A stretch of DNA of 64,000 bases from an uncultured virus (IMG/VR IMGVR_UViG_3300017739_000002) (IMGVR_UViG_3300017739_000002); one strand, 5' to 3'. Positions 1 through 64,000 are shown, counted from the stretch's first letter. The notes: a model not told the origin generated them from the sequence alone. Translations and numbers: made by a program.

Positions 1-672
1 CCTGGTCAAATCAGGTATGCAATAGACTTCTGGCTAACAACTTATTGTCAAGCCAGATGTAGGTCATGTGCAAGGACAAATCCGGAAGATGGAACAGAAG
101 CACAGTGGCTTGTCAAGGAACATATGAGTTTAGATACATTTGTTAACAGATTGTCAGGCTTTGATGAATATTTAGAATATATACAATTCTGTGGAGAAAT
201 GGGCGATCCTTGTATGCACCCAAAAGTAAATGACTTTATAACAAGAAGTTTTGACTACACAGATGAAGTTCATGTACTAACCAATGGTGGTCTAAGACAG
301 CCTGATTGGTATGCTGAACTTGCAGAAAAATATACAGATTTCAGAGGCAAACATACTGGTGTATATTTTAAATTTGGCATTGATGGTACGGATCAGGAAA
401 CAAATGAAATGTATAGAGAAGGCGTAAATTTTCAACGGGCATATGATAATATGAAAGCATATTTCAATGCTGGTGGTAATGGTACATGGCATTATTTAAT
501 ATTTGAGTGGAACTGGCATGACATTCCAAATGCAATAGAAATGGCAAAAGATTTAGGTACTGATATCAACTTTAAATTTAATGGTAGAGGACACGGGTTA
601 ATAACTCCTGAAAATAAAAAGATGGCAGTAAAGTTATTGAAAGATTATAATTATCAGGGTGGAGCGGTATGA
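1..672 (+). CDS. Radical SAM protein (5'-truncated by window edge)
   Basis: Frame 1 is open from base 1 (PGQIRYAIDFWLTTYCQARCRSCARTNP...). CxxxCxxC at 46-69; FCGEMGDP and TNGG motifs; FGIDG...YR. Confidence 0.9.
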   Translation, partial: PGQIRYAIDFWLTTYCQARCRSCARTNPEDGTEAQWLVKEHMSLDTFVNRLSGFDEYLEYIQFCGEMGDPCMHPKVNDFITRSFDYTDEVHVLTNGGLRQPDWYAELAEKYTDFRGKHTGVYFKFGIDGTDQETNEMYREGVNFQRAYDNMKAYFNAGGNGTWHYLIFEWNWHDIPNAIEMAKDLGTDINFKFNGRGHGLITPENKKMAVKLLKDYNYQGGAV

Positions 673-1061
673 AGTGTAAAATTAGTTGTCCTGTTCATAA
701 AGAAGATTTTAGAGAATTTGAAATTACTCCAGAGGGAAGAGTATGGCCCTGTTGCTATTATGCGAATGCATGGGAAAAGAGATTAGATCCATTTAATGAA
801 GAAGCAGAAACTATGCTTAAAGATGGTATTTGGGAAGTTATAAAAGCAAATCCAAATTTTAATCATTTGGATCACTATAGTTTAAAAGAAATTATTCAAA
901 CTCCTTACTATCAAACAGGATGTTATATTCCGGGTTGGGAGAGTGATAATCCGCCATATATATGTGAAAAGAATTGTGGCGAAAAATATGATGAGGCTTT
1001 GGGCAAGCACATAGCTAGTAGTATACTTGAAGCCAACGAACAAATAAATCAGGGGGAATGA
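669..1061 (+). CDS. Stand-alone SPASM/twitch-like Fe-S domain protein
   Basis: C...ITPEGRVWPCC...ICEKNC; GGAG SD; ATGA overlap with the radical SAM stop. Confidence 0.75.
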   Translation: MKCKISCPVHKEDFREFEITPEGRVWPCCYYANAWEKRLDPFNEEAETMLKDGIWEVIKANPNFNHLDHYSLKEIIQTPYYQTGCYIPGWESDNPPYICEKNCGEKYDEALGKHIASSILEANEQINQGE

Positions 1062-1813
1062 TGATTAATTGGAAACATGCAGTAATGTGTGCAAATACAT
1101 CAAACGCTGTGTATGCAGACGAACCATTATGTAAAGAAATGGTTGAGGAATACTGTAAAACTAAAAAAAGTTTTATGTTTTTTAAATATAACAATGCTGA
1201 AGCATGTGCATATGTACACGATACAAAACATGTTGTCATTTGCTTTAGAGGGACACAACCAGAACAATTAAGTGATATTGTTGCTGACTTAAAATCCTGG
1301 CAAGTAGATTCAGAAACAGAAGGTGAAGTACATGCAGGCTTTAAGGGTGAACTGGATAAACTATGGGATCATATATTTGGTTACGCACAAATGAAACAGT
1401 GTGCTGGCAAACATATACTAGTTTGCGGACATTCACTTGGTGCGGCTATGGCAACTATTGCGGCCAGTAGATTAAAAGCAAGTGGTTTTGAAGTTACACT
1501 CTATACATATGGTTCACCACGTGTTGGTGATCACACATGGGCAGAACAGTTTGATAATATAAATGCTTATAGATTTGTAAACAACAATGATATAGTTTGT
1601 AAGGTTCCGCCTTACGGATTCTTTACACACATTGGTGAATTACAATATATAAATTATTATGGGAATATTAGGAAAGTAACTTGGTGGCAAAGATTTAAAG
1701 ACCAGTTACGTGGACGTTGGAGAGCAATGATGAAGTTCCAACTATTTGACGGTGCTTTTGACCATAGTATGAGTTTATATTCTGAAAAGGTTAAGCGACA
1801 TCTTCCGGAGTAA
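1058..1813 (+). CDS. Class 3 lipase (alpha/beta hydrolase)
   Basis: FRGT, VHAGF, GHSLG nucleophile elbow, TYGSPRVG, DIV..VPP, C-terminal DH. Confidence 0.92.
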   Translation: MMINWKHAVMCANTSNAVYADEPLCKEMVEEYCKTKKSFMFFKYNNAEACAYVHDTKHVVICFRGTQPEQLSDIVADLKSWQVDSETEGEVHAGFKGELDKLWDHIFGYAQMKQCAGKHILVCGHSLGAAMATIAASRLKASGFEVTLYTYGSPRVGDHTWAEQFDNINAYRFVNNNDIVCKVPPYGFFTHIGELQYINYYGNIRKVTWWQRFKDQLRGRWRAMMKFQLFDGAFDHSMSLYSEKVKRHLPE

Positions 1814-2723
1814 CAATCTGCCACTCTTTTGTTTCACCGTTTTGCCATATACCAGATGGACTACGTAGGTAGCAAGGCTTTCCAAGTTTTGTTACCTCTT
1901 TTTTCATCTGTTCTAAATCAGGTACTGCTGTAAACATAGGCATTTTAAATATACAATTTTCACGATCCATTTTACTCATAAACCATAACTGTTGTATACC
2001 ATTAAATCTCCAGTTAAATCCAAGTCTATTATCATGTCCTTCAATAAATCCATCATAACGAATACTATCATACAATATAAAATTTGTACCATTCCAAACA
2101 GCATCAAAAACTAGTCTGCCATCTTTACCCAATTTTGCAAACGTTTCAACATGTTCATCAAACTTTGTAATAATAGTTCCTTCTTCATCTCTGAACTGTA
2201 CATCACCATTTCTAACTATAATACTAATACGTTCACCTTCATGTATCTCCATAATAGTAAAGTGATACCAACTATCAAAAACACTTGGGTCATATTTACT
2301 AGGACGCATTACAGGATAAGGTGGTATAAAATCAGGCCATGCTTCATTAATAATGTCTATTGTAAGTCCTAGTCCTAAGTCCTTTTTAAACATGCCAAGA
2401 AACAGATGAACTTCTTCTATGTTTATGTGACTAAGCACCATATTAATTGCGAATACACCTTCGTCTACTGTGAGACTGTTATTTGCAATATCATCTGGTA
2501 GGTGCATAAACTTACTAATGCCCATGCCATGTTCCCGTCCAGGAATCACCTTTGGATCAAAATCTTCTAAACCAAATTGTATAAGGGGGTTATGTGCATA
2601 TTGAACAATACGCTTGAAAAGAGAATCTGATTCATATTTTTTGAGAACTTCTACCTTTTCAGCATTAGTAGTTGCCTCTTTTAAGGAATCAGATATTATT
2701 GTAACCATTGGTTTTCTAGACAT
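1791..2723 (-). CDS. T4 gp30-like DNA ligase homologue, apparently catalytically degenerate
   Basis: Colinear with the T4 ligase N-terminal and adenylation domains (KKDLGLG..I.IINEAWPDFIP.YPVM), but motif I reads EIHEGER; no OB domain. Confidence 0.7.
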   Translation of the reverse strand: MSRKPMVTIISDSLKEATTNAEKVEVLKKYESDSLFKRIVQYAHNPLIQFGLEDFDPKVIPGREHGMGISKFMHLPDDIANNSLTVDEGVFAINMVLSHINIEEVHLFLGMFKKDLGLGLTIDIINEAWPDFIPPYPVMRPSKYDPSVFDSWYHFTIMEIHEGERISIIVRNGDVQFRDEEGTIITKFDEHVETFAKLGKDGRLVFDAVWNGTNFILYDSIRYDGFIEGHDNRLGFNWRFNGIQQLWFMSKMDRENCIFKMPMFTAVPDLEQMKKEVTKLGKPCYLRSPSGIWQNGETKEWQIVTPEDVA

Positions 2724-2783
2724 AGTATACCTCGTTAAAAGTATTTATCTATGTAGTTAATAAACCAACACGCCTTGCTCATT

Positions 2784-2812
2784 AAAAAAGGGCGTTTCCG
2801 CCCTCTTTTTTT
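2784..2812. terminator. Bidirectional intrinsic terminator
   Basis: AAAAAAGGGCG-TTTC-CGCCCTCTTTTTTT downstream of pseudoazurin. Confidence 0.85.
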
Positions 2813-2857
2813 ATTTTCCGTTGATGATGTCTAGTTCATCGTCATTATAAGGCCACA

Positions 2858-3295
2858 TTAAAGTTCTCCTAATAATTTTTTAAGTTTCTTCTTTGACTTA
2901 CCTTTAACTTTGGCTTTGCTTACATCATTTAGCGGTACTTCGCCACCTTCTGCTACTACAACCAAACCTATCATACCCATTGCTTTATGTGGTGTACATT
3001 GGTATACGTACACACCTGGTACATCAAATGTAATTGCAACTTCTTTGTTGTTTTTAGATTTTTTAGGAATATCCCAGCCTTCTGGAGCCGCGATGAATTC
3101 CACATTATGACCTTTTGATGTTGGTACCCATGTGATTGTGTCGCCTACATCAATACGAGCAATATCTTCTGAATAGACCATTTTTGCTCCGTCATCTCTT
3201 TTGTTCAACATTTCAATAGTCATATCGTCTGCATATGCTAGATTTGCAAAAAATACAAATCCTAGTACTGCGGTGATTAATCCTAATGCTTTCAT
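2858..3295 (-). CDS. Pseudoazurin (type 1 blue copper protein) with signal peptide
   Basis: Signal peptide ending AYA; EMLNK, GDTITW, GHNVE, YQCTPHKAMGM copper ligands (H, C, H, M). Confidence 0.92.
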   Translation of the reverse strand: MKALGLITAVLGFVFFANLAYADDMTIEMLNKRDDGAKMVYSEDIARIDVGDTITWVPTSKGHNVEFIAAPEGWDIPKKSKNNKEVAITFDVPGVYVYQCTPHKAMGMIGLVVVAEGGEVPLNDVSKAKVKGKSKKKLKKLLGEL

Positions 3296-3393
3296 TTTTG
3301 TTTACCTCTCATGTAATTTTTTTCTGGATAGTACGGCTTTTCAAACAAGGTTTCAAGAAACTTGACCAATTGCTTTGCTATACTAATTGTCAT
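3292..3393 (-). CDS. 33-aa small protein (YxPExxYMRG type), not in the ORF track
   Basis: MTISIAKQLVKFLETLFEKPYYPEKNYMRGKQK; TAATG overlap upstream and ATGA overlap downstream. Confidence 0.7.
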   Translation of the reverse strand: MTISIAKQLVKFLETLFEKPYYPEKNYMRGKQK

Positions 3394-3593
3394 TAGACTT
3401 CGCCTCTTAGCTTTTTAAGTTCCATCATTAGAGCTTTTGCTTCTGTATGATATCCTTGTCTTGCTAATTCGCTTGCGGCACGTGATGTTCCTGCAATGGT
3501 TCCTGTCTTTACGATCCAGTCACCTAAATTATAAAAGAATCCTTCTACTGGATTCACTACGTATTTCATTGCTATTGCAGTCATTACACCCAC
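3393..3593 (-). CDS. Small protein resembling Rhodobacterales hypotheticals (RAAxELxRxGYxxEAK)
   Basis: 66-aa ORF coupled to its neighbours; the start may be 3584 (TAATG overlap). Confidence 0.7.
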   Translation of the reverse strand: MGVMTAIAMKYVVNPVEGFFYNLGDWIVKTGTIAGTSRAASELARQGYHTEAKALMMELKKLRGEV

Positions 3594-3856
3594 CCCTTTA
3601 AATTGTTATTTGTTTTTACATCATTTAAAACTTTCTCTTCGTAGAAAGTTCCGTTTGCTATGGACATAATATCACTACGTCCAATTCCTAAATCACGTAG
3701 TTCGTGATCAGTTAAACTTCTTAGTTCACGTAAAGTTTCTCTACGTAAAGCTCTACGTTCTGCACCTTTTCTATAAGCACGGTACATGTCACTAAACCAT
3801 TCCATAATACCTGAAATGTTTAGAAAATTGCTTGCTGTTAAAACTAGTTGAGTCAT
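3584..3856 (-). CDS. DUF1127 (YjiS-like) small protein
   Basis: RRETLRELRSLTDHELRDLGIGRSDI signature. Confidence 0.92.
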   Translation of the reverse strand: MTQLVLTASNFLNISGIMEWFSDMYRAYRKGAERRALRRETLRELRSLTDHELRDLGIGRSDIMSIANGTFYEEKVLNDVKTNNNLKGWV

Positions 3857-4023
3857 ATTGTTACTCCTCCAGTCTTTGGGCCTCTGCCCTTATGATTTAG
3901 CATATAGTTATAAGCATAATACCAATCATCTTTATATTCTGTTTTTGCGTATGTGAGCATGTCTCGTTCGAACGAACTATCGCGTCCAAACTGGCTCACA
4001 ATCATTCGTAGGATCTTTCCCAT
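3853..4023 (-). CDS. Small protein (TYAKTEY..DW.YAY.YM type)
   Basis: AAGGAG SD before the ATG at 4023; ATGA overlap with DUF1127; resembles Rhodobacterales small hypotheticals as I recall them. Confidence 0.75.
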   Translation of the reverse strand: MGKILRMIVSQFGRDSSFERDMLTYAKTEYKDDWYYAYNYMLNHKGRGPKTGGVTI

Positions 4024-4049
4024 GATTGTCTCCTTATTAAGTTTTGTTT

Positions 4050-4187
4050 GGATGCTTGAGGAAAGCAATACCCCGGTCTTTTCCGGCGTCACCGTCTTTG
4101 CGGCGTCAGTCTGTTGTAAAGCGTAGGCACGCTCTAGTCTTTCCTAGTGTCACTCATTTTTTCTAAGCTGAGGTCGCTTTGTCTTAC
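4050..4187 (-). ncRNA. Putative structured 5' leader / sRNA with repeated hairpins
   Basis: Three UGACR-stem-NAAAGA-stem units, two CCUC-loop hairpins and one GCGU-GCCU-ACGC hairpin; GC-rich relative to the genome; starts just after TAAATA (4193-4198). Confidence 0.6.
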
Positions 4188-4283
4188 ACTTTTATTTATC
4201 ACCGATAGGACAGTATTGCTGTACTACTTTTGTAAACTCTGCCATGCGATTTTAGCAACAGTGTAATTTTATTACAAATGCAA

Positions 4284-4318
4284 AGAGTGATATAACAGAA
4301 CTGCTTATATATCACTCT
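4284..4318. terminator. 11-bp inverted repeat downstream of guaC (probable terminator)
   Basis: AGAGTGATATA...TATATCACTCT. Confidence 0.5.
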
Positions 4319-4355
4319 AAGTTTATAATTTTTTAGGATGCGTTAATTTAACGCA

Positions 4356-5531
4356 CTAAGCCTTTGTTGTGCTAGACTCATATGTTTTGTTGAATTGGTT
4401 ATTGACCCTAATAAATGTAGCACATTTACTAAGTTGTTTTAGTTTAAGGGCGCCTGCATATGTACATGTTGAGCGTACTCCACCCAAAATTGTTTGTACT
4501 GTATTAGCAACATCACCTCTGTAGGGGACAAGAACTTCACGTCCTTCGCTCGCCCTATAATCTTTGAGCCCACCAAAGTGTTTTGTATTGGCGGCATCAC
4601 TACTCATACCATAAAACTGTATAAAATGTTTTTGTTCGTAGTGTGGCAAAAAGTTACCATTATCTAAAAGTGTTGCTTCGCCTGTAGCATAATGCTTTGT
4701 AATTACTTCACCACCGCCTTGATCATGTCCTGCTAACATACCACCTAGCATTACAAAGTCAGCACCACCAGCGAATGCTTTAGCCACATCCCCAGGACAA
4801 GTACATCCGCCATCAGCGATGATATGGCCGCCAAGGCCGTGTGCGGCATCAGCACACTCAATAACAGCACTAAGCTGAGGATAACCAACACCCGTTTGAA
4901 TCCTAGTAGTACAAACAGACCCAGGACCAATGCCCACTTTAACAATATCGGCTCCATTTAAAATTAACTCCTGTGTTTGATCTGCGGTAACAACATTACC
5001 TGCAATAATAACAATATGTGGATACAGTTCTCTAAATTGTTTCACATAGTCTAAAAATCTTTCACTATAACCATTAGCAACATCAATACAAACATATTTT
5101 AGTTTGCTATCTACTTGCTCATATACCATACGAAACTTTTCATGATCAGCATCTGTAATGCCCATACTATATGCAACATTCTGTGTTCTAGAACTTTTAT
5201 CAGAATCAAAGAATGACACAAGTTCATTTACACTATATGTCTTTACAAGGCATGTAAAAATACCAAGTTCACTTAGTGTATCAGCCATTTCAAACGTACC
5301 GACACCATCCATATTACTTGCCATAATAGGAATACCTTCGTAATGCTTGTCAGGAAATGGTCCTGCTGGATAGCCATACTCTAATGATCCTGTATCAACC
5401 CGTACAGGTTGATAGTGCCTAAACTCGAACTTACGTTCAACTTTTACCATTTTCCTTGATCCTAGTGTACTACGCTTAGGCCTAATTAGTACATCACTGT
5501 AATCAAGTTTTACATCATCTTCTAATCTCAT
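4356..5531 (-). CDS. guaC: GMP reductase
   Basis: [58 protein letters not shown]; start set at 5531 (ATGA overlap). Confidence 0.95.
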
Positions 5532-6067
5532 CTTATTTCCAATCCTAATTGCTGGATAGACTGTTGTACGCAAAGTGCTTGGACTTTGCAATCTTCTAAT
5601 GCGTTATGTGCCGCAAATTTAATTGCTTTACGTGGGTCTTTAGGCATAATACCAAACAATGTTCTACTGTCCTTAATTTTCCAAAAGGGCCAGGGTATAT
5701 GCATGTCGTATTGCCTATAGATATTTTCTAGTATTCCTATATCAAATACAGGACCTTGACACCATATAGTATCAACACCCACACACCACTTGTTAAGTTC
5801 TGACAAAATATCCTGCACAGGTTTACGATCATGATCACCTAGTGCTTCTTCCATAACTGCTGGATCTTGCTTTTGCCACCATTCAAGTGTGCTTTTATCT
5901 GTAGTTCTGCCTTTACTAAGTTGTTCATCTACTTCATATCTATAGTAAAGTTCACTGTGATGTTCACTTATTTCATTAGGGTTAAATTTAACACCACCAA
6001 TAGTAAGTAAAACTGTATCCGGTTTTGTGCCTAGTGTCTCTAGGTCAATCATAGCATGTGTAGTCAT
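5528..6067 (-). CDS. DEDDh 3'-5' exonuclease (DexA-like)
   Basis: [15 protein letters not shown].., HNALED. Confidence 0.88.
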
Positions 6068-6073
6068 AGTATT

Positions 6074-6101
6074 ATTATACACATGCTATGAAGTTTGTCA
6101 A
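6074..6101 (-). promoter_or_regulatory. Sigma70-type promoter, probably giving a leaderless mRNA
   Basis: TTGACA-N16-TATAAT-N6-ATG. Confidence 0.75.
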
Positions 6102-6102
6102 C

Positions 6103-7062
6103 CTAAAATCCATTAGGAACAATAACATAGTGAATGGATAAAACTACACCAACACTTGCACCAAGACCAATCATCATTTTAATAAAGTCTTTGGTAATTA
6201 AGGGAAATACAGTTCTAAACTTTTCCTTGCCTGTCATAGTAGCCATTGCTAGTTCTCTACCACATAGCAAGCCTACGAATACCCAAGTTGTTGACATTGG
6301 AATATCGTTTATTTCTTTGAAGAACAACAGTATTAGAAAGTATACACAATCAATAATAGTAGCACTTCTAACATATCTTGTATTGTGTTTTTCTAACACA
6401 ATTTTTTGTATCTTACCGCCACCTTCACGGAACATATATCCTAATCCTATAACAAATACAAGACTAATTAGAATCATAAGATCCCATGGTATCTCTCTAG
6501 GTAAGAACACAGCAATATTTGCCATATCATGACTTAACCAAGTAAACCATAAGAATGCTGTCGTAAACCATTGTGCTACTCGCCAATATGTTTTATGTTC
6601 TTCTTTAACAGGTTTTGCTTCGTCAAGTAATTTAGTAACCACAATCCAAATACAATATGCCGCCACGGCCGCTACTGCATATCCCATCATAGATTTTACA
6701 AGCATCTTCTCTAATACAAATGTACTAGCGAATGCACTTAGAACTAAAAATGACGTACTAACAGGTACGCCAATTCTCGTGAGTATTAATAGTAGTCCTG
6801 GTGCCATAGCATGGTACCATTGTATTTCTTGAAACGGAATTTTATTAAGTCTTCCATAACTGATATCACCTCCGTTAGTATACCAGCCATACCAGAGAGT
6901 ATAAAGGAGAACTGCACTTGCCGCTCCCCACATAACTTTCCAATTAAATCTCTCATTATTTGATGCGATCCATGTACCGAGAGTCTGTACACTATCGTTT
7001 GCTATTACTGAATAACCGGCGAATAAAAAGCCAACTGCCATCCATAGAGTGAGTGCGTCCAT
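6103..7062 (-). CDS. Multi-pass membrane protein, possibly a PiT/PHO4-like ion transporter
   Basis: About 10 TM segments; duplicated motifs ANDSVQTLG / SHDMANIA and PVSTS / PMSTT; GGAGG SD. Confidence 0.65.
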   Translation of the reverse strand: MDALTLWMAVGFLFAGYSVIANDSVQTLGTWIASNNERFNWKVMWGAASAVLLYTLWYGWYTNGGDISYGRLNKIPFQEIQWYHAMAPGLLLILTRIGVPVSTSFLVLSAFASTFVLEKMLVKSMMGYAVAAVAAYCIWIVVTKLLDEAKPVKEEHKTYWRVAQWFTTAFLWFTWLSHDMANIAVFLPREIPWDLMILISLVFVIGLGYMFREGGGKIQKIVLEKHNTRYVRSATIIDCVYFLILLFFKEINDIPMSTTWVFVGLLCGRELAMATMTGKEKFRTVFPLITKDFIKMMIGLGASVGVVLSIHYVIVPNGF

Positions 7063-7080
7063 AATTTCCTCCATTTGCTT

Positions 7081-7128
7081 GCCGCTTTTACCACGGCTCT
7101 CACATTGTTAGTGGGCTCGACGTTGCCC
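7081..7128 (-). promoter_or_regulatory. Candidate two-hairpin cis-regulatory RNA
   Basis: GGGC-AACGUCGA-GCCC and GCCG(U)-GGUAAAA-(G)CGGC immediately upstream of the SD. Confidence 0.45.
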
Positions 7129-7131
7129 GTG

Positions 7132-7695
7132 TTACTTATGCCAATTCAAAGGATTTGGCATCCAATGGTTATTCATTCGCTCAGGATGCCAAAGCACACA
7201 ACCAATGTCCTTTAACTTCCAGGCTTCTGTATTACCATCGTCATCTTTAGCAAGTACTTCAGCACCCGCTGGAATACTTCCTAAAACTTCTTCATGTCTA
7301 CTGCATACTTCAACTCTAGCACCAGTAGCATTTACATAATGATTCTTTTTATGATTTGGATCTGGTGTTATACTACCACCAAAACTTACAGTTAAAAATT
7401 GTGTGCCTCTACTAATACCTAGTATCTTCTTTTCATAAGCCATTGCTAGATCAAGCACATGTTTCTCTACAACTAATCTATCATAGTTATATTGCCAGTT
7501 ATCTTTGATCATACTATTACCGCCACTGAATACAACTAAGTCTGCTTCAGTAATAGTTTGTGTTCTTAAAAATTTTAGATTGTTTGGAATGGGCAATAAT
7601 TCATGTCCTTTGAACATGGAATAAAAACCATGATCTAAGGAATCGTAAGGACCATTTCTATAATCAATCACTCGTTGAGTAATTGCTATTTTCAT
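7132..7695 (-). CDS. Class I glutamine amidotransferase-like (peptidase C26 family), Ser at the nucleophile position
   Basis: FSGGN, ILGISRGTQ, WHPER. Confidence 0.8.
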   Translation of the reverse strand: MKIAITQRVIDYRNGPYDSLDHGFYSMFKGHELLPIPNNLKFLRTQTITEADLVVFSGGNSMIKDNWQYNYDRLVVEKHVLDLAMAYEKKILGISRGTQFLTVSFGGSITPDPNHKKNHYVNATGARVEVCSRHEEVLGSIPAGAEVLAKDDDGNTEAWKLKDIGCVLWHPERMNNHWMPNPLNWHK

Positions 7696-7994
7696 TAGGA
7701 CTCTTCTATTGTTACTTCTAATGGATAATTATTTCGACGTGAAATAGTTGTTGTTTCTACACACTTCTGTTCTGCCACTTCAAAACTATATGCGCCTGCA
7801 ACGCCACGTCCTTTATTATGAATCTCTATCATAATTTGTTTTGCAGTCTCGACATCTTTATTAAAGACTTGTGTCAAGACACTAATGACAAAGTCCATTG
7901 GAGTCGTATCATCATTAAGCATGATGACATGATATTTATTAGGTGCTTTGAGCTTGGTTACACCAGGCTTTTCAATTGTTTGATTCTCTGTCAT
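7695..7994 (-). CDS. clpS: ATP-dependent Clp protease adaptor ClpS
   Basis: YHVIMLNDDTTPMDFV, M.EIH.KG.GV.G.Y..EVAE.K. Confidence 0.95.
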   Translation of the reverse strand: MTENQTIEKPGVTKLKAPNKYHVIMLNDDTTPMDFVISVLTQVFNKDVETAKQIMIEIHNKGRGVAGAYSFEVAEQKCVETTTISRRNNYPLEVTIEES

Positions 7995-8045
7995 ACTAAT
8001 ATTTATCTTTTGTTGGGGGAGAGCATTGCCCTCCCCTCTGCTTGA

Positions 8046-8486
8046 TTATTTGATTTCAATTGTTTTTGGCTTCTTAGCGTCTGGAATAATACGCTCTAAA
8101 TCTACATAAAGCATACCATCTTCTAGCTTCGCGCCATTAACTACTACGTCATCACTAAGTGTAAAGACTCTACGGAATTTACGTGTAGCAATTCCCCTAT
8201 GCAACCAACTTGTTTTATCAGACTCAACTTCCATTTCATCTGGGTTGTGTTCAATAACTAAGTTGTTTTCCTCTGTAGTTACAACAAGGTCAGCCTTCTT
8301 CACACCTGCGAGTGCAATCTCGATCTGGAATTGATTTCCGTCTTTCCTAATGTTGTATGGAGGATAGCCAGTTGACTGGCCTGCGTTTTCTACGTAGCGG
8401 AACATATCATCAAAGATACGGTCGAATCCTACTGCGTATGGGGTGACTTTGTTCAAGTCGAGGGTTGTTAAATAGTTCTTGTTCAT
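8046..8486 (-). CDS. Small heat shock protein Hsp20 (IbpA-like)
   Basis: GFDR, GYPPYNI, LHRGIA.R.F.R.F.L, GMLYVDL, P.TIEI. Confidence 0.95.
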   Translation of the reverse strand: MNKNYLTTLDLNKVTPYAVGFDRIFDDMFRYVENAGQSTGYPPYNIRKDGNQFQIEIALAGVKKADLVVTTEENNLVIEHNPDEMEVESDKTSWLHRGIATRKFRRVFTLSDDVVVNGAKLEDGMLYVDLERIIPDAKKPKTIEIK

Positions 8487-8540
8487 AATAATCTCCTTTT
8501 AAGCAAGATACTTTGTAGGCCCTTTTTGGCACCTACATAT
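8484..8540 (-). promoter_or_regulatory. ROSE-like RNA thermometer in the Hsp20 5' UTR
   Basis: AUCUUGCU-UAAA-AGGAGAU hairpin sequesters the SD with a bulged G; upstream hairpin at 8514-8537; TTGACA-N17-TATATT promoter just upstream. Confidence 0.75.
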
Positions 8541-8584
8541 ATAATATAACAACAAAACATCTTGTTGTCAAGTATATTTATCAA

Positions 8585-9235
8585 TTATTTTAGTAAGTTA
8601 GGTTTTTTGTGATTACTTTTGTAACTTACCCACTTAAAACCATGTCTTTGTATTTGGAATTTATTTTCGTGTTTTATGCCATATCCTAACCCAATACTCA
8701 AATTAGGAAATACTTCATCTTCTTCTGCATCAAGATCTGGAAAATTTGGAAAACATTTAGATAGCAATTCAAAGTATTCAGTACGTAATTCGTTAATAGG
8801 TCTTTGGTCAATACCTTCTCTACATCCTATAATACATGTATCAAGATCATATTCTAATGCTTTATTTACAATAGCACCTGCATGAAAAAATATGTTATTT
8901 TCTTGTATTTGACACTGATCATTTCCTGTATATGGTTTATCATGAGTTGTAGCATTGCATACAAAACTGTGTAAAACATATGGAGCATCTAATAGTTGAC
9001 CAAAGTGTTCTATCATTCCATTGTGTTTATTATCATAATATATATTTTTTACAAGCCAGTATACTAATGCACGATGCTGAGGTTTATTTGTTCGTAGCAA
9101 AGCCCAATAATGGTCATGTTGTGTAACAAAAGATGGCACTTTAAGCACAACACGTGAAAGTTCACGCATTACGTGTGAAGGAATAATTTTAGTGGTATCG
9201 AAATCTCTTGCGAAATATCTATCTTCCCAATTCAT
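8585..9235 (-). CDS. Nitroreductase-like fold protein
   Basis: R..R.FD..K.IP, VPS, LDTCIIGC, SIGLGY. Confidence 0.55.
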   Translation of the reverse strand: MNWEDRYFARDFDTTKIIPSHVMRELSRVVLKVPSFVTQHDHYWALLRTNKPQHRALVYWLVKNIYYDNKHNGMIEHFGQLLDAPYVLHSFVCNATTHDKPYTGNDQCQIQENNIFFHAGAIVNKALEYDLDTCIIGCREGIDQRPINELRTEYFELLSKCFPNFPDLDAEEDEVFPNLSIGLGYGIKHENKFQIQRHGFKWVSYKSNHKKPNLLK

Positions 9236-9759
9236 TTTAATTTTGCACTTATTCTATTTCCACTGTTTTGTACACTTTCAAGTGTAGTACCGCACATTTC
9301 TGCAAACTTTGCAAGCAATTGGCGTGCAACATCTTGACGCCCACGTTCTCTACCTTTTAGTGTTACTGTAATTTGTACTGTATCATTTTTATCTAAGAAC
9401 TTACGTGCATTGCGAGTTTTTGTTTCTAAATCGTGTTGCTCAATGTTAAGCGTCATTCTAATTTCTTTTGACTGCTTTACATGTTCTCTCTGCTTTTTCT
9501 TTTGTTCTTTTTCTTTTTGTTTCTTTTCATATAGAAACTTGTTAAGACTAGTAATTTTGCATACTGGCGGATCTGCCTTTTCAGCGATCAACACCAAATC
9601 TAGCCCTCTAGAATTTGCTAATTGTTGTGCAGATTGGATTGGCATTATATTTGACTCTCCATCCACATCATTTACACGTACCGTTGCATGTCTAATATGT
9701 TCGTTACAAGGTACTAAAACTTTCTTTTCTCGTTTTCTATCGAATCTGTTGTTACGCAA
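9232..9759 (-). CDS. infC: Translation initiation factor IF-3
   Basis: NEHIR..VRV, GLDLVLI..A.PPVCKI, KEIR...I..HD..TK, KGRE; probable TTG start at 9759 behind AAGGAGG. Confidence 0.93.
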   Translation of the reverse strand: MRNNRFDRKREKKVLVPCNEHIRHATVRVNDVDGESNIMPIQSAQQLANSRGLDLVLIAEKADPPVCKITSLNKFLYEKKQKEKEQKKKQREHVKQSKEIRMTLNIEQHDLETKTRNARKFLDKNDTVQITVTLKGRERGRQDVARQLLAKFAEMCGTTLESVQNSGNRISAKLK

Positions 9760-10969
9760 TTCCGCCCTCCTTAATCTTCCAAGGGGCGATTCCTGTTTCA
9801 ACTGTATCTTTTGTTACTACCACCTTGGTAATCCCTTTGTTTTTATATTCTGGTAAATCATATTGTGTCTCCAATAAGGTTTCATCTAAAATTTTACGTA
9901 GTCCTCTTGCACCAATCTTCTGATTAATGCATTTATCCACAATCGCATCTATGCTATCTTTTCGGAATTCGAGATCTACACCGTCGAACTTAAATAATGC
10001 TTGATATTGTTTTATAATACTAAACTTAGGTTTTGTCAAGACATCTTTAAGATCATCTCTGTTTAGGTCATGTAATATACTAACACTAGGCAATCTACCT
10101 ACAAATTCTGGGATAAGCCCATATTTGATAAGATCCTGTGTTTCAACATTATCATGCCAAAATCTTTCATCTTCTTTTGTTTTTTCATTAAATCCAATTT
10201 TTACTTTACCTAAACGTTCTCTTATAATGTCGTCCATTCCTACGAATGCACCACTTAACACAAACAATATATTGTCTGTCTTAACTTCTAAAGATTCAGG
10301 TAAAGTTTTTGGTCTGTTAGGAACTTTTATTTCACAGCCCTCTAATAATTTAAGCAAACTCTGTTGTACACCTTCGCCACTTACGTCTCTGCTTAGGCTT
10401 ACTAAATCATTACGTTTTGCTTTTTTATCTATTTCATCTATATAAATTATTCCAACTTCTGCTTTAGCAATATTGTAGTCTGCTTTTTGTACTAATCTGT
10501 GTATTAGTACCTCTACATCATCACCAATGTAACCTTGCTCTGTTAAACTAGTTGCATCACTTATAATAAACGGAACATTTAAAAAGTTTGCTACTGTTTG
10601 TGCTATAAGTGTTTTGCCCACACCTGTAGGACCTAAAAATAACATATTGCTTTTTTGTATAGGAATACCACTATCATTTATAACACGTTTATAATGATTG
10701 TATACTGCGACAGCAATACCTTTTTTAGTATGATCCTGTCCTATAACATGGTCATCTAAATGTTTCTTTATAAGTGAGGGGGCTGGAATTTTAAAAGTTT
10801 TACGAACTACTTTTCTTTGTTCATTGACATCTATTTTGTCACGTTCTTTTGCTAACAAAGACGAACTAAGGTCTACACAGGAGTCACATATATGTACTCC
10901 ATCCATTCCTTCCAGAAGTTTAAATACTTCTTTTTGATTCTTGCCACAAAAATGGCACTTTTGCATCAT
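9752..10969 (-). CDS. clpX: Clp protease ATP-binding subunit ClpX
   Basis: CHFC..CDSC zinc finger, GPTGVGKT, IYIDEIDK, RDVSGEGVQQ, IGF loop, GARGLR. Confidence 0.96.
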   Translation of the reverse strand: MMQKCHFCGKNQKEVFKLLEGMDGVHICDSCVDLSSSLLAKERDKIDVNEQRKVVRKTFKIPAPSLIKKHLDDHVIGQDHTKKGIAVAVYNHYKRVINDSGIPIQKSNMLFLGPTGVGKTLIAQTVANFLNVPFIISDATSLTEQGYIGDDVEVLIHRLVQKADYNIAKAEVGIIYIDEIDKKAKRNDLVSLSRDVSGEGVQQSLLKLLEGCEIKVPNRPKTLPESLEVKTDNILFVLSGAFVGMDDIIRERLGKVKIGFNEKTKEDERFWHDNVETQDLIKYGLIPEFVGRLPSVSILHDLNRDDLKDVLTKPKFSIIKQYQALFKFDGVDLEFRKDSIDAIVDKCINQKIGARGLRKILDETLLETQYDLPEYKNKGITKVVVTKDTVETGIAPWKIKEGGIA

Positions 10970-11415
10970 AAAGGTCCTTGTAATTCTGTTACTATAAATT
11001 GTTCTATTTCATCAATAGATCTAAATTGGTAATACTTGCCTTCTGCACTAATAATTCTAAGTACATCTCGCTTACTACCTTTTCTGTTTACAAACAATGT
11101 CCACTTACCTTGTGGAATAGGTCTTGTAAGTGCTACACATAAATCTACATATTCACATGTATCCATATCAACAACCATAAGGTCTGCTTGTCTGCTTACA
11201 AAATATTCCCATGCAACATTGTTTTCTGTTGTAATAGCGTCACTCTCAAAAAAGACTAGACTGCTAATAATATAACGTTCTAGTAAATCTTTAATCTTTG
11301 TTTTAAATTCTTTATCCTGACTACAAATTAATACTGAAATACCGTCATCAGTAAGGTACAGATCAGGTGCAGTTACCGTATAACTGCTATTATCGTAAAC
11401 CATTTTGTTAATCAC
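10966..11415 (-). CDS. Hypothetical protein (weak receiver-like alpha/beta pattern)
   Basis: 149-aa ORF coupled to clpX. Confidence 0.6.
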   Translation of the reverse strand: MINKMVYDNSSYTVTAPDLYLTDDGISVLICSQDKEFKTKIKDLLERYIISSLVFFESDAITTENNVAWEYFVSRQADLMVVDMDTCEYVDLCVALTRPIPQGKWTLFVNRKGSKRDVLRIISAEGKYYQFRSIDEIEQFIVTELQGPL

Positions 11416-13540
11416 TTTTTCTATTTGGCTGGGGTTTCATATCTGCTAAGATTGCCTGGTATACTTGTGCTAGTGTATCATCATCTGCTTTATTAAGAAT
11501 CTTTTCTAGCTCACCACTCTTGTCGCTTTCCAGGATCTGATCTAGTGAAGGACGCTCTGTAGGCGTTGGTGGATTTGGCCACATTCCTTCGTCTTTCATT
11601 CTTGCAACAACTTTATCAATTTGTTGTTTAGTTGCGTTTGCTACTTCTGCTTTTCTATTTACTTTTTCTTGGTCAGGGTCAATAGCATAATTACGTCTGC
11701 CTGAATTATCTACTGTATAATAACCATCGTTATCTTCATATAAACCTTCCCATTCAGTGGCATCTTTGGCAAACGATCCACGTTTATCTGGTGCTTCTTT
11801 AACTTCTGGTTCTTTAATTACTACAGCCTTTTCCTCTGCAGGTTCTGTTGATTCCTCAATTACTACTGCTTCTTCCTCTGCTGGTTCTGTTACTTCTTCC
11901 TTTTGTTCTTCTAGTAAGTCTTTTTTAAACGGGTTAGGTTTTTGATCATCTTCAAATTCTGATTCGTCTATGCTTTCTTCTGTATCAGACTTTGCACTAG
12001 AAGAATGGGTTACCCATTCTTCTGTATCAGACTGTGCCATAAACTGTAGTTCTGCAATATCACTAGCCATTTCATCACCTTCTGACCAGTCGTTTTCTTT
12101 TCTCCACTTGATAAGTGTAATACCTGCAAGAACCATAACAACGGCTAATGGATCAAATACTAATACAAGAATTACAATTACCCAACGTACTGCTTCTTCT
12201 AATAAATTCTTATCCGCACTACCATATATAAATTCAGCGATATATTTAATAGGGCCAACTTCAGCCTCTAACTTTCTATACTCTGCCTCTAATTCATATT
12301 TTTGTTCTGTAAGTGTATCTATTTCCTTATTTGCATTTTTAATCTTTGTATTAAGATCTGCTATTTCAGTGTCAATAGCTTCTTTATTTTCATCTATGCC
12401 AAGTTTGTTACGTAATCTTTCAATTAAATCCTGGCTATTTTTAACTTGATCTTCTGCACTTTTTCTTAGTCTTGATATTTCGTCTCTTGCTGTTGCAATT
12501 ACAGGAGACTCAGTAGCACGTACTTCGTCAATTTTTCCTAGCATATTAAGTTCTCTATCTTTCAATGCTGGAATTTGTACTTGTCTAATATCTTTTACAA
12601 TACTACTGAGTCTTGTTCTTTCCTCATCTAGTGTTGTTTTTGCTTCTTTACGTAAATTACTAATTTGTTCCTGTATGCCATTTATAACTATCTTTTGTTC
12701 TTCTATCCATGCATTGGCGGACGCTCTTGTCCTAGGTCCTACCTGTCCATCAGCAACGCTACCTATTGTTGTTTGTGCCTGTTTTACTTGTTCTGTTTCG
12801 CCACTAGCAATTTGCCCTTGTACTTTTACTATTGTTTGTTGAATGTTTTGTATTTGATTTAATAAAGGTTGTACTGCACCATTATCTGTGCCTAGGTTTT
12901 TAATTGTTGTTTCGTATTCTTTTGCACTCTTTTCAAGCCTTTGTATTTCTGCTTGAATATTTGTAAGTTGTGTTTCATAAGGTTTTGTACGTGTGTTATC
13001 ACTTGACCTTGCATCAGAAATAATTTTGTTTTGCTGATTTATAGCAGGTTGAATACGCTCAAATGCTTTATCGATACGTTCTTGTTCTTTATCTATTTGT
13101 GATTGGATTGTGGCATCTGCACCTGAACCTGTTGTTTCAAGTTTTTGAATTTTTATTTCTGAACGTTCTATAATACTGGTGTATCGTGAAATCTCTTTAT
13201 CAACACGAACTACCTGTTCTACACTTTCTTGACTTGCTGATGTTTGTTCAATATGGGCTTTAGATAAAAAGCCAAAAATACCCATGCTTGTAATAAACAT
13301 TAGAACAACAAGTGCAAAACTGAGATAGTACTTCATACTCCAATGAGCCCTATCCCAGAATGTGTGTAACCATACCGCGGTAGTTAATTTACCAACTTCA
13401 AGTGCCGCACCCATTATAATAATAGGTACCATAGCCGCGGCGAAAATCGCCACTAGCCCAATGATACTATAGTATGCCGCCACAGCCGAAATGACTAGAG
13501 CGACGGCTAGTGTCCAAAATCCAAATATTCTTAATGCCAT
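11408..13540 (-). CDS. Membrane-anchored long coiled-coil protein with acidic tail
   Basis: 3-4 N-terminal TM helices (AYYSIIGL, LEVGK, ITSMGIFGFLSKAH), coiled coil, EVGPIKY, VFDPLAV. Confidence 0.75.
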   Translation of the reverse strand: MALRIFGFWTLAVALVISAVAAYYSIIGLVAIFAAAMVPIIIMGAALEVGKLTTAVWLHTFWDRAHWSMKYYLSFALVVLMFITSMGIFGFLSKAHIEQTSASQESVEQVVRVDKEISRYTSIIERSEIKIQKLETTGSGADATIQSQIDKEQERIDKAFERIQPAINQQNKIISDARSSDNTRTKPYETQLTNIQAEIQRLEKSAKEYETTIKNLGTDNGAVQPLLNQIQNIQQTIVKVQGQIASGETEQVKQAQTTIGSVADGQVGPRTRASANAWIEEQKIVINGIQEQISNLRKEAKTTLDEERTRLSSIVKDIRQVQIPALKDRELNMLGKIDEVRATESPVIATARDEISRLRKSAEDQVKNSQDLIERLRNKLGIDENKEAIDTEIADLNTKIKNANKEIDTLTEQKYELEAEYRKLEAEVGPIKYIAEFIYGSADKNLLEEAVRWVIVILVLVFDPLAVVMVLAGITLIKWRKENDWSEGDEMASDIAELQFMAQSDTEEWVTHSSSAKSDTEESIDESEFEDDQKPNPFKKDLLEEQKEEVTEPAEEEAVVIEESTEPAEEKAVVIKEPEVKEAPDKRGSFAKDATEWEGLYEDNDGYYTVDNSGRRNYAIDPDQEKVNRKAEVANATKQQIDKVVARMKDEGMWPNPPTPTERPSLDQILESDKSGELEKILNKADDDTLAQVYQAILADMKPQPNRKSD

Positions 13541-13547
13541 GTGCCTC

Positions 13548-13913
13548 CTAACGAGAGCCGCCGAAATACTCTACGGCATGTCCCTCTTCAACAAGTTTCT
13601 GGTTTATGTTTATTGCTTCAACACCTGTTTCTTCATTAGCAATGGTATGTAAGGTTCCTAAGATCCTTCCAAATTTACCACGCTTATTTAAAATGGTTTC
13701 TATTATAAACTCTTTTCCAAGTATTTCGGTAAGTCTTGCCTTTGCCGCAAGTCCTCTTTCCTTTTCTTCCAGATCCCTTGTGCGAGATTCAGGAGTATTA
13801 ATCCCATATAAACGTATACGTTGTTTCATAAATACGCCAAATCCTAGATCGATCTCTGCATCTACTGTGTCACCGTCTACTACTCTCATTAGTTTTGCTT
13901 TGTAAGTATACAT
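13548..13913 (-). CDS. Thermonuclease (SNase-like)
   Basis: RVVDGDT, RIRLYGINTPE, KFGRILG. Confidence 0.9.
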   Translation of the reverse strand: MYTYKAKLMRVVDGDTVDAEIDLGFGVFMKQRIRLYGINTPESRTRDLEEKERGLAAKARLTEILGKEFIIETILNKRGKFGRILGTLHTIANEETGVEAININQKLVEEGHAVEYFGGSR

Positions 13914-13965
13914 TTTTTGTCCTTCATTATAGTTATTGTTGCTTATAACAACTTTCTATACATAT

Positions 13966-14178
13966 TTACCTTTTTTCTAAAACTACAGTACTCGTAGATG
14001 ACTCTGTAATCAGAGATACTTCTAAACTTTTACCATCATTTGCATCACCAATCTTTACTTCACACGCTTCAGGCTTGTCTACACAAACTACTTCGTGAAA
14101 GATTTTTCTATGCAAATCATCTGTATCAGAATATCTTACATTGTTTGCCCATTCAGACAACCATTCTTTATTAGTCAT
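13966..14178 (-). CDS. Hypothetical protein
   Basis: 70-aa ORF in operon context. Confidence 0.6.
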   Translation of the reverse strand: MTNKEWLSEWANNVRYSDTDDLHRKIFHEVVCVDKPEACEVKIGDANDGKSLEVSLITESSTSTVVLEKR

Positions 14179-14181
14179 AAT

Positions 14182-15051
14182 TTATGCTTTCTGTTGTGCC
14201 AACCATTGTTGTGCAATACGGTTACTTGGAATCTGTTGACTCCAACTACCAATTTGGTTAAAGGCAGAATTTAAATGTTGTTCAACATCTTGTCCATCAC
14301 TATTATCAATGATGATCATGTTTTGTTTAAAATATCTTTGGAACTTTCCAATATTGTTTTGTACACTACTCCACATACTTTTAACTTCTTCTGGTGGCAA
14401 GGTGCGATCACGTTTTTCGTTACGTGCTAATGCTGTTTCTAAATCTGTGTTTACAAAAACCATTAGTGTTTCATAACCCAACTTTTTAAGTTTTTCACTC
14501 ATTGTTACAATTTTTACGTAATCTTTTCCAGTGCCATCCATTACCAATCCTAGTCTACCCACATTTGTATATGTTTCCTGTCTTCTTTTAGTAATGTCTT
14601 TTGCTTTATCTCTTGTTTCTTGACCTTGTGGACTATAAATGTTATCTGGTGTAGCATCCATGCCCATTTGTTTTAACATTTTTTCAAATGCTATATCACT
14701 GTTAATAATTTTAAAACCCATTGCCTGAAAGCCACTATTTTTAACAACAAAACTTTTTCCTGCTCCAGGGCCTCCAGCAGTAAAGACTGCCTTAAAAATT
14801 GCAGGATCATTTGGGCCTTCATTAATATCGTCCTGTTGTGCTAAGGCCGCCTTACGTTTTTCGTACTTAGATGATTTATCTAACTTCTTAAGATTTTTAG
14901 GACCTTTTTTATCTAGTTTTACTAGACGCTCAGGTAATTCTTGCTCTTCTTTCTTAACGCAATTAGGCACACGTTTTCCGAACATGGTTTTCATGCCCTT
15001 CTTCATGTAGCCTTTCCAGCATTTTTCCGTAAGTATTTCGTGTATTTGCAT
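14182..15051 (-). CDS. P-loop kinase (zeta toxin/AAA_33-like) with N-terminal CWKGY..CV module
   Basis: AGGPGAGKS, INSD, LVMDGTG, ALARN..R.R. Confidence 0.75.
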   Translation of the reverse strand: MQIHEILTEKCWKGYMKKGMKTMFGKRVPNCVKKEEQELPERLVKLDKKGPKNLKKLDKSSKYEKRKAALAQQDDINEGPNDPAIFKAVFTAGGPGAGKSFVVKNSGFQAMGFKIINSDIAFEKMLKQMGMDATPDNIYSPQGQETRDKAKDITKRRQETYTNVGRLGLVMDGTGKDYVKIVTMSEKLKKLGYETLMVFVNTDLETALARNEKRDRTLPPEEVKSMWSSVQNNIGKFQRYFKQNMIIIDNSDGQDVEQHLNSAFNQIGSWSQQIPSNRIAQQWLAQQKA

Positions 15052-15059
15052 ATATGTAT

Positions 15060-15650
15060 TTATGCAGGTTTGCGTTCTATAACCTTATCTGCCAGCCCAT
15101 ATTCAACTGCTTCTTGAGCTGTCATAAAATTATCTCTATCCATATCTTTTTCAAACTGTTCGTATGTTTTGCCTTTTGTATTGTGCTTTACATACAGTTC
15201 TGTCAAACGTTGTTTGAGATATGTAATTTCTTTATACTGTATTTCAATATCAGACTGTTTACCGCCTGCTCCACCACTAGGCTGGTGAATCATTGTACGA
15301 CTATTTGGTAGTACAAATCTCTGTCCTGGTTCTCCTGCTTGTGCTAGGAAACTTCCCATACTACAAGCCTGCCCCATTACAATAGTAGATACTGGTGCAT
15401 TAATAAATTGCATTGTATCGTAAATTGCCATACCAGATGTAATTACTCCACCTGGTGAATTGATATAAAAATTAATTGGTTCTTCAGAATTCTGGCTTTC
15501 TAAAAATAACATTTGTGCAACAATTAAATTTGCACTCATATCTTGTACATCGCCATTTAAAATAACAACTCTGTCTTTTAGTAGACGACTGTAAATATCA
15601 TAACTACGCTCGCCTCTGCCTGTTTGTTCAACCACTACTGGTACTAACAT
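15060..15650 (-). CDS. clpP: ATP-dependent Clp protease proteolytic subunit
   Basis: [35 protein letters not shown] (Ser-His-Asp triad). Confidence 0.97.
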
Positions 15651-15659
15651 TTTATCTCC

Positions 15660-16469
15660 TTATTTGAATTCACATTCTAGATTATAAATTATACTAAACC
15701 TATCACCTTGTCCGTGGAAATATTCCACGCCATGTTTTGTAGGTTTTATTCCACTTCGTTTAGCGAAGTCGCCCCATGTCCAGATTGTATTAGCATATTG
15801 TAACTCTGGAAAATTACGTTTGCCCTGTTCATCTTCTACGAAATATGCAAGGCTATTTTCACCTAAGTGCAATGCACCTAAATTATCATCTGCATGTCTG
15901 CCACCAAACTTGTAAAAGTTCCAATGCATATAACTATGATAATCTACATTAGATGGTACACTATATTTTACTAACATAAGACAGGGTTTAAATTCTTTAA
16001 TAGGCTGATCTTTGTAGTGATCTTTATATGCAAGTACATCAGGTTCAAACTCATCTCGCATACGAAGAAAATAACGTAAACTTGGAAATGCATTTAGCAT
16101 CTCTTCACTATAATCAAAACCTTCTGAATAGATATAAACTTTATCACGTGTTACCCAATCATTAATAGTTGTACCACATAGTTCTTCTGCAGGTTGTTTG
16201 TCTAAAGGCATATTTGCATATGGTTGCCAGTAATCATGTAATCCTGCAATGTAATCTATATCCCAACCAACCTGTGGGCCACTGTGACTATCTGTTTTTT
16301 CTCTTCTTGGCCAATGTTCTGTTCTTAGTTCGTGTTTGCAGTTATGTAATGTTTTCCATTTTTCTGTAGAAAGCTCACTAAAGAGTTTTTTCATATAATC
16401 CCATCTATCAGAAAACTTAGTTAGTTTTACAGATGCTTTAGTATCTACTCTTTCCATCTTACTCTCCAT
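15660..16469 (-). CDS. Putative 2OG-Fe(II) oxygenase
   Basis: HAD...KHGV...RFS; paralogue of 16612-17424; start may be 16457. Confidence 0.6.
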   Translation of the reverse strand: MESKMERVDTKASVKLTKFSDRWDYMKKLFSELSTEKWKTLHNCKHELRTEHWPRREKTDSHSGPQVGWDIDYIAGLHDYWQPYANMPLDKQPAEELCGTTINDWVTRDKVYIYSEGFDYSEEMLNAFPSLRYFLRMRDEFEPDVLAYKDHYKDQPIKEFKPCLMLVKYSVPSNVDYHSYMHWNFYKFGGRHADDNLGALHLGENSLAYFVEDEQGKRNFPELQYANTIWTWGDFAKRSGIKPTKHGVEYFHGQGDRFSIIYNLECEFK

Positions 16470-16612
16470 GAGCAGTATAATTCAAATAACTGATGAAAAG
16501 CAATACAACCAAATAATCCAATTAGGAAACCTCCAGGCATAAGCATTAATTGTAAATGACTTGCAATAAACTCAGCAAAAATATAGACAGCAACGTAATC
16601 ATACCATTGCAT
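16445..16612 (-). CDS. 55-aa hydrophobic small protein, not in the ORF track
   Basis: MQWYDYVAVYIFAEF...; TAATG overlap with the upstream stop. Confidence 0.55.
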   Translation of the reverse strand: MQWYDYVAVYIFAEFIASHLQLMLMPGGFLIGLFGCIAFHQLFELYCSWRVRWKE

Positions 16613-17424
16613 TATGTTCTGCCTTGTAAATCAAATATAATACTATACCTTGTATCTGTTGTATCTTTATTTGGAATCATTCTATGATATGTTGATTTCC
16701 AATCACAACTTTGTGCATCTTCACCAAACATCCATAACATACTTGAATCTGATAATCCGTCTATATATTCCCAATCTTCAGTTATTATATTTTGTGCTTG
16801 AAATTCTATAAAGTTTTCGCCTAAATGCAATCCTGCAAAAGTTTCATCACAATGGCTATCACCAAATCTATTTGTATTAAATGCTCTGTGTTCCATTACG
16901 TTTTCATCTGTGGCTTTGGGTGTACTATATTCAATTACCATTAACTTATGTAACCACTTTTTAATATCATCTCTTGGAAATAGTACTTTTCCTGTTTCCA
17001 TAACTGGTAAAAAGTCATTATGCATTTGTATAAAATAATCTAACTCTTTAGTTACACTACCTAATTTTTCACCAGTCCAATCATATATGTAAAACTTTTT
17101 ACGTACTACATAATCACCAATTGGATCATCTTCATGTTCCCAATCGTGTGGACCAGCCATGTAATCTACATCATAACCAAAACATGGACCTTCATGTCTT
17201 GTACTGTATATCTTATTTGGTATATCTTCGTCTTTCCATTCTATAATATTTGGAACTTCATCTTCAAAGTAATTCAAAGACTCAAATACTTCAGAGCTCA
17301 TATATTTAAAAAGCTCTGAAGCAACTTGAAATCTATTACTGTATTTCGTTTTTAGTAGATCGGATTCTATAACTGGCCATTTACCAGTGTTTTGCAAATC
17401 CCTAAGATTGTTCTTGTTTAACAT
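16612..17424 (-). CDS. Putative 2OG-Fe(II) oxygenase
   Basis: HCD...YHRM...RYS; shares G.D.DY.AG.HD and LHLGEN with its neighbour. Confidence 0.6.
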   Translation of the reverse strand: MLNKNNLRDLQNTGKWPVIESDLLKTKYSNRFQVASELFKYMSSEVFESLNYFEDEVPNIIEWKDEDIPNKIYSTRHEGPCFGYDVDYMAGPHDWEHEDDPIGDYVVRKKFYIYDWTGEKLGSVTKELDYFIQMHNDFLPVMETGKVLFPRDDIKKWLHKLMVIEYSTPKATDENVMEHRAFNTNRFGDSHCDETFAGLHLGENFIEFQAQNIITEDWEYIDGLSDSSMLWMFGEDAQSCDWKSTYHRMIPNKDTTDTRYSIIFDLQGRT

Positions 17425-17641
17425 TTAATGATACTGGGTTTCCGTCAGGCATCATGATATGTTGTTCACCATTTGAATCTTCTACAATGCGGATTGCTTT
17501 GTTCATCGCCAAAAGTGTGAGAGTTGCATCACAGCCTTTAACAACGCCGTTTTCATGTCCGTTTTTCCATGCAAGGTAGCAACAGAGTAAAACTAAACTT
17601 ACTCCAACGTAACCCTCATATCCTGCAATCATTTCCATCAT
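17402..17641 (-). CDS. Small membrane protein
   Basis: Single TM segment; overlaps its neighbours. Confidence 0.6.
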   Translation of the reverse strand: MMEMIAGYEGYVGVSLVLLCCYLAWKNGHENGVVKGCDATLTLLAMNKAIRIVEDSNGEQHIMMPDGNPVSLNVKQEQS

Positions 17642-17801
17642 GTTTACCTTCCTGTTTATACAAATGAATTAAAAAGTATTTGTTCTTATTATACCACGTT
17701 TTGGTACTGTAGTCAACCGCTTTATTTTCCCATGCCATTTTTTCATCGACATGTTCAAACCATTTTTCACGTACAAAATTTCTAAACGATGAAACTTTCA
17801 T
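17616..17801 (-). CDS. Hypothetical protein
   Basis: ATGA-coupled 61-aa ORF. Confidence 0.6.
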   Translation of the reverse strand: MKVSSFRNFVREKWFEHVDEKMAWENKAVDYSTKTWYNKNKYFLIHLYKQEGKHDGNDCRI

Positions 17802-18037
17802 TTGGTCCTACGTAACAACTTAGCTCTAAGATCATTTAATTCATTATCCCTCTGAGAATTTTCTAGTACTTGTGGAGTGTCTTGCACCTTACGTGCTAGT
17901 TCTTGTGCATTAAGTTTATCTCTATCAATCAGTTTATTCATCTGTGCGATTCTATCCTTTAGAACACGAGTACGTTCTTCAAGTAAATATTGTCGCTCCA
18001 TTTCTTCAACTGTTAATTTAGGTTTACTCCACCACAT
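17798..18037 (-). CDS. Hypothetical coiled-coil protein
   Basis: TAAATA-N5-ATG start. Confidence 0.65.
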   Translation of the reverse strand: MWWSKPKLTVEEMERQYLLEERTRVLKDRIAQMNKLIDRDKLNAQELARKVQDTPQVLENSQRDNELNDLRAKLLRRTK

Positions 18038-18055
18038 ACATATATTTATGTTACC

Positions 18056-18451
18056 TTACGCAGATTGTACGTAAGGTTGATTCCAACTACCAACATTCAT
18101 GCTAATGTAATAAGCAGTGTCAAAGTAGTCAGTCATTGAATCTGACCTATCATACCAACCTTTGTTTTTCCAAAAACCATCACCTTTAATAGGTGCAGTT
18201 TTAATAATTTTGTGAATTGCATCAAACATTGCTTGATGATCACCGTACATATGTGTATGATATTGGTTAATTTGTGCATAACCATCACCATGTGTAAAAC
18301 AATCTGTGAAGTCTACTTTACCACTTTTAATAGTAACAGATACACCGTTTGAACCACCGTGCATTTTCTTTACACCAAATTTAAGCTCTGGAAATGTAAC
18401 TTTAAGCTCTTCTCTAATTGCTTTAACGTCTTCTTTGCTGATGTATGCCAT
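18056..18451 (-). CDS. Hypothetical early phage protein (LPD29-like)
   Basis: IR.ELK..FP..KF.V, D.SDSMTDYFD; strong promoter and AGGAG SD. Confidence 0.7.
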   Translation of the reverse strand: MAYISKEDVKAIREELKVTFPELKFGVKKMHGGSNGVSVTIKSGKVDFTDCFTHGDGYAQINQYHTHMYGDHQAMFDAIHKIIKTAPIKGDGFWKNKGWYDRSDSMTDYFDTAYYISMNVGSWNQPYVQSA

Positions 18452-18484
18452 TTGTTAACTCCTGTTTTTTTAACTTACTCTTAT

Positions 18485-18515
18485 ATACTACAGTAAGATG
18501 CCTTACTTGTCAACC
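18485..18515 (-). promoter_or_regulatory. Early sigma70 promoter with palindromic operator in the spacer
   Basis: GGTTGACA-AGTAAG-GCAT-CTTACT-G-TAGTAT. Confidence 0.8.
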
Positions 18516-18748
18516 TTTTTTTGCCTTTTTTTCTCTAAAAAACACGTAAAACTTCCAGGATTATGGTTTGCTTGTCTATATTCTCTTATTCTTGGGTGAT
18601 TTGTTATCCATTGTGGCATTTCTCGCATTATGTCACCTTGTCCAGTAACAACTACGACTTTTCTCATGCCTCTATAGTATGCATCGTCTATCTTGTTATT
18701 AAAATGACGCCATGCTTCATGTATATGATATCCGTGTAAATCAATCAT
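18503..18748 (-). CDS. Stand-alone Smr domain protein
   Basis: IDLHG, VVVVTGQG, NPGS. Confidence 0.85.
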   Translation of the reverse strand: MIDLHGYHIHEAWRHFNNKIDDAYYRGMRKVVVVTGQGDIMREMPQWITNHPRIREYRQANHNPGSFTCFLEKKRQKKVDK

Positions 18749-19118
18749 CCCAATGCATTTTACTTATTTTCTGCATCTCGAATTCTTCTACAAGTTTTTC
18801 CATTTCTGCAACACTGAACCTAAAACTAAATGGACCTGTGTTTACTTGCACAAATTCGCATGGTACTTGCTCTGGGCGAGGTCCTGAATGGCTGAGATAC
18901 CAATATATCCTACCACTTTTTGTTTCTAATCCTTCAACACCAGTACGCCAATTATCGCATATATATTGAAAATGTTCTTCTGACATTTGTCTGCCAATAT
19001 TCATATAGTCAGTTACACGAAAACTTATTTTTACTGACTCTTCATCTTTAAATAAGTACAATTTAATAGGTTGGCTCATACGCCAAACATTATTTTCGTC
19101 TATATTAGGATGATTCAT
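18741..19118 (-). CDS. Hypothetical protein
   Basis: ORF with a likely start at 19118. Confidence 0.6.
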   Translation of the reverse strand: MNHPNIDENNVWRMSQPIKLYLFKDEESVKISFRVTDYMNIGRQMSEEHFQYICDNWRTGVEGLETKSGRIYWYLSHSGPRPEQVPCEFVQVNTGPFSFRFSVAEMEKLVEEFEMQKISKMHWDD

Positions 19119-19350
19119 TCTTTTTATTCTCCACATATTCTCTTAAATCTACAACCTTTTCAGTTTCTATAATATCAATAATAGTATGAGTAAGGTTAAT
19201 CTCCTGTTTTATAAAAGCCATCTTTATTTGAAGTTGTTCTAGTTCTCTATTGTAATGTTCTAGTTCACGTTCTTTTCGATTGCGTATGTCATAAACTTCT
19301 TGGAGATTTATTATTAATTTTACATTTGAGTTTCCGGGTTTTATAAGCAT
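19105..19350 (-). CDS. Hypothetical coiled-coil protein
   Basis: AAGGA SD; 81 aa. Confidence 0.65.
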   Translation of the reverse strand: MLIKPGNSNVKLIINLQEVYDIRNRKERELEHYNRELEQLQIKMAFIKQEINLTHTIIDIIETEKVVDLREYVENKKNESS

Positions 19351-19370
19351 TTATATTTCCTTTTGTTAGT

Positions 19371-19433
19371 TGGGTGCCTATAGTTGGGCTATTGTCCTCA
19401 TACCTATGCAAAGTAGGTGGCTCCAGGCACCCA
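19371..19433. other. Intergenic multi-stem structure
   Basis: 9-bp closing stem TGGGTGCCT/AGGCACCCA enclosing two short hairpins. Confidence 0.5.
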
Positions 19434-19441
19434 TAAAGTAC

Positions 19442-20212
19442 TTATGCTTCTATGGTTTCAACAAATGCTCGTTCTTGTACAAAATCACCAGGTGAACGCA
19501 TTGTGCCATGCATCCAGCCTGCTTCTTCTAACATATCTCTTATTTCGTTATTAAAACTTGGACCGCCACAAATCATAATCCTGTCTTTTGCTTTATCAAA
19601 TGCGGTTTCTTCCATTCCAAGATCACGGAACAGGTCACCATTACGGATTTTATCCGTAATTCTTCCAGAAAAGACTCCGTCTCGTGGAACTTCACGTGTG
19701 ACTGTTTGATACACTTTGGCTCCAAATGCCTCCAGTTCAGGGCGGAACACGAGCTCATCATTAACCCTACAAGTGTGAGTAACAATAACTTCATTATAAT
19801 ATTCATATACCTCAGGATGTCTTGCTAGACTCATAAAAGGTGCTAGTCCAGTACCTGTACTTATCATCCATAGCCTACCATTGCCATTTATACAAGGATC
19901 TGGATCCAAATTTCTAAGTAACAAAGTACCTATTGCTTTTTTACTAACCTGCAATACATCACCAGGCTTAATATGTTGTAACTCTGATGTTAAGGGACCA
20001 TCAGGTACTTTAATACTTAAAAACTCTAAAAAATTATCTTTAGGTGAATTAGCAATACTGTATGCTCTAGTTAAATTGCTTTCAGGCATACAAATCATAG
20101 TAAACTCTCCTGGTTGAAAATTTTTCTTATCCCAAGCATCACTCTTAGTTGTTCTAAACCAAAATAGGTCGTCTGTATAGTGTTCTACATCTAGAACTTT
20201 TTCTATATTCAT
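19442..20212 (-). CDS. fpr: Ferredoxin/flavodoxin-NADP+ reductase
   Basis: RAYSIA, IKVPDGPLTS.LQ, GTL, STGTGLAPF, VTRE, GRIT, MICG, ERAFV. Confidence 0.93.
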   Translation of the reverse strand: MNIEKVLDVEHYTDDLFWFRTTKSDAWDKKNFQPGEFTMICMPESNLTRAYSIANSPKDNFLEFLSIKVPDGPLTSELQHIKPGDVLQVSKKAIGTLLLRNLDPDPCINGNGRLWMISTGTGLAPFMSLARHPEVYEYYNEVIVTHTCRVNDELVFRPELEAFGAKVYQTVTREVPRDGVFSGRITDKIRNGDLFRDLGMEETAFDKAKDRIMICGGPSFNNEIRDMLEEAGWMHGTMRSPGDFVQERAFVETIEA

Positions 20213-20979
20213 TATACTTCCTTATAAAATTGTAAGTTTATACCGGACTTCAGCCATTTGTAATTTGGCTTACTACGTTTCACACAACTTGCATGTATTT
20301 GACAAGCATCAAATATCATAACATCACCTGGAATAAATTCAAGTACTGTTTCTATACTCAGTCCTTGCATATTACCTCTTGGTATTTGTGGAAACAGAAA
20401 GCCTGTCTTTTCAGGCCATTCTTCTGTACGTATGATATTTCCGTTTATATCATACAAATCTGGATATTCACGAGCAATCTCATAATCTGAGTTTTCCTGT
20501 GAACTAATCTCTACACGATCAAATGTAATACTTGTTCCAACATGTCTTTCATTAAAAAATGCTGTATGTGCATCTGCACCATCTGTAATTACTAAAGGAA
20601 TTACACAACTTTTATACGGTACTACATTTTTTGCCCATTCAAATCGATTTGTTTCTTCTTCTGTAAGCAAATCAACATGAGCGTCATGTAATTGTGTAGT
20701 AACATAAAAGTTACCACTGTGATGTTTATAGTAATCACCTACTAAATCTTTAAATACTTCATCTAGGAACGTACAGTTATTAAAAAGTGTATCAATATCT
20801 ACACTTGTTTGTATATTTCTACTTGAGGCTGTCCATTTTGCACCCTCTGCAAGAATAAACTGTTGTTGAAACAGTTCATTTACTTGTTCAGGTGTAAATG
20901 CACTTTTAATGGTTTTTGCTTCTGAGAAACGTTGGGTAATCTCAGAATGATGTTTCTGTAAATTTTCTATATATGTCAT
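20212..20979 (-). CDS. Putative 2OG-Fe(II)/cupin oxygenase
   Basis: HVD...VIPL...PGDVMIFD..QIHAS...K; paralogue of the next gene. Confidence 0.6.
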   Translation of the reverse strand: MTYIENLQKHHSEITQRFSEAKTIKSAFTPEQVNELFQQQFILAEGAKWTASSRNIQTSVDIDTLFNNCTFLDEVFKDLVGDYYKHHSGNFYVTTQLHDAHVDLLTEEETNRFEWAKNVVPYKSCVIPLVITDGADAHTAFFNERHVGTSITFDRVEISSQENSDYEIAREYPDLYDINGNIIRTEEWPEKTGFLFPQIPRGNMQGLSIETVLEFIPGDVMIFDACQIHASCVKRSKPNYKWLKSGINLQFYKEV

Positions 20980-21689
20980 TTTGCTGTAAAAATACTATAA
21001 CCTAATTTTTGTTTTATACCAGTTTCTAAGAAATTTGCCGCACAATGTATACGTGCTGTATCAAATACAATTATATCTCCAGGTTTCCACTCTACTATCT
21101 GTTCAACTGTTAATCCAGTAAATCGTTGTATAGGAAGATGAGTAAAATACTTGTTGTAAAGTAACTCATCAAACACTTCTCCAGTATAACCTATAAGTTC
21201 ACTATTGTCAAGTAAGTCTTGGTTATAATACACTTGTGGTTTATCGTGGTTTTTGTGCTTGGGCTGTCCGCCATGTCGCAATTTAACAGGACCATCTAAG
21301 TAGCATTGATCAAATACTGCAAAGTTTGTTGGTTTTTCTATTTCTAATGGTATAACTACTGTCTTATACAAGTCAGGTATCCAACGAACGCTATCATCAT
21401 TATGTAGTATATGAGGTTGGTCTACTTTATAAAAATTTGTAGCAAAAGTCCAATGATCGCCAATGAATTCTGTAACAAATTTATCTGCTTTTAACCACCA
21501 ATCTGTATGTGCATCTTTATTAGGATAGTAATCATAAGTTACAGGGCCTGTGTTTTTGTGATTCTTTGGACCTGCTTCCCATGCCTCTAATAAGTCTGAC
21601 ATAAGATCCTTAGGTACTACATTTTCGTAAACTTTAGTTGGTTCTAACCTGCTAAGAATTGCTTGTTTTTGCTCTTCTGTTCTTAACAT
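20976..21689 (-). CDS. Putative 2OG-Fe(II)/cupin oxygenase
   Basis: HND...VIPL...PGDIIVFD..RIHCA...K; start set at 21689 (TAAATA-N5-ATG). Confidence 0.6.
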   Translation of the reverse strand: MLRTEEQKQAILSRLEPTKVYENVVPKDLMSDLLEAWEAGPKNHKNTGPVTYDYYPNKDAHTDWWLKADKFVTEFIGDHWTFATNFYKVDQPHILHNDDSVRWIPDLYKTVVIPLEIEKPTNFAVFDQCYLDGPVKLRHGGQPKHKNHDKPQVYYNQDLLDNSELIGYTGEVFDELLYNKYFTHLPIQRFTGLTVEQIVEWKPGDIIVFDTARIHCAANFLETGIKQKLGYSIFTAK

Positions 21690-21702
21690 AAATATATTTA
21701 TG
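21687..21702. promoter_or_regulatory. Palindromic divergent late promoter containing both start codons
   Basis: CATAAATATATTTATG is its own reverse complement. Confidence 0.75.
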
Positions 21703-22773
21703 CAAACGTTTGACCCTGGTGTAAACCATAAAGCCAAGTCTATACCTTTTGTAATTGCATACATTACTAATGAATTTCTATCTAATCAAGAGAGAATTTT
21801 TACACAAAATGATTTTGACTTTCATAATTCACTAAGCCATTTTGCTCATTCAATTGTTACCTTATATGCAGGCACAGTTGAGCAAGCAATAAAAGAAGCA
21901 CAAGAATTAGGAAAACAAAAAATATTATGTGTTACAGAAGGGTTGACATATCTTGATAAATTTATTCAAGAGATAATACATAACGACTACACACAGTTAG
22001 ATAATTGGGAGTATGGTTTTTTAAATTGGATAAACTTGGAAAGTAATAATACAACAGAAGCACCAGACGCAATAGTAAATGCACTCAGACTTACAGAACA
22101 GGTTGGCGACTATAGTATACTTGATAACTATTACAAATTAATTACACAATCAACAAAATGGTATGTTACAAATACTGAAGATATGATTGTAACTGAACCT
22201 AAAGAACATACAAATGAAATACTTGTTACTGCTGGTGCTCTCACACCTGCAATAGAAGCAATGACATACTTTACAAAACCAGGATATATCAATCTTGTTG
22301 ACAATAGTACTATTGCACATCAAATGTGGCAATACATAATTGAAAATTGGAACGGTAAAAACTATATAGATTTTATAAAAGACACCTATAAAAAATATCC
22401 AAGTCTTAGTGTTGACTTTACATCATTTAGTGAACGTCAACTTGTGCGTTATAATGATTTTGTAGATGCAGACTGGTTTAAAGATAGATGGGATATAGTT
22501 AAGCAATCTAAAATTAAAAATCATTACAGAGATTTTCTTGTAAATGATCCATGTGATATAATAAGCACGTCACGTGCACCATCAGCATATATAAATTTTA
22601 GTAATGCTTATAACTTTTATCCTACTTCTGTATATTTTACCCAAGATAACAGATTAAAAAAGTGGTTAAAGGTTTACGAAACAGTAAGAGATAAAAACCA
22701 CCAAAACTTTAAATACATTTTTAATGAAAGAGGAATGAATGGAATACTCAGGTACCGCGGAAGAAGGCCATAG
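21700..22773 (+). CDS. Hypothetical protein, possible Rossmann/methyltransferase-like C-terminal domain
   Basis: NTED, TAGALTP, VD.S.IA, YINFSN shared with 22739-24172. Confidence 0.7.
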   Translation: MQTFDPGVNHKAKSIPFVIAYITNEFLSNQERIFTQNDFDFHNSLSHFAHSIVTLYAGTVEQAIKEAQELGKQKILCVTEGLTYLDKFIQEIIHNDYTQLDNWEYGFLNWINLESNNTTEAPDAIVNALRLTEQVGDYSILDNYYKLITQSTKWYVTNTEDMIVTEPKEHTNEILVTAGALTPAIEAMTYFTKPGYINLVDNSTIAHQMWQYIIENWNGKNYIDFIKDTYKKYPSLSVDFTSFSERQLVRYNDFVDADWFKDRWDIVKQSKIKNHYRDFLVNDPCDIISTSRAPSAYINFSNAYNFYPTSVYFTQDNRLKKWLKVYETVRDKNHQNFKYIFNERGMNGILRYRGRRP

Positions 22774-24172
22774 AATTGCACACAAAGTTGCACTAGGATG
22801 GCTAGGCAATGAAAGGATTGTAGATCCTTTATGGAAAAACATGCTACAAAACGTGGCTGAATTTTATTGTGTAGAAGCAGAAATACACGGTTACAAACAT
22901 CAATTTTATGATAATGATCCTGCAGAATTATGTAGGAAAGCAAATGACGCAGGATGTAGTCATGTATTAATAATGAAAATTGGTTTGTTCCCACAAATGT
23001 TATTGGATAAATTCACTGAATGGTTTGAAAACTATTACAACGGTGAAGTGTTTTATGGACATGTATTGGATAAAGGTGATCTTTATTATGAGATACACCC
23101 ACAATGTATGCTAGTGGACGTTAGATGGTTCTGTAGCACCCTTACAGAGTTTGCACAACGCTATAGAGGCAGACTTACAGACTTTGTACAGCCACAACGT
23201 AGTGCTGATAACTTTCATGATCATTATACACCTAAATGGATAAAACAAGGTGAAGTTATAAGAACATATGAAGGCACCTGTTGGGGGTGGAATATAGTTG
23301 AAGCTGGTTTGCAAACTGAAACAGGTATTGGTATATGGCCAGAAAAGATAAGGGAAACTTATCATTATGCATATGGAGAAGTAGCAGACGATTATATACC
23401 TAAAAAGGCAGAGATAATTGGAAGGCTACAAAACAAAGAGCAATTCTTTATTGCTAATACAGAAGATTTTAAATTGCCAGATCAAATTCCTGATCCAGAT
23501 CCAGAAGTAAGACGTATAATTTTTTGTACTAGTGGAGGATTATCTGCACCGTTTCTTTCATACATTCATTGTGGTAAAGTAACTGATAACCAAAAAGTTG
23601 TTATTATGGATAGGTCAGGAATTGCTTTAGGAATAAGTGATTACATATTTGATAACTTTAATCCAAATGATACAACATATAAAAAGTTTATGTTAGACTA
23701 TTTTGATAACTTTGGATGGATGAAAAAACTTATTCAGGGTGTACATAGATTAGATGCAATGAACGACTATGTAAACTATCATGATGCTTTCAAAGATTAT
23801 TGGGAGTGTGAATGGCAAGTAATGCCAAGAGACTTTGAGCCAATTGAATTGTTTAATTTTGAAAGTGTAAAACGAATACTTGTAAGGCATGCACTTAAAG
23901 ATGCAGGACGTAACAAAGATAAGCAGTATGAAATTTATATAAATCTAAGTAATGTTTTTCATTTTTATCAGTCAAGTGTGTTCTTTAGTGTACGAGAAAG
24001 AGACCAAGCCAAAACAGAAATAGAAGAGTATCTTAGAGAGATTCACGATAAATACGATAACGTAACAGTAAATGTAATCGGCCCTGGTGGTGTGTTTAGA
24101 TTTAATCATTACCTACCATTCAGTGCTGAAGGACAAAAAATAGCAGAAGGAATATTTCCATGGATCAAGTAA
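22739..24172 (+). CDS. Hypothetical protein, paralogue of the upstream gene
   Basis: NTED, TSGGLSAP, MDRS.IA, YINLSN..FY..SV.F. Confidence 0.75.
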   Translation: MEYSGTAEEGHRIAHKVALGWLGNERIVDPLWKNMLQNVAEFYCVEAEIHGYKHQFYDNDPAELCRKANDAGCSHVLIMKIGLFPQMLLDKFTEWFENYYNGEVFYGHVLDKGDLYYEIHPQCMLVDVRWFCSTLTEFAQRYRGRLTDFVQPQRSADNFHDHYTPKWIKQGEVIRTYEGTCWGWNIVEAGLQTETGIGIWPEKIRETYHYAYGEVADDYIPKKAEIIGRLQNKEQFFIANTEDFKLPDQIPDPDPEVRRIIFCTSGGLSAPFLSYIHCGKVTDNQKVVIMDRSGIALGISDYIFDNFNPNDTTYKKFMLDYFDNFGWMKKLIQGVHRLDAMNDYVNYHDAFKDYWECEWQVMPRDFEPIELFNFESVKRILVRHALKDAGRNKDKQYEIYINLSNVFHFYQSSVFFSVRERDQAKTEIEEYLREIHDKYDNVTVNVIGPGGVFRFNHYLPFSAEGQKIAEGIFPWIK

Positions 24173-24918
24173 ACCCATTATATCAGGAAAGAAAAGAAAA
24201 TGTTGAATCGTTTGTAGCAGATTGCAAACAACACGAACACTATCAACATTTGAATCCACGCCCTGAACGTTTTGAAAACTGGCAAGATGAAAGAGGCATA
24301 ATGCAGGAATATGGCACTTGGATTATGACAGAAAGTAATTGTCCTAGTTTAAAACTTGATATGGATTTTCCTTACAAAACTGTATTAGAAGAAGTGATGC
24401 CACAGTATCACCAATTTGTAAAACACAGAGGACAGCAACATCCAGGTTGGAGTAGTATGTGTATACATGGACAAGGTGTAGAATACACAGATCCTCCTAA
24501 AGAATATCCAGATGTAGATGCTGACTTTCATTGGACAGAATTAAGTGAACAATGTCCTGAAACAACTAAATGGTTTAAGACACAATTTCCTTTTACTAGT
24601 TTTGATAGATTAAGATTTATGCTACTGGAGCCAGGTGGATTTATTCAGCCACACGCAGACTATGATGAAAGAAGATTGGCCGCTTTTAATATTGCAGTAA
24701 GTAATCCTCCAGGTGTTGACTTTGCTATGGAAGATGCAGGTTGTATTCCGTGGGAAGAAGGTGATGTTCGTGCTATTGATATTGGTAGGAAACATTCTGT
24801 TATCAATAACTCAAACGAAGACCGCATACATATGATTGTACACGGTAAGTGGAATCAAAATTTTAAAGAATTATTATGTAGAAGTTATGATCAGTTATTA
24901 GAAAGTCTTGCTAACTAG
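24160..24918 (+). CDS. Aspartyl/asparaginyl beta-hydroxylase-like 2OG-Fe(II) oxygenase
   Basis: R.RFMLLEPGG.I.PH.D, HSV.N.S.EDRIH. Confidence 0.85.
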   Translation: MDQVNPLYQERKENVESFVADCKQHEHYQHLNPRPERFENWQDERGIMQEYGTWIMTESNCPSLKLDMDFPYKTVLEEVMPQYHQFVKHRGQQHPGWSSMCIHGQGVEYTDPPKEYPDVDADFHWTELSEQCPETTKWFKTQFPFTSFDRLRFMLLEPGGFIQPHADYDERRLAAFNIAVSNPPGVDFAMEDAGCIPWEEGDVRAIDIGRKHSVINNSNEDRIHMIVHGKWNQNFKELLCRSYDQLLESLAN

Positions 24919-25782
24919 TTCATCAAACCAGTCCTTACGTTCTCTATATGCATCTATGTAATCGCTTATAGAAGTTTCCAATTTATCACAATAATCTAAT
25001 TCTAAGTATTCCATAATAAAATCTGGCCTTACGTCCCACCATGTGGGATCTTTTATTAATAATGCATCTTTGTTATGATACATTAAAATATCTGTTTGTG
25101 TATTATCATTTGGATTACAAATTTTATCTGCTAGTAAACGTCTTAAATTATCATGCTCAGTTAATTTAATATCAACTGGCTTATCATGTTCAAGACAGTG
25201 AGCTAAATCCCAATGCATAAAATTTAACTGCCACATATATTTCAGTTCATCATTTTCTAGTGCGTCATGCATTGCGTCATGATACTTCCCATACCACAAT
25301 TCTTTCCAGTTATCTGTAATTTCACCATTTACTAATTTATGATCAGTCCACCATAATTCACTATCACTATCAATCTCTTCATGATCTAAGCCTTTAAAAG
25401 CATGTGATATACAATAATGAAAAGCATCCTCATAATTAGATTCTTCACATATAATTAATTTGTCACATTCAATCTTTTGATCAGAATGTTCTAAACAACC
25501 AAAGTAATTACTCCAAACAAGCATCTCATAATCTTGTTCTAGTTTACGCATTGGTGCTATGATATCACCACGTATATTTTCCATAAGCCTATGACATTCT
25601 GTATGTTCAGGATGTCTATATGCATCATTAATTAAGCCACTGTATGCACCAGGTTTACCTGTCCATTCATGTTCATAGAAATTTGCTTTGTAAACTTGTG
25701 GGCCTACAAATTCACTATTGCATAACCACCAGGCAATACTATTCTGTGTTCCGTTTTTTGTTCCGTAAATTACTGTAATCAT
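24898..25782 (-). CDS. Hypothetical protein
   Basis: 294-aa ORF. Confidence 0.7.
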   Translation of the reverse strand: MITVIYGTKNGTQNSIAWWLCNSEFVGPQVYKANFYEHEWTGKPGAYSGLINDAYRHPEHTECHRLMENIRGDIIAPMRKLEQDYEMLVWSNYFGCLEHSDQKIECDKLIICEESNYEDAFHYCISHAFKGLDHEEIDSDSELWWTDHKLVNGEITDNWKELWYGKYHDAMHDALENDELKYMWQLNFMHWDLAHCLEHDKPVDIKLTEHDNLRRLLADKICNPNDNTQTDILMYHNKDALLIKDPTWWDVRPDFIMEYLELDYCDKLETSISDYIDAYRERKDWFDELVSKTF

Positions 25783-25987
25783 CTAAAATCTTTTGTCCAT
25801 GTTCAGCCCAAGCCTTTTCAAACTTTTCTTCGTATTCATACAATGGGGCACCATTGCCTCCAGCATACCATAAACGTTTGAAGTAGCCATTTTGTGAAGA
25901 CATTACTGTATCCAATGACGTATTGAAATGCCCTTTAACCATATGAAAAAGCCTATATGCTTCTTTAATTTCTGCATCAGTGTACAT
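25739..25987 (-). CDS. Hypothetical protein
   Basis: 82-aa ORF after TAAATA-N7. Confidence 0.65.
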   Translation of the reverse strand: MYTDAEIKEAYRLFHMVKGHFNTSLDTVMSSQNGYFKRLWYAGGNGAPLYEYEEKFEKAWAEHGQKILDDYSNLRNKKRNTE

Positions 25988-26001
25988 GTATTACTATTTA
26001 T

Positions 26002-26078
26002 TGGTGGGCCTGAAGGGATTCGAACCCCTGACTTCCAGTTTCGTAGACTGGCGCTCTATCCAGCTGAGCTACAGGCCC
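26002..26078 (-). tRNA. tRNA-Arg(ACG)
   Basis: GGGCCTG acceptor, CCAGT-CT-ACG-AA-ACTGG anticodon arm, GTTCGAATC, encoded CCA. Confidence 0.95.
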
Positions 26079-26083
26079 AAGGT

Positions 26084-26161
26084 TGGTCTCGGTGGTAGGA
26101 TTCGAACCTACGATCTCTTGCTCCCAAAGCAAGCGGATTAACCAGACTTTCCTACACCGAG
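26084..26161 (-). tRNA. tRNA-Pro(TGG)
   Basis: CTCGGTG/CACCGAG acceptor, CTTGC-TT-TGG-GA-GCAAG, encoded CCA. Confidence 0.93.
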
Positions 26162-26163
26162 TT

Positions 26164-26240
26164 TGGCAGAGGTACAAGGATTCGAACCCTGACTTACAGT
26201 TTTGGAGACTGTCGTGCTAAACCGTTAACACTATACCCCT
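26164..26240 (-). tRNA. tRNA-Trp(CCA)
   Basis: ACAGT-CT-CCA-AA-ACTGT, G73, encoded CCA. Confidence 0.93.
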
Positions 26241-26379
26241 ATTCTTTCATTGTAACTATTTCTTGTAATTTGTCAAGACCTATTTCATCTTTTTGTTCTT
26301 GGTCTTTTTTATTTTCTTGCCTCATCTTCCAAAGCATCCAATCGTAATAACGTTCTGGTTCTGGATCGTGGTTTCTCAT
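26239..26379 (-). CDS. 46-aa small protein, not in the ORF track
   Basis: MRNHDPEPERYYDWMLWKMRQE...; AGGA upstream. Confidence 0.5.
   Translation of the reverse strand: MRNHDPEPERYYDWMLWKMRQENKKDQEQKDEIGLDKLQEIVTMKE
26249..26276 (-). promoter_or_regulatory. Sigma70 promoter for the tRNA triplet
   Basis: TTGACA-N16-TACAAT, 8 nt before tRNA-Trp. Confidence 0.65.
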
Positions 26380-26602
26380 GTTCTGTTCCTGCTAAGATTC
26401 TTCTGGCGTGAGCAATACTATAGTTGTTAATACAAATGTATTTTACTAACTCTTTTCTATATTGCCAAAGTAATAATTCTTCCATCTTTAATGACGAACC
26501 TGGGATATACCCAGGCCGCCCCTTTTATGTTTTTGTGTATGTCCGTTTTAACTTGTTACAGCCGGCGTCCTGTGCCTGTCTATCATTTTGTTTCCTATGT
26601 GT

Positions 26603-26687
26603 TGGTGCCCATGGAGGGACTTGAACCCCCACTCCGCAAAGAACAGGTACCTAAAACCTGCGTGTCTACCAATTTCACCACATGGGC
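26603..26687 (-). tRNA. tRNA-Leu(TAG)
   Basis: GCCCATG acceptor, CAGGT-TT-TAG-GT-ACCTG, long variable arm, encoded CCA. Confidence 0.93.
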
Positions 26688-26744
26688 TTATAGTTGTCCT
26701 ACCCTGCTAACCGTGGCAGGGTGCGAGTATATTAAGGTACCAAC

Positions 26745-26960
26745 CTATTCTGAATCTTTAAAATAGAGATCCAGCATTTCAATTCTGTCATGTGCGGCGG
26801 ACATTTTATTAAGCTCTTCAATTACTGCTTCAGTAACGTCTGAGTGTTCGCCAATACCTGCTGGCATTGTACGATAAACTTCAATGTTCGCTCTATGAAC
26901 TGCTAATTCGCCTTCAGCCTGCTTACGTGCGGCTATCAGTAATGCGTCTCCTGCTTTCAT
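26745..26960 (-). CDS. Small conserved T4-like phage protein
   Basis: ANIEVY..P.GIGEH.D pattern. Confidence 0.75.
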   Translation of the reverse strand: MKAGDALLIAARKQAEGELAVHRANIEVYRTMPAGIGEHSDVTEAVIEELNKMSAAHDRIEMLDLYFKDSE

Positions 26961-27460
26961 TCGTGTTCACCTCCCTTATCTTGTGGGTCAAGTTTAATCT
27001 TCTTTCCATTCATCCACATAAAGTTTCTTGCACGACTTGGAGTTGATGTTGGAAAGTGATCAAAGAACCCGGGGTTTCGTTTTGCAGTTTCGAATGTGCC
27101 TACCGTTACTGCAATAGCACCCAGCAAGAATACGTGTGCTATTGAACTAATACCAAACACCCAAAAACTACCTACAAAGAAACTAAACACAATACACCAC
27201 ATCCAAGCAAGAACTTGAAGCACCATATGTCTAGTTGCCAAATCTGGAATATTTTTCAACGGATTTTTATCCGCATTCATTACACTATTCCAGCAATCAT
27301 ATACCCATTCCCTCATGGAAAATATACCTTTCTCTAAAGTGGTTTTTATAGGGTAGTGTGCATCTGCAGATTCTTTCCATTCGATTGCATCATATAAATC
27401 GTAAAACTTACGTGCAACCATATGATCCTTAAAGTATGCTTTTACCCTATACATTACCAT
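26957..27460 (-). CDS. Hypothetical membrane protein
   Basis: WNSVM..NPL.NIPD..RH...QVLAWMWC, two TM segments. Confidence 0.7.
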   Translation of the reverse strand: MVMYRVKAYFKDHMVARKFYDLYDAIEWKESADAHYPIKTTLEKGIFSMREWVYDCWNSVMNADKNPLKNIPDLATRHMVLQVLAWMWCIVFSFFVGSFWVFGISSIAHVFLLGAIAVTVGTFETAKRNPGFFDHFPTSTPSRARNFMWMNGKKIKLDPQDKGGEHE

Positions 27461-27469
27461 TCCTAAAAG

Positions 27470-27545
<76 letters not shown>

Positions 27546-27556
27546 CACATTATTAT

Positions 27557-28087
27557 TTACCTTACTGTAAGGTCCATGTAAAGTGGAACACTGTCTCCAA
27601 TATTATAGTTACGCTCTGTGCTGAACTTGAGACGTCCACCAGCATATTCTACAACCACTACACTACCATCACGTCGTTCGACTGTTTCTTGATTGTAATG
27701 TGTATGACATTTGTTAACCTGCTTGTAACCAACAATCTCTGTTGATTGCTTCTGCTTGCCTTTTTCATTGCCAATAATTGAACCAATTACTGCACCTGCG
27801 GCGCCAGAGCCATCACCTTTAACAACGTTATTGCCAATGATTCCACCAATAATAGCACCACCAATAATGTTGCCAATTACATCTCCACCTTTTTGTTGGT
27901 AGATTGGAACCTCTACAATTTTACAATGTTGTTGAGGATTGTTAGTAGTAATCTTACTGTACCGTGGTTCTACTTCAACGACGGTGCCTTGTACTGTAAA
28001 CTTACCAGTTGCGCCTTGAAAGGCGATTGCAGGGCTACATGATGCTAATGCAATAGTAGTTGCGGTTATAATAGATGCTAATTTCAT
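27557..28087 (-). CDS. Glycine-zipper 2TM exported protein (YcfJ-like)
   Basis: Signal peptide; GAIIGGIIGN..GDGSGAAGAVIG; two Cys. Confidence 0.8.
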   Translation of the reverse strand: MKLASIITATTIALASCSPAIAFQGATGKFTVQGTVVEVEPRYSKITTNNPQQHCKIVEVPIYQQKGGDVIGNIIGGAIIGGIIGNNVVKGDGSGAAGAVIGSIIGNEKGKQKQSTEIVGYKQVNKCHTHYNQETVERRDGSVVVVEYAGGRLKFSTERNYNIGDSVPLYMDLTVR

Positions 28088-28108
28088 TTGTACCTCCTAG
28101 TATCAATA

Positions 28109-28324
28109 TTAAGCATTATCTATAGTATAAGACATCTTGGCTACTTTGTCAACCTTTTGTTGCATGTCTATACCAATTTCTTTTTCGAAATCAAACTCTA
28201 GTTGATCTTCGTCGTCGTTGAACCATGTAGGCTCTATATCATAAAAAACATTTTGATCATGTTGATGTAACATTTGTTTCAAATGCTCTTCACTATAATT
28301 ATGACCAAATAAGTCTTTGTTCAT
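28109..28324 (-). CDS. Hypothetical protein
   Basis: TAATG-coupled ORF. Confidence 0.55.
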   Translation of the reverse strand: MNKDLFGHNYSEEHLKQMLHQHDQNVFYDIEPTWFNDDEDQLEFDFEKEIGIDMQQKVDKVAKMSYTIDNA

Positions 28325-28611
28325 TATACGAGCTCCGGGAACATTTGTTTAATATAATTTCTAACAATTATATCTGTTTCTGTATCTACATTAGAAATAC
28401 GACTTTTAGGTGCTTCTACGCCTAAACAAAAAATTTCGTCTTTTGCTACTCTTAACAGTTCACGTTTATTGAGCTTCTGAATTTGTTCTAAATTCACTTG
28501 TTCACTAACAATCGCCGATAATATGTAATCACTGACATCTTTGTGACTCATTGGAATCACAATCTTTGCATTTATTCGCTTTGCACCATCTGGATAGATT
28601 TGTGCTCTCAT
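28324..28611 (-). CDS. Hypothetical protein
   Basis: Likely start MRAQIY behind AAAGGT and a TTGACA/TATAGT promoter. Confidence 0.65.
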   Translation of the reverse strand: MRAQIYPDGAKRINAKIVIPMSHKDVSDYILSAIVSEQVNLEQIQKLNKRELLRVAKDEIFCLGVEAPKSRISNVDTETDIIVRNYIKQMFPELV

Positions 28612-28713
28612 TATTTTACCTTTCACCAAAGTGAGTTTATTGCATTTATATAACTCACTATAACACATAATACTATGGTGTCAAGCATTATTTCTTACTT
28701 TTCTTAACTTTTC

Positions 28714-30348
28714 TTACAGAGCGGCAATATTTGTTTGAAAATCCGCAAAATCTGTACTTGACGCAACTACTGACTTAAGAGTAGCGAGGTCTATTGTTTC
28801 TGAAGTTAAGAAACTACTTAAATCTGGCGGAGTATACTCAAATTCGCCAGTTGAATTATTGTATGTTAAATTACCTAATCCTGATGCTGAATTTTTTGTA
28901 ACACTTAATGAAGTTTTGTCAATATAACCTGCATCATTGGTAAATGCACTTACTAGTGTTGGGACACTTGTGCTTGGTCTGTTACTTAATGCATAATAAT
29001 CACCACTAAGTGCCACTGGTGCTAGATTAGCAGTTGTAGTATATTGTGATAAATCTGGTGGAGTATACGTAAATGTACCTGTTGTAGGATTATATCCTAA
29101 TGAAGGGCTTGTACTTGCGTTTGCAGTAGTTACACTTAATGCACCTAAAGTAATTCCACCTGATGCACCACCAGAGGTTGTGGATCCAGTTGTACCTGCT
29201 AAATTAGTTGTTGCACTTGGTGAATTATGAACAATTTGTCCTGTTGTACTAAGTCCTGCTATTCCAGGTTGAGATGGATATTGTGTTAAGGCACTTCCTG
29301 CACTTGTTTGTGTATTACCCTGTACCAGGTTATTTGTATACCCAATAATTCTTCCACAATAATCATATACAGGAATAAGTGCATTGACATCTGTAATAGG
29401 ATTACTGTCAGCTTCTAGTTTTGCTATTAGCTCTGGTTCTAACAAATAAAAGAAAATGTTATTACCTTGTCCATCTACCTCATATGCTTTTAAGTTATCA
29501 TAGTTTGCTTTCAAACTATTTGCAATACCGTGTGTGGTTGCAAAAGTCATATTTTCGGGATCAATACCAACACCAACACCTGTGTTAACTCTATCAGTAG
29601 TTGCAAAGGTACTTCCTCCTTTACCACCAGGACCTGTTTCTGTTGAACCATTACCAAAGTTATTTTCAAACTCCATTAAGTTCTGCATATCATTTTTAAA
29701 AGCGTCTAACTGGTTTTTAAAATTATCTAGTGTAGACTGTGGTAAGTTTGCTAGATTACTTAAATTATCCTGAATGTCTTTAAGAATACCACCATTAAAA
29801 ATAGGATTAAAATTACCTGAGCTATCAATACAGCCTCCAATATCACTATCAGCCATAGATCCCAGGTTATCTAATAATCGTTTACCTTCACCAGTAAAAC
29901 TACCAAACATATCACCCAACACATTAGGAATAGCTCTTGGTATAACTGGCGTACCACAAAAATTAATCATATTAGCAACGGCCGCAAATTCTGCTACCGC
30001 GGCGTTCATACGGTTTAAAACGTTTTCTATATCCGTGTGAGCAGTAAATTCTTCAAGTGCCTGCTCTGCTTCTCTAAGTTTAGTTTCTAAATCTGCTAAA
30101 GCACCCTGCCAGTTTACACCAGCATTGTTTAACAGTCTGCCTAAGTTTGCTTTTAGACAAATTTGAACATTTGGTAACTTTAATCCATTACCAGCCAATA
30201 AACTACAGATAAGCTCTCGCATAGTAAAGCTCTGTTCTGTTGTCGTTACTGTACCTGTTGTTGGATCAATAGTAGTGCTAGTAGGTATACTTACTGTCCT
30301 ATTTAAATATTCGTTAGCACTTTCTAATCCGCCCTGAAAATCTGTCAT
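28714..30348 (-). CDS. Putative virion (baseplate/tail-associated) protein
   Basis: Directly follows PAAR; G/T/S-rich; two copies of LSVT..AS....L.YN..TG.F.YTPPDLS. Confidence 0.6.
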   Translation of the reverse strand: MTDFQGGLESANEYLNRTVSIPTSTTIDPTTGTVTTTEQSFTMRELICSLLAGNGLKLPNVQICLKANLGRLLNNAGVNWQGALADLETKLREAEQALEEFTAHTDIENVLNRMNAAVAEFAAVANMINFCGTPVIPRAIPNVLGDMFGSFTGEGKRLLDNLGSMADSDIGGCIDSSGNFNPIFNGGILKDIQDNLSNLANLPQSTLDNFKNQLDAFKNDMQNLMEFENNFGNGSTETGPGGKGGSTFATTDRVNTGVGVGIDPENMTFATTHGIANSLKANYDNLKAYEVDGQGNNIFFYLLEPELIAKLEADSNPITDVNALIPVYDYCGRIIGYTNNLVQGNTQTSAGSALTQYPSQPGIAGLSTTGQIVHNSPSATTNLAGTTGSTTSGGASGGITLGALSVTTANASTSPSLGYNPTTGTFTYTPPDLSQYTTTANLAPVALSGDYYALSNRPSTSVPTLVSAFTNDAGYIDKTSLSVTKNSASGLGNLTYNNSTGEFEYTPPDLSSFLTSETIDLATLKSVVASSTDFADFQTNIAAL

Positions 30349-30636
30349 TTATCCTCCAATATAAACGTTTGGACTACCGCTAGTTGCTTTTGGATTACAA
30401 TGTGGACCGCCTGGAATTGGACACAATCTATCCGGGCTTGCACTATTTCCATTTATCACAACTAAAATTCCTCCAATATACACGTTAGGATTGGCCGCTT
30501 TTAAGTTACCAGCACCATGTGTATTTGGGTTGCCATCCACTGAAGTTATTCTATTATTTGTATAGACGTTAGCACATGCGGCCTTTGTAACTGCACCACA
30601 TGAACGATCATCTCTATCTCTATGTGTTTCTGGCAT
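30349..30636 (-). CDS. PAAR-type spike tip protein (gp5.4-like)
   Basis: R..D..SCG, three NVY.(N/G) repeats, H/C metal ligands, SGSPNVYIGG. Confidence 0.85.
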   Translation of the reverse strand: MPETHRDRDDRSCGAVTKAACANVYTNNRITSVDGNPNTHGAGNLKAANPNVYIGGILVVINGNSASPDRLCPIPGGPHCNPKATSGSPNVYIGG

Positions 30637-31162
30637 TTCTTGATCTCTGTTCTGCTACTAATGATTCCATATGTATTATAGTATTTAGCGTAGATTTATA
30701 CGAGCTTGTCATGGCACCCATCAAATTATTGTTCTGAACCCTAATAGAATCTATGTCCATTATTTTAACACTGTAATCATCTAAATTTACAAGCAGATTA
30801 TAGTCTGTCATATCTGTATGTTCAATTCCAGGATATTCATTTTGTATACTGACTATCACTTTTCTATGTTCAAATAATGCACACATAGCATCATGGCATA
30901 GGTGGAAAAGTATTTCTGGATCAACTTTAAATAATTGTGTATTAAAAAAATCATGAAAGTTCAGTGAATTTTCAATATACTGCATAGAATATGTTGTTGA
31001 ATTTATAAGATCAATTGGCTGTATGTAAACGTCAGACTTGCTCGTTACTGCCGTCATGTGTTCCCATTCTAATTCGCCAGTGAATATTTGTTTTTGTAAG
31101 AACGTTTTATCATCTGAAACAGAAAGTTTACTCTTACCTTTCCGAATGTCTAATGTATACAT
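30620..31162 (-). CDS. Protein-kinase-like fold protein
   Basis: YSMQYI hinge, HTDMTDYNLLV catalytic loop, KIMDID. Confidence 0.6.
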   Translation of the reverse strand: MYTLDIRKGKSKLSVSDDKTFLQKQIFTGELEWEHMTAVTSKSDVYIQPIDLINSTTYSMQYIENSLNFHDFFNTQLFKVDPEILFHLCHDAMCALFEHRKVIVSIQNEYPGIEHTDMTDYNLLVNLDDYSVKIMDIDSIRVQNNNLMGAMTSSYKSTLNTIIHMESLVAEQRSRNARNT

Positions 31163-31455
31163 TAGTTAACTACTGCAAGTCCTGTTGTACTCTGTGTATA
31201 TGTATCAGTAGCATCTTTAGATGTTTTTACAATACAAATAATTGTGTTTGTGTGAAGTTTTACTTTTGCTTCTTGATCAACAGTAAACATAAAAGGAGCC
31301 AATCCTGCTCCGTTATCACCAGCCACTAACATTAGTGGCTTTCTAATTACAATGTGATCTTTTGTTTCTTTTTCTAGACGGGCAACCATTTCCTCGCCAG
31401 AACTAAGTTTGATGCTAACAACATCGCCTTCTTTATAAGGACTTTCAATAATCAT
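31162..31455 (-). CDS. Sm-like phage protein
   Basis: VVSIKLSSGEE.VAR...KPL. Confidence 0.65.
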   Translation of the reverse strand: MIIESPYKEGDVVSIKLSSGEEMVARLEKETKDHIVIRKPLMLVAGDNGAGLAPFMFTVDQEAKVKLHTNTIICIVKTSKDATDTYTQSTTGLAVVN

Positions 31456-31464
31456 ATGATTCTC

Positions 31465-31719
31465 CTAAAAGGAATGTCCAGTGCCATTATATCCTGTATT
31501 ATCGATATACTCTAGCATCTGTTCATATCCACCTATTTTGTCATTATTAATCACGATTTGTGGGAATGTCCTTGCTCCAGGAAAATTCTCCATAATTGTT
31601 TCGCGATCAAAGTCTTTGCCAAGTTCCTTGTACTCATAAGGATACTGTCTTTGTTCACATAGAGCTTTTGCTCTCATGCAAGAAGGACAAGCAGGCTTGC
31701 CCCAAATTACTATGCTCAT
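31465..31719 (-). CDS. nrdC: Glutaredoxin
   Basis: CPSC, RTFPQI, IGGY; follows nrdB. Confidence 0.9.
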   Translation of the reverse strand: MSIVIWGKPACPSCMRAKALCEQRQYPYEYKELGKDFDRETIMENFPGARTFPQIVINNDKIGGYEQMLEYIDNTGYNGTGHSF

Positions 31720-31729
31720 ATATATCTCC

Positions 31730-32857
31730 CTATAGTGATAATCCGCTGAACGTTTTATCGTCAACGTCTTGTTTTACGCCACCAATAACATATGAACTAA
31801 TTTCTGTTTCTTGTGGTGCGACTTGTACTTCTGCTCCACTAATCCACTTTTGTGTCCAAGGTAGTGGATTTGCTTGTGTAGTTGTATAAGGACACTTCAA
31901 GCCTAATGCTGTCATCCTTTTACAACAGATCCATTCAATGTAATCATGTAATAGTTTTGCATTTAGACCAATCATTGAACCACCAGCAAATAAGAAATCT
32001 GCCCATTCTTTTTCCTGTTCTACTGCGTCAGTGAACATTTTTGTAACTTCGTCTTTGCACTCTTCTGCAATTTTAACAAAGTCTGGATCTTCTTTTGGAA
32101 GCACTTTTGTAATCATATATTGTGTACTACCTAAATGTACGTTCTCATCACGTGCAATTAGTTTAATAATCTTTGCATTACCTTCCATCTTTTTAAGTTC
32201 TGCAAAAGCCCAAGAGCAAGCAAAACTTACATAGAAACGAACACCTTCCAAAATGTTTACACTGTTAAGTGCCAACCATACTTTTTTCTTAAGATCATAT
32301 TTGTCAACAACAATCTTCTTACCATTGACTGTATGTGTTCCTTCTCCTAAGAGTTGATAGTACATACTTTTTTCAATTAGATCATCATAGTATTTTGTGA
32401 TATCATCAGCACAATCCAAAATTTGTGGAATGTCTAGCATCTCATCAAATACTTTTGTAGGATTTGCATATACGTTTCTAATAATATGTGTATAACTTCT
32501 ACTGTGGATTGTTTCACTAAATGTCCAAGTAGTAATCCAGTTTTCAAGTTCTGGTAAACTTACAATAGGATTGAAACTCTCTGCTGGAGCTCTACCCTGT
32601 ACACTATCCAACAAGATTTGTCTCTTCAGATTACTTGTAAAAATATGTTGTTCGTGTTCAGTCAAATCCTTAAAGTCTTTAGCATCTTTTAGAATATCTA
32701 CTTCTTCAGGACGCCAAAAGAATCCAAGTTGTTTGTCTGTCAACTTATCAAATTGTTTATACTTTAAAGTATCGTAACGTTGCATACCCAGACCCTCGTC
32801 AAGGAATGCTAAGTTTTCTGTATGTTCTTTCTTTTGTGCTACATTTAAAACAGCCAT
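31730..32857 (-). CDS. nrdB: Ribonucleotide reductase class Ia beta subunit
   Basis: FFWRPEEV, LDSVQGR, ETIHSRSYTH, LEGVRFYVSF, RDENVH, VAPQETEISSY. Confidence 0.97.
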   Translation of the reverse strand: MAVLNVAQKKEHTENLAFLDEGLGMQRYDTLKYKQFDKLTDKQLGFFWRPEEVDILKDAKDFKDLTEHEQHIFTSNLKRQILLDSVQGRAPAESFNPIVSLPELENWITTWTFSETIHSRSYTHIIRNVYANPTKVFDEMLDIPQILDCADDITKYYDDLIEKSMYYQLLGEGTHTVNGKKIVVDKYDLKKKVWLALNSVNILEGVRFYVSFACSWAFAELKKMEGNAKIIKLIARDENVHLGSTQYMITKVLPKEDPDFVKIAEECKDEVTKMFTDAVEQEKEWADFLFAGGSMIGLNAKLLHDYIEWICCKRMTALGLKCPYTTTQANPLPWTQKWISGAEVQVAPQETEISSYVIGGVKQDVDDKTFSGLSL

Positions 32858-32867
32858 GTCATTTCCT

Positions 32868-35162
32868 TTATATTACACATGCTTCACAGTCTTCTTCATC
32901 AATATCGGTTGGAGCAAGTTCCTGTTGTTCTTCTTCTTTGAACTCCATTTCTCCTTGTCCGTCATAAGTATTAAAATAATATAGTTGCTTACCACCATAC
33001 TTGTAAAACATTACAAGATGTTGTAACATACTACTCATTGGAATCTTCTCATCTTCAAAATGAACTGGATTATAACTTGTATTAACACTGATGCCTTGAT
33101 CAATATATTTTTGTAATACAGCCATAATTTTTAAATAGCCCTCAGGAGACTTTTGATCCCATAATAAATCGTATGCATTTTTCATACGAGGATAACCAGG
33201 TACAACCTGCTTTAGTACACCATGTTTTGATTGTTTAACACTTACAAAACTACGTGGAGGTTCAATACCATTTGTTGAATTAGAAATTTGTGCAGATGTT
33301 TCTGCTGGCATTAGTGCCATGAGTGTTGAGTTTCTGATACCAGTATCTGCTAGTTGCTTTCTTAAACCTTTCCAGTCCATGCGTTCTTTATGCTTGACTA
33401 GTTCGTCTACTTCTTTTTTATATGTTAGGTTAGGTGTAATACCATGCCCATATTTTGTTTCTTTGTTACCACTAATTGCACCCTTTTCAGAGGCAAGATC
33501 AGCACTTGCTTTAATTAAGTAGTAACTCCATGCTTCTGCCCATTCGTCAACTAATTCTAAATTAGGATCCTGATAATTAGTATCATTCTTTGCCAACCAA
33601 TATGCAAAGTTAATAATACCTATACCCAATGGGCGTCTTTTCATTGTACTTAATTCTGCGGCCAGTACTGGATACTTCTGATAATCCAATAGTGCGTCTA
33701 ATGCTCTGACTGCTAAAGTACAAGGTTTTTCAAAATCTTCTGGGGTTTTAATATTGCCCCAATTAATTGCACTTAACGTGCATAAACTAATCTCTCCGTT
33801 TGTATCATCCAAACTTGAAAGTGGCTTTGTTGGCAAATTGATTTCACAACAAAGGTTGCTCTGATGAATAGGAGCAGTATCTTCAACAAATGCACCATGT
33901 GTATTAGCATGGTCTACATTCATAAGATATACACGACCTGTATTTTTACGCTCTTCCATAAACATTGCAAATAACTCAGGAGCACGAATAGTTTTCTTTC
34001 TAATAGAGTCGTCTTTTTCAGCCGCTTCATATATTTCTTTAAATTTATCTTGATCAGCAAAAAATGCTTCATATAATCCTGGTACATCACTAGGAGAAAA
34101 CAGGGTTATGTCTTTATTTGTTAGCAGTCTTTCATACATAAGTTTATTAAACTGTACGCCATAATCCATATGTCTAACACGATTGTCTTCTGTACCCTTG
34201 TTGTTCTTTAGTACTAGTAAGTCTTCCACTTCCAAATGCCAGATAGGATAGTACAGAGTTGCCGCTCCACCACGTACACCGCCTTGGCTACATGATTTAA
34301 CTGCACTTTGAAACATTTTGTAAAATGGAATAACTCCTGTATGTGTTGCATCTCCTTTGCGAATTGGAGATCCAATGGCACGAATGGCGCCTGCTCCAAT
34401 ACCAATACCCGCTTTCTGTGAAACATATTTGACTATAGATGACGAAGTTGAATTAATGCTGTCTAAACTATCATCTGTTTCAATGAGAACACAAGAAGAA
34501 AACTGTCTTTGTGGTGTACGTAGTCCTGCCATAATAGGTGTTGGCAAACTAATATCAAAATTGCTTGTTGCGTTATAGAAATCTCTTACCCAACGCATAC
34601 GCTCTTCTTTAGCATAATCGCTAAACAATGTTAGTGCAATCATCATGTATGCTACTTGTGGTGTTTCATACACAATGCCCGTAGCTCTATTTTGTACAAG
34701 ATACTTGCCTCTAAATTGTTCCATACCCACGTATGCAATGTTCTCGTCTCGATCATGTCTTATATAACTATCTGCTAATTCAATTTCTTCAGGTGTATAA
34801 AGTTGTAAAATCTCATCATCATAAAAACCTAGTTCAATGTTTTTGTCAATAATTTGTTGTAACGGCCACGGCTCATACTGATCATAAACCATTTTACGTA
34901 AATGATAATTAATCAGCCGACCTGCTACCCATTGATAGTTTGGCGTTTCTTCTGTAATTAAATCTGCCGCCGCCTTAATAAGAGTTTCTTGAATATTACT
35001 ACTGCTAATGCCATTATAAAACTGTAAATGACTACGGATTTCTACTTCACTTGGACTAACACCCGTAACACCTTCACAGGCAAAAAATACCACCTTGTGC
35101 ATTTTTTCTAAGTCTAATGACTCGGAAGCACCGTCTCTCTTACTAACTATAATTTCACTCAT
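32868..35162 (-). CDS. nrdA: Ribonucleotide reductase class Ia alpha subunit
   Basis: ATP cone, PTPIMAG, QFSSCVL, CSQGGVRGG, SNLCCEI, KQLYY, C-terminal CEAC. Confidence 0.97.
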   Translation of the reverse strand: MSEIIVSKRDGASESLDLEKMHKVVFFACEGVTGVSPSEVEIRSHLQFYNGISSSNIQETLIKAAADLITEETPNYQWVAGRLINYHLRKMVYDQYEPWPLQQIIDKNIELGFYDDEILQLYTPEEIELADSYIRHDRDENIAYVGMEQFRGKYLVQNRATGIVYETPQVAYMMIALTLFSDYAKEERMRWVRDFYNATSNFDISLPTPIMAGLRTPQRQFSSCVLIETDDSLDSINSTSSSIVKYVSQKAGIGIGAGAIRAIGSPIRKGDATHTGVIPFYKMFQSAVKSCSQGGVRGGAATLYYPIWHLEVEDLLVLKNNKGTEDNRVRHMDYGVQFNKLMYERLLTNKDITLFSPSDVPGLYEAFFADQDKFKEIYEAAEKDDSIRKKTIRAPELFAMFMEERKNTGRVYLMNVDHANTHGAFVEDTAPIHQSNLCCEINLPTKPLSSLDDTNGEISLCTLSAINWGNIKTPEDFEKPCTLAVRALDALLDYQKYPVLAAELSTMKRRPLGIGIINFAYWLAKNDTNYQDPNLELVDEWAEAWSYYLIKASADLASEKGAISGNKETKYGHGITPNLTYKKEVDELVKHKERMDWKGLRKQLADTGIRNSTLMALMPAETSAQISNSTNGIEPPRSFVSVKQSKHGVLKQVVPGYPRMKNAYDLLWDQKSPEGYLKIMAVLQKYIDQGISVNTSYNPVHFEDEKIPMSSMLQHLVMFYKYGGKQLYYFNTYDGQGEMEFKEEEQQELAPTDIDEEDCEACVI

Positions 35163-35216
35163 TCTAACACCTACAAATAATCTGTATTTAAGACATCATT
35201 GATGCCTTTAACCTGT

Positions 35217-35642
35217 TTATAATAATTCTTTGGGACAATATCTGTCTAGTACATCGCAGTTTACTAGTGCTGATTTTTTGTCGACTACACCATAAGTATA
35301 ACCTAAAACAAACGTTTTGTCAACCAAAACAATAAGTCCCAAAAAACTTATTTTATTATCTTGTACTAGCAAAACTTCACAATCGATGTCTGCTAGTTGC
35401 AAACTATAAGCCATTGCTAATGCAATGGCATTCTCATCCATATCTCCTGCATATAATAATTCCCATGGTCCAGGCCATAATGCATTATCATATACATCGA
35501 TAACACGACTGCTTAATGGTGCAGTCTTAAACCAGTCTACAAGCTCTTGTAGACTATCTTCTAAATTTTCTTTATCAATACTTTGCCTAAAAGATCGCCA
35601 TTTTTTCAGACGTTCAGTAGGCGGTGCCATCCACTGTGTCAT
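35217..35642 (-). CDS. Hypothetical protein
   Basis: 141-aa ORF with WP.PWELL. Confidence 0.7.
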   Translation of the reverse strand: MTQWMAPPTERLKKWRSFRQSIDKENLEDSLQELVDWFKTAPLSSRVIDVYDNALWPGPWELLYAGDMDENAIALAMAYSLQLADIDCEVLLVQDNKISFLGLIVLVDKTFVLGYTYGVVDKKSALVNCDVLDRYCPKELL

Positions 35643-35648
35643 TTCATT

Positions 35649-36374
35649 TTAAACTGATTTCCAGTTAGTAAGTAAATAGGACAATTCGGAATTGTTAGTA
35701 GCAGTATATTGTAAATTAAAAATACCACCTGCTACAACGCCTGAGAAAACATTGTCTAAATCAGTACCTGTTGGATTAACGCTTGTTACATAACTATCTT
35801 CTAAGATACTTGTGTTTCCGGTTGCGTCAATACTTACACTAATTACTCCTTTACGTCTACCATTTGTATTTTTCAGTATATATTGTATATCAACATAATC
35901 ATAATTTGAACCATCTACTGCTATACCTGCATTTGTTGCAGAAACAGATAACGGTAATGATCTGCTATCTGGTGAATACCTTGTGTCGCTATCTGGTGAA
36001 CTTGTTATTACTTCAGTATTAAACTTACATAAAATTACTGCACCATTAGCAGGAGCCGTGTTAAACGTAATTGCAGAATCATTAGCAGTATAAGTTGATG
36101 GTGATTGAAGTGTATCATCAACGTAAACTGCATATGTCATCTTGTTACCAAATTCTAACACTGCATTATTAGTAGTCGTGCCATCACTATCTGTGTCTAT
36201 AAGCGGAAAGGAAAAGACTGTTTCAGATCCATCACCTGTTTGTGATGGTGTTGGATTATTACCAATATAAAGTCTTTGTACGTCTGTTGCGTAACCAAAT
36301 TCACCTGGTTCTAATACTGGTAAATCTACTAGGTTACCCTGTCTTACTTTGATTTGTGCTACTACTGATGGCAT
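35649..36374 (-). CDS. Putative virion structural protein
   Basis: N-terminal VR.G...LP.L..GE.GYATD..RLYIG fibre-attachment-type motif; beta-rich; TAAATA upstream. Confidence 0.7.
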   Translation of the reverse strand: MPSVVAQIKVRQGNLVDLPVLEPGEFGYATDVQRLYIGNNPTPSQTGDGSETVFSFPLIDTDSDGTTTNNAVLEFGNKMTYAVYVDDTLQSPSTYTANDSAITFNTAPANGAVILCKFNTEVITSSPDSDTRYSPDSRSLPLSVSATNAGIAVDGSNYDYVDIQYILKNTNGRRKGVISVSIDATGNTSILEDSYVTSVNPTGTDLDNVFSGVVAGGIFNLQYTATNNSELSYLLTNWKSV

Positions 36375-36398
36375 AATTGTTTCCTCATTATATGGTAT

Positions 36399-37073
36399 TT
36401 ATGCAAGTTCATAAAATTCTTGCAACCTTAACGCCCATTTTGTCTCCCAATCTGGAAACTCTTTTTCGTCTACCTCAAATAATTGCCACTGACAATCTTT
36501 ACTACACATAAAGATTGCAATGTTTTCTATTTTAGTTTCATACAATTCATTGTGTGCTAGAGCATAGGCGGCGCCTTGCATAAAATAATCGTCAATCCAT
36601 TCACGTTTCTTAGGTTTATTAGTTTGTTTAAAATCCATAATAGAATGTTTACCTTTGTAAACACCAACTAAGTCTGTTGTGCCAGCATATAGTTGTGGAT
36701 AACATAAGTTTACTTCACTACCCCAAACTTCATCTAAGTCTGGCTCAATGTTTTGCTTAATTACATCAGCCATTTTCTCAGATAGTATGGTTGTTTGACC
36801 TGTGTAGTTTTCGTTCTTTACCCAGTATTCAAGTATGGCATGCATACGTGAACCATTGTCTGAAGCTTCTGTTACAATACGTTGTGCCTCTTTTTCACCA
36901 ACACGCTTCTTCCAATTAGCAAGAGCTTGTCTTTGTTTTTGTGGTTTTGTTTTATCCAAAATTGTTGTAACACTAGGGACAGGATTGCCATACGGATTTT
37001 CGTATAAACGTTTACCGTTTACACTTTTGCGTTTAAATTCTTGATATGGATAGGGAGAAGTTATTTTTAACAT
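36399..37073 (-). CDS. PD-(D/E)xK exonuclease
   Basis: PSVTTIL, G..MH, E, YAGTTD, MDFKQ, Q..AYA. Confidence 0.88.
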   Translation of the reverse strand: MLKITSPYPYQEFKRKSVNGKRLYENPYGNPVPSVTTILDKTKPQKQRQALANWKKRVGEKEAQRIVTEASDNGSRMHAILEYWVKNENYTGQTTILSEKMADVIKQNIEPDLDEVWGSEVNLCYPQLYAGTTDLVGVYKGKHSIMDFKQTNKPKKREWIDDYFMQGAAYALAHNELYETKIENIAIFMCSKDCQWQLFEVDEKEFPDWETKWALRLQEFYELA

Positions 37074-37079
37074 TATCTA

Positions 37080-37108
37080 AATATACAATAAAAATGTAAG
37101 GAAGTCAA
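37080..37108 (-). promoter_or_regulatory. Sigma70 promoter, probably leaderless
   Basis: TTGACT-N17-TATATT-N6-ATG. Confidence 0.65.
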
Positions 37109-37115
37109 GTAGTTT

Positions 37116-37736
37116 TTACCAACTAATATCCCATTGGAATGTTTGGTTGGTTGCTGAATTTGTACTACGTTCAATTCTATATCCTAAGTCTTGAAAATAC
37201 TTAACGATATAATCCATCTGTGTTTTATAGCCTCTGTTAGTGGCTGTACCCATCCATGTATGCCAGTATGTTGAACTTGTTGGATTAGGTGGTGTGTATG
37301 TATTTGCAGTGATTCCTAAGTTATTATTTGCAGTACCTGCATCAATAATATATGTCCATGATGTGGCGGCTGGAATGTTGTGTGTAAGAACAATATGATT
37401 ACTTGCATCCTTACTCGCAACAAGTCCAGTAATTGCCGCATCATTGATGTCTGCTATAATAGCATTTAGGTTAGTTCCTGTTGTTCCTAGTGCTACTGAT
37501 GTACCATTAAAACTAAATGTTTCACCAACAACAATAGTAGGATTTGCCACTGTGCCTGTAATTACAACTTCCGGAGTACTCTCTGTCATAGTAGTACCAT
37601 CAGTTATAGTTGAAGCATAGTTGCCTGCGGCACTTTGCGTTATAATATCCTTCATTATATACTGAACTTCATCATATATGATCATATCACTATTTGATTT
37701 AGCTCTTGCCTGTGCGGCATTTAATCCTATGTTCAT
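37116..37736 (-). CDS. Putative virion structural protein
   Basis: T/A/N-rich, beta-type composition. Confidence 0.6.
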   Translation of the reverse strand: MNIGLNAAQARAKSNSDMIIYDEVQYIMKDIITQSAAGNYASTITDGTTMTESTPEVVITGTVANPTIVVGETFSFNGTSVALGTTGTNLNAIIADINDAAITGLVASKDASNHIVLTHNIPAATSWTYIIDAGTANNNLGITANTYTPPNPTSSTYWHTWMGTATNRGYKTQMDYIVKYFQDLGYRIERSTNSATNQTFQWDISW

Positions 37737-38065
37737 TAGCCTAACTCTTTCTTCACTTGCTTACGTGCTAGTTTGTCAATTTTATTATCCTGTGCTTCAG
37801 GATCTGGTTCTTCTGGATCTCCTGCAGATGCATCACTATCTGTATTGAAGAATATTACGTCATCCTTAATGTTGCGTACTATTGCGAGGTTCTGTGCAAC
37901 ATCAAACAAACTGTTTTCATCTACATCAATACCCTGCTTTGCTAACTCCTTTACAAGAACTGGAATTGGAATACTATTAATACCTTCCCCTGCCATGACT
38001 GTTAGTAAGTCAAGTATAGCATCTTGTAAATCACTGTTCTCTGCAATTAGATCCGAAAAACGCAT
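37736..38065 (-). CDS. Hypothetical acidic protein (possible head protein)
   Basis: Likely start MRFSDLIAE. Confidence 0.65.
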   Translation of the reverse strand: MRFSDLIAENSDLQDAILDLLTVMAGEGINSIPIPVLVKELAKQGIDVDENSLFDVAQNLAIVRNIKDDVIFFNTDSDASAGDPEEPDPEAQDNKIDKLARKQVKKELG

Positions 38066-38066
38066 A

Positions 38067-38975
38067 TTACTTAACTTTACTTCCACCAGTTTTAGTTTTA
38101 GTTTTTGCCTTTGGTGAAATAGTTACAGTCTGATTATCGCCTTGTTTTGCAAAAGGTCCTTTTTGTGCGTCTTCTGCTTTGTATGCTTTTAAACTTTCAA
38201 ATGCTTTCTTAAGTACGTTTTTGTTTACTTTGCCTTCTACTTGGGCTTCTTTAATAGTTTTTAGTGCATTAAGATATACAGTTTCAGCAGTCTCTTTCAT
38301 TTCTCTGCCTTCTGCTCCAGCGTCTGCACCTTCAATATCATCACCCATATCCATATCAGGCATTTCATCGCCCATTGGCTCTTCTGCAGGTGCTTCTGGA
38401 TCCATACCCATATCACCAGCTGGTTCCATGTCCATGTCTGTTGGGGCTGGTCCTTGGCCTTGTGCCGCAAGTAATGCATTATCTACACCTTCTTTAGCAC
38501 CTTTAACTGCTTCTAAAGCACCGCTAATAGCCGCTTCTGCTGATGCGTTAAATGCATCTGCTTCTGCTGTACCTACTTCTTCTTTCATTGCAGAATGAAT
38601 ACTCATTAGGTCTTCAACTTGCATACTTGCTAAGTCTTCAGCCATTTTTTGTAAGTCATCACAAAGTTGTCTAGCGGCTAGAAGTACTTCTGCCTGATCT
38701 AGATCTGCTTCTGCAATTACTTCTTCTTCCACATCATCGGCTTCCGCCATTACAGTTTTTAAACCCTGTGCAATAAGAAGTAGTTTTTGCATATCCTTGC
38801 TGGATACGTCCATTCCGCTCTCTTTGAGCTTCTTAATTTTTTGGTCTGTAGCTGTTGCTACTGCTTCCAATTTTGCCTTTGGCATGTTGAAGTTGAAATT
38901 CGTTTCAAACACATCATTTAGTACCGTATGCAATTTGGAAAACTTGTTTGTATTTTCTAAATCGTATAAATTCAT
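38067..38975 (-). CDS. Acidic helical protein, possible prohead core/scaffold component
   Basis: A/E/D-rich helices, DM/EP low-complexity linker, many xxE sites; TAAATA upstream. Confidence 0.6.
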   Translation of the reverse strand: MNLYDLENTNKFSKLHTVLNDVFETNFNFNMPKAKLEAVATATDQKIKKLKESGMDVSSKDMQKLLLIAQGLKTVMAEADDVEEEVIAEADLDQAEVLLAARQLCDDLQKMAEDLASMQVEDLMSIHSAMKEEVGTAEADAFNASAEAAISGALEAVKGAKEGVDNALLAAQGQGPAPTDMDMEPAGDMGMDPEAPAEEPMGDEMPDMDMGDDIEGADAGAEGREMKETAETVYLNALKTIKEAQVEGKVNKNVLKKAFESLKAYKAEDAQKGPFAKQGDNQTVTISPKAKTKTKTGGSKVK

Positions 38976-39020
38976 GTTAACCTCGCTTTAAATTGCTTAT
39001 ACTGTATTTATGTTTTTCTG

Positions 39021-39605
39021 TTAAATTAATGATTTAATTTCACGCTTAATGGTCTTCATCTTACTGACTGCTTGACCTTGTTTTGCAGTATAAACGTCTC
39101 GTTTAAATGACTCTTTTACTTGTTTGGCACGTGATTTGTGTTGTGCCGCCTCTTGTAAGTAACTGTCATATTTCTCATCTAGTGTAATGATTTTATCTGT
39201 AGTTGAACTATTGTCTTCTACATAGTTTTTTAGGACTGCCATTGCACTCTCAAATAAAGCAAGAGTATGAATATTCTTGCCATTATGGGAAATGTTATAG
39301 TATGTTTTATATATTTTAGGAGCCAAATCTTTACGTTCCATTTCAATAACGTATTCTCCCATACTAATCTTATCCTGTTGTTTTGTAGTAATAGCACTCT
39401 CTACAGGTGATTCTGTAAGCATTTTCCTTGTTGCTTTTTCAGTAACGTTGTTTAGTTTATTAAGAATATCGTACATTTCTTTATTCTTTTCATTTACTAC
39501 AACTTTTCCTGCCGCACGATCAGCCTTAATTTGATCTGCGTTTTCAACAGCATTGTTCATTTTTGCCATAATCTGTTCCATGGCTTTAACGTCTGGATTG
39601 CTCAT
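39021..39605 (-). CDS. Hypothetical protein
   Basis: 194-aa ORF, ATGA-coupled. Confidence 0.7.
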   Translation of the reverse strand: MSNPDVKAMEQIMAKMNNAVENADQIKADRAAGKVVVNEKNKEMYDILNKLNNVTEKATRKMLTESPVESAITTKQQDKISMGEYVIEMERKDLAPKIYKTYYNISHNGKNIHTLALFESAMAVLKNYVEDNSSTTDKIITLDEKYDSYLQEAAQHKSRAKQVKESFKRDVYTAKQGQAVSKMKTIKREIKSLI

Positions 39606-39817
39606 TCGAAACTCCTAGGTGCTTGTTTAAAATATGTTTTGCCTTCACGTTGTACTCTGGCACACATACCTTTGTTAACTAATTGTTGTGCTACATATGC
39701 ATCACGCTCTGACATATCTTCCTTGCAAACTTCTTCATGCATCATACATTCATACACTTTATTTTCTAAATTACTTAGAAGTATCATTGTACCACCTGGT
39801 AGTTCATGTGTTTTCAT
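39602..39817 (-). CDS. Small winged-helix-like hypothetical protein
   Basis: ER..YVA.QLVNKG...R pattern. Confidence 0.6.
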   Translation of the reverse strand: MKTHELPGGTMILLSNLENKVYECMMHEEVCKEDMSERDAYVAQQLVNKGMCARVQREGKTYFKQAPRSFE

Positions 39818-40551
39818 TGTATTTCTCCTAGCAGAATTTTTGCAATTCTTTTATGCCCTTCTATAGTAGGATGTCCTGAGAATGGATTGCAAAGTTTTTG
39901 CTCCTTTGCTGTTTTTATCTTCCTATCAGTATCGTCCCACGTACTCATATGGTATTTATCGTTTGGATCATTATCCTGTATCATTTGACTTAATAGACTA
40001 CTACCGTTCCATAACATATTATCTATATTGAAACTGTGATCATTAAAAAAATTATACCATATTAATTTACAACCTACACTATTACAAATGGTTTCTACAT
40101 GTTTCATATCATAAAAACATTTGTGTTTTTGATAATCTAAGTCAAAATAATCTACTGCATACATCTCTGTAAACAAGTTACCTTGTCTAGGTATTGTAAA
40201 TATCTTTGTACCATTAGTTTCATTTTCCCAAAACTCCATTCTATATAAACTTGTGATACCCCAAAGTATTATATCCTCGGGTTCAAATTCAATGTTTATA
40301 TCTGCAACTCTTCCTTGTCCATAATGTATTGAAAAAAATCTACGAAACTGTGTATCATTAGCACCGCCTGGTCTGCTAAAGTCTAAATTCTCTTCAGCAT
40401 CCATTTCTTTTGCCATAATTGATCTAAAGGCATATTGGTCCGCTATTTGCTTATCGCTTTTATTTTTGTGATAATATTCTTGTGTCCAAGATTCGTTATA
40501 GCCTGCACCTACACCATAGGACCAGCTATCACCAAATGTAAGTAAACGCAT
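39814..40551 (-). CDS. SGNH/GDSL-hydrolase-like protein
   Basis: FGDSWSYG, S.PG.AN, GHPTIEGH. Confidence 0.7.
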   Translation of the reverse strand: MRLLTFGDSWSYGVGAGYNESWTQEYYHKNKSDKQIADQYAFRSIMAKEMDAEENLDFSRPGGANDTQFRRFFSIHYGQGRVADINIEFEPEDIILWGITSLYRMEFWENETNGTKIFTIPRQGNLFTEMYAVDYFDLDYQKHKCFYDMKHVETICNSVGCKLIWYNFFNDHSFNIDNMLWNGSSLLSQMIQDNDPNDKYHMSTWDDTDRKIKTAKEQKLCNPFSGHPTIEGHKRIAKILLGEIQ

Positions 40552-40552
40552 C

Positions 40553-41065
40553 TTACTTGCCCATTGCGAGCTGTTTTAGTCTCTCAATTTCCTGTGCGTT
40601 TTGGTTTGCTTGTTGTGAAGCCTGGTTTGCTGTGTCAGCATTTTGTCCACGCTGTACATCATCTGGATCTTGCCCTACTGCATTTGCATTACTGCCTTGT
40701 CCTGTAGGAATTTTGTTTGATCCTGCTGTTGTACGTGTTGCACCTGGACCTCTGCTTTGTTTCATTCCAATATTGTCTGCACGTCTTGCACTATTTGTGG
40801 CCACTTGTGCATTCATTCTATTTGTTGCTCTACTTGGTGTTGCAGTTTGTCCTGTGCCATATGCTTCAGACACTGCACTTAAATCTATGATGTCACCAAA
40901 TGCTTCATCATCTTCATTTGATATTGCATCAACTAATTTTAATGTATCTCTATATGAAAGCATTTTAAGTTGCTTTGATACATCTTCTTGTTTAACTTCC
41001 ATACCGAACTTAACATTTGCATAGTCTATGACTGTATCTATAATGCTGTTGTTTTTAATTTTCAT
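40553..41065 (-). CDS. Hypothetical protein (possible internal head protein)
   Basis: Disordered C-terminal half ending EIERLKQLAMGK. Confidence 0.7.
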   Translation of the reverse strand: MKIKNNSIIDTVIDYANVKFGMEVKQEDVSKQLKMLSYRDTLKLVDAISNEDDEAFGDIIDLSAVSEAYGTGQTATPSRATNRMNAQVATNSARRADNIGMKQSRGPGATRTTAGSNKIPTGQGSNANAVGQDPDDVQRGQNADTANQASQQANQNAQEIERLKQLAMGK

Positions 41066-41355
41066 CTTCCGCCTCTTGCTTTGTTAAGTTGTCTTAATAT
41101 CCTACTTGCAGGATTTAATCTTTTTGTGCGTTGAGCTTTCTTAGCGATTCTAGCACCCATACGTGCTTTCGTTTTCTTCAATGTAAAACGTTTTTTCAGA
41201 TCAATAGGTTTAGAGCATTGGCTAGGTTCACTTACAACTCTACCTTTACGTTTACCCACAGTACAACGAAACTTACGGACAACTTTGTTGCCACGCTTTC
41301 CGTAAACTAATTTTGCTTCTACTACGACGTCTTCGTAGCCTTCAAGTAAAAACAT
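41062..41355 (-). CDS. Basic hypothetical protein
   Basis: Acidic N-terminal leader then K/R-rich; RC..G.RKGRVV..P.QC. Confidence 0.7.
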   Translation of the reverse strand: MFLLEGYEDVVVEAKLVYGKRGNKVVRKFRCTVGKRKGRVVSEPSQCSKPIDLKKRFTLKKTKARMGARIAKKAQRTKRLNPASRILRQLNKARGGR

Positions 41356-41356
41356 A

Positions 41357-41632
41357 TTATCCCGCCGGCGTAATATTAGAATTTAAAAGTAACAAAACAA
41401 TAGTAGACAACAATCCTGCGATAACCGTAGCCGCCGCACCAATCAATACTTTATTATTACTTTTAGAATCTGTAACCTGTTTCTCTGCCATTTCTGAAAG
41501 TGCCTTTTCGACTCTTTCAAACTTTTCTTCAATACGATCTAACTTTTCTTCTAACACGCGATATCTTTCTGCACATAAATCTACATGTGCTTCCAGATTT
41601 TCACGCTCTAGCCTTGACTGTTGCATTGCCAT
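41357..41632 (-). CDS. Coiled-coil protein with C-terminal TM segment
   Basis: LEAHVDLCAERY; hydrophobic C-terminus. Confidence 0.7.
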   Translation of the reverse strand: MAMQQSRLERENLEAHVDLCAERYRVLEEKLDRIEEKFERVEKALSEMAEKQVTDSKSNNKVLIGAAATVIAGLLSTIVLLLLNSNITPAG

Positions 41633-41696
41633 TTTGTTTTATTCCAATGTGTCTCTACTGAGCTGATTTTCACTAATGCTCCTGCATATATTGTAT

Positions 41697-42158
41697 TTAT
41701 AACGAATCACTTGTTTTAAAGTATATATTTTTATTAATGTCAGATGCTGTGTTAAAAAATGATTCAATGCTTGCTGTTTCAGTTAAGCCGTCATGTATTG
41801 GAACTCCATGTACATCTTCATGTGCAAAATACATTTTATCGTCATCTTTTGCAAAAATATCTACAGTTTCTGTTGCAAATTTAAAGACCCATACTGTATG
41901 CTCGCCAGAAAACAGCGAACCAAATTCATAATCATCTAATGTTGTGCTTGAATTTGTAATACTACTAAGCACTAATTGTGTCCTAAGACTTAATGCTTGT
42001 ATAAGACTATTTAAATTTTGTGCTTGTTGAAAACTTACTGTATTGCCTTTAGGATCACTATCACCTGAATCTGTTATATCTACAAGTGAAAATGCTGTGT
42101 AAAAGGTTGTATTACCCGTAAGTACTTCACCAGGCCTATAATTGCCTTTGGTTTCCAT
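41697..42158 (-). CDS. Hypothetical protein
   Basis: LVDIT, Q..N..SL.Q..SLR, PI..GL.ET, NIYF. Confidence 0.7.
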   Translation of the reverse strand: METKGNYRPGEVLTGNTTFYTAFSLVDITDSGDSDPKGNTVSFQQAQNLNSLIQALSLRTQLVLSSITNSSTTLDDYEFGSLFSGEHTVWVFKFATETVDIFAKDDDKMYFAHEDVHGVPIHDGLTETASIESFFNTASDINKNIYFKTSDSL

Positions 42159-42919
42159 TAACTTGGTATTGCTTTACCTATTGCGTAACCAGCCGCAAAC
42201 GCACCAACTTTAGTAGCAATACTTTTTGCAATTTTACCTTTAATACCTGCGCCTAAAATAAAGTTAGAATCTGCGGCAAACTTTGTAAATATCGGAGCCA
42301 TATCGCTACGTCTTGCAAACATTCTATAATATCGATGTAATTGGTTTCCAGCTAGTGCTTGTTGTTGTGATGATAGATTAGGCCAATTTTGTACTAATCT
42401 TCTTGTTGCTTTTAATTTTGGATCTTGTATTTTAAGATCACGTTCTAATTTAAAAAAGAACTGTTGTGCTTGTGATGTATTCACTTGTCCATTCTTTACT
42501 TGATTTAAAAATCTTTTTATTTGTGGTTCTGGAATATTAACTTTGTTCATTAACATTGCATCACGTTCTTTGCCAAATAATGAATCACCTCGTTTTAATG
42601 TAAACATTGTCTGATACAAATCACTGCCACTAGGACTAGGCCTATTAAATCCACCAAATCCCATTGTTCTACGAGCATACTCTTTTGCAACAGGTGCATA
42701 CTTATAGTCTTGACTCATTGTGTACAGACTCATAAGTGTAGCAAACAAATGATCTGCTGTATTTCTTGAACCTTCACGCTTTATTTGATCTTTACTTCTA
42801 AACATACGTGCTTCGCCTAGAGTTTGCATAAACTCTAAACCCTTAGTTGGTTCTTCTGTCATTTCATGGCCACCATACATTTCTGCCCATTGTCTTGCTG
42901 TATATTTTGCATCTGTCAT
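42158..42919 (-). CDS. Hypothetical protein
   Basis: Likely start MTDAKY (ATGA overlap). Confidence 0.7.
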   Translation of the reverse strand: MTDAKYTARQWAEMYGGHEMTEEPTKGLEFMQTLGEARMFRSKDQIKREGSRNTADHLFATLMSLYTMSQDYKYAPVAKEYARRTMGFGGFNRPSPSGSDLYQTMFTLKRGDSLFGKERDAMLMNKVNIPEPQIKRFLNQVKNGQVNTSQAQQFFFKLERDLKIQDPKLKATRRLVQNWPNLSSQQQALAGNQLHRYYRMFARRSDMAPIFTKFAADSNFILGAGIKGKIAKSIATKVGAFAAGYAIGKAIPS

Positions 42920-43056
42920 TTTATGTACTTCTTCATTAACAAATAAATTCCATAACATACAAATAAGTATGCTGTTGCAACACCTACATCAAGTAAGTGT
43001 TCTCTCATATGGTATATAAATTCTATACCTGCTTGAACATCGCCCTGCGTTTCCAT
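42916..43056 (-). CDS. 46-aa small membrane protein, not in the ORF track
   Basis: METQGDVQAGIEFIYHMREH...; TGATG and ATGA overlaps. Confidence 0.6.
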   Translation of the reverse strand: METQGDVQAGIEFIYHMREHLLDVGVATAYLFVCYGIYLLMKKYIK

Positions 43057-44237
43057 CAGTTCTGATTCATCCTTGCATTGGCGGCACTAAAGCCACTTCT
43101 ATTTACCAGTTTTACATCACTGCCTACAACATAACCTTCACCGCCAGGGGTGCCATCTGTTGTTGCTGTAATATCTGCTGGACGCTTATCTAACTGATCA
43201 ATAATTTGATTCTTTACTTTTTGTATTCCACTAATAATCTCAAACATACCGGCAAAAGACTTTTGATGTTTTTGTAAGTATTCTACAATACGTTGTTGTT
43301 TAGGTACACTTACCTTGCTTGACTGTAACCAACTTACAAAGTCGTCTAATCCTAGATTTCCTAAATTTCCTGCTTTTGTGCTTCCATTAATATAAGCGTA
43401 AATGATTTTTGCAAAGTCTGCTACCTTTAAATCAGCAGGAACATTAAGCATGTTATCAATACCAGTTCTAAACTTACTTGAGTATTGCTCTAATTCGTCA
43501 AGTGCAGGAACATCTACATCTGCTGGTTGTGTAACAGTCTGTGGTGGCATTACTAATAACTCACCGTCAACAAAATCTTTAGCATTAACCGGTTCTGTAC
43601 TACCATCCAAGTTAATTTTTGCATGTAATACAACACCTGCACTACTCTGTGCAATTTTTTTACCAATAGTGCTTCTTGGATTTACATGGTATGCTGTTGT
43701 ATTTGGTTGAAACGTAATTCTACCCTTTTCTTCTTTTGGGGAGGCGCCATATAGTAAGTCGCCATGTACGTATCCTCTAAAATCCTTTGGAACAGACGCT
43801 TCAAACTTAGGCCATAAACCTTTCATGTATTCTGCATACGCTTGTCTGTTATCACCCTTACGTCCTACAAGCATTTTTTCCAATGCCTCTGGACTTGTTA
43901 CTTTGCCATCATATGTTGTAGCACCAAATCCACTTTTATCTGTTAAAATAAATTCGCCTTTAGCATTTCTACCAAAAATAACAGCAGGTTTGCCGTCCCA
44001 TTTAATAGTTGTTGCTTGTGGTTGATGTTCTAAACTTTTTAGTGTAGAAATACTTTTATCAATACCCCTACTACCTTGCCATAATACTAAATCTTCCACA
44101 TGATCAATACGGGCACCTTCAGATAGGTTTGAGATATGATCAACATCTCTTATTGAATCACCCTGCTTATGTCTACGTTGTCTATTATTACGTGATAGTC
44201 TTTTTTTGCTACCACTAATTACATCTTTTATCTTCAC
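43056..44237 (-). CDS. Conserved T4-like phage protein (DUF6267-like, ligase-like motifs)
   Basis: H.EDL, TIKWDG.PA..FG, GDLLY, F.PNT, GEGYV, KLVNR..FS.AN. Confidence 0.7.
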   Translation of the reverse strand: MKIKDVISGSKKRLSRNNRQRRHKQGDSIRDVDHISNLSEGARIDHVEDLVLWQGSRGIDKSISTLKSLEHQPQATTIKWDGKPAVIFGRNAKGEFILTDKSGFGATTYDGKVTSPEALEKMLVGRKGDNRQAYAEYMKGLWPKFEASVPKDFRGYVHGDLLYGASPKEEKGRITFQPNTTAYHVNPRSTIGKKIAQSSAGVVLHAKINLDGSTEPVNAKDFVDGELLVMPPQTVTQPADVDVPALDELEQYSSKFRTGIDNMLNVPADLKVADFAKIIYAYINGSTKAGNLGNLGLDDFVSWLQSSKVSVPKQQRIVEYLQKHQKSFAGMFEIISGIQKVKNQIIDQLDKRPADITATTDGTPGGEGYVVGSDVKLVNRSGFSAANARMNQN

Positions 44238-44485
44238 TACAGTTTCCTGACCTTTTTGACTCCACGCATAAACCTATCATTATCACGATTCTTAATACTT
44301 AACATTACACGTTTAGTAAGATCAGAAGCAGTTTCAGCATCATAGTTTGCGTCTATCATTTCTAATAGGTTAATAATAGAACTGATAGCATTTGTACCAC
44401 GACTTTCAAGTATTTGATTTTTATCTCGTCTTGGTTGAATACTGTTTATTTCTTCCAGGATCGATCTTGTGCGTTTCTTCATCAA
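44237..44485 (-). CDS. Hypothetical protein
   Basis: AAGGAG SD and TAAATA promoter. Confidence 0.7.
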   Translation of the reverse strand: MMKKRTRSILEEINSIQPRRDKNQILESRGTNAISSIINLLEMIDANYDAETASDLTKRVMLSIKNRDNDRFMRGVKKVRKL

Positions 44486-44524
44486 AGTAATCTCCTTACT
44501 TGTATTTATCCAATAAATAGTTTT

Positions 44525-45220
44525 ATGCAGATAAAAACAGTTAACGTATTTGGCTGTAGCCAGTCATATGGTGTACCTGAATATACTTTACCAAATGACT
44601 TGGGGCATGGATCCTGGGTTTATTGGCTTAGTGTATGGAATCCAGACATAATTTTTAACAATTACAGTTATCCAGGTACTAGTCTTTTGTATTCATGTCA
44701 TGCTTATGATCAATTTAAAGATTCAGCTGACATAAACATAATACAAATGACTGGTCCTCATAGAATAACTTACTATACACCCTTATTAGATCCTTTTGAA
44801 ATACCTCTTGGTGCTGTTACAGGTAATTATAACAAAATTACTGATCATAAATGGTTCTATAATCACTTTGTATTTAAAACTCACCTAAACGGAACTGAAA
44901 ACGCTGTAGATCATAATCATTGGCATCAAAACTGGTTGCCTTTTGTGCAAGAGTACTGGAAAGTTAAACCTCATTCGTATGGTTTAATAGAACACGTAGC
45001 ACTTATGGACTATTATGGTTCTAGAGCTGACTTTTCTTTCTCCCACGCTAAGATGTTTTCTAAAAAACAACACCCATTTATACCCAACATACTTAATCAA
45101 ATGTCTGATGAAACCTATCTGTCATTTAAATGTGATGAACCCGGCCACTTTAATGAGGCAGGGCACAAGTTTATGGCAAAATGGGTTGCACAGAACACTA
45201 ATCTTGCTTTTTCAGAATAG
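44525..45220 (+). CDS. SGNH/GDSL-hydrolase-like protein
   Basis: FGCSQSYG, NYS.PGTS, GHFNEAGH; TAAATA-N5-ATG start. Confidence 0.7.
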   Translation: MQIKTVNVFGCSQSYGVPEYTLPNDLGHGSWVYWLSVWNPDIIFNNYSYPGTSLLYSCHAYDQFKDSADINIIQMTGPHRITYYTPLLDPFEIPLGAVTGNYNKITDHKWFYNHFVFKTHLNGTENAVDHNHWHQNWLPFVQEYWKVKPHSYGLIEHVALMDYYGSRADFSFSHAKMFSKKQHPFIPNILNQMSDETYLSFKCDEPGHFNEAGHKFMAKWVAQNTNLAFSE

Positions 45221-46574
45221 ATTTCAACCTATCACTTCCTATATTTTCAACAGCCGGTACATTAGGGTTTGTATCTGTATCTGACATTGTTTTTCTTTTA
45301 ATCCTATCATATAAAGCGTTTGTTTCACTTTGTGGTGTAGGTTGATCATCATCTTCTAAATCTGTAATACGTAATCCACTCACATCAAATGCTAGATCTA
45401 CTTTTTGTCCTACACCTGCACTACTACGTGTTTTCATAAACTGTACTTGATACCTACCACGTTCACGCATTGCTTGACTTGTAAAGATACCAATAACATT
45501 ATCTGCTGTCTGAATCTTACTAAGTCCACCACTAATATGGCTGTGATCAAATTCAATCTCTTCTACTGCACTTCTGTTTAACTGTGAGGCTGTTGCAAAT
45601 AGTATATCATGTTCTACTGCAAAGTTACGCAACTCTTCAGAAACAAATTTATCTTTAATAAACAAATCACTTGGACTTACTTTACTTTGTGCTGGCATCA
45701 TAAGATCCAAATAATCTAGTAGGATACCATCAATCTTCATGTTATTCTTTACTTCAAACTCTTTAATGTAACTATTCAAGTCATTTACAGTAATACCATT
45801 AGGCAGTTGTACAATCTGTATCTTACCAGACTTCTTACCTTGCATTCTAATCTTTAAATCTACGTCTTCAACGTTTCTAAACAAGTCTTTTGTTGTATAA
45901 CCTGTCAACATGCTGTCAAGTCGCATACTACATAGCTCTTCACTAAGCTCTAGACTAACGTATATTACATTATAACCTTGTTGAGCCCAATTAAGTGCAA
46001 GATTCTGCAAAAACAAACTCTTACCACCACCAGATGCGGCCGCAAATATGTTTAGTTCGCCTCTATTGAATCCACCATACAGTTTCTGATCAATACCTGT
46101 CCAACCTGTACTTGTTGCACCACGTTGATTGCGTACATGTTCAATACGTTCACCTGGATTCGCAAAATAGTCAGTACCCATGTGCTTTGCAAGACCAATC
46201 TGTACTGCATCTTTAATAATCTTCTCTACTGCACCATAGTCGCTCTTTTCAATTAAGTCTGTACTTGTAAGAATAGCACCTTCAAGTGCCTTATGTCTAC
46301 AAAACTTTTCAAATTCATCAATAAACCATTCTTTATGCCTTGCATCTATCTCTTTTACATCATCTAGTTCAACACCAGTTGTTGCTTTAATCTGTTCTAA
46401 TTTAGGAATTGCTCCATATTCGTTAGCATGTTCTTTAATAAAACTTACAGCCTTTCTAATATTCTTATCAAAATACTGTGGCTCACATATTCCATTGACC
46501 CTTACAAATAAATCTTGATCTTTTGCCATAAACTCAATAAAAAGTTTCTGTAAGTCTAAATTATAATCGTTCAT
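45198..46574 (-). CDS. DnaB-like replicative helicase (T4 gp41-like)
   Basis: STGW..ID..L.GG, AASGGGKS, SLELSE, LDYLDLM, TASQLNR, MKTR. Confidence 0.93.
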   Translation of the reverse strand: MNDYNLDLQKLFIEFMAKDQDLFVRVNGICEPQYFDKNIRKAVSFIKEHANEYGAIPKLEQIKATTGVELDDVKEIDARHKEWFIDEFEKFCRHKALEGAILTSTDLIEKSDYGAVEKIIKDAVQIGLAKHMGTDYFANPGERIEHVRNQRGATSTGWTGIDQKLYGGFNRGELNIFAAASGGGKSLFLQNLALNWAQQGYNVIYVSLELSEELCSMRLDSMLTGYTTKDLFRNVEDVDLKIRMQGKKSGKIQIVQLPNGITVNDLNSYIKEFEVKNNMKIDGILLDYLDLMMPAQSKVSPSDLFIKDKFVSEELRNFAVEHDILFATASQLNRSAVEEIEFDHSHISGGLSKIQTADNVIGIFTSQAMRERGRYQVQFMKTRSSAGVGQKVDLAFDVSGLRITDLEDDDQPTPQSETNALYDRIKRKTMSDTDTNPNVPAVENIGSDRLKSILKKQD

Positions 46575-47584
46575 CTACAATAACCCCTCGCTAACACTTT
46601 AATTTTTGTTGTATTTGTTACAACACTATCTAATATACTACGCACAGTATATAGTCTTCCATACTTCATCGCGGCATCCGCGGCGTCTTTACAATTATCC
46701 CATTCAGGAAATGCAACACCCCAACCTCTATCTATTGCCTTATTAACCATTTTCATACCAGCACTGTCTGCATCCGGTAATACTATAACACGTTTGTTCA
46801 AACTGTCAATAATATTCGCCTGATCATCATTAATATTATTACTTCCTATAGCAACACCATCAGTAAAGATAGCATCTAATTGTCCTTCTGTTACAATCAC
46901 TACGTTTTTATCTTTAGATTGACTATCAAGTCCATACACAAAATTACTTTTAGGTTGTTGATTGTAATACTTCGGCATACCCTCCGGAGGATTGCCGATC
47001 CATCTCGCAGTATAACCTACAGGAATACCTTTATAAAAGAAAGGCACAATAAAACGCTTATACATTCTTGCAGGTGTTTTGGTATCACTATACCATATTC
47101 TGTTATCTGTTATGTCAAATCCACGTTCATACAAATACTCAACTGCATTTACAAAATCTGGACTACCACCAGCATAGTCTTTAATAGGAACAGCACCTTC
47201 TGGCAATGCCATTTTGCCCCAATCAATAATTACTGGCTCATTTCTTTTCTTTTGTTTTAAAAGTAGTGTTGCTACATCTTGTTCTTTTAATAGTTCAAGT
47301 TGAAGTCGTTGTATATCACTTTCTTCAATACCAAACTGCTTCATAAGACGTTTTAATCTACTGCTAAAGTATTTGCCTTCAGCCCAGCCAGTTGTATAGT
47401 TACAATTAAAACAGTTGTACCTAAACTTATCTTCTTCAAATAAGAATCCGCCTCTACCCTTTGTATCAGGACGGCTTTCACCATTCTGTACACACATAGG
47501 ACAGTTACCGGATACCCAACCTGTAGGGTTAGAGCTCCAGTTCGCAGGAATCATATTTCTTACGAAGTCTAATACTAATGTCAT
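46571..47584 (-). CDS. DNA primase (T4 gp61-like)
   Basis: CPMC..CFNC zinc motif, YL.ERG, KY, EGQLDA, DAD.AG, KD. Confidence 0.9.
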   Translation of the reverse strand: MTLVLDFVRNMIPANWSSNPTGWVSGNCPMCVQNGESRPDTKGRGGFLFEEDKFRYNCFNCNYTTGWAEGKYFSSRLKRLMKQFGIEESDIQRLQLELLKEQDVATLLLKQKKRNEPVIIDWGKMALPEGAVPIKDYAGGSPDFVNAVEYLYERGFDITDNRIWYSDTKTPARMYKRFIVPFFYKGIPVGYTARWIGNPPEGMPKYYNQQPKSNFVYGLDSQSKDKNVVIVTEGQLDAIFTDGVAIGSNNINDDQANIIDSLNKRVIVLPDADSAGMKMVNKAIDRGWGVAFPEWDNCKDAADAAMKYGRLYTVRSILDSVVTNTTKIKVLARGYCR

Positions 47585-47590
47585 GTAGTT

Positions 47591-47619
47591 ATATTACAGT
47601 CTAAATACGACTTTGTCAA
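47591..47619 (-). promoter_or_regulatory. Sigma70 promoter, probably leaderless (primase)
   Basis: TTGACA-N17-TAATAT-N6-ATG. Confidence 0.7.
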
Positions 47620-48418
47620 CCGATCCAGTGCCTGTATCATGTCGTGTTCTAAGCCACTTAACATTGCTTCTAATGCTAAATGGTTCAACACCAGTGAAGG
47701 AATTAAAATAGTGGTGGTCAAGAATTGCTCCAAGTTCAATATTAAACCAGTCAGTTGTGTCAGGGTAGTCGCTTAAACTACCTTGTAAGAAGAAATTGCC
47801 TGTATATCCTGTTGCGTATACAGCCAATGTAATTAATCCACGACGTTTATAATAGTAGTGTGGACCTTCTGTACGTTCACTTACTTGCAAGTCTAATGCA
47901 CTATCCAATTGAAATGTATCTACAGTTGCGGTTGTTAAGGGTACAGCATGTGCCGCTTCTGAAATCTCACAAATAAGGTTTGGTCTGTAATTTACATCTG
48001 CATATAATGGTAATGTTAATCCTCTACCATCCTTATAAGTTAGTACAACGTCATAGTTACCAACTTCAGCAAAAGCAATCTCACCAGGATTTACAATTAA
48101 TCTTACAGAACCTTGATCTGGATCAATAGTTTGACATTTCTTACTGAAAAGTCTACCCTTACTGCCACGCTCTACAAAAGTAGCATAAAACTCCATACCA
48201 TGAATCTTGAATACTTTTCTATCTTGATTTTTTATAAAAAAGAAAAACTCATTGTCAATATGTTTAAACGCCATTAGTTTTCTGTAATTTAATGGTGATT
48301 GAACAGTGGTGCCTTTACTTGCACCGTATCTACTTGTGCCTGGTGAATTACCTTGATCTTGTATTGCAAATAAATCACCACCTTGTGTGACATTGTAACT
48401 TGTACTATAATTGGACAT
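47594..48418 (-). CDS. Hypothetical beta-rich (possibly structural) protein
   Basis: TAAATA promoter and GAGGT SD. Confidence 0.7.
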   Translation of the reverse strand: MSNYSTSYNVTQGGDLFAIQDQGNSPGTSRYGASKGTTVQSPLNYRKLMAFKHIDNEFFFFIKNQDRKVFKIHGMEFYATFVERGSKGRLFSKKCQTIDPDQGSVRLIVNPGEIAFAEVGNYDVVLTYKDGRGLTLPLYADVNYRPNLICEISEAAHAVPLTTATVDTFQLDSALDLQVSERTEGPHYYYKRRGLITLAVYATGYTGNFFLQGSLSDYPDTTDWFNIELGAILDHHYFNSFTGVEPFSIRSNVKWLRTRHDTGTGSVDKVVFRL

Positions 48419-48480
48419 GTTTATACCTCATATTGTATTTATTCAAATCAGAGCAAAATTTAGATACTAAATATCTAGTG

Positions 48481-48855
48481 ATGCACAATAACAAAGACTT
48501 TTTAGAGGAATATCCTTTCCTGACAGTTATTGCATATGCAGGTAATGAATATTTAGGTATATTACAAAATATCGATACTCAAATTTGCACGATGTATGTA
48601 TATGACAGGTTAAAGGATATGGAACATAAGCGTCAATTTTTAGAGCTTGGCGAAGAATGGTGGTGGGAAACAAACAGACGACTGCCAATCAATATTGCCT
48701 TGCTCAACAGATGGCCTTTCGGTTATACCAGCCAAAGTTTTAACGTAAAACAAATGGAAATTATAGCAGGGCCTGAAGTGCGCCTTAGTAATAGTATTAC
48801 TAAACGCATTAAGAGAAGAAGTATAAATCTACTTAAGAAGGGTGGTTCTCTTTAA
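48481..48855 (+). CDS. Hypothetical conserved phage protein
   Basis: YPFL, EY.GI.QN, FLELGE.WWWE.NR..PINI; TAAATA upstream. Confidence 0.7.
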   Translation: MHNNKDFLEEYPFLTVIAYAGNEYLGILQNIDTQICTMYVYDRLKDMEHKRQFLELGEEWWWETNRRLPINIALLNRWPFGYTSQSFNVKQMEIIAGPEVRLSNSITKRIKRRSINLLKKGGSL

Positions 48856-49414
48856 CCATCATATTTAATTGCAATACAATGGCTAATGCATATGCATGGG
48901 CATGTGCCTTCTTAAAATAATACTCATCTCCATCTGGCTTTATCCATACTTCTTTCATTACTTCTTCCCATGACTTGTCAAGCAAATAACGTTTGGCAGG
49001 ACGTATCACTGCGAGTACTGCCGCCAGTTTCTCAACGCTTGTGGGCTTCATACGTTTTACTACCGGATAATGGTTGTGTATATGGAAACATTTCTTTACT
49101 ACATCTTCATGCTCAAGTAATTCCCACATTGGTTCCATATCTAATAGTTCATTAAGCTCATCAATATTATTAATACCATCATATACATTAACGTTTAGGA
49201 TATCCAATTTAAAATATCCTATGTCTTCTGCTTTTTTAAAGTCAACTGTACAGTTTTGTGTAAAGGGATTCGCTGGTACCTTATGGAAATAAACACCAGT
49301 ATTGTGTTTCTGTTGTTTGCCTTTGCTATTCATCATTGCAGGTGTATGTGGAATACATTGCAAAAGTTTATTTCTATCTGCGATATCAATATCAATATCT
49401 GTGTTGACTATCAT
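48833..49414 (-). CDS. Miniature DNA polymerase III alpha (DnaE) catalytic-core protein
   Basis: DIDID, H..GV, KLDIL, LA.IRP, Y.F.KAHA.AY within 193 aa. Confidence 0.8.
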   Translation of the reverse strand: MIVNTDIDIDIADRNKLLQCIPHTPAMMNSKGKQQKHNTGVYFHKVPANPFTQNCTVDFKKAEDIGYFKLDILNVNVYDGINNIDELNELLDMEPMWELLEHEDVVKKCFHIHNHYPVVKRMKPTSVEKLAAVLAVIRPAKRYLLDKSWEEVMKEVWIKPDGDEYYFKKAHAHAYALAIVLQLNMMVKENHPS

Positions 49415-49563
49415 TCTTTTTTAACCTTATCTTTTTCCATGAAGGCAAACTCATCTGGATTATTTCTACGCCATTCACGTTCTTTATATTCAGTATACGA
49501 CACATGCCATAATAATAACATAAACAATAATAAAAATACACCTAAAAGTATGTTTGATATCAT
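49411..49563 (-). CDS. 50-aa small membrane protein, not in the ORF track
   Basis: MISNILLGVFLLLF...; ATGA overlaps at both ends. Confidence 0.6.
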   Translation of the reverse strand: MISNILLGVFLLLFMLLLWHVSYTEYKEREWRRNNPDEFAFMEKDKVKKE

Positions 49564-50273
49564 TTTAATATTCCCATTGCTTTAAGTAGTAGCAATCTAT
49601 TAAATGTATCTTCCCAATCATTTACTGCTATGTTGTACCCTTCAGTATTTTTATTTGCTAATGGAAAGTCATTTCCACCTTCAGTCATTTTATCACCAAA
49701 GAAAAAGATTGTATCTTCACTAGTGAAGTCTTTTATTATTTGACCTTTGTCTTTGTTGCGTTCATAAATATCAATACCAGTTTCACCTGCTACTTGTGCA
49801 GTTACTGATTTGTCAGATTTGTTAATTATTTTTGCAATAAAAGCACGTTCGCCTGTTTGATTATCATAATTATAGTAATCTTTTCTATCTACGTGTTCAG
49901 CATTTCTTCCTACCACACTAAAGTTCACACACCCTTTGCGTTTTTCAATGTGATTACCTGTACGTGTAGGGTATTTGCTTTTATCTAAACACTTACTAAG
50001 GAGTGTTTCTAATTGTTCTGGCAGTTTCCAGTCGCTGGTATAAACACATTTATCTTTTTCGTAAACATCATTGCCACTACAGTTGTAAACCTTTTTTGCA
50101 CGATTAAACAAATCCTCACCTATTTGTTCAACAGTCTTTTCTTTATCACTACCTGTTGCAAAATATATATCATTAGTTCGTGATATTTCTAATAGGTATT
50201 GTTTGAATTGTGTATCAATTTCACCTCTACTTGGCGTAAGAGTTCCATCAACATCAAATATATATTTGTTCAT
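49560..50273 (-). CDS. HAD-IIB phosphomannomutase-like protein (eukaryotic PMM type)
   Basis: FDVDGTLTP, ATGSD, IE.R...NFS..GR, FFGDK...GGND. Confidence 0.85.
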   Translation of the reverse strand: MNKYIFDVDGTLTPSRGEIDTQFKQYLLEISRTNDIYFATGSDKEKTVEQIGEDLFNRAKKVYNCSGNDVYEKDKCVYTSDWKLPEQLETLLSKCLDKSKYPTRTGNHIEKRKGCVNFSVVGRNAEHVDRKDYYNYDNQTGERAFIAKIINKSDKSVTAQVAGETGIDIYERNKDKGQIIKDFTSEDTIFFFGDKMTEGGNDFPLANKNTEGYNIAVNDWEDTFNRLLLLKAMGILK

Positions 50274-50947
50274 GCTAAGTCCACCTTTCCTAATATATCC
50301 AATACCCAGTCTACATCTTCTTTATTTTTGTTTAGTTTTCTAAACCAATATTCTGGGTCAACATAATCAGTTATCATTTTAGCTTGCTCACTATTTAACT
50401 TATCAAATATTGCACTTGCAGTATTACTTGTATATAGCACCCACGGAGATATCTTACCACTGCAAATATGAAACACGGCCAAGTTAGGATTTACATTTGT
50501 GAAGTATGTATACCAAGGCATCTTACTTTCCTTAGCCCATTCTTCTAAAAATATGATTGTTCTTTCAACTGCTCTATCAGGAGATTCAGTCTTCAGCCTA
50601 ATCTTAATCCATTCATTAAATGTAGTATCGCTTGACCATTTAGTAAGAGGCGTACCTTTCTGTAACAACCATCTTACATATGCATCTACATCATCTACCT
50701 TTAGATCAATACAATAACTAGCAAACTTTACAAACCCATTAAAGTACTGACTATCAACAAAATCTGTATACGTTTTCAGCTTTTTACTATTTGTTCCTAT
50801 CTTATAAAATAATTGAAAACACCTGTAAGCAAGTTGATTTTGTTTTGTATCTTTGGCTAAGTGCCTGCGTTTCTTTTCGCATATATGTACTGCAAGACTG
50901 TTCTCACGGACAAAAGTCTTTCCACAATATTCACACTTAAAGCTCAC
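50270..50947 (-). CDS. C2HC zinc-finger hypothetical protein
   Basis: FKCEYCGKTF......VH.C; GKISPW. Confidence 0.7.
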   Translation of the reverse strand: MSFKCEYCGKTFVRENSLAVHICEKKRRHLAKDTKQNQLAYRCFQLFYKIGTNSKKLKTYTDFVDSQYFNGFVKFASYCIDLKVDDVDAYVRWLLQKGTPLTKWSSDTTFNEWIKIRLKTESPDRAVERTIIFLEEWAKESKMPWYTYFTNVNPNLAVFHICSGKISPWVLYTSNTASAIFDKLNSEQAKMITDYVDPEYWFRKLNKNKEDVDWVLDILGKVDLA

Positions 50948-51411
50948 TTCAATAATCGCTTTATCTCTTTCTTCTCTACACCAAACTGTTCAAGTATATC
51001 TAGTTGTTCATCTTTTGTCATTGCATTTATAAGGATCTCTATCTCATCATCATTGTATTGCTTGTACTGTTCCTTGTACCATTTATAAAATGGCTTCTCA
51101 GTACCTTTCTTTCCTGGAGCAATCCACGGATGAAACATCTGTTTGCCAATACCAACAGCCTGCATAAGTTTAAATTGTAATTCTGGATGATGTCGCAACG
51201 TGTTAAAGTGTACATTGACAACTTCATTTGCAAACTCTAAGTAATGTTCTTCAATGTCTTTTACACTATTCTTTACACTACTAAGATAACGCATTAGCAC
51301 CCATATGCCAACCTTTTTCTTTTCATCATCATCAAGACTATTGTACCAAGTTCTGTTCTTAGTATCAATAGCACTCATTTCATTTTTAATTGTTAGTTTT
51401 GCATTTACCAT
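50944..51411 (-). CDS. Possible clamp-loader small subunit (gp62-like)
   Basis: MRYLS, AN.VN, HPELQ, HPWI, Y...E.E; replication context. Confidence 0.45.
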   Translation of the reverse strand: MVNAKLTIKNEMSAIDTKNRTWYNSLDDDEKKKVGIWVLMRYLSSVKNSVKDIEEHYLEFANEVVNVHFNTLRHHPELQFKLMQAVGIGKQMFHPWIAPGKKGTEKPFYKWYKEQYKQYNDDEIEILINAMTKDEQLDILEQFGVEKKEIKRLLK

Positions 51412-51905
51412 ATTTGATTTATATCCAGTACTTCAGGAATTTTATTAGACTCTTTCACAAATAATGCACATTTAGGTTCGTCACCATCTTCAATAGGCAC
51501 TACAAGCAGGTGTCCAAATTTAAGTTTAGGAGAGTACCACTTTATATCAGTATACACGTTAGTTATTTGTACGTCAACAAATTCAGGCTTAAATCCTGAA
51601 ATAGGATTAATTGTAAATGCATGAAATCCTCTATCGTTCAAACTCATAAGGTTTACTACTTCAGGTTCACCTACCTCAGGATCACAAATTACTAAACTCC
51701 AATCCAATGGAATACTTAATGTGTTATTTCCTATTTGTAATACCGCCGCCGGCGAATAAAAACTTTCTAGAAATACAAGTGGAATAAAGTAATAATCTAC
51801 ATTCTTTGGGTTACTGTAATCTAAAACACCATATCGTAGATCGTCTACAACTTCTGGAATATCATCTAGTTCATATGTTTTATTGTCAACTGTTAATATT
51901 TTCAT
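51405..51905 (-). CDS. Hypothetical conserved phage protein
   Basis: DYYFIPLVFLESF, LNDRGF, WY.PKLK; coupled to uvsW. Confidence 0.7.
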   Translation of the reverse strand: MKILTVDNKTYELDDIPEVVDDLRYGVLDYSNPKNVDYYFIPLVFLESFYSPAAVLQIGNNTLSIPLDWSLVICDPEVGEPEVVNLMSLNDRGFHAFTINPISGFKPEFVDVQITNVYTDIKWYSPKLKFGHLLVVPIEDGDEPKCALFVKESNKIPEVLDINQIW

Positions 51906-53353
51906 TTATACTTTACCTTTTCTATAGTAAAAGGATAGTTTGCTTCTTTGTAAAAAGTCTTACGTTCTCGCAAGTGCCGTTTACTAAACTTGGCAGTACT
52001 TGTAATATCCCATATTTCAACATGATCTTTGTCTTGTGCTTTACGAACACCACGACCTATTGACTGTATAACACGGACAAAACTTTTGCCAGGCTCAAGA
52101 AGCACAAGATTAAATATGCGAGGAATGTTAATACCGACAGCCGCCACTCCGTATGTTGCCACAACCACGTGATTCGTTCCCTCGTTAATTTCTGTGTATG
52201 CATCTTTTCTATCCGTTGTTTTCATTACACCACTGACAAATTCAGCATCTGGAATATTTTCTAAAAGCAAATTACCTGCTTTAATTCGATCTACAAGTAC
52301 AAGTGTATTGCCACTCTTCCTTATATTTTCAATCAAACCACTTACGTACTTCATTCTATCTTTATCACTTGTAAGATATGTAAGTTCGCTCTGATAGTTT
52401 GAGTATTCAACACTCTCTTCCATTTGTACTACATTCACATGGCAGTTACTTAGTACGCCTAATTCTTGTAGTTCACTGGCGGCTAGTTTATTAACTACCT
52501 CACCTAAACAAGCTCTGAGTGATACTTGTTCGTGTTTTGCTTTGGGTATTGTGCCTGTCAGCCCCCAACGCAAAGGAATATGTGCAAAGTCTTTTGTTAA
52601 CAATTCTTTTAGTACATCTGCCTTTGCTTGATGTACCTCGTCAACAATTACACATACAACATCTTCAGCAAAGTCCTGCAATCCAAAGTCAGTTTTGCCG
52701 TCACGAAATTGTTTCTTAATACTATTTAAACTCTGCCATGTACAAATTGTATGTGTTTTGCCAATTTCTTTTTTGTCGCCAAAATACACACCAACATCTA
52801 ATCCCATATTAGCATAGTCTTCATATGTTTGTCTTACAAGATCCTTGTTTGGTACAATAACAATACTTCTACCATACTTCTCCGCACGTTCACTAAGGCT
52901 TGCAGTTACAAGAGTTTTACCTGCACCTGTTGCAATTTCCTGCAAACAATGTGGAGTTTCTAAAAATTTGTTTACAATTTCTACTTGATAATCACGTAGC
53001 ATAACTGGCTGTCCTTCAACAGGATGTCCTTTGGGCCATGTAATATTACTATAACTATCTTCTTTTACTTCAGTAAAATCAAAGTCCCATACATTACGTT
53101 GATCATCTAATTCAATAGAATAATTTTCTGCAACAATTATAGGAATAATAATATCCAATAGATTTGTATACGTAACACCACCTATTGTAAAGTAACTCAC
53201 ACAACCATCCCATCTGCCTAGTTTATATGCTGGCACATGATATGCATAAGGGAGAAAGAACTTTAGTTCCTTCTCAATTTTCTTTCTTGTATCAAGATCA
53301 AGTCCTTCAATCTTACAGTTAACTTCATCTTTCAATATAATTTTACAAGCCAT
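51902..53353 (-). CDS. uvsW: SF2 helicase UvsW
   Basis: WDG, LRDYQ, ATGAGKT, VDEVH, GLTGT, GINIP, QSIGRG.R. Confidence 0.92.
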   Translation of the reverse strand: MACKIILKDEVNCKIEGLDLDTRKKIEKELKFFLPYAYHVPAYKLGRWDGCVSYFTIGGVTYTNLLDIIIPIIVAENYSIELDDQRNVWDFDFTEVKEDSYSNITWPKGHPVEGQPVMLRDYQVEIVNKFLETPHCLQEIATGAGKTLVTASLSERAEKYGRSIVIVPNKDLVRQTYEDYANMGLDVGVYFGDKKEIGKTHTICTWQSLNSIKKQFRDGKTDFGLQDFAEDVVCVIVDEVHQAKADVLKELLTKDFAHIPLRWGLTGTIPKAKHEQVSLRACLGEVVNKLAASELQELGVLSNCHVNVVQMEESVEYSNYQSELTYLTSDKDRMKYVSGLIENIRKSGNTLVLVDRIKAGNLLLENIPDAEFVSGVMKTTDRKDAYTEINEGTNHVVVATYGVAAVGINIPRIFNLVLLEPGKSFVRVIQSIGRGVRKAQDKDHVEIWDITSTAKFSKRHLRERKTFYKEANYPFTIEKVKYK

Positions 53354-53358
53354 AATAC

Positions 53359-53387
53359 ACTATAACGCTAATTTGTTGATTTGTCAA
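53359..53387 (-). promoter_or_regulatory. Sigma70 promoter, probably leaderless (uvsW)
   Basis: TTGACA-N17-TATAGT-N5-ATG. Confidence 0.7.
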
Positions 53388-53390
53388 TAT

Positions 53391-53420
53391 AAAAAAAGCC
53401 AGGGGTGTTACCCCCTGGCA
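53391..53420 (-). terminator. Intrinsic terminator
   Basis: GCCAGGGG-loop-CCCCTGGC followed by a T run. Confidence 0.88.
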
Positions 53421-53457
53421 GTGTTACGAAAAGCTCTTGTAAGCAACAATGAAGGAG

Positions 53458-54327
53458 TTAAGCTCTTCGCATACAAGTTACTTCAGCCATTGTCTGCCAA
53501 CGGTCACTCTGTGACTTACGTAAGTCTGCAATCTTTGTACACATACGTAAGCTGATTTCACGTAACTTATCCTGGTTGTCTAGCATGAAGTCTACAATTT
53601 CTTGTTGTTCAGCTTTTGAGAACTTGTATGAATCTAACATACCAGCACCGACAATTTGTTTAACACGTAGTAGTTTTTCACGTGCCGTATCTAATGTAAG
53701 GTCCAAGTAGTGACATCTGGACATAATTGCATCCAAGTGGTCTTTAATCTTACCACGTACATTGTCAAACTTTAAGTTAGTAATAAAGATTACTGAACCT
53801 TTAAATTCAAACTTTTCAGGAATACCTTCCCTACGTAGTAGGTTACTATCTGTATTCCAACTAAGTGTTCGCTTAGGGCTACTATCTAGAGCCGCCTTAA
53901 GTAGGTTAAGTGATGTCTCGTCATACAATACTGTATCACAATCATCTAGAACTAGTACACAACCTTTATCTGAATAGTTGTAAAGTAACTTAAACAAACC
54001 AATAGCACTGGCGGCGCCTTTTTCAACACCAAATTTAAGTTTCTTATCAGCAAGTTTATCGAACAAATTGTTCTTATCTAGTACTTGTTCAACACCAAAA
54101 CTCTTACCAACACCTGGAGGTCCTGTAACTACCATACCTCTAACAATGCCATCAATAGACATCTGTGTCATATCATCTAGAATGTCAAATCTTTGTTCAA
54201 TTCTCTTAATTATCTGAGAATCTGTTTCAGTAGATTCAACTTCAGGCGTATCCAGAACTTGGATAATAGTCTCACCTTTTTTGTTCTTTCGCTGGCGAGG
54301 GGCGGTCTTAAAAGCATTAACTGACAT
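53458..54327 (-). CDS. AAA+ ATPase
   Basis: GPPGVGKS, VLVLDDCD, IFITN, A..SR. Confidence 0.85.
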   Translation of the reverse strand: MSVNAFKTAPRQRKNKKGETIIQVLDTPEVESTETDSQIIKRIEQRFDILDDMTQMSIDGIVRGMVVTGPPGVGKSFGVEQVLDKNNLFDKLADKKLKFGVEKGAASAIGLFKLLYNYSDKGCVLVLDDCDTVLYDETSLNLLKAALDSSPKRTLSWNTDSNLLRREGIPEKFEFKGSVIFITNLKFDNVRGKIKDHLDAIMSRCHYLDLTLDTAREKLLRVKQIVGAGMLDSYKFSKAEQQEIVDFMLDNQDKLREISLRMCTKIADLRKSQSDRWQTMAEVTCMRRA

Positions 54328-54363
54328 ATGTTATCTCCTTCATATTTTTTAGCTTACTATTAC

Positions 54364-54394
54364 ATAATACAGTAAGAACTCTTACCTGTCAACC
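54364..54394 (-). promoter_or_regulatory. Early sigma70 promoter with palindromic operator in the spacer
   Basis: GGTTGACA-GGTAAG-AGTT-CTTACT-G-TATTAT. Confidence 0.8.
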
Positions 54395-54396
54395 TT

Positions 54397-54912
54397 TTAT
54401 TTTAGGTAATCGAACTTTTTTTCGTTGCTTGTCATTTTATGAAACCAATTTATAAAGGTTTCGTTATCATTATTTTCTATACATGCCACCATATATACCA
54501 AAGCAGGTGGTTTTTTCTTATAAAAGAATCTTAAATCAGTATTTTTTTGATGTACTAGCTCTATTTCCTTCTCAAGATCCATGTCAATATAAGGTATAAG
54601 TGCCTTTGCAAGATCATAATATTGATCCTTAATCCACTTATCCTTCCATAGAAATGCACCTTTATCATATTCAGAAGTGTATACAAACTTGTCTGTCCAT
54701 ATATTTCTCCAAACGAAACTTTCATCCCATTTACGAAATGTATTGGAAAACATTCTATGCTTAAATTTGTCTACACCTTTCATTACATTAATTTTGTAAT
54801 GATGAACTTGTAGTTCATTTACCATTTCACTGTAACAATCTGGGCTTTCATAGTCTATGAAACCCTGATTTAAATGTAGTTCTCTAATCTTTCTAAAATC
54901 ATCACTTATCAT
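54397..54912 (-). CDS. Hypothetical protein
   Basis: 171-aa ORF. Confidence 0.65.
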   Translation of the reverse strand: MISDDFRKIRELHLNQGFIDYESPDCYSEMVNELQVHHYKINVMKGVDKFKHRMFSNTFRKWDESFVWRNIWTDKFVYTSEYDKGAFLWKDKWIKDQYYDLAKALIPYIDMDLEKEIELVHQKNTDLRFFYKKKPPALVYMVACIENNDNETFINWFHKMTSNEKKFDYLK

Positions 54913-55606
54913 ATATTTTTACTCTATTAAGCATTGTTTCTTGAGCATTTGTATATTTGCTCTTTTCATGCTTATTAACTGTACCACGTACATGAATTAC
55001 TTTACCATCAATAATATCACTGATATCTGGCTGATCTCTCCACCAGAACTTGATGATATTCTTTTTTCCTTGAACTGTAGTAATCATGTATACAGAGCTA
55101 CTCTGAATATACTTTACATCAATTACTTCAACTTCAAGATCATATCGTTGACCTTTGTCACCAAAGTATTCACTTTCAAAACGTAGTTCTTCAATTTTAT
55201 CTTCTACTGCTTTACGTTTCTTATCAACCTCATTCATGTGAGGAATACTAGCAATTACGGCAACGTTAAAATTAGTAAGTTGATCTGTATCAAATGCCTG
55301 AGCAACACCTGACTCAAAGTTTGAAAGGCTACTAGTAAGTTTTTTAAGCATATACCGCCCATTAAACTTATCAATCATAGCCTGTGCTTCAGTAATATTT
55401 TCTTCAGATGGCTTCATTCCAGCAGTAATTTTTTCAATTACAATAGATTTGTTGTCTTTAGTTTCTTCCATAACCTTACCAGTATCAAGGTCAACACTTT
55501 TGTAACCTTCACCACTACGGATAAAACCTTGTTGATTATAAGTTTCAATCGCTAACGCCAGTGCTTCAACTGGCGTTATATCAAATGTCTTATTCTTGCG
55601 AGCCAT
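54902..55606 (-). CDS. Hypothetical protein with C-terminal OB-fold-like domain
   Basis: G..G.R..LEV.V, V.GTV.KH, T.LNRVK; start at a TAATG overlap. Confidence 0.65.
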   Translation of the reverse strand: MARKNKTFDITPVEALALAIETYNQQGFIRSGEGYKSVDLDTGKVMEETKDNKSIVIEKITAGMKPSEENITEAQAMIDKFNGRYMLKKLTSSLSNFESGVAQAFDTDQLTNFNVAVIASIPHMNEVDKKRKAVEDKIEELRFESEYFGDKGQRYDLEVEVIDVKYIQSSSVYMITTVQGKKNIIKFWWRDQPDISDIIDGKVIHVRGTVNKHEKSKYTNAQETMLNRVKIYDK

Positions 55607-55707
55607 TATGCAATTTCCAAAAACTTTGCCCATGCAAGGGCGGTTGCTTCTTTTTCAGTGTAGCCAATTTCAATAAAATCAGCAATGACTTGTTCAATAT
55701 AATCCAT
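55606..55707 (-). CDS. 33-aa small protein, not in the ORF track
   Basis: MDYIEQVIADFIEIGYTEKEA...; TAATG overlaps at both ends. Confidence 0.55.
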   Translation of the reverse strand: MDYIEQVIADFIEIGYTEKEATALAWAKFLEIA

Positions 55708-56024
55708 TATGCTATCTCCTCAAAACCAAGCATTGCAACCTTGTACTTCTTAGTACCAACAAGCATCTGATCACCCATTGAAGTAGAACGCAAACCCATG
55801 CCATTCTCAAGTGGTGCCATTACTGTTACATTAGGATTAAAATCGCCGTTTGTTTCACCATCTTCAAAAACTTCTTCTTTACGGCTCCATGAACCCATAA
55901 CGTTGTTTGTCCAACGATATGCATATTCAAGTGCTTCGTTAGTTTCTGTATTATCAGGAACATCAACAAATGCTACTGTACGTGGTGAATCTTCGAAAGC
56001 GGTGTGTATAACTGCAACTTGCAT
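55707..56024 (-). CDS. Hypothetical early phage protein
   Basis: LEYAYRWTNN..GSW, LRSTSMGD; AAGGAG SD. Confidence 0.75.
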   Translation of the reverse strand: MQVAVIHTAFEDSPRTVAFVDVPDNTETNEALEYAYRWTNNVMGSWSRKEEVFEDGETNGDFNPNVTVMAPLENGMGLRSTSMGDQMLVGTKKYKVAMLGFEEIA

Positions 56025-56051
56025 TATGGTCTCCTTTTTAACTATACTTAC

Positions 56052-56082
56052 ATGATATAGTAAGATGTCTTACCTGTCAACC
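56052..56082 (-). promoter_or_regulatory. Early sigma70 promoter with palindromic operator in the spacer
   Basis: GGTTGACA-GGTAAG-ACAT-CTTACT-A-TATCAT. Confidence 0.8.
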
Positions 56083-56108
56083 TTTTTATGCAATTTTTTT
56101 AAATCTTT

Positions 56109-56567
56109 TTACAAAGATACGTCCTCGAGTCCAGCCGCTCGCAGTTTAACAATATTGTTTATCTGGAACTGCTTGGCTTCTAGTGCCTTTATCACACCTA
56201 TAAACTTATTACGCACTAGGCTGAAGTCATTAATTAGATATTGGAGTGCAACAACATCCTCCTCACCATCAACAAACCGATCAGCATCTCGAGAACTGAG
56301 TGCTCGATTATAATTTTCAAGATACTTCCTGAAAATTTTACTGCGAATTTTTCGCATTTCGGTGTTAAGATATTCGAGTATGGCTTCCACTTCCTGGAGT
56401 TGGTTGAAACGTTGTTCTACGATACCAGGCATGTCACGTGCCTGTTTTTCTAGAACTCCTTTCATACCACACTCCAGACGTGCTTGCTCAATTTCAGTCT
56501 CGAAATGAGATATTGCTGATACAATATTGCTCATATCAGCAGTAACTTGTCTATACCATTTACTCAT
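56109..56567 (-). CDS. uvsY: Recombination mediator UvsY-like protein
   Basis: Helical ~150 aa; fQI.NIVKLR.AG C-terminus; downstream of uvsX. Confidence 0.7.
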   Translation of the reverse strand: MSKWYRQVTADMSNIVSAISHFETEIEQARLECGMKGVLEKQARDMPGIVEQRFNQLQEVEAILEYLNTEMRKIRSKIFRKYLENYNRALSSRDADRFVDGEEDVVALQYLINDFSLVRNKFIGVIKALEAKQFQINNIVKLRAAGLEDVSL

Positions 56568-56572
56568 ATAGG

Positions 56573-56842
56573 CTATTCATCCCAGAATTCTTCATCTTCA
56601 AACCATTCTTCTTCTGGTTCTCCGTACTCTTCTTCACCTTCAAGAAATTCAGTAACAGCCTTATCAAGATATTCATCATGCTCACCTATCTCTTTTGCAC
56701 TTGCTTTGATATCAAAGCCATAGTCAAGTAGTTTGTATAGGTAATCATTTGCAAAATCTTGTTTTAGTTTATCACTAATAAGTCGATGTGATGTATCGTA
56801 TAGTTGTAAAATAAACTCCAAGTCATGTTCACTCAGATTCAT
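56573..56842 (-). CDS. Acidic hypothetical protein
   Basis: Lies between uvsX and uvsY. Confidence 0.7.
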   Translation of the reverse strand: MNLSEHDLEFILQLYDTSHRLISDKLKQDFANDYLYKLLDYGFDIKASAKEIGEHDEYLDKAVTEFLEGEEEYGEPEEEWFEDEEFWDE

Positions 56843-57944
56843 TAATAGCCTCCACCTCTACGTCTATATTTTCTTCAGCGAGATCACCTCGTGAATCTTT
56901 AATCTCTTCAGGTTGAGCATTGAACTCTGACATAACTGTATCCAAACAGTTATTATCATTTCTGTCCCATACTTTACGGAATTGTGTAACTACTTCTCCT
57001 GTTACAGGGCTTGTATATTCAAGTCTTGTTCCAGTTTTCTTAATCACACCTTTTGCTTCAAAGAAATCTGTAAGTCCACTATATGGGCTCATTCCTGTTT
57101 CATAAGGAATTTCAACTTGAACACTTTCAAAAGGTTTAGAATATCTAGTTTTCATAACCTTACAAGCGGCACGAATACCATGTACTTGTGAAGTTTTATT
57201 GCCATCTGCATCTACTTTTAGTTTAAGTTTTCGCATTGCAATAACAATACTACTCGCATAGATAAAGCCTTGCCCACCTGAGATTTTATCATCAGGATCA
57301 AACATATCTTGTGATGCATAAGTGTGGTTAGTACACAACATACCCACATTAAACTCACCAAACATATTCACAGTATTACGAACAAGTGCAGTAAGTGCCT
57401 TAGGTTTTCTACCCATATCGCCCTTCATATCACCCTTTTGAAACTGATCAACATCTGTTGGTGTTAGCAACATACCCAAACTATCTACTACAAATAGTAC
57501 TTTAGGTCTTTCTTCTTTATCCTTATCAGCATATTCTGCTTTATAGTCTTTCATAAAATCTGATACTGTTTTTGCAACATCATCAATCATTGACATATTA
57601 AGTTTAAGAAGTTTATCTTCACTTGTATCTACGTCTAATGCATGTAGCCACTTCTCGTCTAGTGCATTTTCTGTATCAATAAGCACAACAAATATACCCT
57701 GTTGTTGTGCATGTCTTACTACGTTGCCAGCCGCAATAAACGACTTGCCTGCTCCACTTTCACCAGCCAATACTGTAACTTTACCTAAAGGAATACCTTT
57801 ATGAAAGTCATCACTAATTAGTTTGTTGAGAGTGTAATTGCCTGTACTAATCCAAGTATCAGGATCATTAAAGCCTACACTTAGGCCTGGTACCGCTTTA
57901 GTAATACTTTTGCGGAATTTACTCACGTCAAATGGTCGTGCCAT
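56829..57944 (-). CDS. uvsX: RecA-like recombinase UvsX
   Basis: ISTGNY.LN, AGESGAGKS, DTENA, VDSLG, NHTY, SGGQG, KTR. Confidence 0.93.
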   Translation of the reverse strand: MARPFDVSKFRKSITKAVPGLSVGFNDPDTWISTGNYTLNKLISDDFHKGIPLGKVTVLAGESGAGKSFIAAGNVVRHAQQQGIFVVLIDTENALDEKWLHALDVDTSEDKLLKLNMSMIDDVAKTVSDFMKDYKAEYADKDKEERPKVLFVVDSLGMLLTPTDVDQFQKGDMKGDMGRKPKALTALVRNTVNMFGEFNVGMLCTNHTYASQDMFDPDDKISGGQGFIYASSIVIAMRKLKLKVDADGNKTSQVHGIRAACKVMKTRYSKPFESVQVEIPYETGMSPYSGLTDFFEAKGVIKKTGTRLEYTSPVTGEVVTQFRKVWDRNDNNCLDTVMSEFNAQPEEIKDSRGDLAEENIDVEVEAINESE

Positions 57945-57961
57945 ATATACCTCCAATAATT

Positions 57962-57985
57962 AGGAGAGGGCCGAAGCCCCCTCTG
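57962..57985 (-). terminator. cUUCGg hairpin after gp32 (terminator or stabiliser)
   Basis: GAGGGGGC-TTCG-GCCCTCTC. Confidence 0.7.
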
Positions 57986-57986
57986 T

Positions 57987-58997
57987 TTAGTCTTCCTTAC
58001 GAGCTCTGATCATCGCTAGGATGTCTTGAGCACTAGGCTTTTCGCCCTCTGCTTCTGCAGGTGCCGTTGCTACAGGTTCTGGGGCAGGTGCCGCCTCTGC
58101 TTGTACTGGTGCAGGAGCAGGTGCCGTAGGCGCTGGAGCCGGAGCAGGTGTTGGAGCAGGTGCTGGTGCTGGAGTTGAAGCAGTATTATTGCTTCTACCA
58201 GGAGCATCAAGTCCATAAGGACGATAAAATTCTGCAAAACGCTCTGGATCATATAGTTGTCCATCAACACTTGCTTCGAACATTTCGAAGATTGCATTAA
58301 GCTCATCTGCACCTGGCTTCTTAGGAAGGAAGTCATTTAGTGTAAACAAGCCATTAGTGTTAATAGCATCACGTTCTTCTTGATTAAGAGAACGTTCCCT
58401 ACGAGCCCAATTACTAGTGCTATAGTCTGCATACTGGCCTTTAGTGGACTTCATAATACGGAAGTCTGTACCAGCTTCATAGTCTGTTGGAATTTCAGGG
58501 AAATCAGGATCCATAAGCGCCTGACTAATAATTTTGAAGATTTGAGGACTTATTACAAATCTACGAATCGGATTATCAGGAGTCTTATCTTCCTGCAAAT
58601 CAGATTGTGTAACGAAGCCTTGGAAAACGTAAGAACGCTTTTTCCAATACTTACGACCCATGTCCTCCATAGAAGGGTCTTTAAACCAAGGACGAATTTC
58701 CGCATGTATCGGGCAACTATCGCCCCACATTTCAACACATGGAACCTGTACTGTTACAGGCTTGTGTTCATCATGTCCTTTAATACCTGGAAATTCTAAT
58801 CTAACCATCTGTCGCTCTTTCCAAAAGAACGTGTTAGATTCATCCGCATCGGGAAGAAAACGTAGTGTAGCACTACTGCCTTCTGGAATCTGCCAATGTG
58901 GGAAAATTGCGTTGTCGCCGCCGCCTGATGTACCTCTATTTGAGGATTTTGTGTCTTGTTCGAGCAGTTTTGCTCTGATTTCTGCCAAAGATGCCAT
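57987..58997 (-). CDS. Single-stranded DNA-binding protein (T4 gp32-like)
   Basis: LRFLPD, C...CP, YWKKR, G.DF.I.K...YADY..S.W; Pro/Ala linker. Confidence 0.88.
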   Translation of the reverse strand: MASLAEIRAKLLEQDTKSSNRGTSGGGDNAIFPHWQIPEGSSATLRFLPDADESNTFFWKERQMVRLEFPGIKGHDEHKPVTVQVPCVEMWGDSCPIHAEIRPWFKDPSMEDMGRKYWKKRSYVFQGFVTQSDLQEDKTPDNPIRRFVISPQIFKIISQALMDPDFPEIPTDYEAGTDFRIMKSTKGQYADYSTSNWARRERSLNQEERDAINTNGLFTLNDFLPKKPGADELNAIFEMFEASVDGQLYDPERFAEFYRPYGLDAPGRSNNTASTPAPAPAPTPAPAPAPTAPAPAPVQAEAAPAPEPVATAPAEAEGEKPSAQDILAMIRARKED

Positions 58998-59073
58998 AAT
59001 TATCTCCTATATTAGCCTTTGTTAGTTTTATGTGTCGGAACATATTTGCTCCTTTGCCTTTATTAGCCTATAC

Positions 59074-59102
59074 AGTGTATACTCTTCCTTGCCCACTGTC
59101 AA
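59074..59102 (-). promoter_or_regulatory. Sigma70 promoter for the SSB gene
   Basis: TTGACA-N17-TACACT. Confidence 0.75.
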
Positions 59103-59116
59103 GCAAATACTTGATT

Positions 59117-60733
59117 TTATTGAACTTTTTTACGTAATGTAAGAAGTACACCTTCGTCAAGTGGAATTTCCTTTTGTGATTCGAATGTTGGATTTGTGTT
59201 CAAATACTTAACAATCGCTTCAATTAATTTTGTGTCGTTTGCACTAACACCCTCTACAACCATGGAATGCAGTGAACTAAAATATTCACGTGCATTTTCA
59301 TTAGTTACATTATTTGCGAGATAAGATAGCTGTCGTGCTAGAATATCCTGTTCCTCAATCACATGATTGTTAGGATGTTCAGGATCATTCTCATTTAGAC
59401 TTAGTCCAATGTCTGTTTGTGTTTCAATCATTGAATATAGATTTTTAATCGTCTCTTGCACAACGCTATCTCTCTCTTGTTTTTCAGCTACAATACGGCC
59501 TACACGGCTGAGAACATCATTTAGTTCTTCAGTTGTAAACGTATTATATAGAAACTTTTCTGTAATGTCAACACTTTTTTCAGTATTATCTGAATTATTT
59601 TCAGACACTGCAAAATTGTTATAACCTCTGAGTGTTGAGAGACTGTTGATAGTGTTTTTGAGTTCTGAAAGTTTGCCCCTTACAGCTTCTACAATTTCAC
59701 TATTACTTTCATTTACAAGTTTGTGTGACTGTACATGTCTTACAAACTTATTGAGGCTTGCTATCTCCTCACACATACTAAGTATTTCTTCACCCTTAGT
59801 ATCATAAGGAGTTCCTCCTTCATTTACGTGCATCGCCATCGCTTTAGCCCCACCCATATACCTATGAGGGAACCTAAATCTTTCGCCTTGTGAGTTTTCA
59901 ATAAACAGTGAGTGAATGTGTCTGCTACGTGATCCACGTACTTCTTCATTTACACCTTTACTATGTTTAATTACCAGCCTAGCATTAGGACTTTCAACAT
60001 AACTTGTTTTTACAGTTCCAAATGGCTTGCTGAACCCTTCAATAATGAGAGCCTCTGATGCATTAATTCTTTGTTTGTTTAATGCTGTACTAATGGCTCT
60101 ATCATAACCTTTTGTAGTTTTACCATTTTTACTTAATGAAAAATTACCTTTGTTATCTGCTGATGTGTTAGCATAACTGTATTTTCCACCCTGTGTACTA
60201 CTTTGGTTTCTAGAATATGTAGCCTTATCTTTACTACCTATTGTTCTACTTGAATCAAAACTTGAGTTGCCTTTATTATCTTGTTTCACACTTGACTTTG
60301 TTGAAACTCTCATCTTTCCTAATGGCTTTCCAGCATTAGGATCTTTAGGCATCTTAATAGCCTGTACTTTCATTTTTGGTTGATTATCAAAATCAAAGTC
60401 AGCTTCATTAACGCTTTGGTGACTAAAGTCTTTTGGTTCTAATTTTTTATCAAATTTTCTCACTGTAAACTCACCTAAATTCTTATGTGTTGCTTTCTTA
60501 ATAGTATTTAGCAATTTTTGGTTATCTGGTATAGAAAAATCTCCTCCTGCCTGTATAACAGTTTCGATATTTCCATCATCTTCACGGACAGTAATCATTA
60601 GGTCTTCTTCATATGCATAGAATCTTGTTGCTTCTTCTGCATTGACAGTTTTTTGTCCTTCAGAAGTAAACATCTTAAGTTTCATATTTGAACCTTTAAT
60701 AATGTTTAAAATTTCTTCGCCTAATGTATCCAT
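59117..60733 (-). CDS. Conserved hypothetical (probable head-associated) protein
   Basis: G..KTSY, RSR.I..LFIEN.QGERF, A.AMA.HV..GG.PYD; TAAATA and AAGGA upstream. Confidence 0.7.
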   Translation of the reverse strand: MDTLGEEILNIIKGSNMKLKMFTSEGQKTVNAEEATRFYAYEEDLMITVREDDGNIETVIQAGGDFSIPDNQKLLNTIKKATHKNLGEFTVRKFDKKLEPKDFSHQSVNEADFDFDNQPKMKVQAIKMPKDPNAGKPLGKMRVSTKSSVKQDNKGNSSFDSSRTIGSKDKATYSRNQSSTQGGKYSYANTSADNKGNFSLSKNGKTTKGYDRAISTALNKQRINASEALIIEGFSKPFGTVKTSYVESPNARLVIKHSKGVNEEVRGSRSRHIHSLFIENSQGERFRFPHRYMGGAKAMAMHVNEGGTPYDTKGEEILSMCEEIASLNKFVRHVQSHKLVNESNSEIVEAVRGKLSELKNTINSLSTLRGYNNFAVSENNSDNTEKSVDITEKFLYNTFTTEELNDVLSRVGRIVAEKQERDSVVQETIKNLYSMIETQTDIGLSLNENDPEHPNNHVIEEQDILARQLSYLANNVTNENAREYFSSLHSMVVEGVSANDTKLIEAIVKYLNTNPTFESQKEIPLDEGVLLTLRKKVQ

Positions 60734-60759
60734 AATTATTTCCTTGTTAAATGTATTTA

Positions 60760-62319
60760 TCACAAAATGCTAAATGGCATAGGTTCTTCATACTCTTCAT
60801 CTTGTGGTTGTCCCTTCAGATCTAAGAATGCCGCATCTTCATACTTAGTTACTTCCAATGCCATACGTACTATAAGCACAGTTGCCATTACAAGATCGTC
60901 AGTCTGTCCTTCTTTTGCTTGGTAACTATTACCCTTTGCACAAAATGTTTTAAGTTCTTGTAATAAATTTCTACTTGCTACTTCAAGTTTATCTGTTTCA
61001 ACCCATTGTTTAAGTTTAGCACATGCTGTCACCTTTGATTTATGTGTAGTTGTAAATCCTCTACGCAATCGTCCTGGTCCAGGTTTTTTCGGTTCTGTCA
61101 ACATTGTACCACGAATGTTTTCTTCACCAAGCTCTTCTAACATCACAAGTGCCGCCTCTCCTAATGTATTATTTTCTATACTATAATATATGCTATCTTC
61201 ATGTACACCTTCAGATACCATAAACTCACATATTTGTTGTATAATTCTTACTTGTCTTTGTATAGTAGTTTTGTTATGTTGCCACTCAGCAACTTGCCTC
61301 ATACCGGGCATTTCATATACTTGTATAGCACTAAAGTCTCCGCCAGTACCTAAACTTGGGTCTAATCCAACAAGATACAACTTATCCTTTTCAGGTTTTT
61401 TATACCAACGCACTTGCCCCATCTTTTCAATAGGATCTTTTGCTGTCATATTAAATAATTTTATACTATCAATAAGTGTTTCATCATAGGCTATAAATTC
61501 ACAGTTATGTTCACGACGGAAACGTTCTTCGCCTATTTTTGATTGTTCTTCTTTTGCCCACTCTTCATCACGATCAGGGTGTACCTGCCATGTAGCAAGA
61601 AAACTTGCAAAGCCATTTCTACCAGTTTTTTGTTCATTGCCATATTCATCAAGCATTTTACGTGCTTCGTTCCAAATCAAAGCAAACTGATCATCGTCCT
61701 GATTTGGAGTACTAGTAATAATACATTTACCACCTGTTGCTAGTGTGGGAGAAAGTGAGGTCCAGAATTCACGTGCAATGTTAGGTCTAACAAATGCAAA
61801 CTCGTCTAAATAAACTAATGAAATGGACAAACCACGTCCAGTATTTTCTGTAGTTGCTTGTGCAATAATACGTGAACCGTTATCAAATTCTAAACTACCT
61901 TTGTTATAACTTGTAACACCTGCACGTACAAAATCTGGAATATGCTCATATGCAAAACGTATACGTTGCATAATTTCCTGAGCTCCTGAATACTTGTGTG
62001 CCGCTATAAGAATAGTTTGATCAGGATTAAACATTGCATACCATAATAAGTATCCTGCCGCACAGGTACTTTTACCTGTTTGTCGTGCAAGCATACTAAC
62101 ACTATATCTAAAATCATGATATGTATCTACTAGATCAACCTGATAAGGATATAATCCAAACTTCATTCTACCCTGTACTGGGTGTTGAATATAACAATAA
62201 TTCATAAGGAAGTATTTTGGATCTTTCATACAAAGAGCCAATTCAGTTAACTGGTGTTCAGTGAACTTCTCCTTTTTATACGGAGTTTTAGTTAATTTTG
62301 TATCTACTGTACCTGCCAT
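60760..62319 (-). CDS. terL: Terminase large subunit (T4 gp17-like)
   Basis: LYPYQ, RQTGKST, YLDEFAF, ITSTPN, GLDP, DDLVMA; start 62319 (TAAATA-N5-ATG). Confidence 0.95.
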   Translation of the reverse strand: MAGTVDTKLTKTPYKKEKFTEHQLTELALCMKDPKYFLMNYCYIQHPVQGRMKFGLYPYQVDLVDTYHDFRYSVSMLARQTGKSTCAAGYLLWYAMFNPDQTILIAAHKYSGAQEIMQRIRFAYEHIPDFVRAGVTSYNKGSLEFDNGSRIIAQATTENTGRGLSISLVYLDEFAFVRPNIAREFWTSLSPTLATGGKCIITSTPNQDDDQFALIWNEARKMLDEYGNEQKTGRNGFASFLATWQVHPDRDEEWAKEEQSKIGEERFRREHNCEFIAYDETLIDSIKLFNMTAKDPIEKMGQVRWYKKPEKDKLYLVGLDPSLGTGGDFSAIQVYEMPGMRQVAEWQHNKTTIQRQVRIIQQICEFMVSEGVHEDSIYYSIENNTLGEAALVMLEELGEENIRGTMLTEPKKPGPGRLRRGFTTTHKSKVTACAKLKQWVETDKLEVASRNLLQELKTFCAKGNSYQAKEGQTDDLVMATVLIVRMALEVTKYEDAAFLDLKGQPQDEEYEEPMPFSIL

Positions 62320-62320
62320 A

Positions 62321-63013
62321 TTAGTATTTACCAAAAGCCCATTGACGTTCTTTACACCACCAACATTCACCACAATGCGTAGTCATCCAACTAGGAGTAT
62401 CTTTATTATGCCTACTTTCCTGTTCACAACTTCGTGTAAATGGAAAAAGTTTATCCATCATTTCAAAATGATTATAAAGATATGCTATAAAGCGTTTATC
62501 AATATTCATCCATGGTTGCCAACGCAATACTTCAGGAGATAGGTTTCTATATGGTGGTCTGCCATGTCCTTCGTCCCTTGCTTCAAATCTACCTTCACGT
62601 AAATGTTCTACATCTACAGATGGGTTTTGTGTTGTGCCTAGTATTGCTACTGTTGTTCCATGTATCTTTGTAATTAGTTTTTCAGTTTCGTTAAGTTCTT
62701 GCCTACGTTGATCATCTGTAAAATATGTGTAGTGACTTTTTATAAGTTCAGTACCTGTAAGTTCTAATACTTTATCTAAGACTGTAGTTGCCCATTTTGC
62801 ATTATACCAACCTTTTACAACGTTTGCACATGTTATAACATGTATTTCAGCATCAGGTATATGCTTCTCACAATATTTAATTAGCATCCATAATAATATT
62901 GCACTATCCGCCCCTCCTGAAATATTAATTACTAATTTTCTGTGGGGAGCAGGAATATAAAATTCTACAGACTGACTATAAGAGTCAGTATAAACGTCAA
63001 TAGGTCTTTCCAT
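62321..63013 (-). CDS. QueC-like PP-loop protein
   Basis: ISGGADSAIL; TRSC...CGECWWCKER; start 63013 (TATAAATA-N5-ATG). Confidence 0.75.
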   Translation of the reverse strand: MERPIDVYTDSYSQSVEFYIPAPHRKLVINISGGADSAILLWMLIKYCEKHIPDAEIHVITCANVVKGWYNAKWATTVLDKVLELTGTELIKSHYTYFTDDQRRQELNETEKLITKIHGTTVAILGTTQNPSVDVEHLREGRFEARDEGHGRPPYRNLSPEVLRWQPWMNIDKRFIAYLYNHFEMMDKLFPFTRSCEQESRHNKDTPSWMTTHCGECWWCKERQWAFGKY

Positions 63014-63029
63014 GTGTGTATTTATAGGA

Positions 63030-63062
63030 GAAAAAACCCGTGAAAATATCACGGGTCTTTTT
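63030..63062. terminator. Intrinsic terminator
   Basis: AAAAAACCCGTGA-AAATA-TCACGGGTCTTTTT. Confidence 0.85.
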
Positions 63063-63066
63063 AATT

Positions 63067-63999
63067 TTACTTGTCTTTATGAGCGTTGTACTTTGCTTTC
63101 ATACCTTTTACGCTATGATTCTCATTCACGTTAATTTTAAGGTCTTGTGCATCTAAGTAACGCTTAAGGCTTAGATTTACTGCCTGTGCAAAATCATCAT
63201 TTGCATCACCTGCATGTTTTGTTGGCTCTGTTTCGCCTACACCTGCAGGAGTGTTTGCCCACTCATCTAACTTTTTGTTAATTGCTTCTTCAGATAATCC
63301 TGAATTTTTAAGTAAGTTAATAAGTTGTGTAGTGTCCATTGTTGGTGCCTCTGCTACAACTTCTTCATCTGTTTCTGCAGATTCTTTCTTAACTTTATAC
63401 TTTTTGCCATCTACTTCAAACTCATCTTTACCGGCTTTTCTTGCTTTTTCTAGTTCGCCTGAAAATTCGTTTCCTTCATTTGGCTCTTCGTCAATTTCTT
63501 TTTTTGCTTCATCGATAGATTCATCTGTTTCTTCTTTATCATCAGATTTTTTCTTTTTCTTATCGTGATAGTCTTTTAAGCCTTTTGGCATTTCGCCTTC
63601 ATCGACTTTTTCATCTTCATGTACGCTTGGATCATCACACTTTGGATCATCACAACCGCACTTTTCTTCAAGTGTTTCCTCTGCAACCGGAGCCTTCTGA
63701 ACTCCAGCAATCTTAAGGATTCTATCTAGTTCTTCCATCATTCTTGACTCCTGTTTAGTTTCTTCTTCACCTTCTAGATGTGCCATACCATCGTCTTGCA
63801 TGCCTTGTTCACTAAATGAAACTGGTGTGCCAATGATACCACTGATTTCCTCTTCGAATCCACTATCTGTATAGATAGTCCATGGACCTTCGTGTTTTAC
63901 TGAAACACTCATATATCCATCTTCGTCTGTATTAATTGTAATATCGTGTACATATATTTTGTATGTTACTTCTTCGCCACGCTTTTCACCTTGCCAAAT
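63067..63999 (-). CDS. Acidic, probably head-internal protein (5' end beyond the window)
   Basis: Frame open to the window edge; ELDRILKIAG, repeated LEE/VDE/IDE/VAE sites, WANTP. Confidence 0.7.
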   Translation of the reverse strand: MWQGEKRGEEVTYKIYVHDITINTDEDGYMSVSVKHEGPWTIYTDSGFEEEISGIIGTPVSFSEQGMQDDGMAHLEGEEETKQESRMMEELDRILKIAGVQKAPVAEETLEEKCGCDDPKCDDPSVHEDEKVDEGEMPKGLKDYHDKKKKKSDDKEETDESIDEAKKEIDEEPNEGNEFSGELEKARKAGKDEFEVDGKKYKVKKESAETDEEVVAEAPTMDTTQLINLLKNSGLSEEAINKKLDEWANTPAGVGETEPTKHAGDANDDFAQAVNLSLKRYLDAQDLKINVNENHSVKGMKAKYNAHKDK

Positions 64000-64000
64000 A

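Follow-up and report, generated by a model that had tools for sequence, protein, structure and literature searches.

Predicted leaderless gene starts behind two promoter types in a clade of giant phages related to T4

Background

Leaderless middle and late mRNAs are made by Thermus phage P23-45 as they are by Thermus phage phiYS40, the host of which is naturally rich in leaderless messages. A review describes the middle and late mRNAs of phiYS40 as mostly leaderless and reports that host IF2 is raised and host IF3 lowered. Elsewhere, the cI gene of lambda is transcribed from pRM, a sigma70 promoter that puts +1 on the A of the AUG, with no Shine-Dalgarno (SD) sequence (PMC10491246). T4 late promoters, as reviewed, have TATAAATA at -13 to -6, which is recognized by gp55 together with gp33 and the gp45 clamp; the wording of the review, 'A(-13) in place of T', places the start of the box at -13. 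IF3 genes have been described in huge and jumbo phages (Al-Shayeb et al. 2020; Iyer et al. 2021), one survey giving IF3 beside ClpX by accession numbers, and the T4-related giant phage analysed here likewise encodes a full-length IF3. As far as their accounts of IF3 go, Al-Shayeb et al. 2020 and Iyer et al. 2021 do not connect it with leaderless genes; the two traits are separable here.

The sequence analysed, a window of 64 kb, covers part of the genome of an uncultured giant phage of marine origin, a relative of T4. Both here and elsewhere in the clade, two promoter types are fused to start codons, probably giving messages without leaders, in an architecture of which the phage IF3 appears to be no part. 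As with phiYS40, this is a large phage with a whole temporal class of genes on leaderless messages, predicted here from promoter geometry, and IF3 has been discussed as a lever. Unlike phiYS40, a sister class of genes has strong SD sequences, early- and late-type promoters are both fused to starts, and the phage brings an IF3 of its own, which is opposite in sign and is not linked to the architecture. Cases of the lambda cI type are single regulatory genes of a temperate phage, whereas here there are dozens of sites per genome, conserved across a virulent-type giant-phage clade.

Results

Promoters fused to start codons in the window

The gene starts and other features of the window are listed in Table 1, where Nx stands for x nucleotides between promoter box and start codon or between -35 and -10. 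TAAATA-N5-ATG occurs 11 times, compared with 2.64 +/- 1.69 in shuffled sequences (n=100), none of which reached 11. The hexamer TAAATA itself is underrepresented (67 found, 115 +/- 10 expected). In a histogram of TAAATA-to-ATG spacings from N0 to N60, suggested in the first-pass annotation, N5 is the sole spike and stands above the shuffle background, every other spacing having between 0 and 5 occurrences. Eight of the 11 matches open ORFs of at least 50 codons; those at 487, 1194 and 61818 open no long ORF. The longer ATAAATA-N5-ATG opens a long ORF in 7 of 7 cases. ATAAATA is present at seven of the eight gene starts and TATAAATA at one of the eight.

Table 1. Features of the window, with predicted arrangements of promoter and start codon
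Feature	Gene	Coordinates	Strand	Arrangement
ClpS	7695-7994	7992..8005	-	TAAATA (8005-8000), N5, ATG 7994; no SD
AAA_33/kinase-like ATPase	14182-15051	15049..15062	-	TAAATA-N5-ATG (15051)
79-aa gene	17798-18037	18035..18048	-	TAAATA-N5-ATG (18037); hairpin precedes
16-bp palindrome CATAAATATATTTATG		21687..21702	both strands	Source of TAAATA-N5-ATG at 21689 and 21700
Late-type start	44525-45220	44514..44527	+	TAAATA-N5-ATG (44525); back to back with SD-led divergent gene 44237-44482
Large terminase	60760-62319	62317..62330	-	TAAATA-N5-ATG (62319); box within end of upstream QueC-like gene
QueC-like gene	62321-63013	63011..63024	-	TATAAATA-N5-ATG (63013); hairpin and T-run directly before
Rv2179c-like exonuclease	5528-6067	6065..6101	-	TTGACA-N16-TATAAT-N6-ATG (6067); 12/12 consensus match
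PD-(D/E)XK exonuclease	36399-37073	37071..37108	-	TTGACT-N17-TATATT-N6-ATG (37073)
Primase	46571-47584	47582..47619	-	TTGACA-N17-TAATAT-N6-ATG (47584); 10/12 consensus match
UvsW helicase	51902-53353	53351..53419	-	Terminator hairpin (53419-53398), TTGACA-N17-TATAGT-N5-ATG (53353); 11/12 consensus match
Near-leaderless site		25985..26000	-	ATAAATA-N7-ATG (25987); directly after tRNA-Arg
Near-leaderless phrog_11637 gene		48468..48483	+	TAAATA-N7-ATG (48481) or N4-GTG (48478)
SD-led late example, virion structural gene		60731..60759	-	TAAATA, 20-nt leader with AAGGA, ATG 60733
Further SD-led late-class starts		2723, 22739, 35162, 36374, 38975, 44482, 48418
Phage IF3, 175 aa		9232..9759	-	IF3_N, Lys-rich linker, IF3_C; TTG start 9759, AGGAGG 6 nt upstream
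Smr-domain gene, 81 aa		18503..18748	-	Profile match E 2.8e-14

All eight late-type sites that the first-pass annotation had described as lacking an SD sequence are present where it placed them, and its four sigma70-type sites have the form TTGAC(A/T)-N16/17-TAnnnT-N5/6-ATG as claimed. No SD-like 4-mer was found at these 12 sites. An upstream in-frame GTG, TTG or ATG is a candidate for an alternative start at 5 of the 12. N-terminal homology backs the starts at 7994, 15051, 62319, 6067, 37073, 47584 and 53353. In ClpS (99 aa) the Pfam domain spans residues 16-95 and the PHROG match 3-98, and use of the next in-frame ATG, at 7922, would truncate the domain. PHROG matches to the AAA_33/kinase-like ATPase begin at residue 7-9 and its residues 1-43 are kept in contig G005, while Pfam and PHROG matches to the Rv2179c-like exonuclease begin at residue 3-4. 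The palindrome serves the divergent genes 20976-21689 (-) and 21700-22773 (+), the 5' ends of which overlap by 12 bp, and the ortholog of the former in G003 likewise starts with TAAATA-N5-ATG.

The four examples of normal leaders given in the first-pass annotation (36374, 44485, 48418 and 60733) also hold, with TAAATA 17-21 nt upstream and GAGG, AGGAG, GAGGT or AAGGA in between, although the real start of the one named 44485 is 44482.

The pattern across relatives

The window was pooled with the contigs of its relatives, G002-G006, giving 967 kb. Here the TAAATA-to-ATG spacing is bimodal, with 50 sites at N5, 1-3 at each spacing from N9 to N15 and 6-18 at each from N17 to N30. The excess at N5 over the mean of the other spacings has a Poisson P of ~1e-27. 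There are shoulders at N4 (7), N7 (8) and N8 (11), therefore the distance from promoter to ATG is not absolute. Of the 50 N5 sites, 2 have an SD-like 4-mer, compared with 104 of the 152 sites at N17-30. The sigma70-like promoters have a peak of their own, with 22 at N6, one at N5, two at N7, none at N8-10 and a hump at N25-37. Two classes of phage message, as claimed previously, are thus supported by the bimodal spacing in the window and five relatives' contigs, and by a fusion that is kept while the spacer changes.

Leaderless mRNAs start with AUG, which is recognized at the 5' terminus. The start codons at the pooled N5 spacing are ATG in 50 cases, GTG in three and TTG in one. RNA polymerase prefers Y(-1)R(+1), and this preference fits the pyrimidine bias at -1 of the N5 sites (44/50, against 80/152 of the SD-led N17-30 sites; Fisher p = 4e-6). 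T is found at -4 in 30 and at -1 in 36 of the 50, and G+C is low from -5 to -1. No conserved column is present upstream of -12 in the pooled N5 sites, i.e. there is no conserved -35. With the TAAATA core fixed by the search, T is at -13 in 13/50 and A at -12 in 33/50, which would make the box a variant of the T4 consensus.

Weaker structure was not found at the 5' coding ends of N5 genes, the mean MFE of +1..+40 being -3.21, compared with -2.59 in SD-led genes (one-sided p = 0.91); for +1..+25 the comparison gave p = 0.26. In this respect the N5 genes differ from efficient leaderless mRNAs as published, of which an unstructured 5' coding end is one hallmark. RNA-library contigs over 44001-64000 have shallow coverage, in which no transcript starts were seen.

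The clade's late boxes are like those of T4 in their TAAATA core, in having no conserved -35 and in the AT-rich stretch between box and start, as far as the T4 promoters are described in review. The SD-led boxes of the clade, 17-30 nt before the ATG, also resemble those of T4. Unlike in T4, positions -13 and -12 are loose, and T4 does not have the N5 peak, with three TAAATA and no TATAAATA at N5 and a hump at N13-29. Half of the boxes in the clade directly adjoin an ATG. A tblastn search with T4 gp55 identified a gp55-like protein in G005 (E 8e-6) and, more weakly, in G003 (E 0.003) and G004 (E 0.004); no homologue was found in G002, G006 or the 64-kb window, which is a fragment.

Conservation and exchange among orthologs

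In orthologs of UvsW, the primase and the exonuclease that are 60-78% identical, the -35/-10 and N6 are kept while the letters of the spacer differ. In the UvsW orthologs of G002-G006 the ATG follows a -35/-10 pair at N6-7, and the primase orthologs of G002, G003, G004 and G006 all have N6. The PD-(D/E)XK exonuclease promoter is at N6 in G002 and G006 and at N8 in G003.

TAAATA-N5-ATG is found at 34 of 77 related terminase loci (18 distinct upstream sequences) and TAAGTA-N5-ATG at four. In 23 there is an SD-like motif instead, and some of the SD-led versions start with GTG. The ligase start lies at N18 behind an SD in the window and at N5 in G002, and ClpS, at N5 in the window, has an SD leader in G002 and G005. 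Judging from these orthologs, leaderless and SD-led designs appear to interconvert readily in evolution.

The cultured relatives are PA5oct, Vibrio phage 2.275.O, Sinorhizobium phage Phosso, Agrobacterium phage Atu_ph07 and Serratia phage BF, the terminase and UvsW of which are 46-55% identical. Their UvsW genes have SD leaders, unlike the UvsW of the window. No peak was found in Pseudomonas phage PA5oct, which has three TAAATA sites at N5 and 0/24 sigma70-like promoters at N6, or in Vibrio phage 2.275.O, with two and 0/6. Sigma70-like early promoters have been reported for PA5oct. In Phosso (3 vs 2), Atu_ph07 (15 vs 9) and BF (5 vs 13), the raw number of N5 sites is close to that of the control.

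The two gene classes

A virion or packaging PHROG is the best hit for 6/47 N5 genes and 39/96 SD-led late genes (p = 0.001). Because these counts include orthologs from six related genomes, the cells of the comparison are not independent of one another. The late genes at N5 mostly code for enzymes or for proteins with no assigned function, and the SD-led ones mostly for virion proteins; the genes for portal, sheath, tube and major virion proteins are SD-led throughout. The fused class includes the terminase, primase, UvsW, nucleases and ClpS. Since the two designs serve different kinds of gene, whether a gene has a promoter-ATG fusion or an SD leader most likely determines its translation yield.

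The phage IF3

The IF3 gene sits in a ClpX-IF3-x-Hsp20-ClpS cluster. Its product has Pfam scores of 6e-23 (IF3_N) and 2e-19 (IF3_C), residues 18-158 align to solved IF3 chains (E 1.5e-30), and the linker is ordinary. The N-terminus agrees with homologs beginning MRNNRF. It is a complete two-domain IF3, to judge by sequence an ordinary one, and bears no mark of a relaxed variant. In bacteria, the rare AUU start codon of infC lets IF3 regulate itself; an AUU start was not found for the phage gene, the start being TTG. More than 90 related clusters were found, and the contigs that carry them reach 352 kb in length.

Discussion

It is proposed that, in a large minority of transcription units of this phage and its clade, RNA polymerase would begin transcription at the A of the ATG. 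This would be achieved either by a late box (TAAATA core, the counterpart of the T4 box) ending 5 nt before the ATG, or by a -10 hexamer of the host type, at -12 to -7 behind a TTGACA -35, that ends 6 nt before it. As the T4 late box starts at -13, TAAATA-N5 would put the A of the ATG at +1, and N6 after a hexamer ending at -7 would do likewise. Such messages would have neither leader nor SD, and ribosomes with initiator tRNA would bind the 5'-terminal AUG directly, while other promoter-proximal genes would have a leader of 17-35 nt with a strong SD. The leaderless class would supply enzymes, accessory genes and low-copy parts, and the SD-led class the abundant virion proteins.

Were the ATGs not 5'-terminal but within longer upstream transcripts, reached by coupling or 70S scanning, the box would be a downstream or internal promoter or an AT-rich ribosome-landing element. 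Most window genes sit in long same-strand arrays, which makes read-through transcripts likely, the box of the terminase is within the gene that precedes it, and the spacing shoulders are in keeping with this. However, two unrelated promoter types peak at their own canonical +1 distances, very few sites fall at N9-15, the Y(-1) bias is confined to the N5 class and the peak is ATG-specific. Terminators or hairpins are directly upstream at 53353 and 63013, orthologs exchange the box for an SD instead of keeping both, and read-through cannot feed both divergent starts in the palindrome. This explanation is therefore rather improbable. That the messages are leaderless but without regulatory meaning is unlikely; on this view the host would translate leaderless messages well, the gain would be genome economy, and the functional skew would simply follow from which genes head operons. 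Phages with leaderless transcriptomes are known from hosts that use such messages, e.g. phiYS40 as reviewed, and here the design toggles freely among orthologs such as those of ligase and ClpS, and no structural signature was found where the coding regions begin. Of the late genes at N17-30, two thirds have an SD-like 4-mer, many of the AGGAG type, and hence the host ribosome clearly uses SD; this, the functional skew with its consistently SD-led virion genes, and the absence of a peak from the examined cultured relatives, with Pseudomonas, Vibrio, Sinorhizobium, Agrobacterium and Serratia hosts, argue against this view.

The first-pass annotation had gone further, joining the leaderless class and a divergent phage IF3, perhaps with the Smr protein, in one candidate translation-takeover system that would bias ribosomes to phage leaderless mRNA or away from host mRNA. 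The two message classes stand; the functional link to IF3 or Smr is not supported, and the combined system is very improbable. The window and G002 do carry both IF3 and the N5 peak. However, G005, a complete genome (direct terminal repeats, CheckV 100%), has 11 N5 sites and a ClpX-Hsp20-ClpS cluster without IF3, and neither IF3_C (at E<=1) nor a tblastn match to IF3 was found in it. Conversely, Vibrio phage 2.275.O has IF3 and N5 sites only at background level, and PA5oct and T4 have neither IF3 nor peak. All four combinations thus occur, the association is broken in both directions, and IF3, being separable from the N5 peak, is not part of the architecture. IF3 dosage is known from review to alter leaderless translation, the leaderless mRNAs of phiYS40 accompany changed host IF2 and IF3 levels, and a role of phage IF1 and IF3 in redirecting translation has been proposed in surveys of huge phages. 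Yet the reviewed effects are opposite, as more IF3 inhibits leaderless translation and phiYS40 lowers IF3, and in the phage protein both domains are present, along with the FLYEK and GRE motifs and the last, C-terminal strand. As for Smr as a partner, no homologue was found by tblastn in any relative (G001-G006).

Beyond the predicted architecture itself, a two-tier expression code can be suggested tentatively for uncultured aquatic T4-related phages with an SD-using host, in which the phage IF3, where carried, would tune the balance of the tiers. If this is true, translational gene dosage would be written in the distance from promoter to start codon and could be rewired by small indels, and the phage IF3 might damp the leaderless tier or protect late SD-led initiation.

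Fusion of promoter and start codon in the window

The first-pass annotation described eight sites at which TAAATA, the core of the T4 late-promoter box TATAAATA, stands exactly 5 nt before an ATG, and four of the form TTGAC(A/T)-N16/17-(-10)-N5/6-ATG. All twelve are present in the window and none has a Shine-Dalgarno (SD) motif (0/8 and 0/4), and an upstream in-frame alternative start is present at 5 of the 12. The histogram of TAAATA-to-ATG spacing, which had been proposed as a check, has a lone spike at N5 (5 nt between box and start codon) of 11 sites, 8 of which open at least 50 codons, and all other spacings up to 60 hold 0-5 sites. In shuffled sequence the N5 count was 2.64 ± 1.69, and none of 100 shuffles reached 11. 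The TAAATA hexamer itself is depleted, with 67 copies in the window against 115 ± 10 expected from dinucleotide shuffles. Such avoidance is as expected of a live signal and suggests selection against stray late boxes.

The four genes cited as having ordinary leaders do have them, of 17-21 nt and with GAGG, AGGAG, GAGGT or AAGGA, and late-type boxes with such SD leaders number eight in the window. Strict sigma70-like promoters with a long ORF no more than 60 nt away total 12, with 4 at N5/6 and 8 at N20-60. Two further genes have TAAATA at N7. The divergent starts at 21689 and 21700 both arise from one palindrome, which gives their genes a 12-bp overlap at the 5' ends. The related contig G004 has a comparable pair of N5 starts placed back to back. 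The UvsW and QueC-like promoters are each immediately preceded by a strong hairpin with a T-run. At another locus the annotated ATG (28668) is inside a promoter spacer, making the start of this 114-aa ORF doubtful.

Locations of features in the window and in related contigs
Feature	Position	Strand	Remarks
Radical SAM/SPASM pair and class 3 lipase	1-1813	+	auxiliary genes
Plastocyanin/azurin-family protein	2858-3295	-	auxiliary gene
DUF1127 protein	3584-3856	-	auxiliary gene
GMP reductase/IMPDH-like enzyme	4356-5591	-	auxiliary gene
Proteostasis cluster	7695-15650	-	ClpP, kinase-like ATPase, SNase-like nuclease, 710-aa membrane-like protein, ClpX, IF3, unknown gene, Hsp20, ClpS
IF3, 175 aa	start TTG 9759	-	behind AGGAGG; overlaps clpX end
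Perfect palindrome CATAAATATATTTATG, 16 bp	21687-21702	both	two divergent late boxes and two start codons
Late-type boxes with SD leaders	starts 2723, 22739, 35162, 36374, 38975, 44482, 48418, 60733		
Genes with N7 spacing	25987, 48481		25987 directly after tRNA
Promoter followed by imperfect hairpin	28611-28684	-	consensus TTGACA-N16-TATAGT; hairpin (GTGAGTT...AACTCAC) contains TATAAAT
Back-to-back N5 starts	G004 ~114162-114193		
DNA ligase	G002, L087:7137-8108		TAAATA-N5-ATG
TAAATACTGAG-ATG inside uvsY	G002, L089:17262-17507		conserved
TAAATACTGAG-ATG inside uvsY	G006, L094:14187-14432		conserved

The phage and its relatives

Nearly all of the approximately 96 window genes, taken by greedy ORF selection rather than from a gene finder, are on the minus strand. 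By Pfam and PHROGs, they include a T4-type large terminase, a gp32-like SSB, UvsX, UvsY, UvsW, primase, a DnaB-like helicase, class I ribonucleotide reductase and several virion proteins, together with ClpP, ClpX, ClpS, Hsp20, a full IF3, an 81-aa Smr protein, a plastocyanin-like protein and a GMP-reductase/IMPDH-like enzyme. Four tRNAs are present. Terminase identity is 53% with the Pseudomonas jumbo phage PA5oct and 46-50% with giant phages of Sinorhizobium, Vibrio, Agrobacterium, Erwinia and Serratia. When 59117-63052 was compared by megablast with the phage collection, nothing matched, and no cultured phage is close at the DNA level. Many marine metagenomes contain the window sequence. Taken together, these results identify the window as part of the genome of an uncultured, T4-related marine giant phage. 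Individual marine RNA-library runs contained 7-28% of the words of 53300-63100. Four such libraries (X15, X17, X18 and X19; two oligo-dT, one cDNA and one of uncertain type) have short, shallow Logan contigs at 99% identity or more on 44001-64000, so the phage or its transcripts were present there at low depth. These contigs showed no molecule starts.

Five related contigs of 86-355 kb, with terminases 59-75% identical, were compared. Each has the same two-humped spacing: the N5 counts are 12, 7, 4, 11 and 8, N9-15 holds almost no sites, and a broad hump covers N17-30. Pooled with the window (967 kb, leaving out G001, which has 100% identical proteins and is the same phage), N5 holds 50 sites and the next highest spacing 18. 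An SD-like 4-mer precedes 2 of the 50 N5 starts, compared with 104 of the 152 at N17-30, and the N5 peak is absent for other start codons (GTG 3, TTG 1). For host-type promoters in the pooled set the peak falls one base further out than that of the late box, at N6 (22 sites; N5 has 1, N7 has 2 and N8-10 none), with a hump at N25-37. The fusion of promoter and ATG is a property of the clade, not chance.

Orthologs of UvsW, primase and the PD-(D/E)XK exonuclease, 60-78% identical as proteins, keep the -35, the -10 and N6 (range N5-N8) with differing spacers, which confirms selection on the layout and not the letters. Of 80 related terminase loci, 3 were cut and 77 had upstream sequence. TAAATA-N5-ATG was found at 34 of these (18 distinct sequences) and TAAGTA-N5-ATG at 4; 23 have an SD-like motif instead, some with GTG, and 8 of the remaining 16 have TAAATA at N4-N8. 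Genes resembling gp55 are detectable in three relatives. The DNA ligase gene is SD-led in the window (TAAATA N18, GAGGT), whereas in G002 it follows TAAATA-N5, and ClpS switches in the opposite direction between the same two phages. Judging from such pairs, the predicted leaderless and SD-led designs toggle among close relatives.

Across the pooled clade, 11 genes, including the terminases of G005 and L009, have TTAAATAT/TAAATA at N8 before the ATG. Either a second register of the box or a leader of 3 nt might account for this spacing. The TAAATACTGAG-ATG inside uvsY in two relatives opens a frame of 82 aa matching only the C-terminal half of UvsY and is absent from the window's own uvsY. An internal late promoter is one possible reading, a short isoform another.

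The cultured phages differ. T4 has no N5 peak (TAAATA 3, TATAAATA 0) and its hump is at N13-29. In PA5oct there are 3 N5 sites, and 0 of 24 sigma70-like promoters are at N6; the 2 N5 sites of Vibrio phage 2.275.O both seem to be intragenic, and none of its 6 sigma70-like promoters is at N6. In both phages UvsW has an SD leader. For Phosso, Atu_ph07 and Serratia BF, the raw N5 counts stay at the level of the control. Promoter-ATG fusion is thus an innovation within the uncultured clade.

Predicted leaderless messages

The sigma70 -10 hexamer ends at -7, so that N6 sets the predicted +1 on the A of the ATG. The late box leads to the same prediction, since a T4 review assigns position -13 to the first T of TATAAATA; the box then ends at -6 and N5 likewise sets +1 on that A. 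That two promoter types with no relation to each other should both peak at their respective canonical distances is difficult to account for in another way. A pyrimidine precedes the ATG at 44 of 50 N5 sites, compared with 80 of 152 SD-led sites (p = 4e-6), which matches the preference of the polymerase for a pyrimidine at -1 and a purine at +1. On the other side, the late box is looser at -13 and -12 than in T4, the spacing has shoulders at N4, N7 and N8, and leaderless-class ORFs are no less folded than SD-led ORFs in their first 25 or 40 nt. Overall, approximately half of the late transcripts of the clade and a fifth of the early-type transcripts appear, from promoter spacing, to start at the AUG. 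The architecture noticed in the first-pass annotation is confirmed, and its interpretation was half right, the exception being the link to IF3.

The phage IF3 is complete, with an N domain, Lys-rich linker, C domain and last strand, and residues 18-158 align with solved IF3 chains. Its homologs form a large family on giant-phage-sized contigs, the nearest named bacterium being 41% identical; neither these homologs nor the four tRNAs point to a particular host. The order ClpX-IF3-Hsp20-ClpS is also found in G002, and G005 keeps ClpX-Hsp20-ClpS without IF3. It had been proposed that this IF3, perhaps with Smr, biases ribosomes between the two classes of message. The suggested comparison of IF3 presence with the N5 peak does not uphold this, as all four combinations of the traits occur, with one or two genomes per cell.

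IF3 genes and the N5 peak in individual genomes
Genome	IF3	N5 peak
Window	yes	yes
G002 (relative)	yes	yes
G005 (relative; terminal repeats, CheckV 100%)	no: no IF3_C at E≤1, no tblastn match	yes, 11 sites
Vibrio phage 2.275.O	yes	no
PA5oct	no	no
T4		no

A single-protein locus search in viral contigs, made to widen this comparison, found only 7 loci, on fragments of 25-77 kb. These were kept out of the table, IF3 absence in a fragment being uninformative. No homologue of Smr, the suggested partner, was found in any relative. According to the literature, extra IF3 inhibits leaderless translation and, from a review, phiYS40, the known leaderless phage, lowers IF3, so the sign of the proposed effect is wrong as well. 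IF3 may conceivably play some role in this one phage, though nothing supports it, and a phage IF3 gene should not be taken as a marker of leaderless translation.

Gene classes and implications

The PHROGs comparison covered 47 N5 genes out of 50, the other 3 spanning a stretch boundary, and 96 out of 104 SD-bearing genes at N17-30, made up of the first 98 references minus two duplicates. A head, packaging, connector or tail family is the best match for 6 of the 47 N5 genes and for 39 of the 96 in the SD-led class (Fisher p = 0.001). Among annotated genes the proportions are 6 of 23 and 39 of 60 (p = 0.003). Orthologs are counted repeatedly, so these p-values are generous. The six are two terminases, two head-closure proteins and two baseplate-wedge proteins; the SD-led virion matches include portal, sheath, tube, adaptor and major virion proteins. 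The early-type members of the leaderless class comprise UvsW, primase and two nucleases. Such a division is consistent with a yield code, in which leaderless starts would serve catalytic or low-copy products and SD leaders the bulk structural proteins.

Among phages whose Gram-negative hosts use SD, leaderless messages usually count as rare oddities, and the textbook case of T4 late transcription has ordinary leaders. No description of leaderless expression in T4-type phages was found in searchable papers, and the word 'leaderless' is absent from a 2026 jumbo-phage review. A leaderless transcriptome is described for phiYS40 in a review, and transcripts of phiKZ and AR9 are explicitly reported with leaders. 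The leaderless-type layout is present here in a T4-related clade, other leaderless phage transcriptomes having been found in the searchable papers only outside the T4-type phages.

Gene finders that require an SD will misplace the starts of promoter-fused genes. The paired leaderless and SD-led orthologs provide a natural set for asking what leaderless initiation is for, and the layout extends across an entire, abundant clade of marine giant phages.
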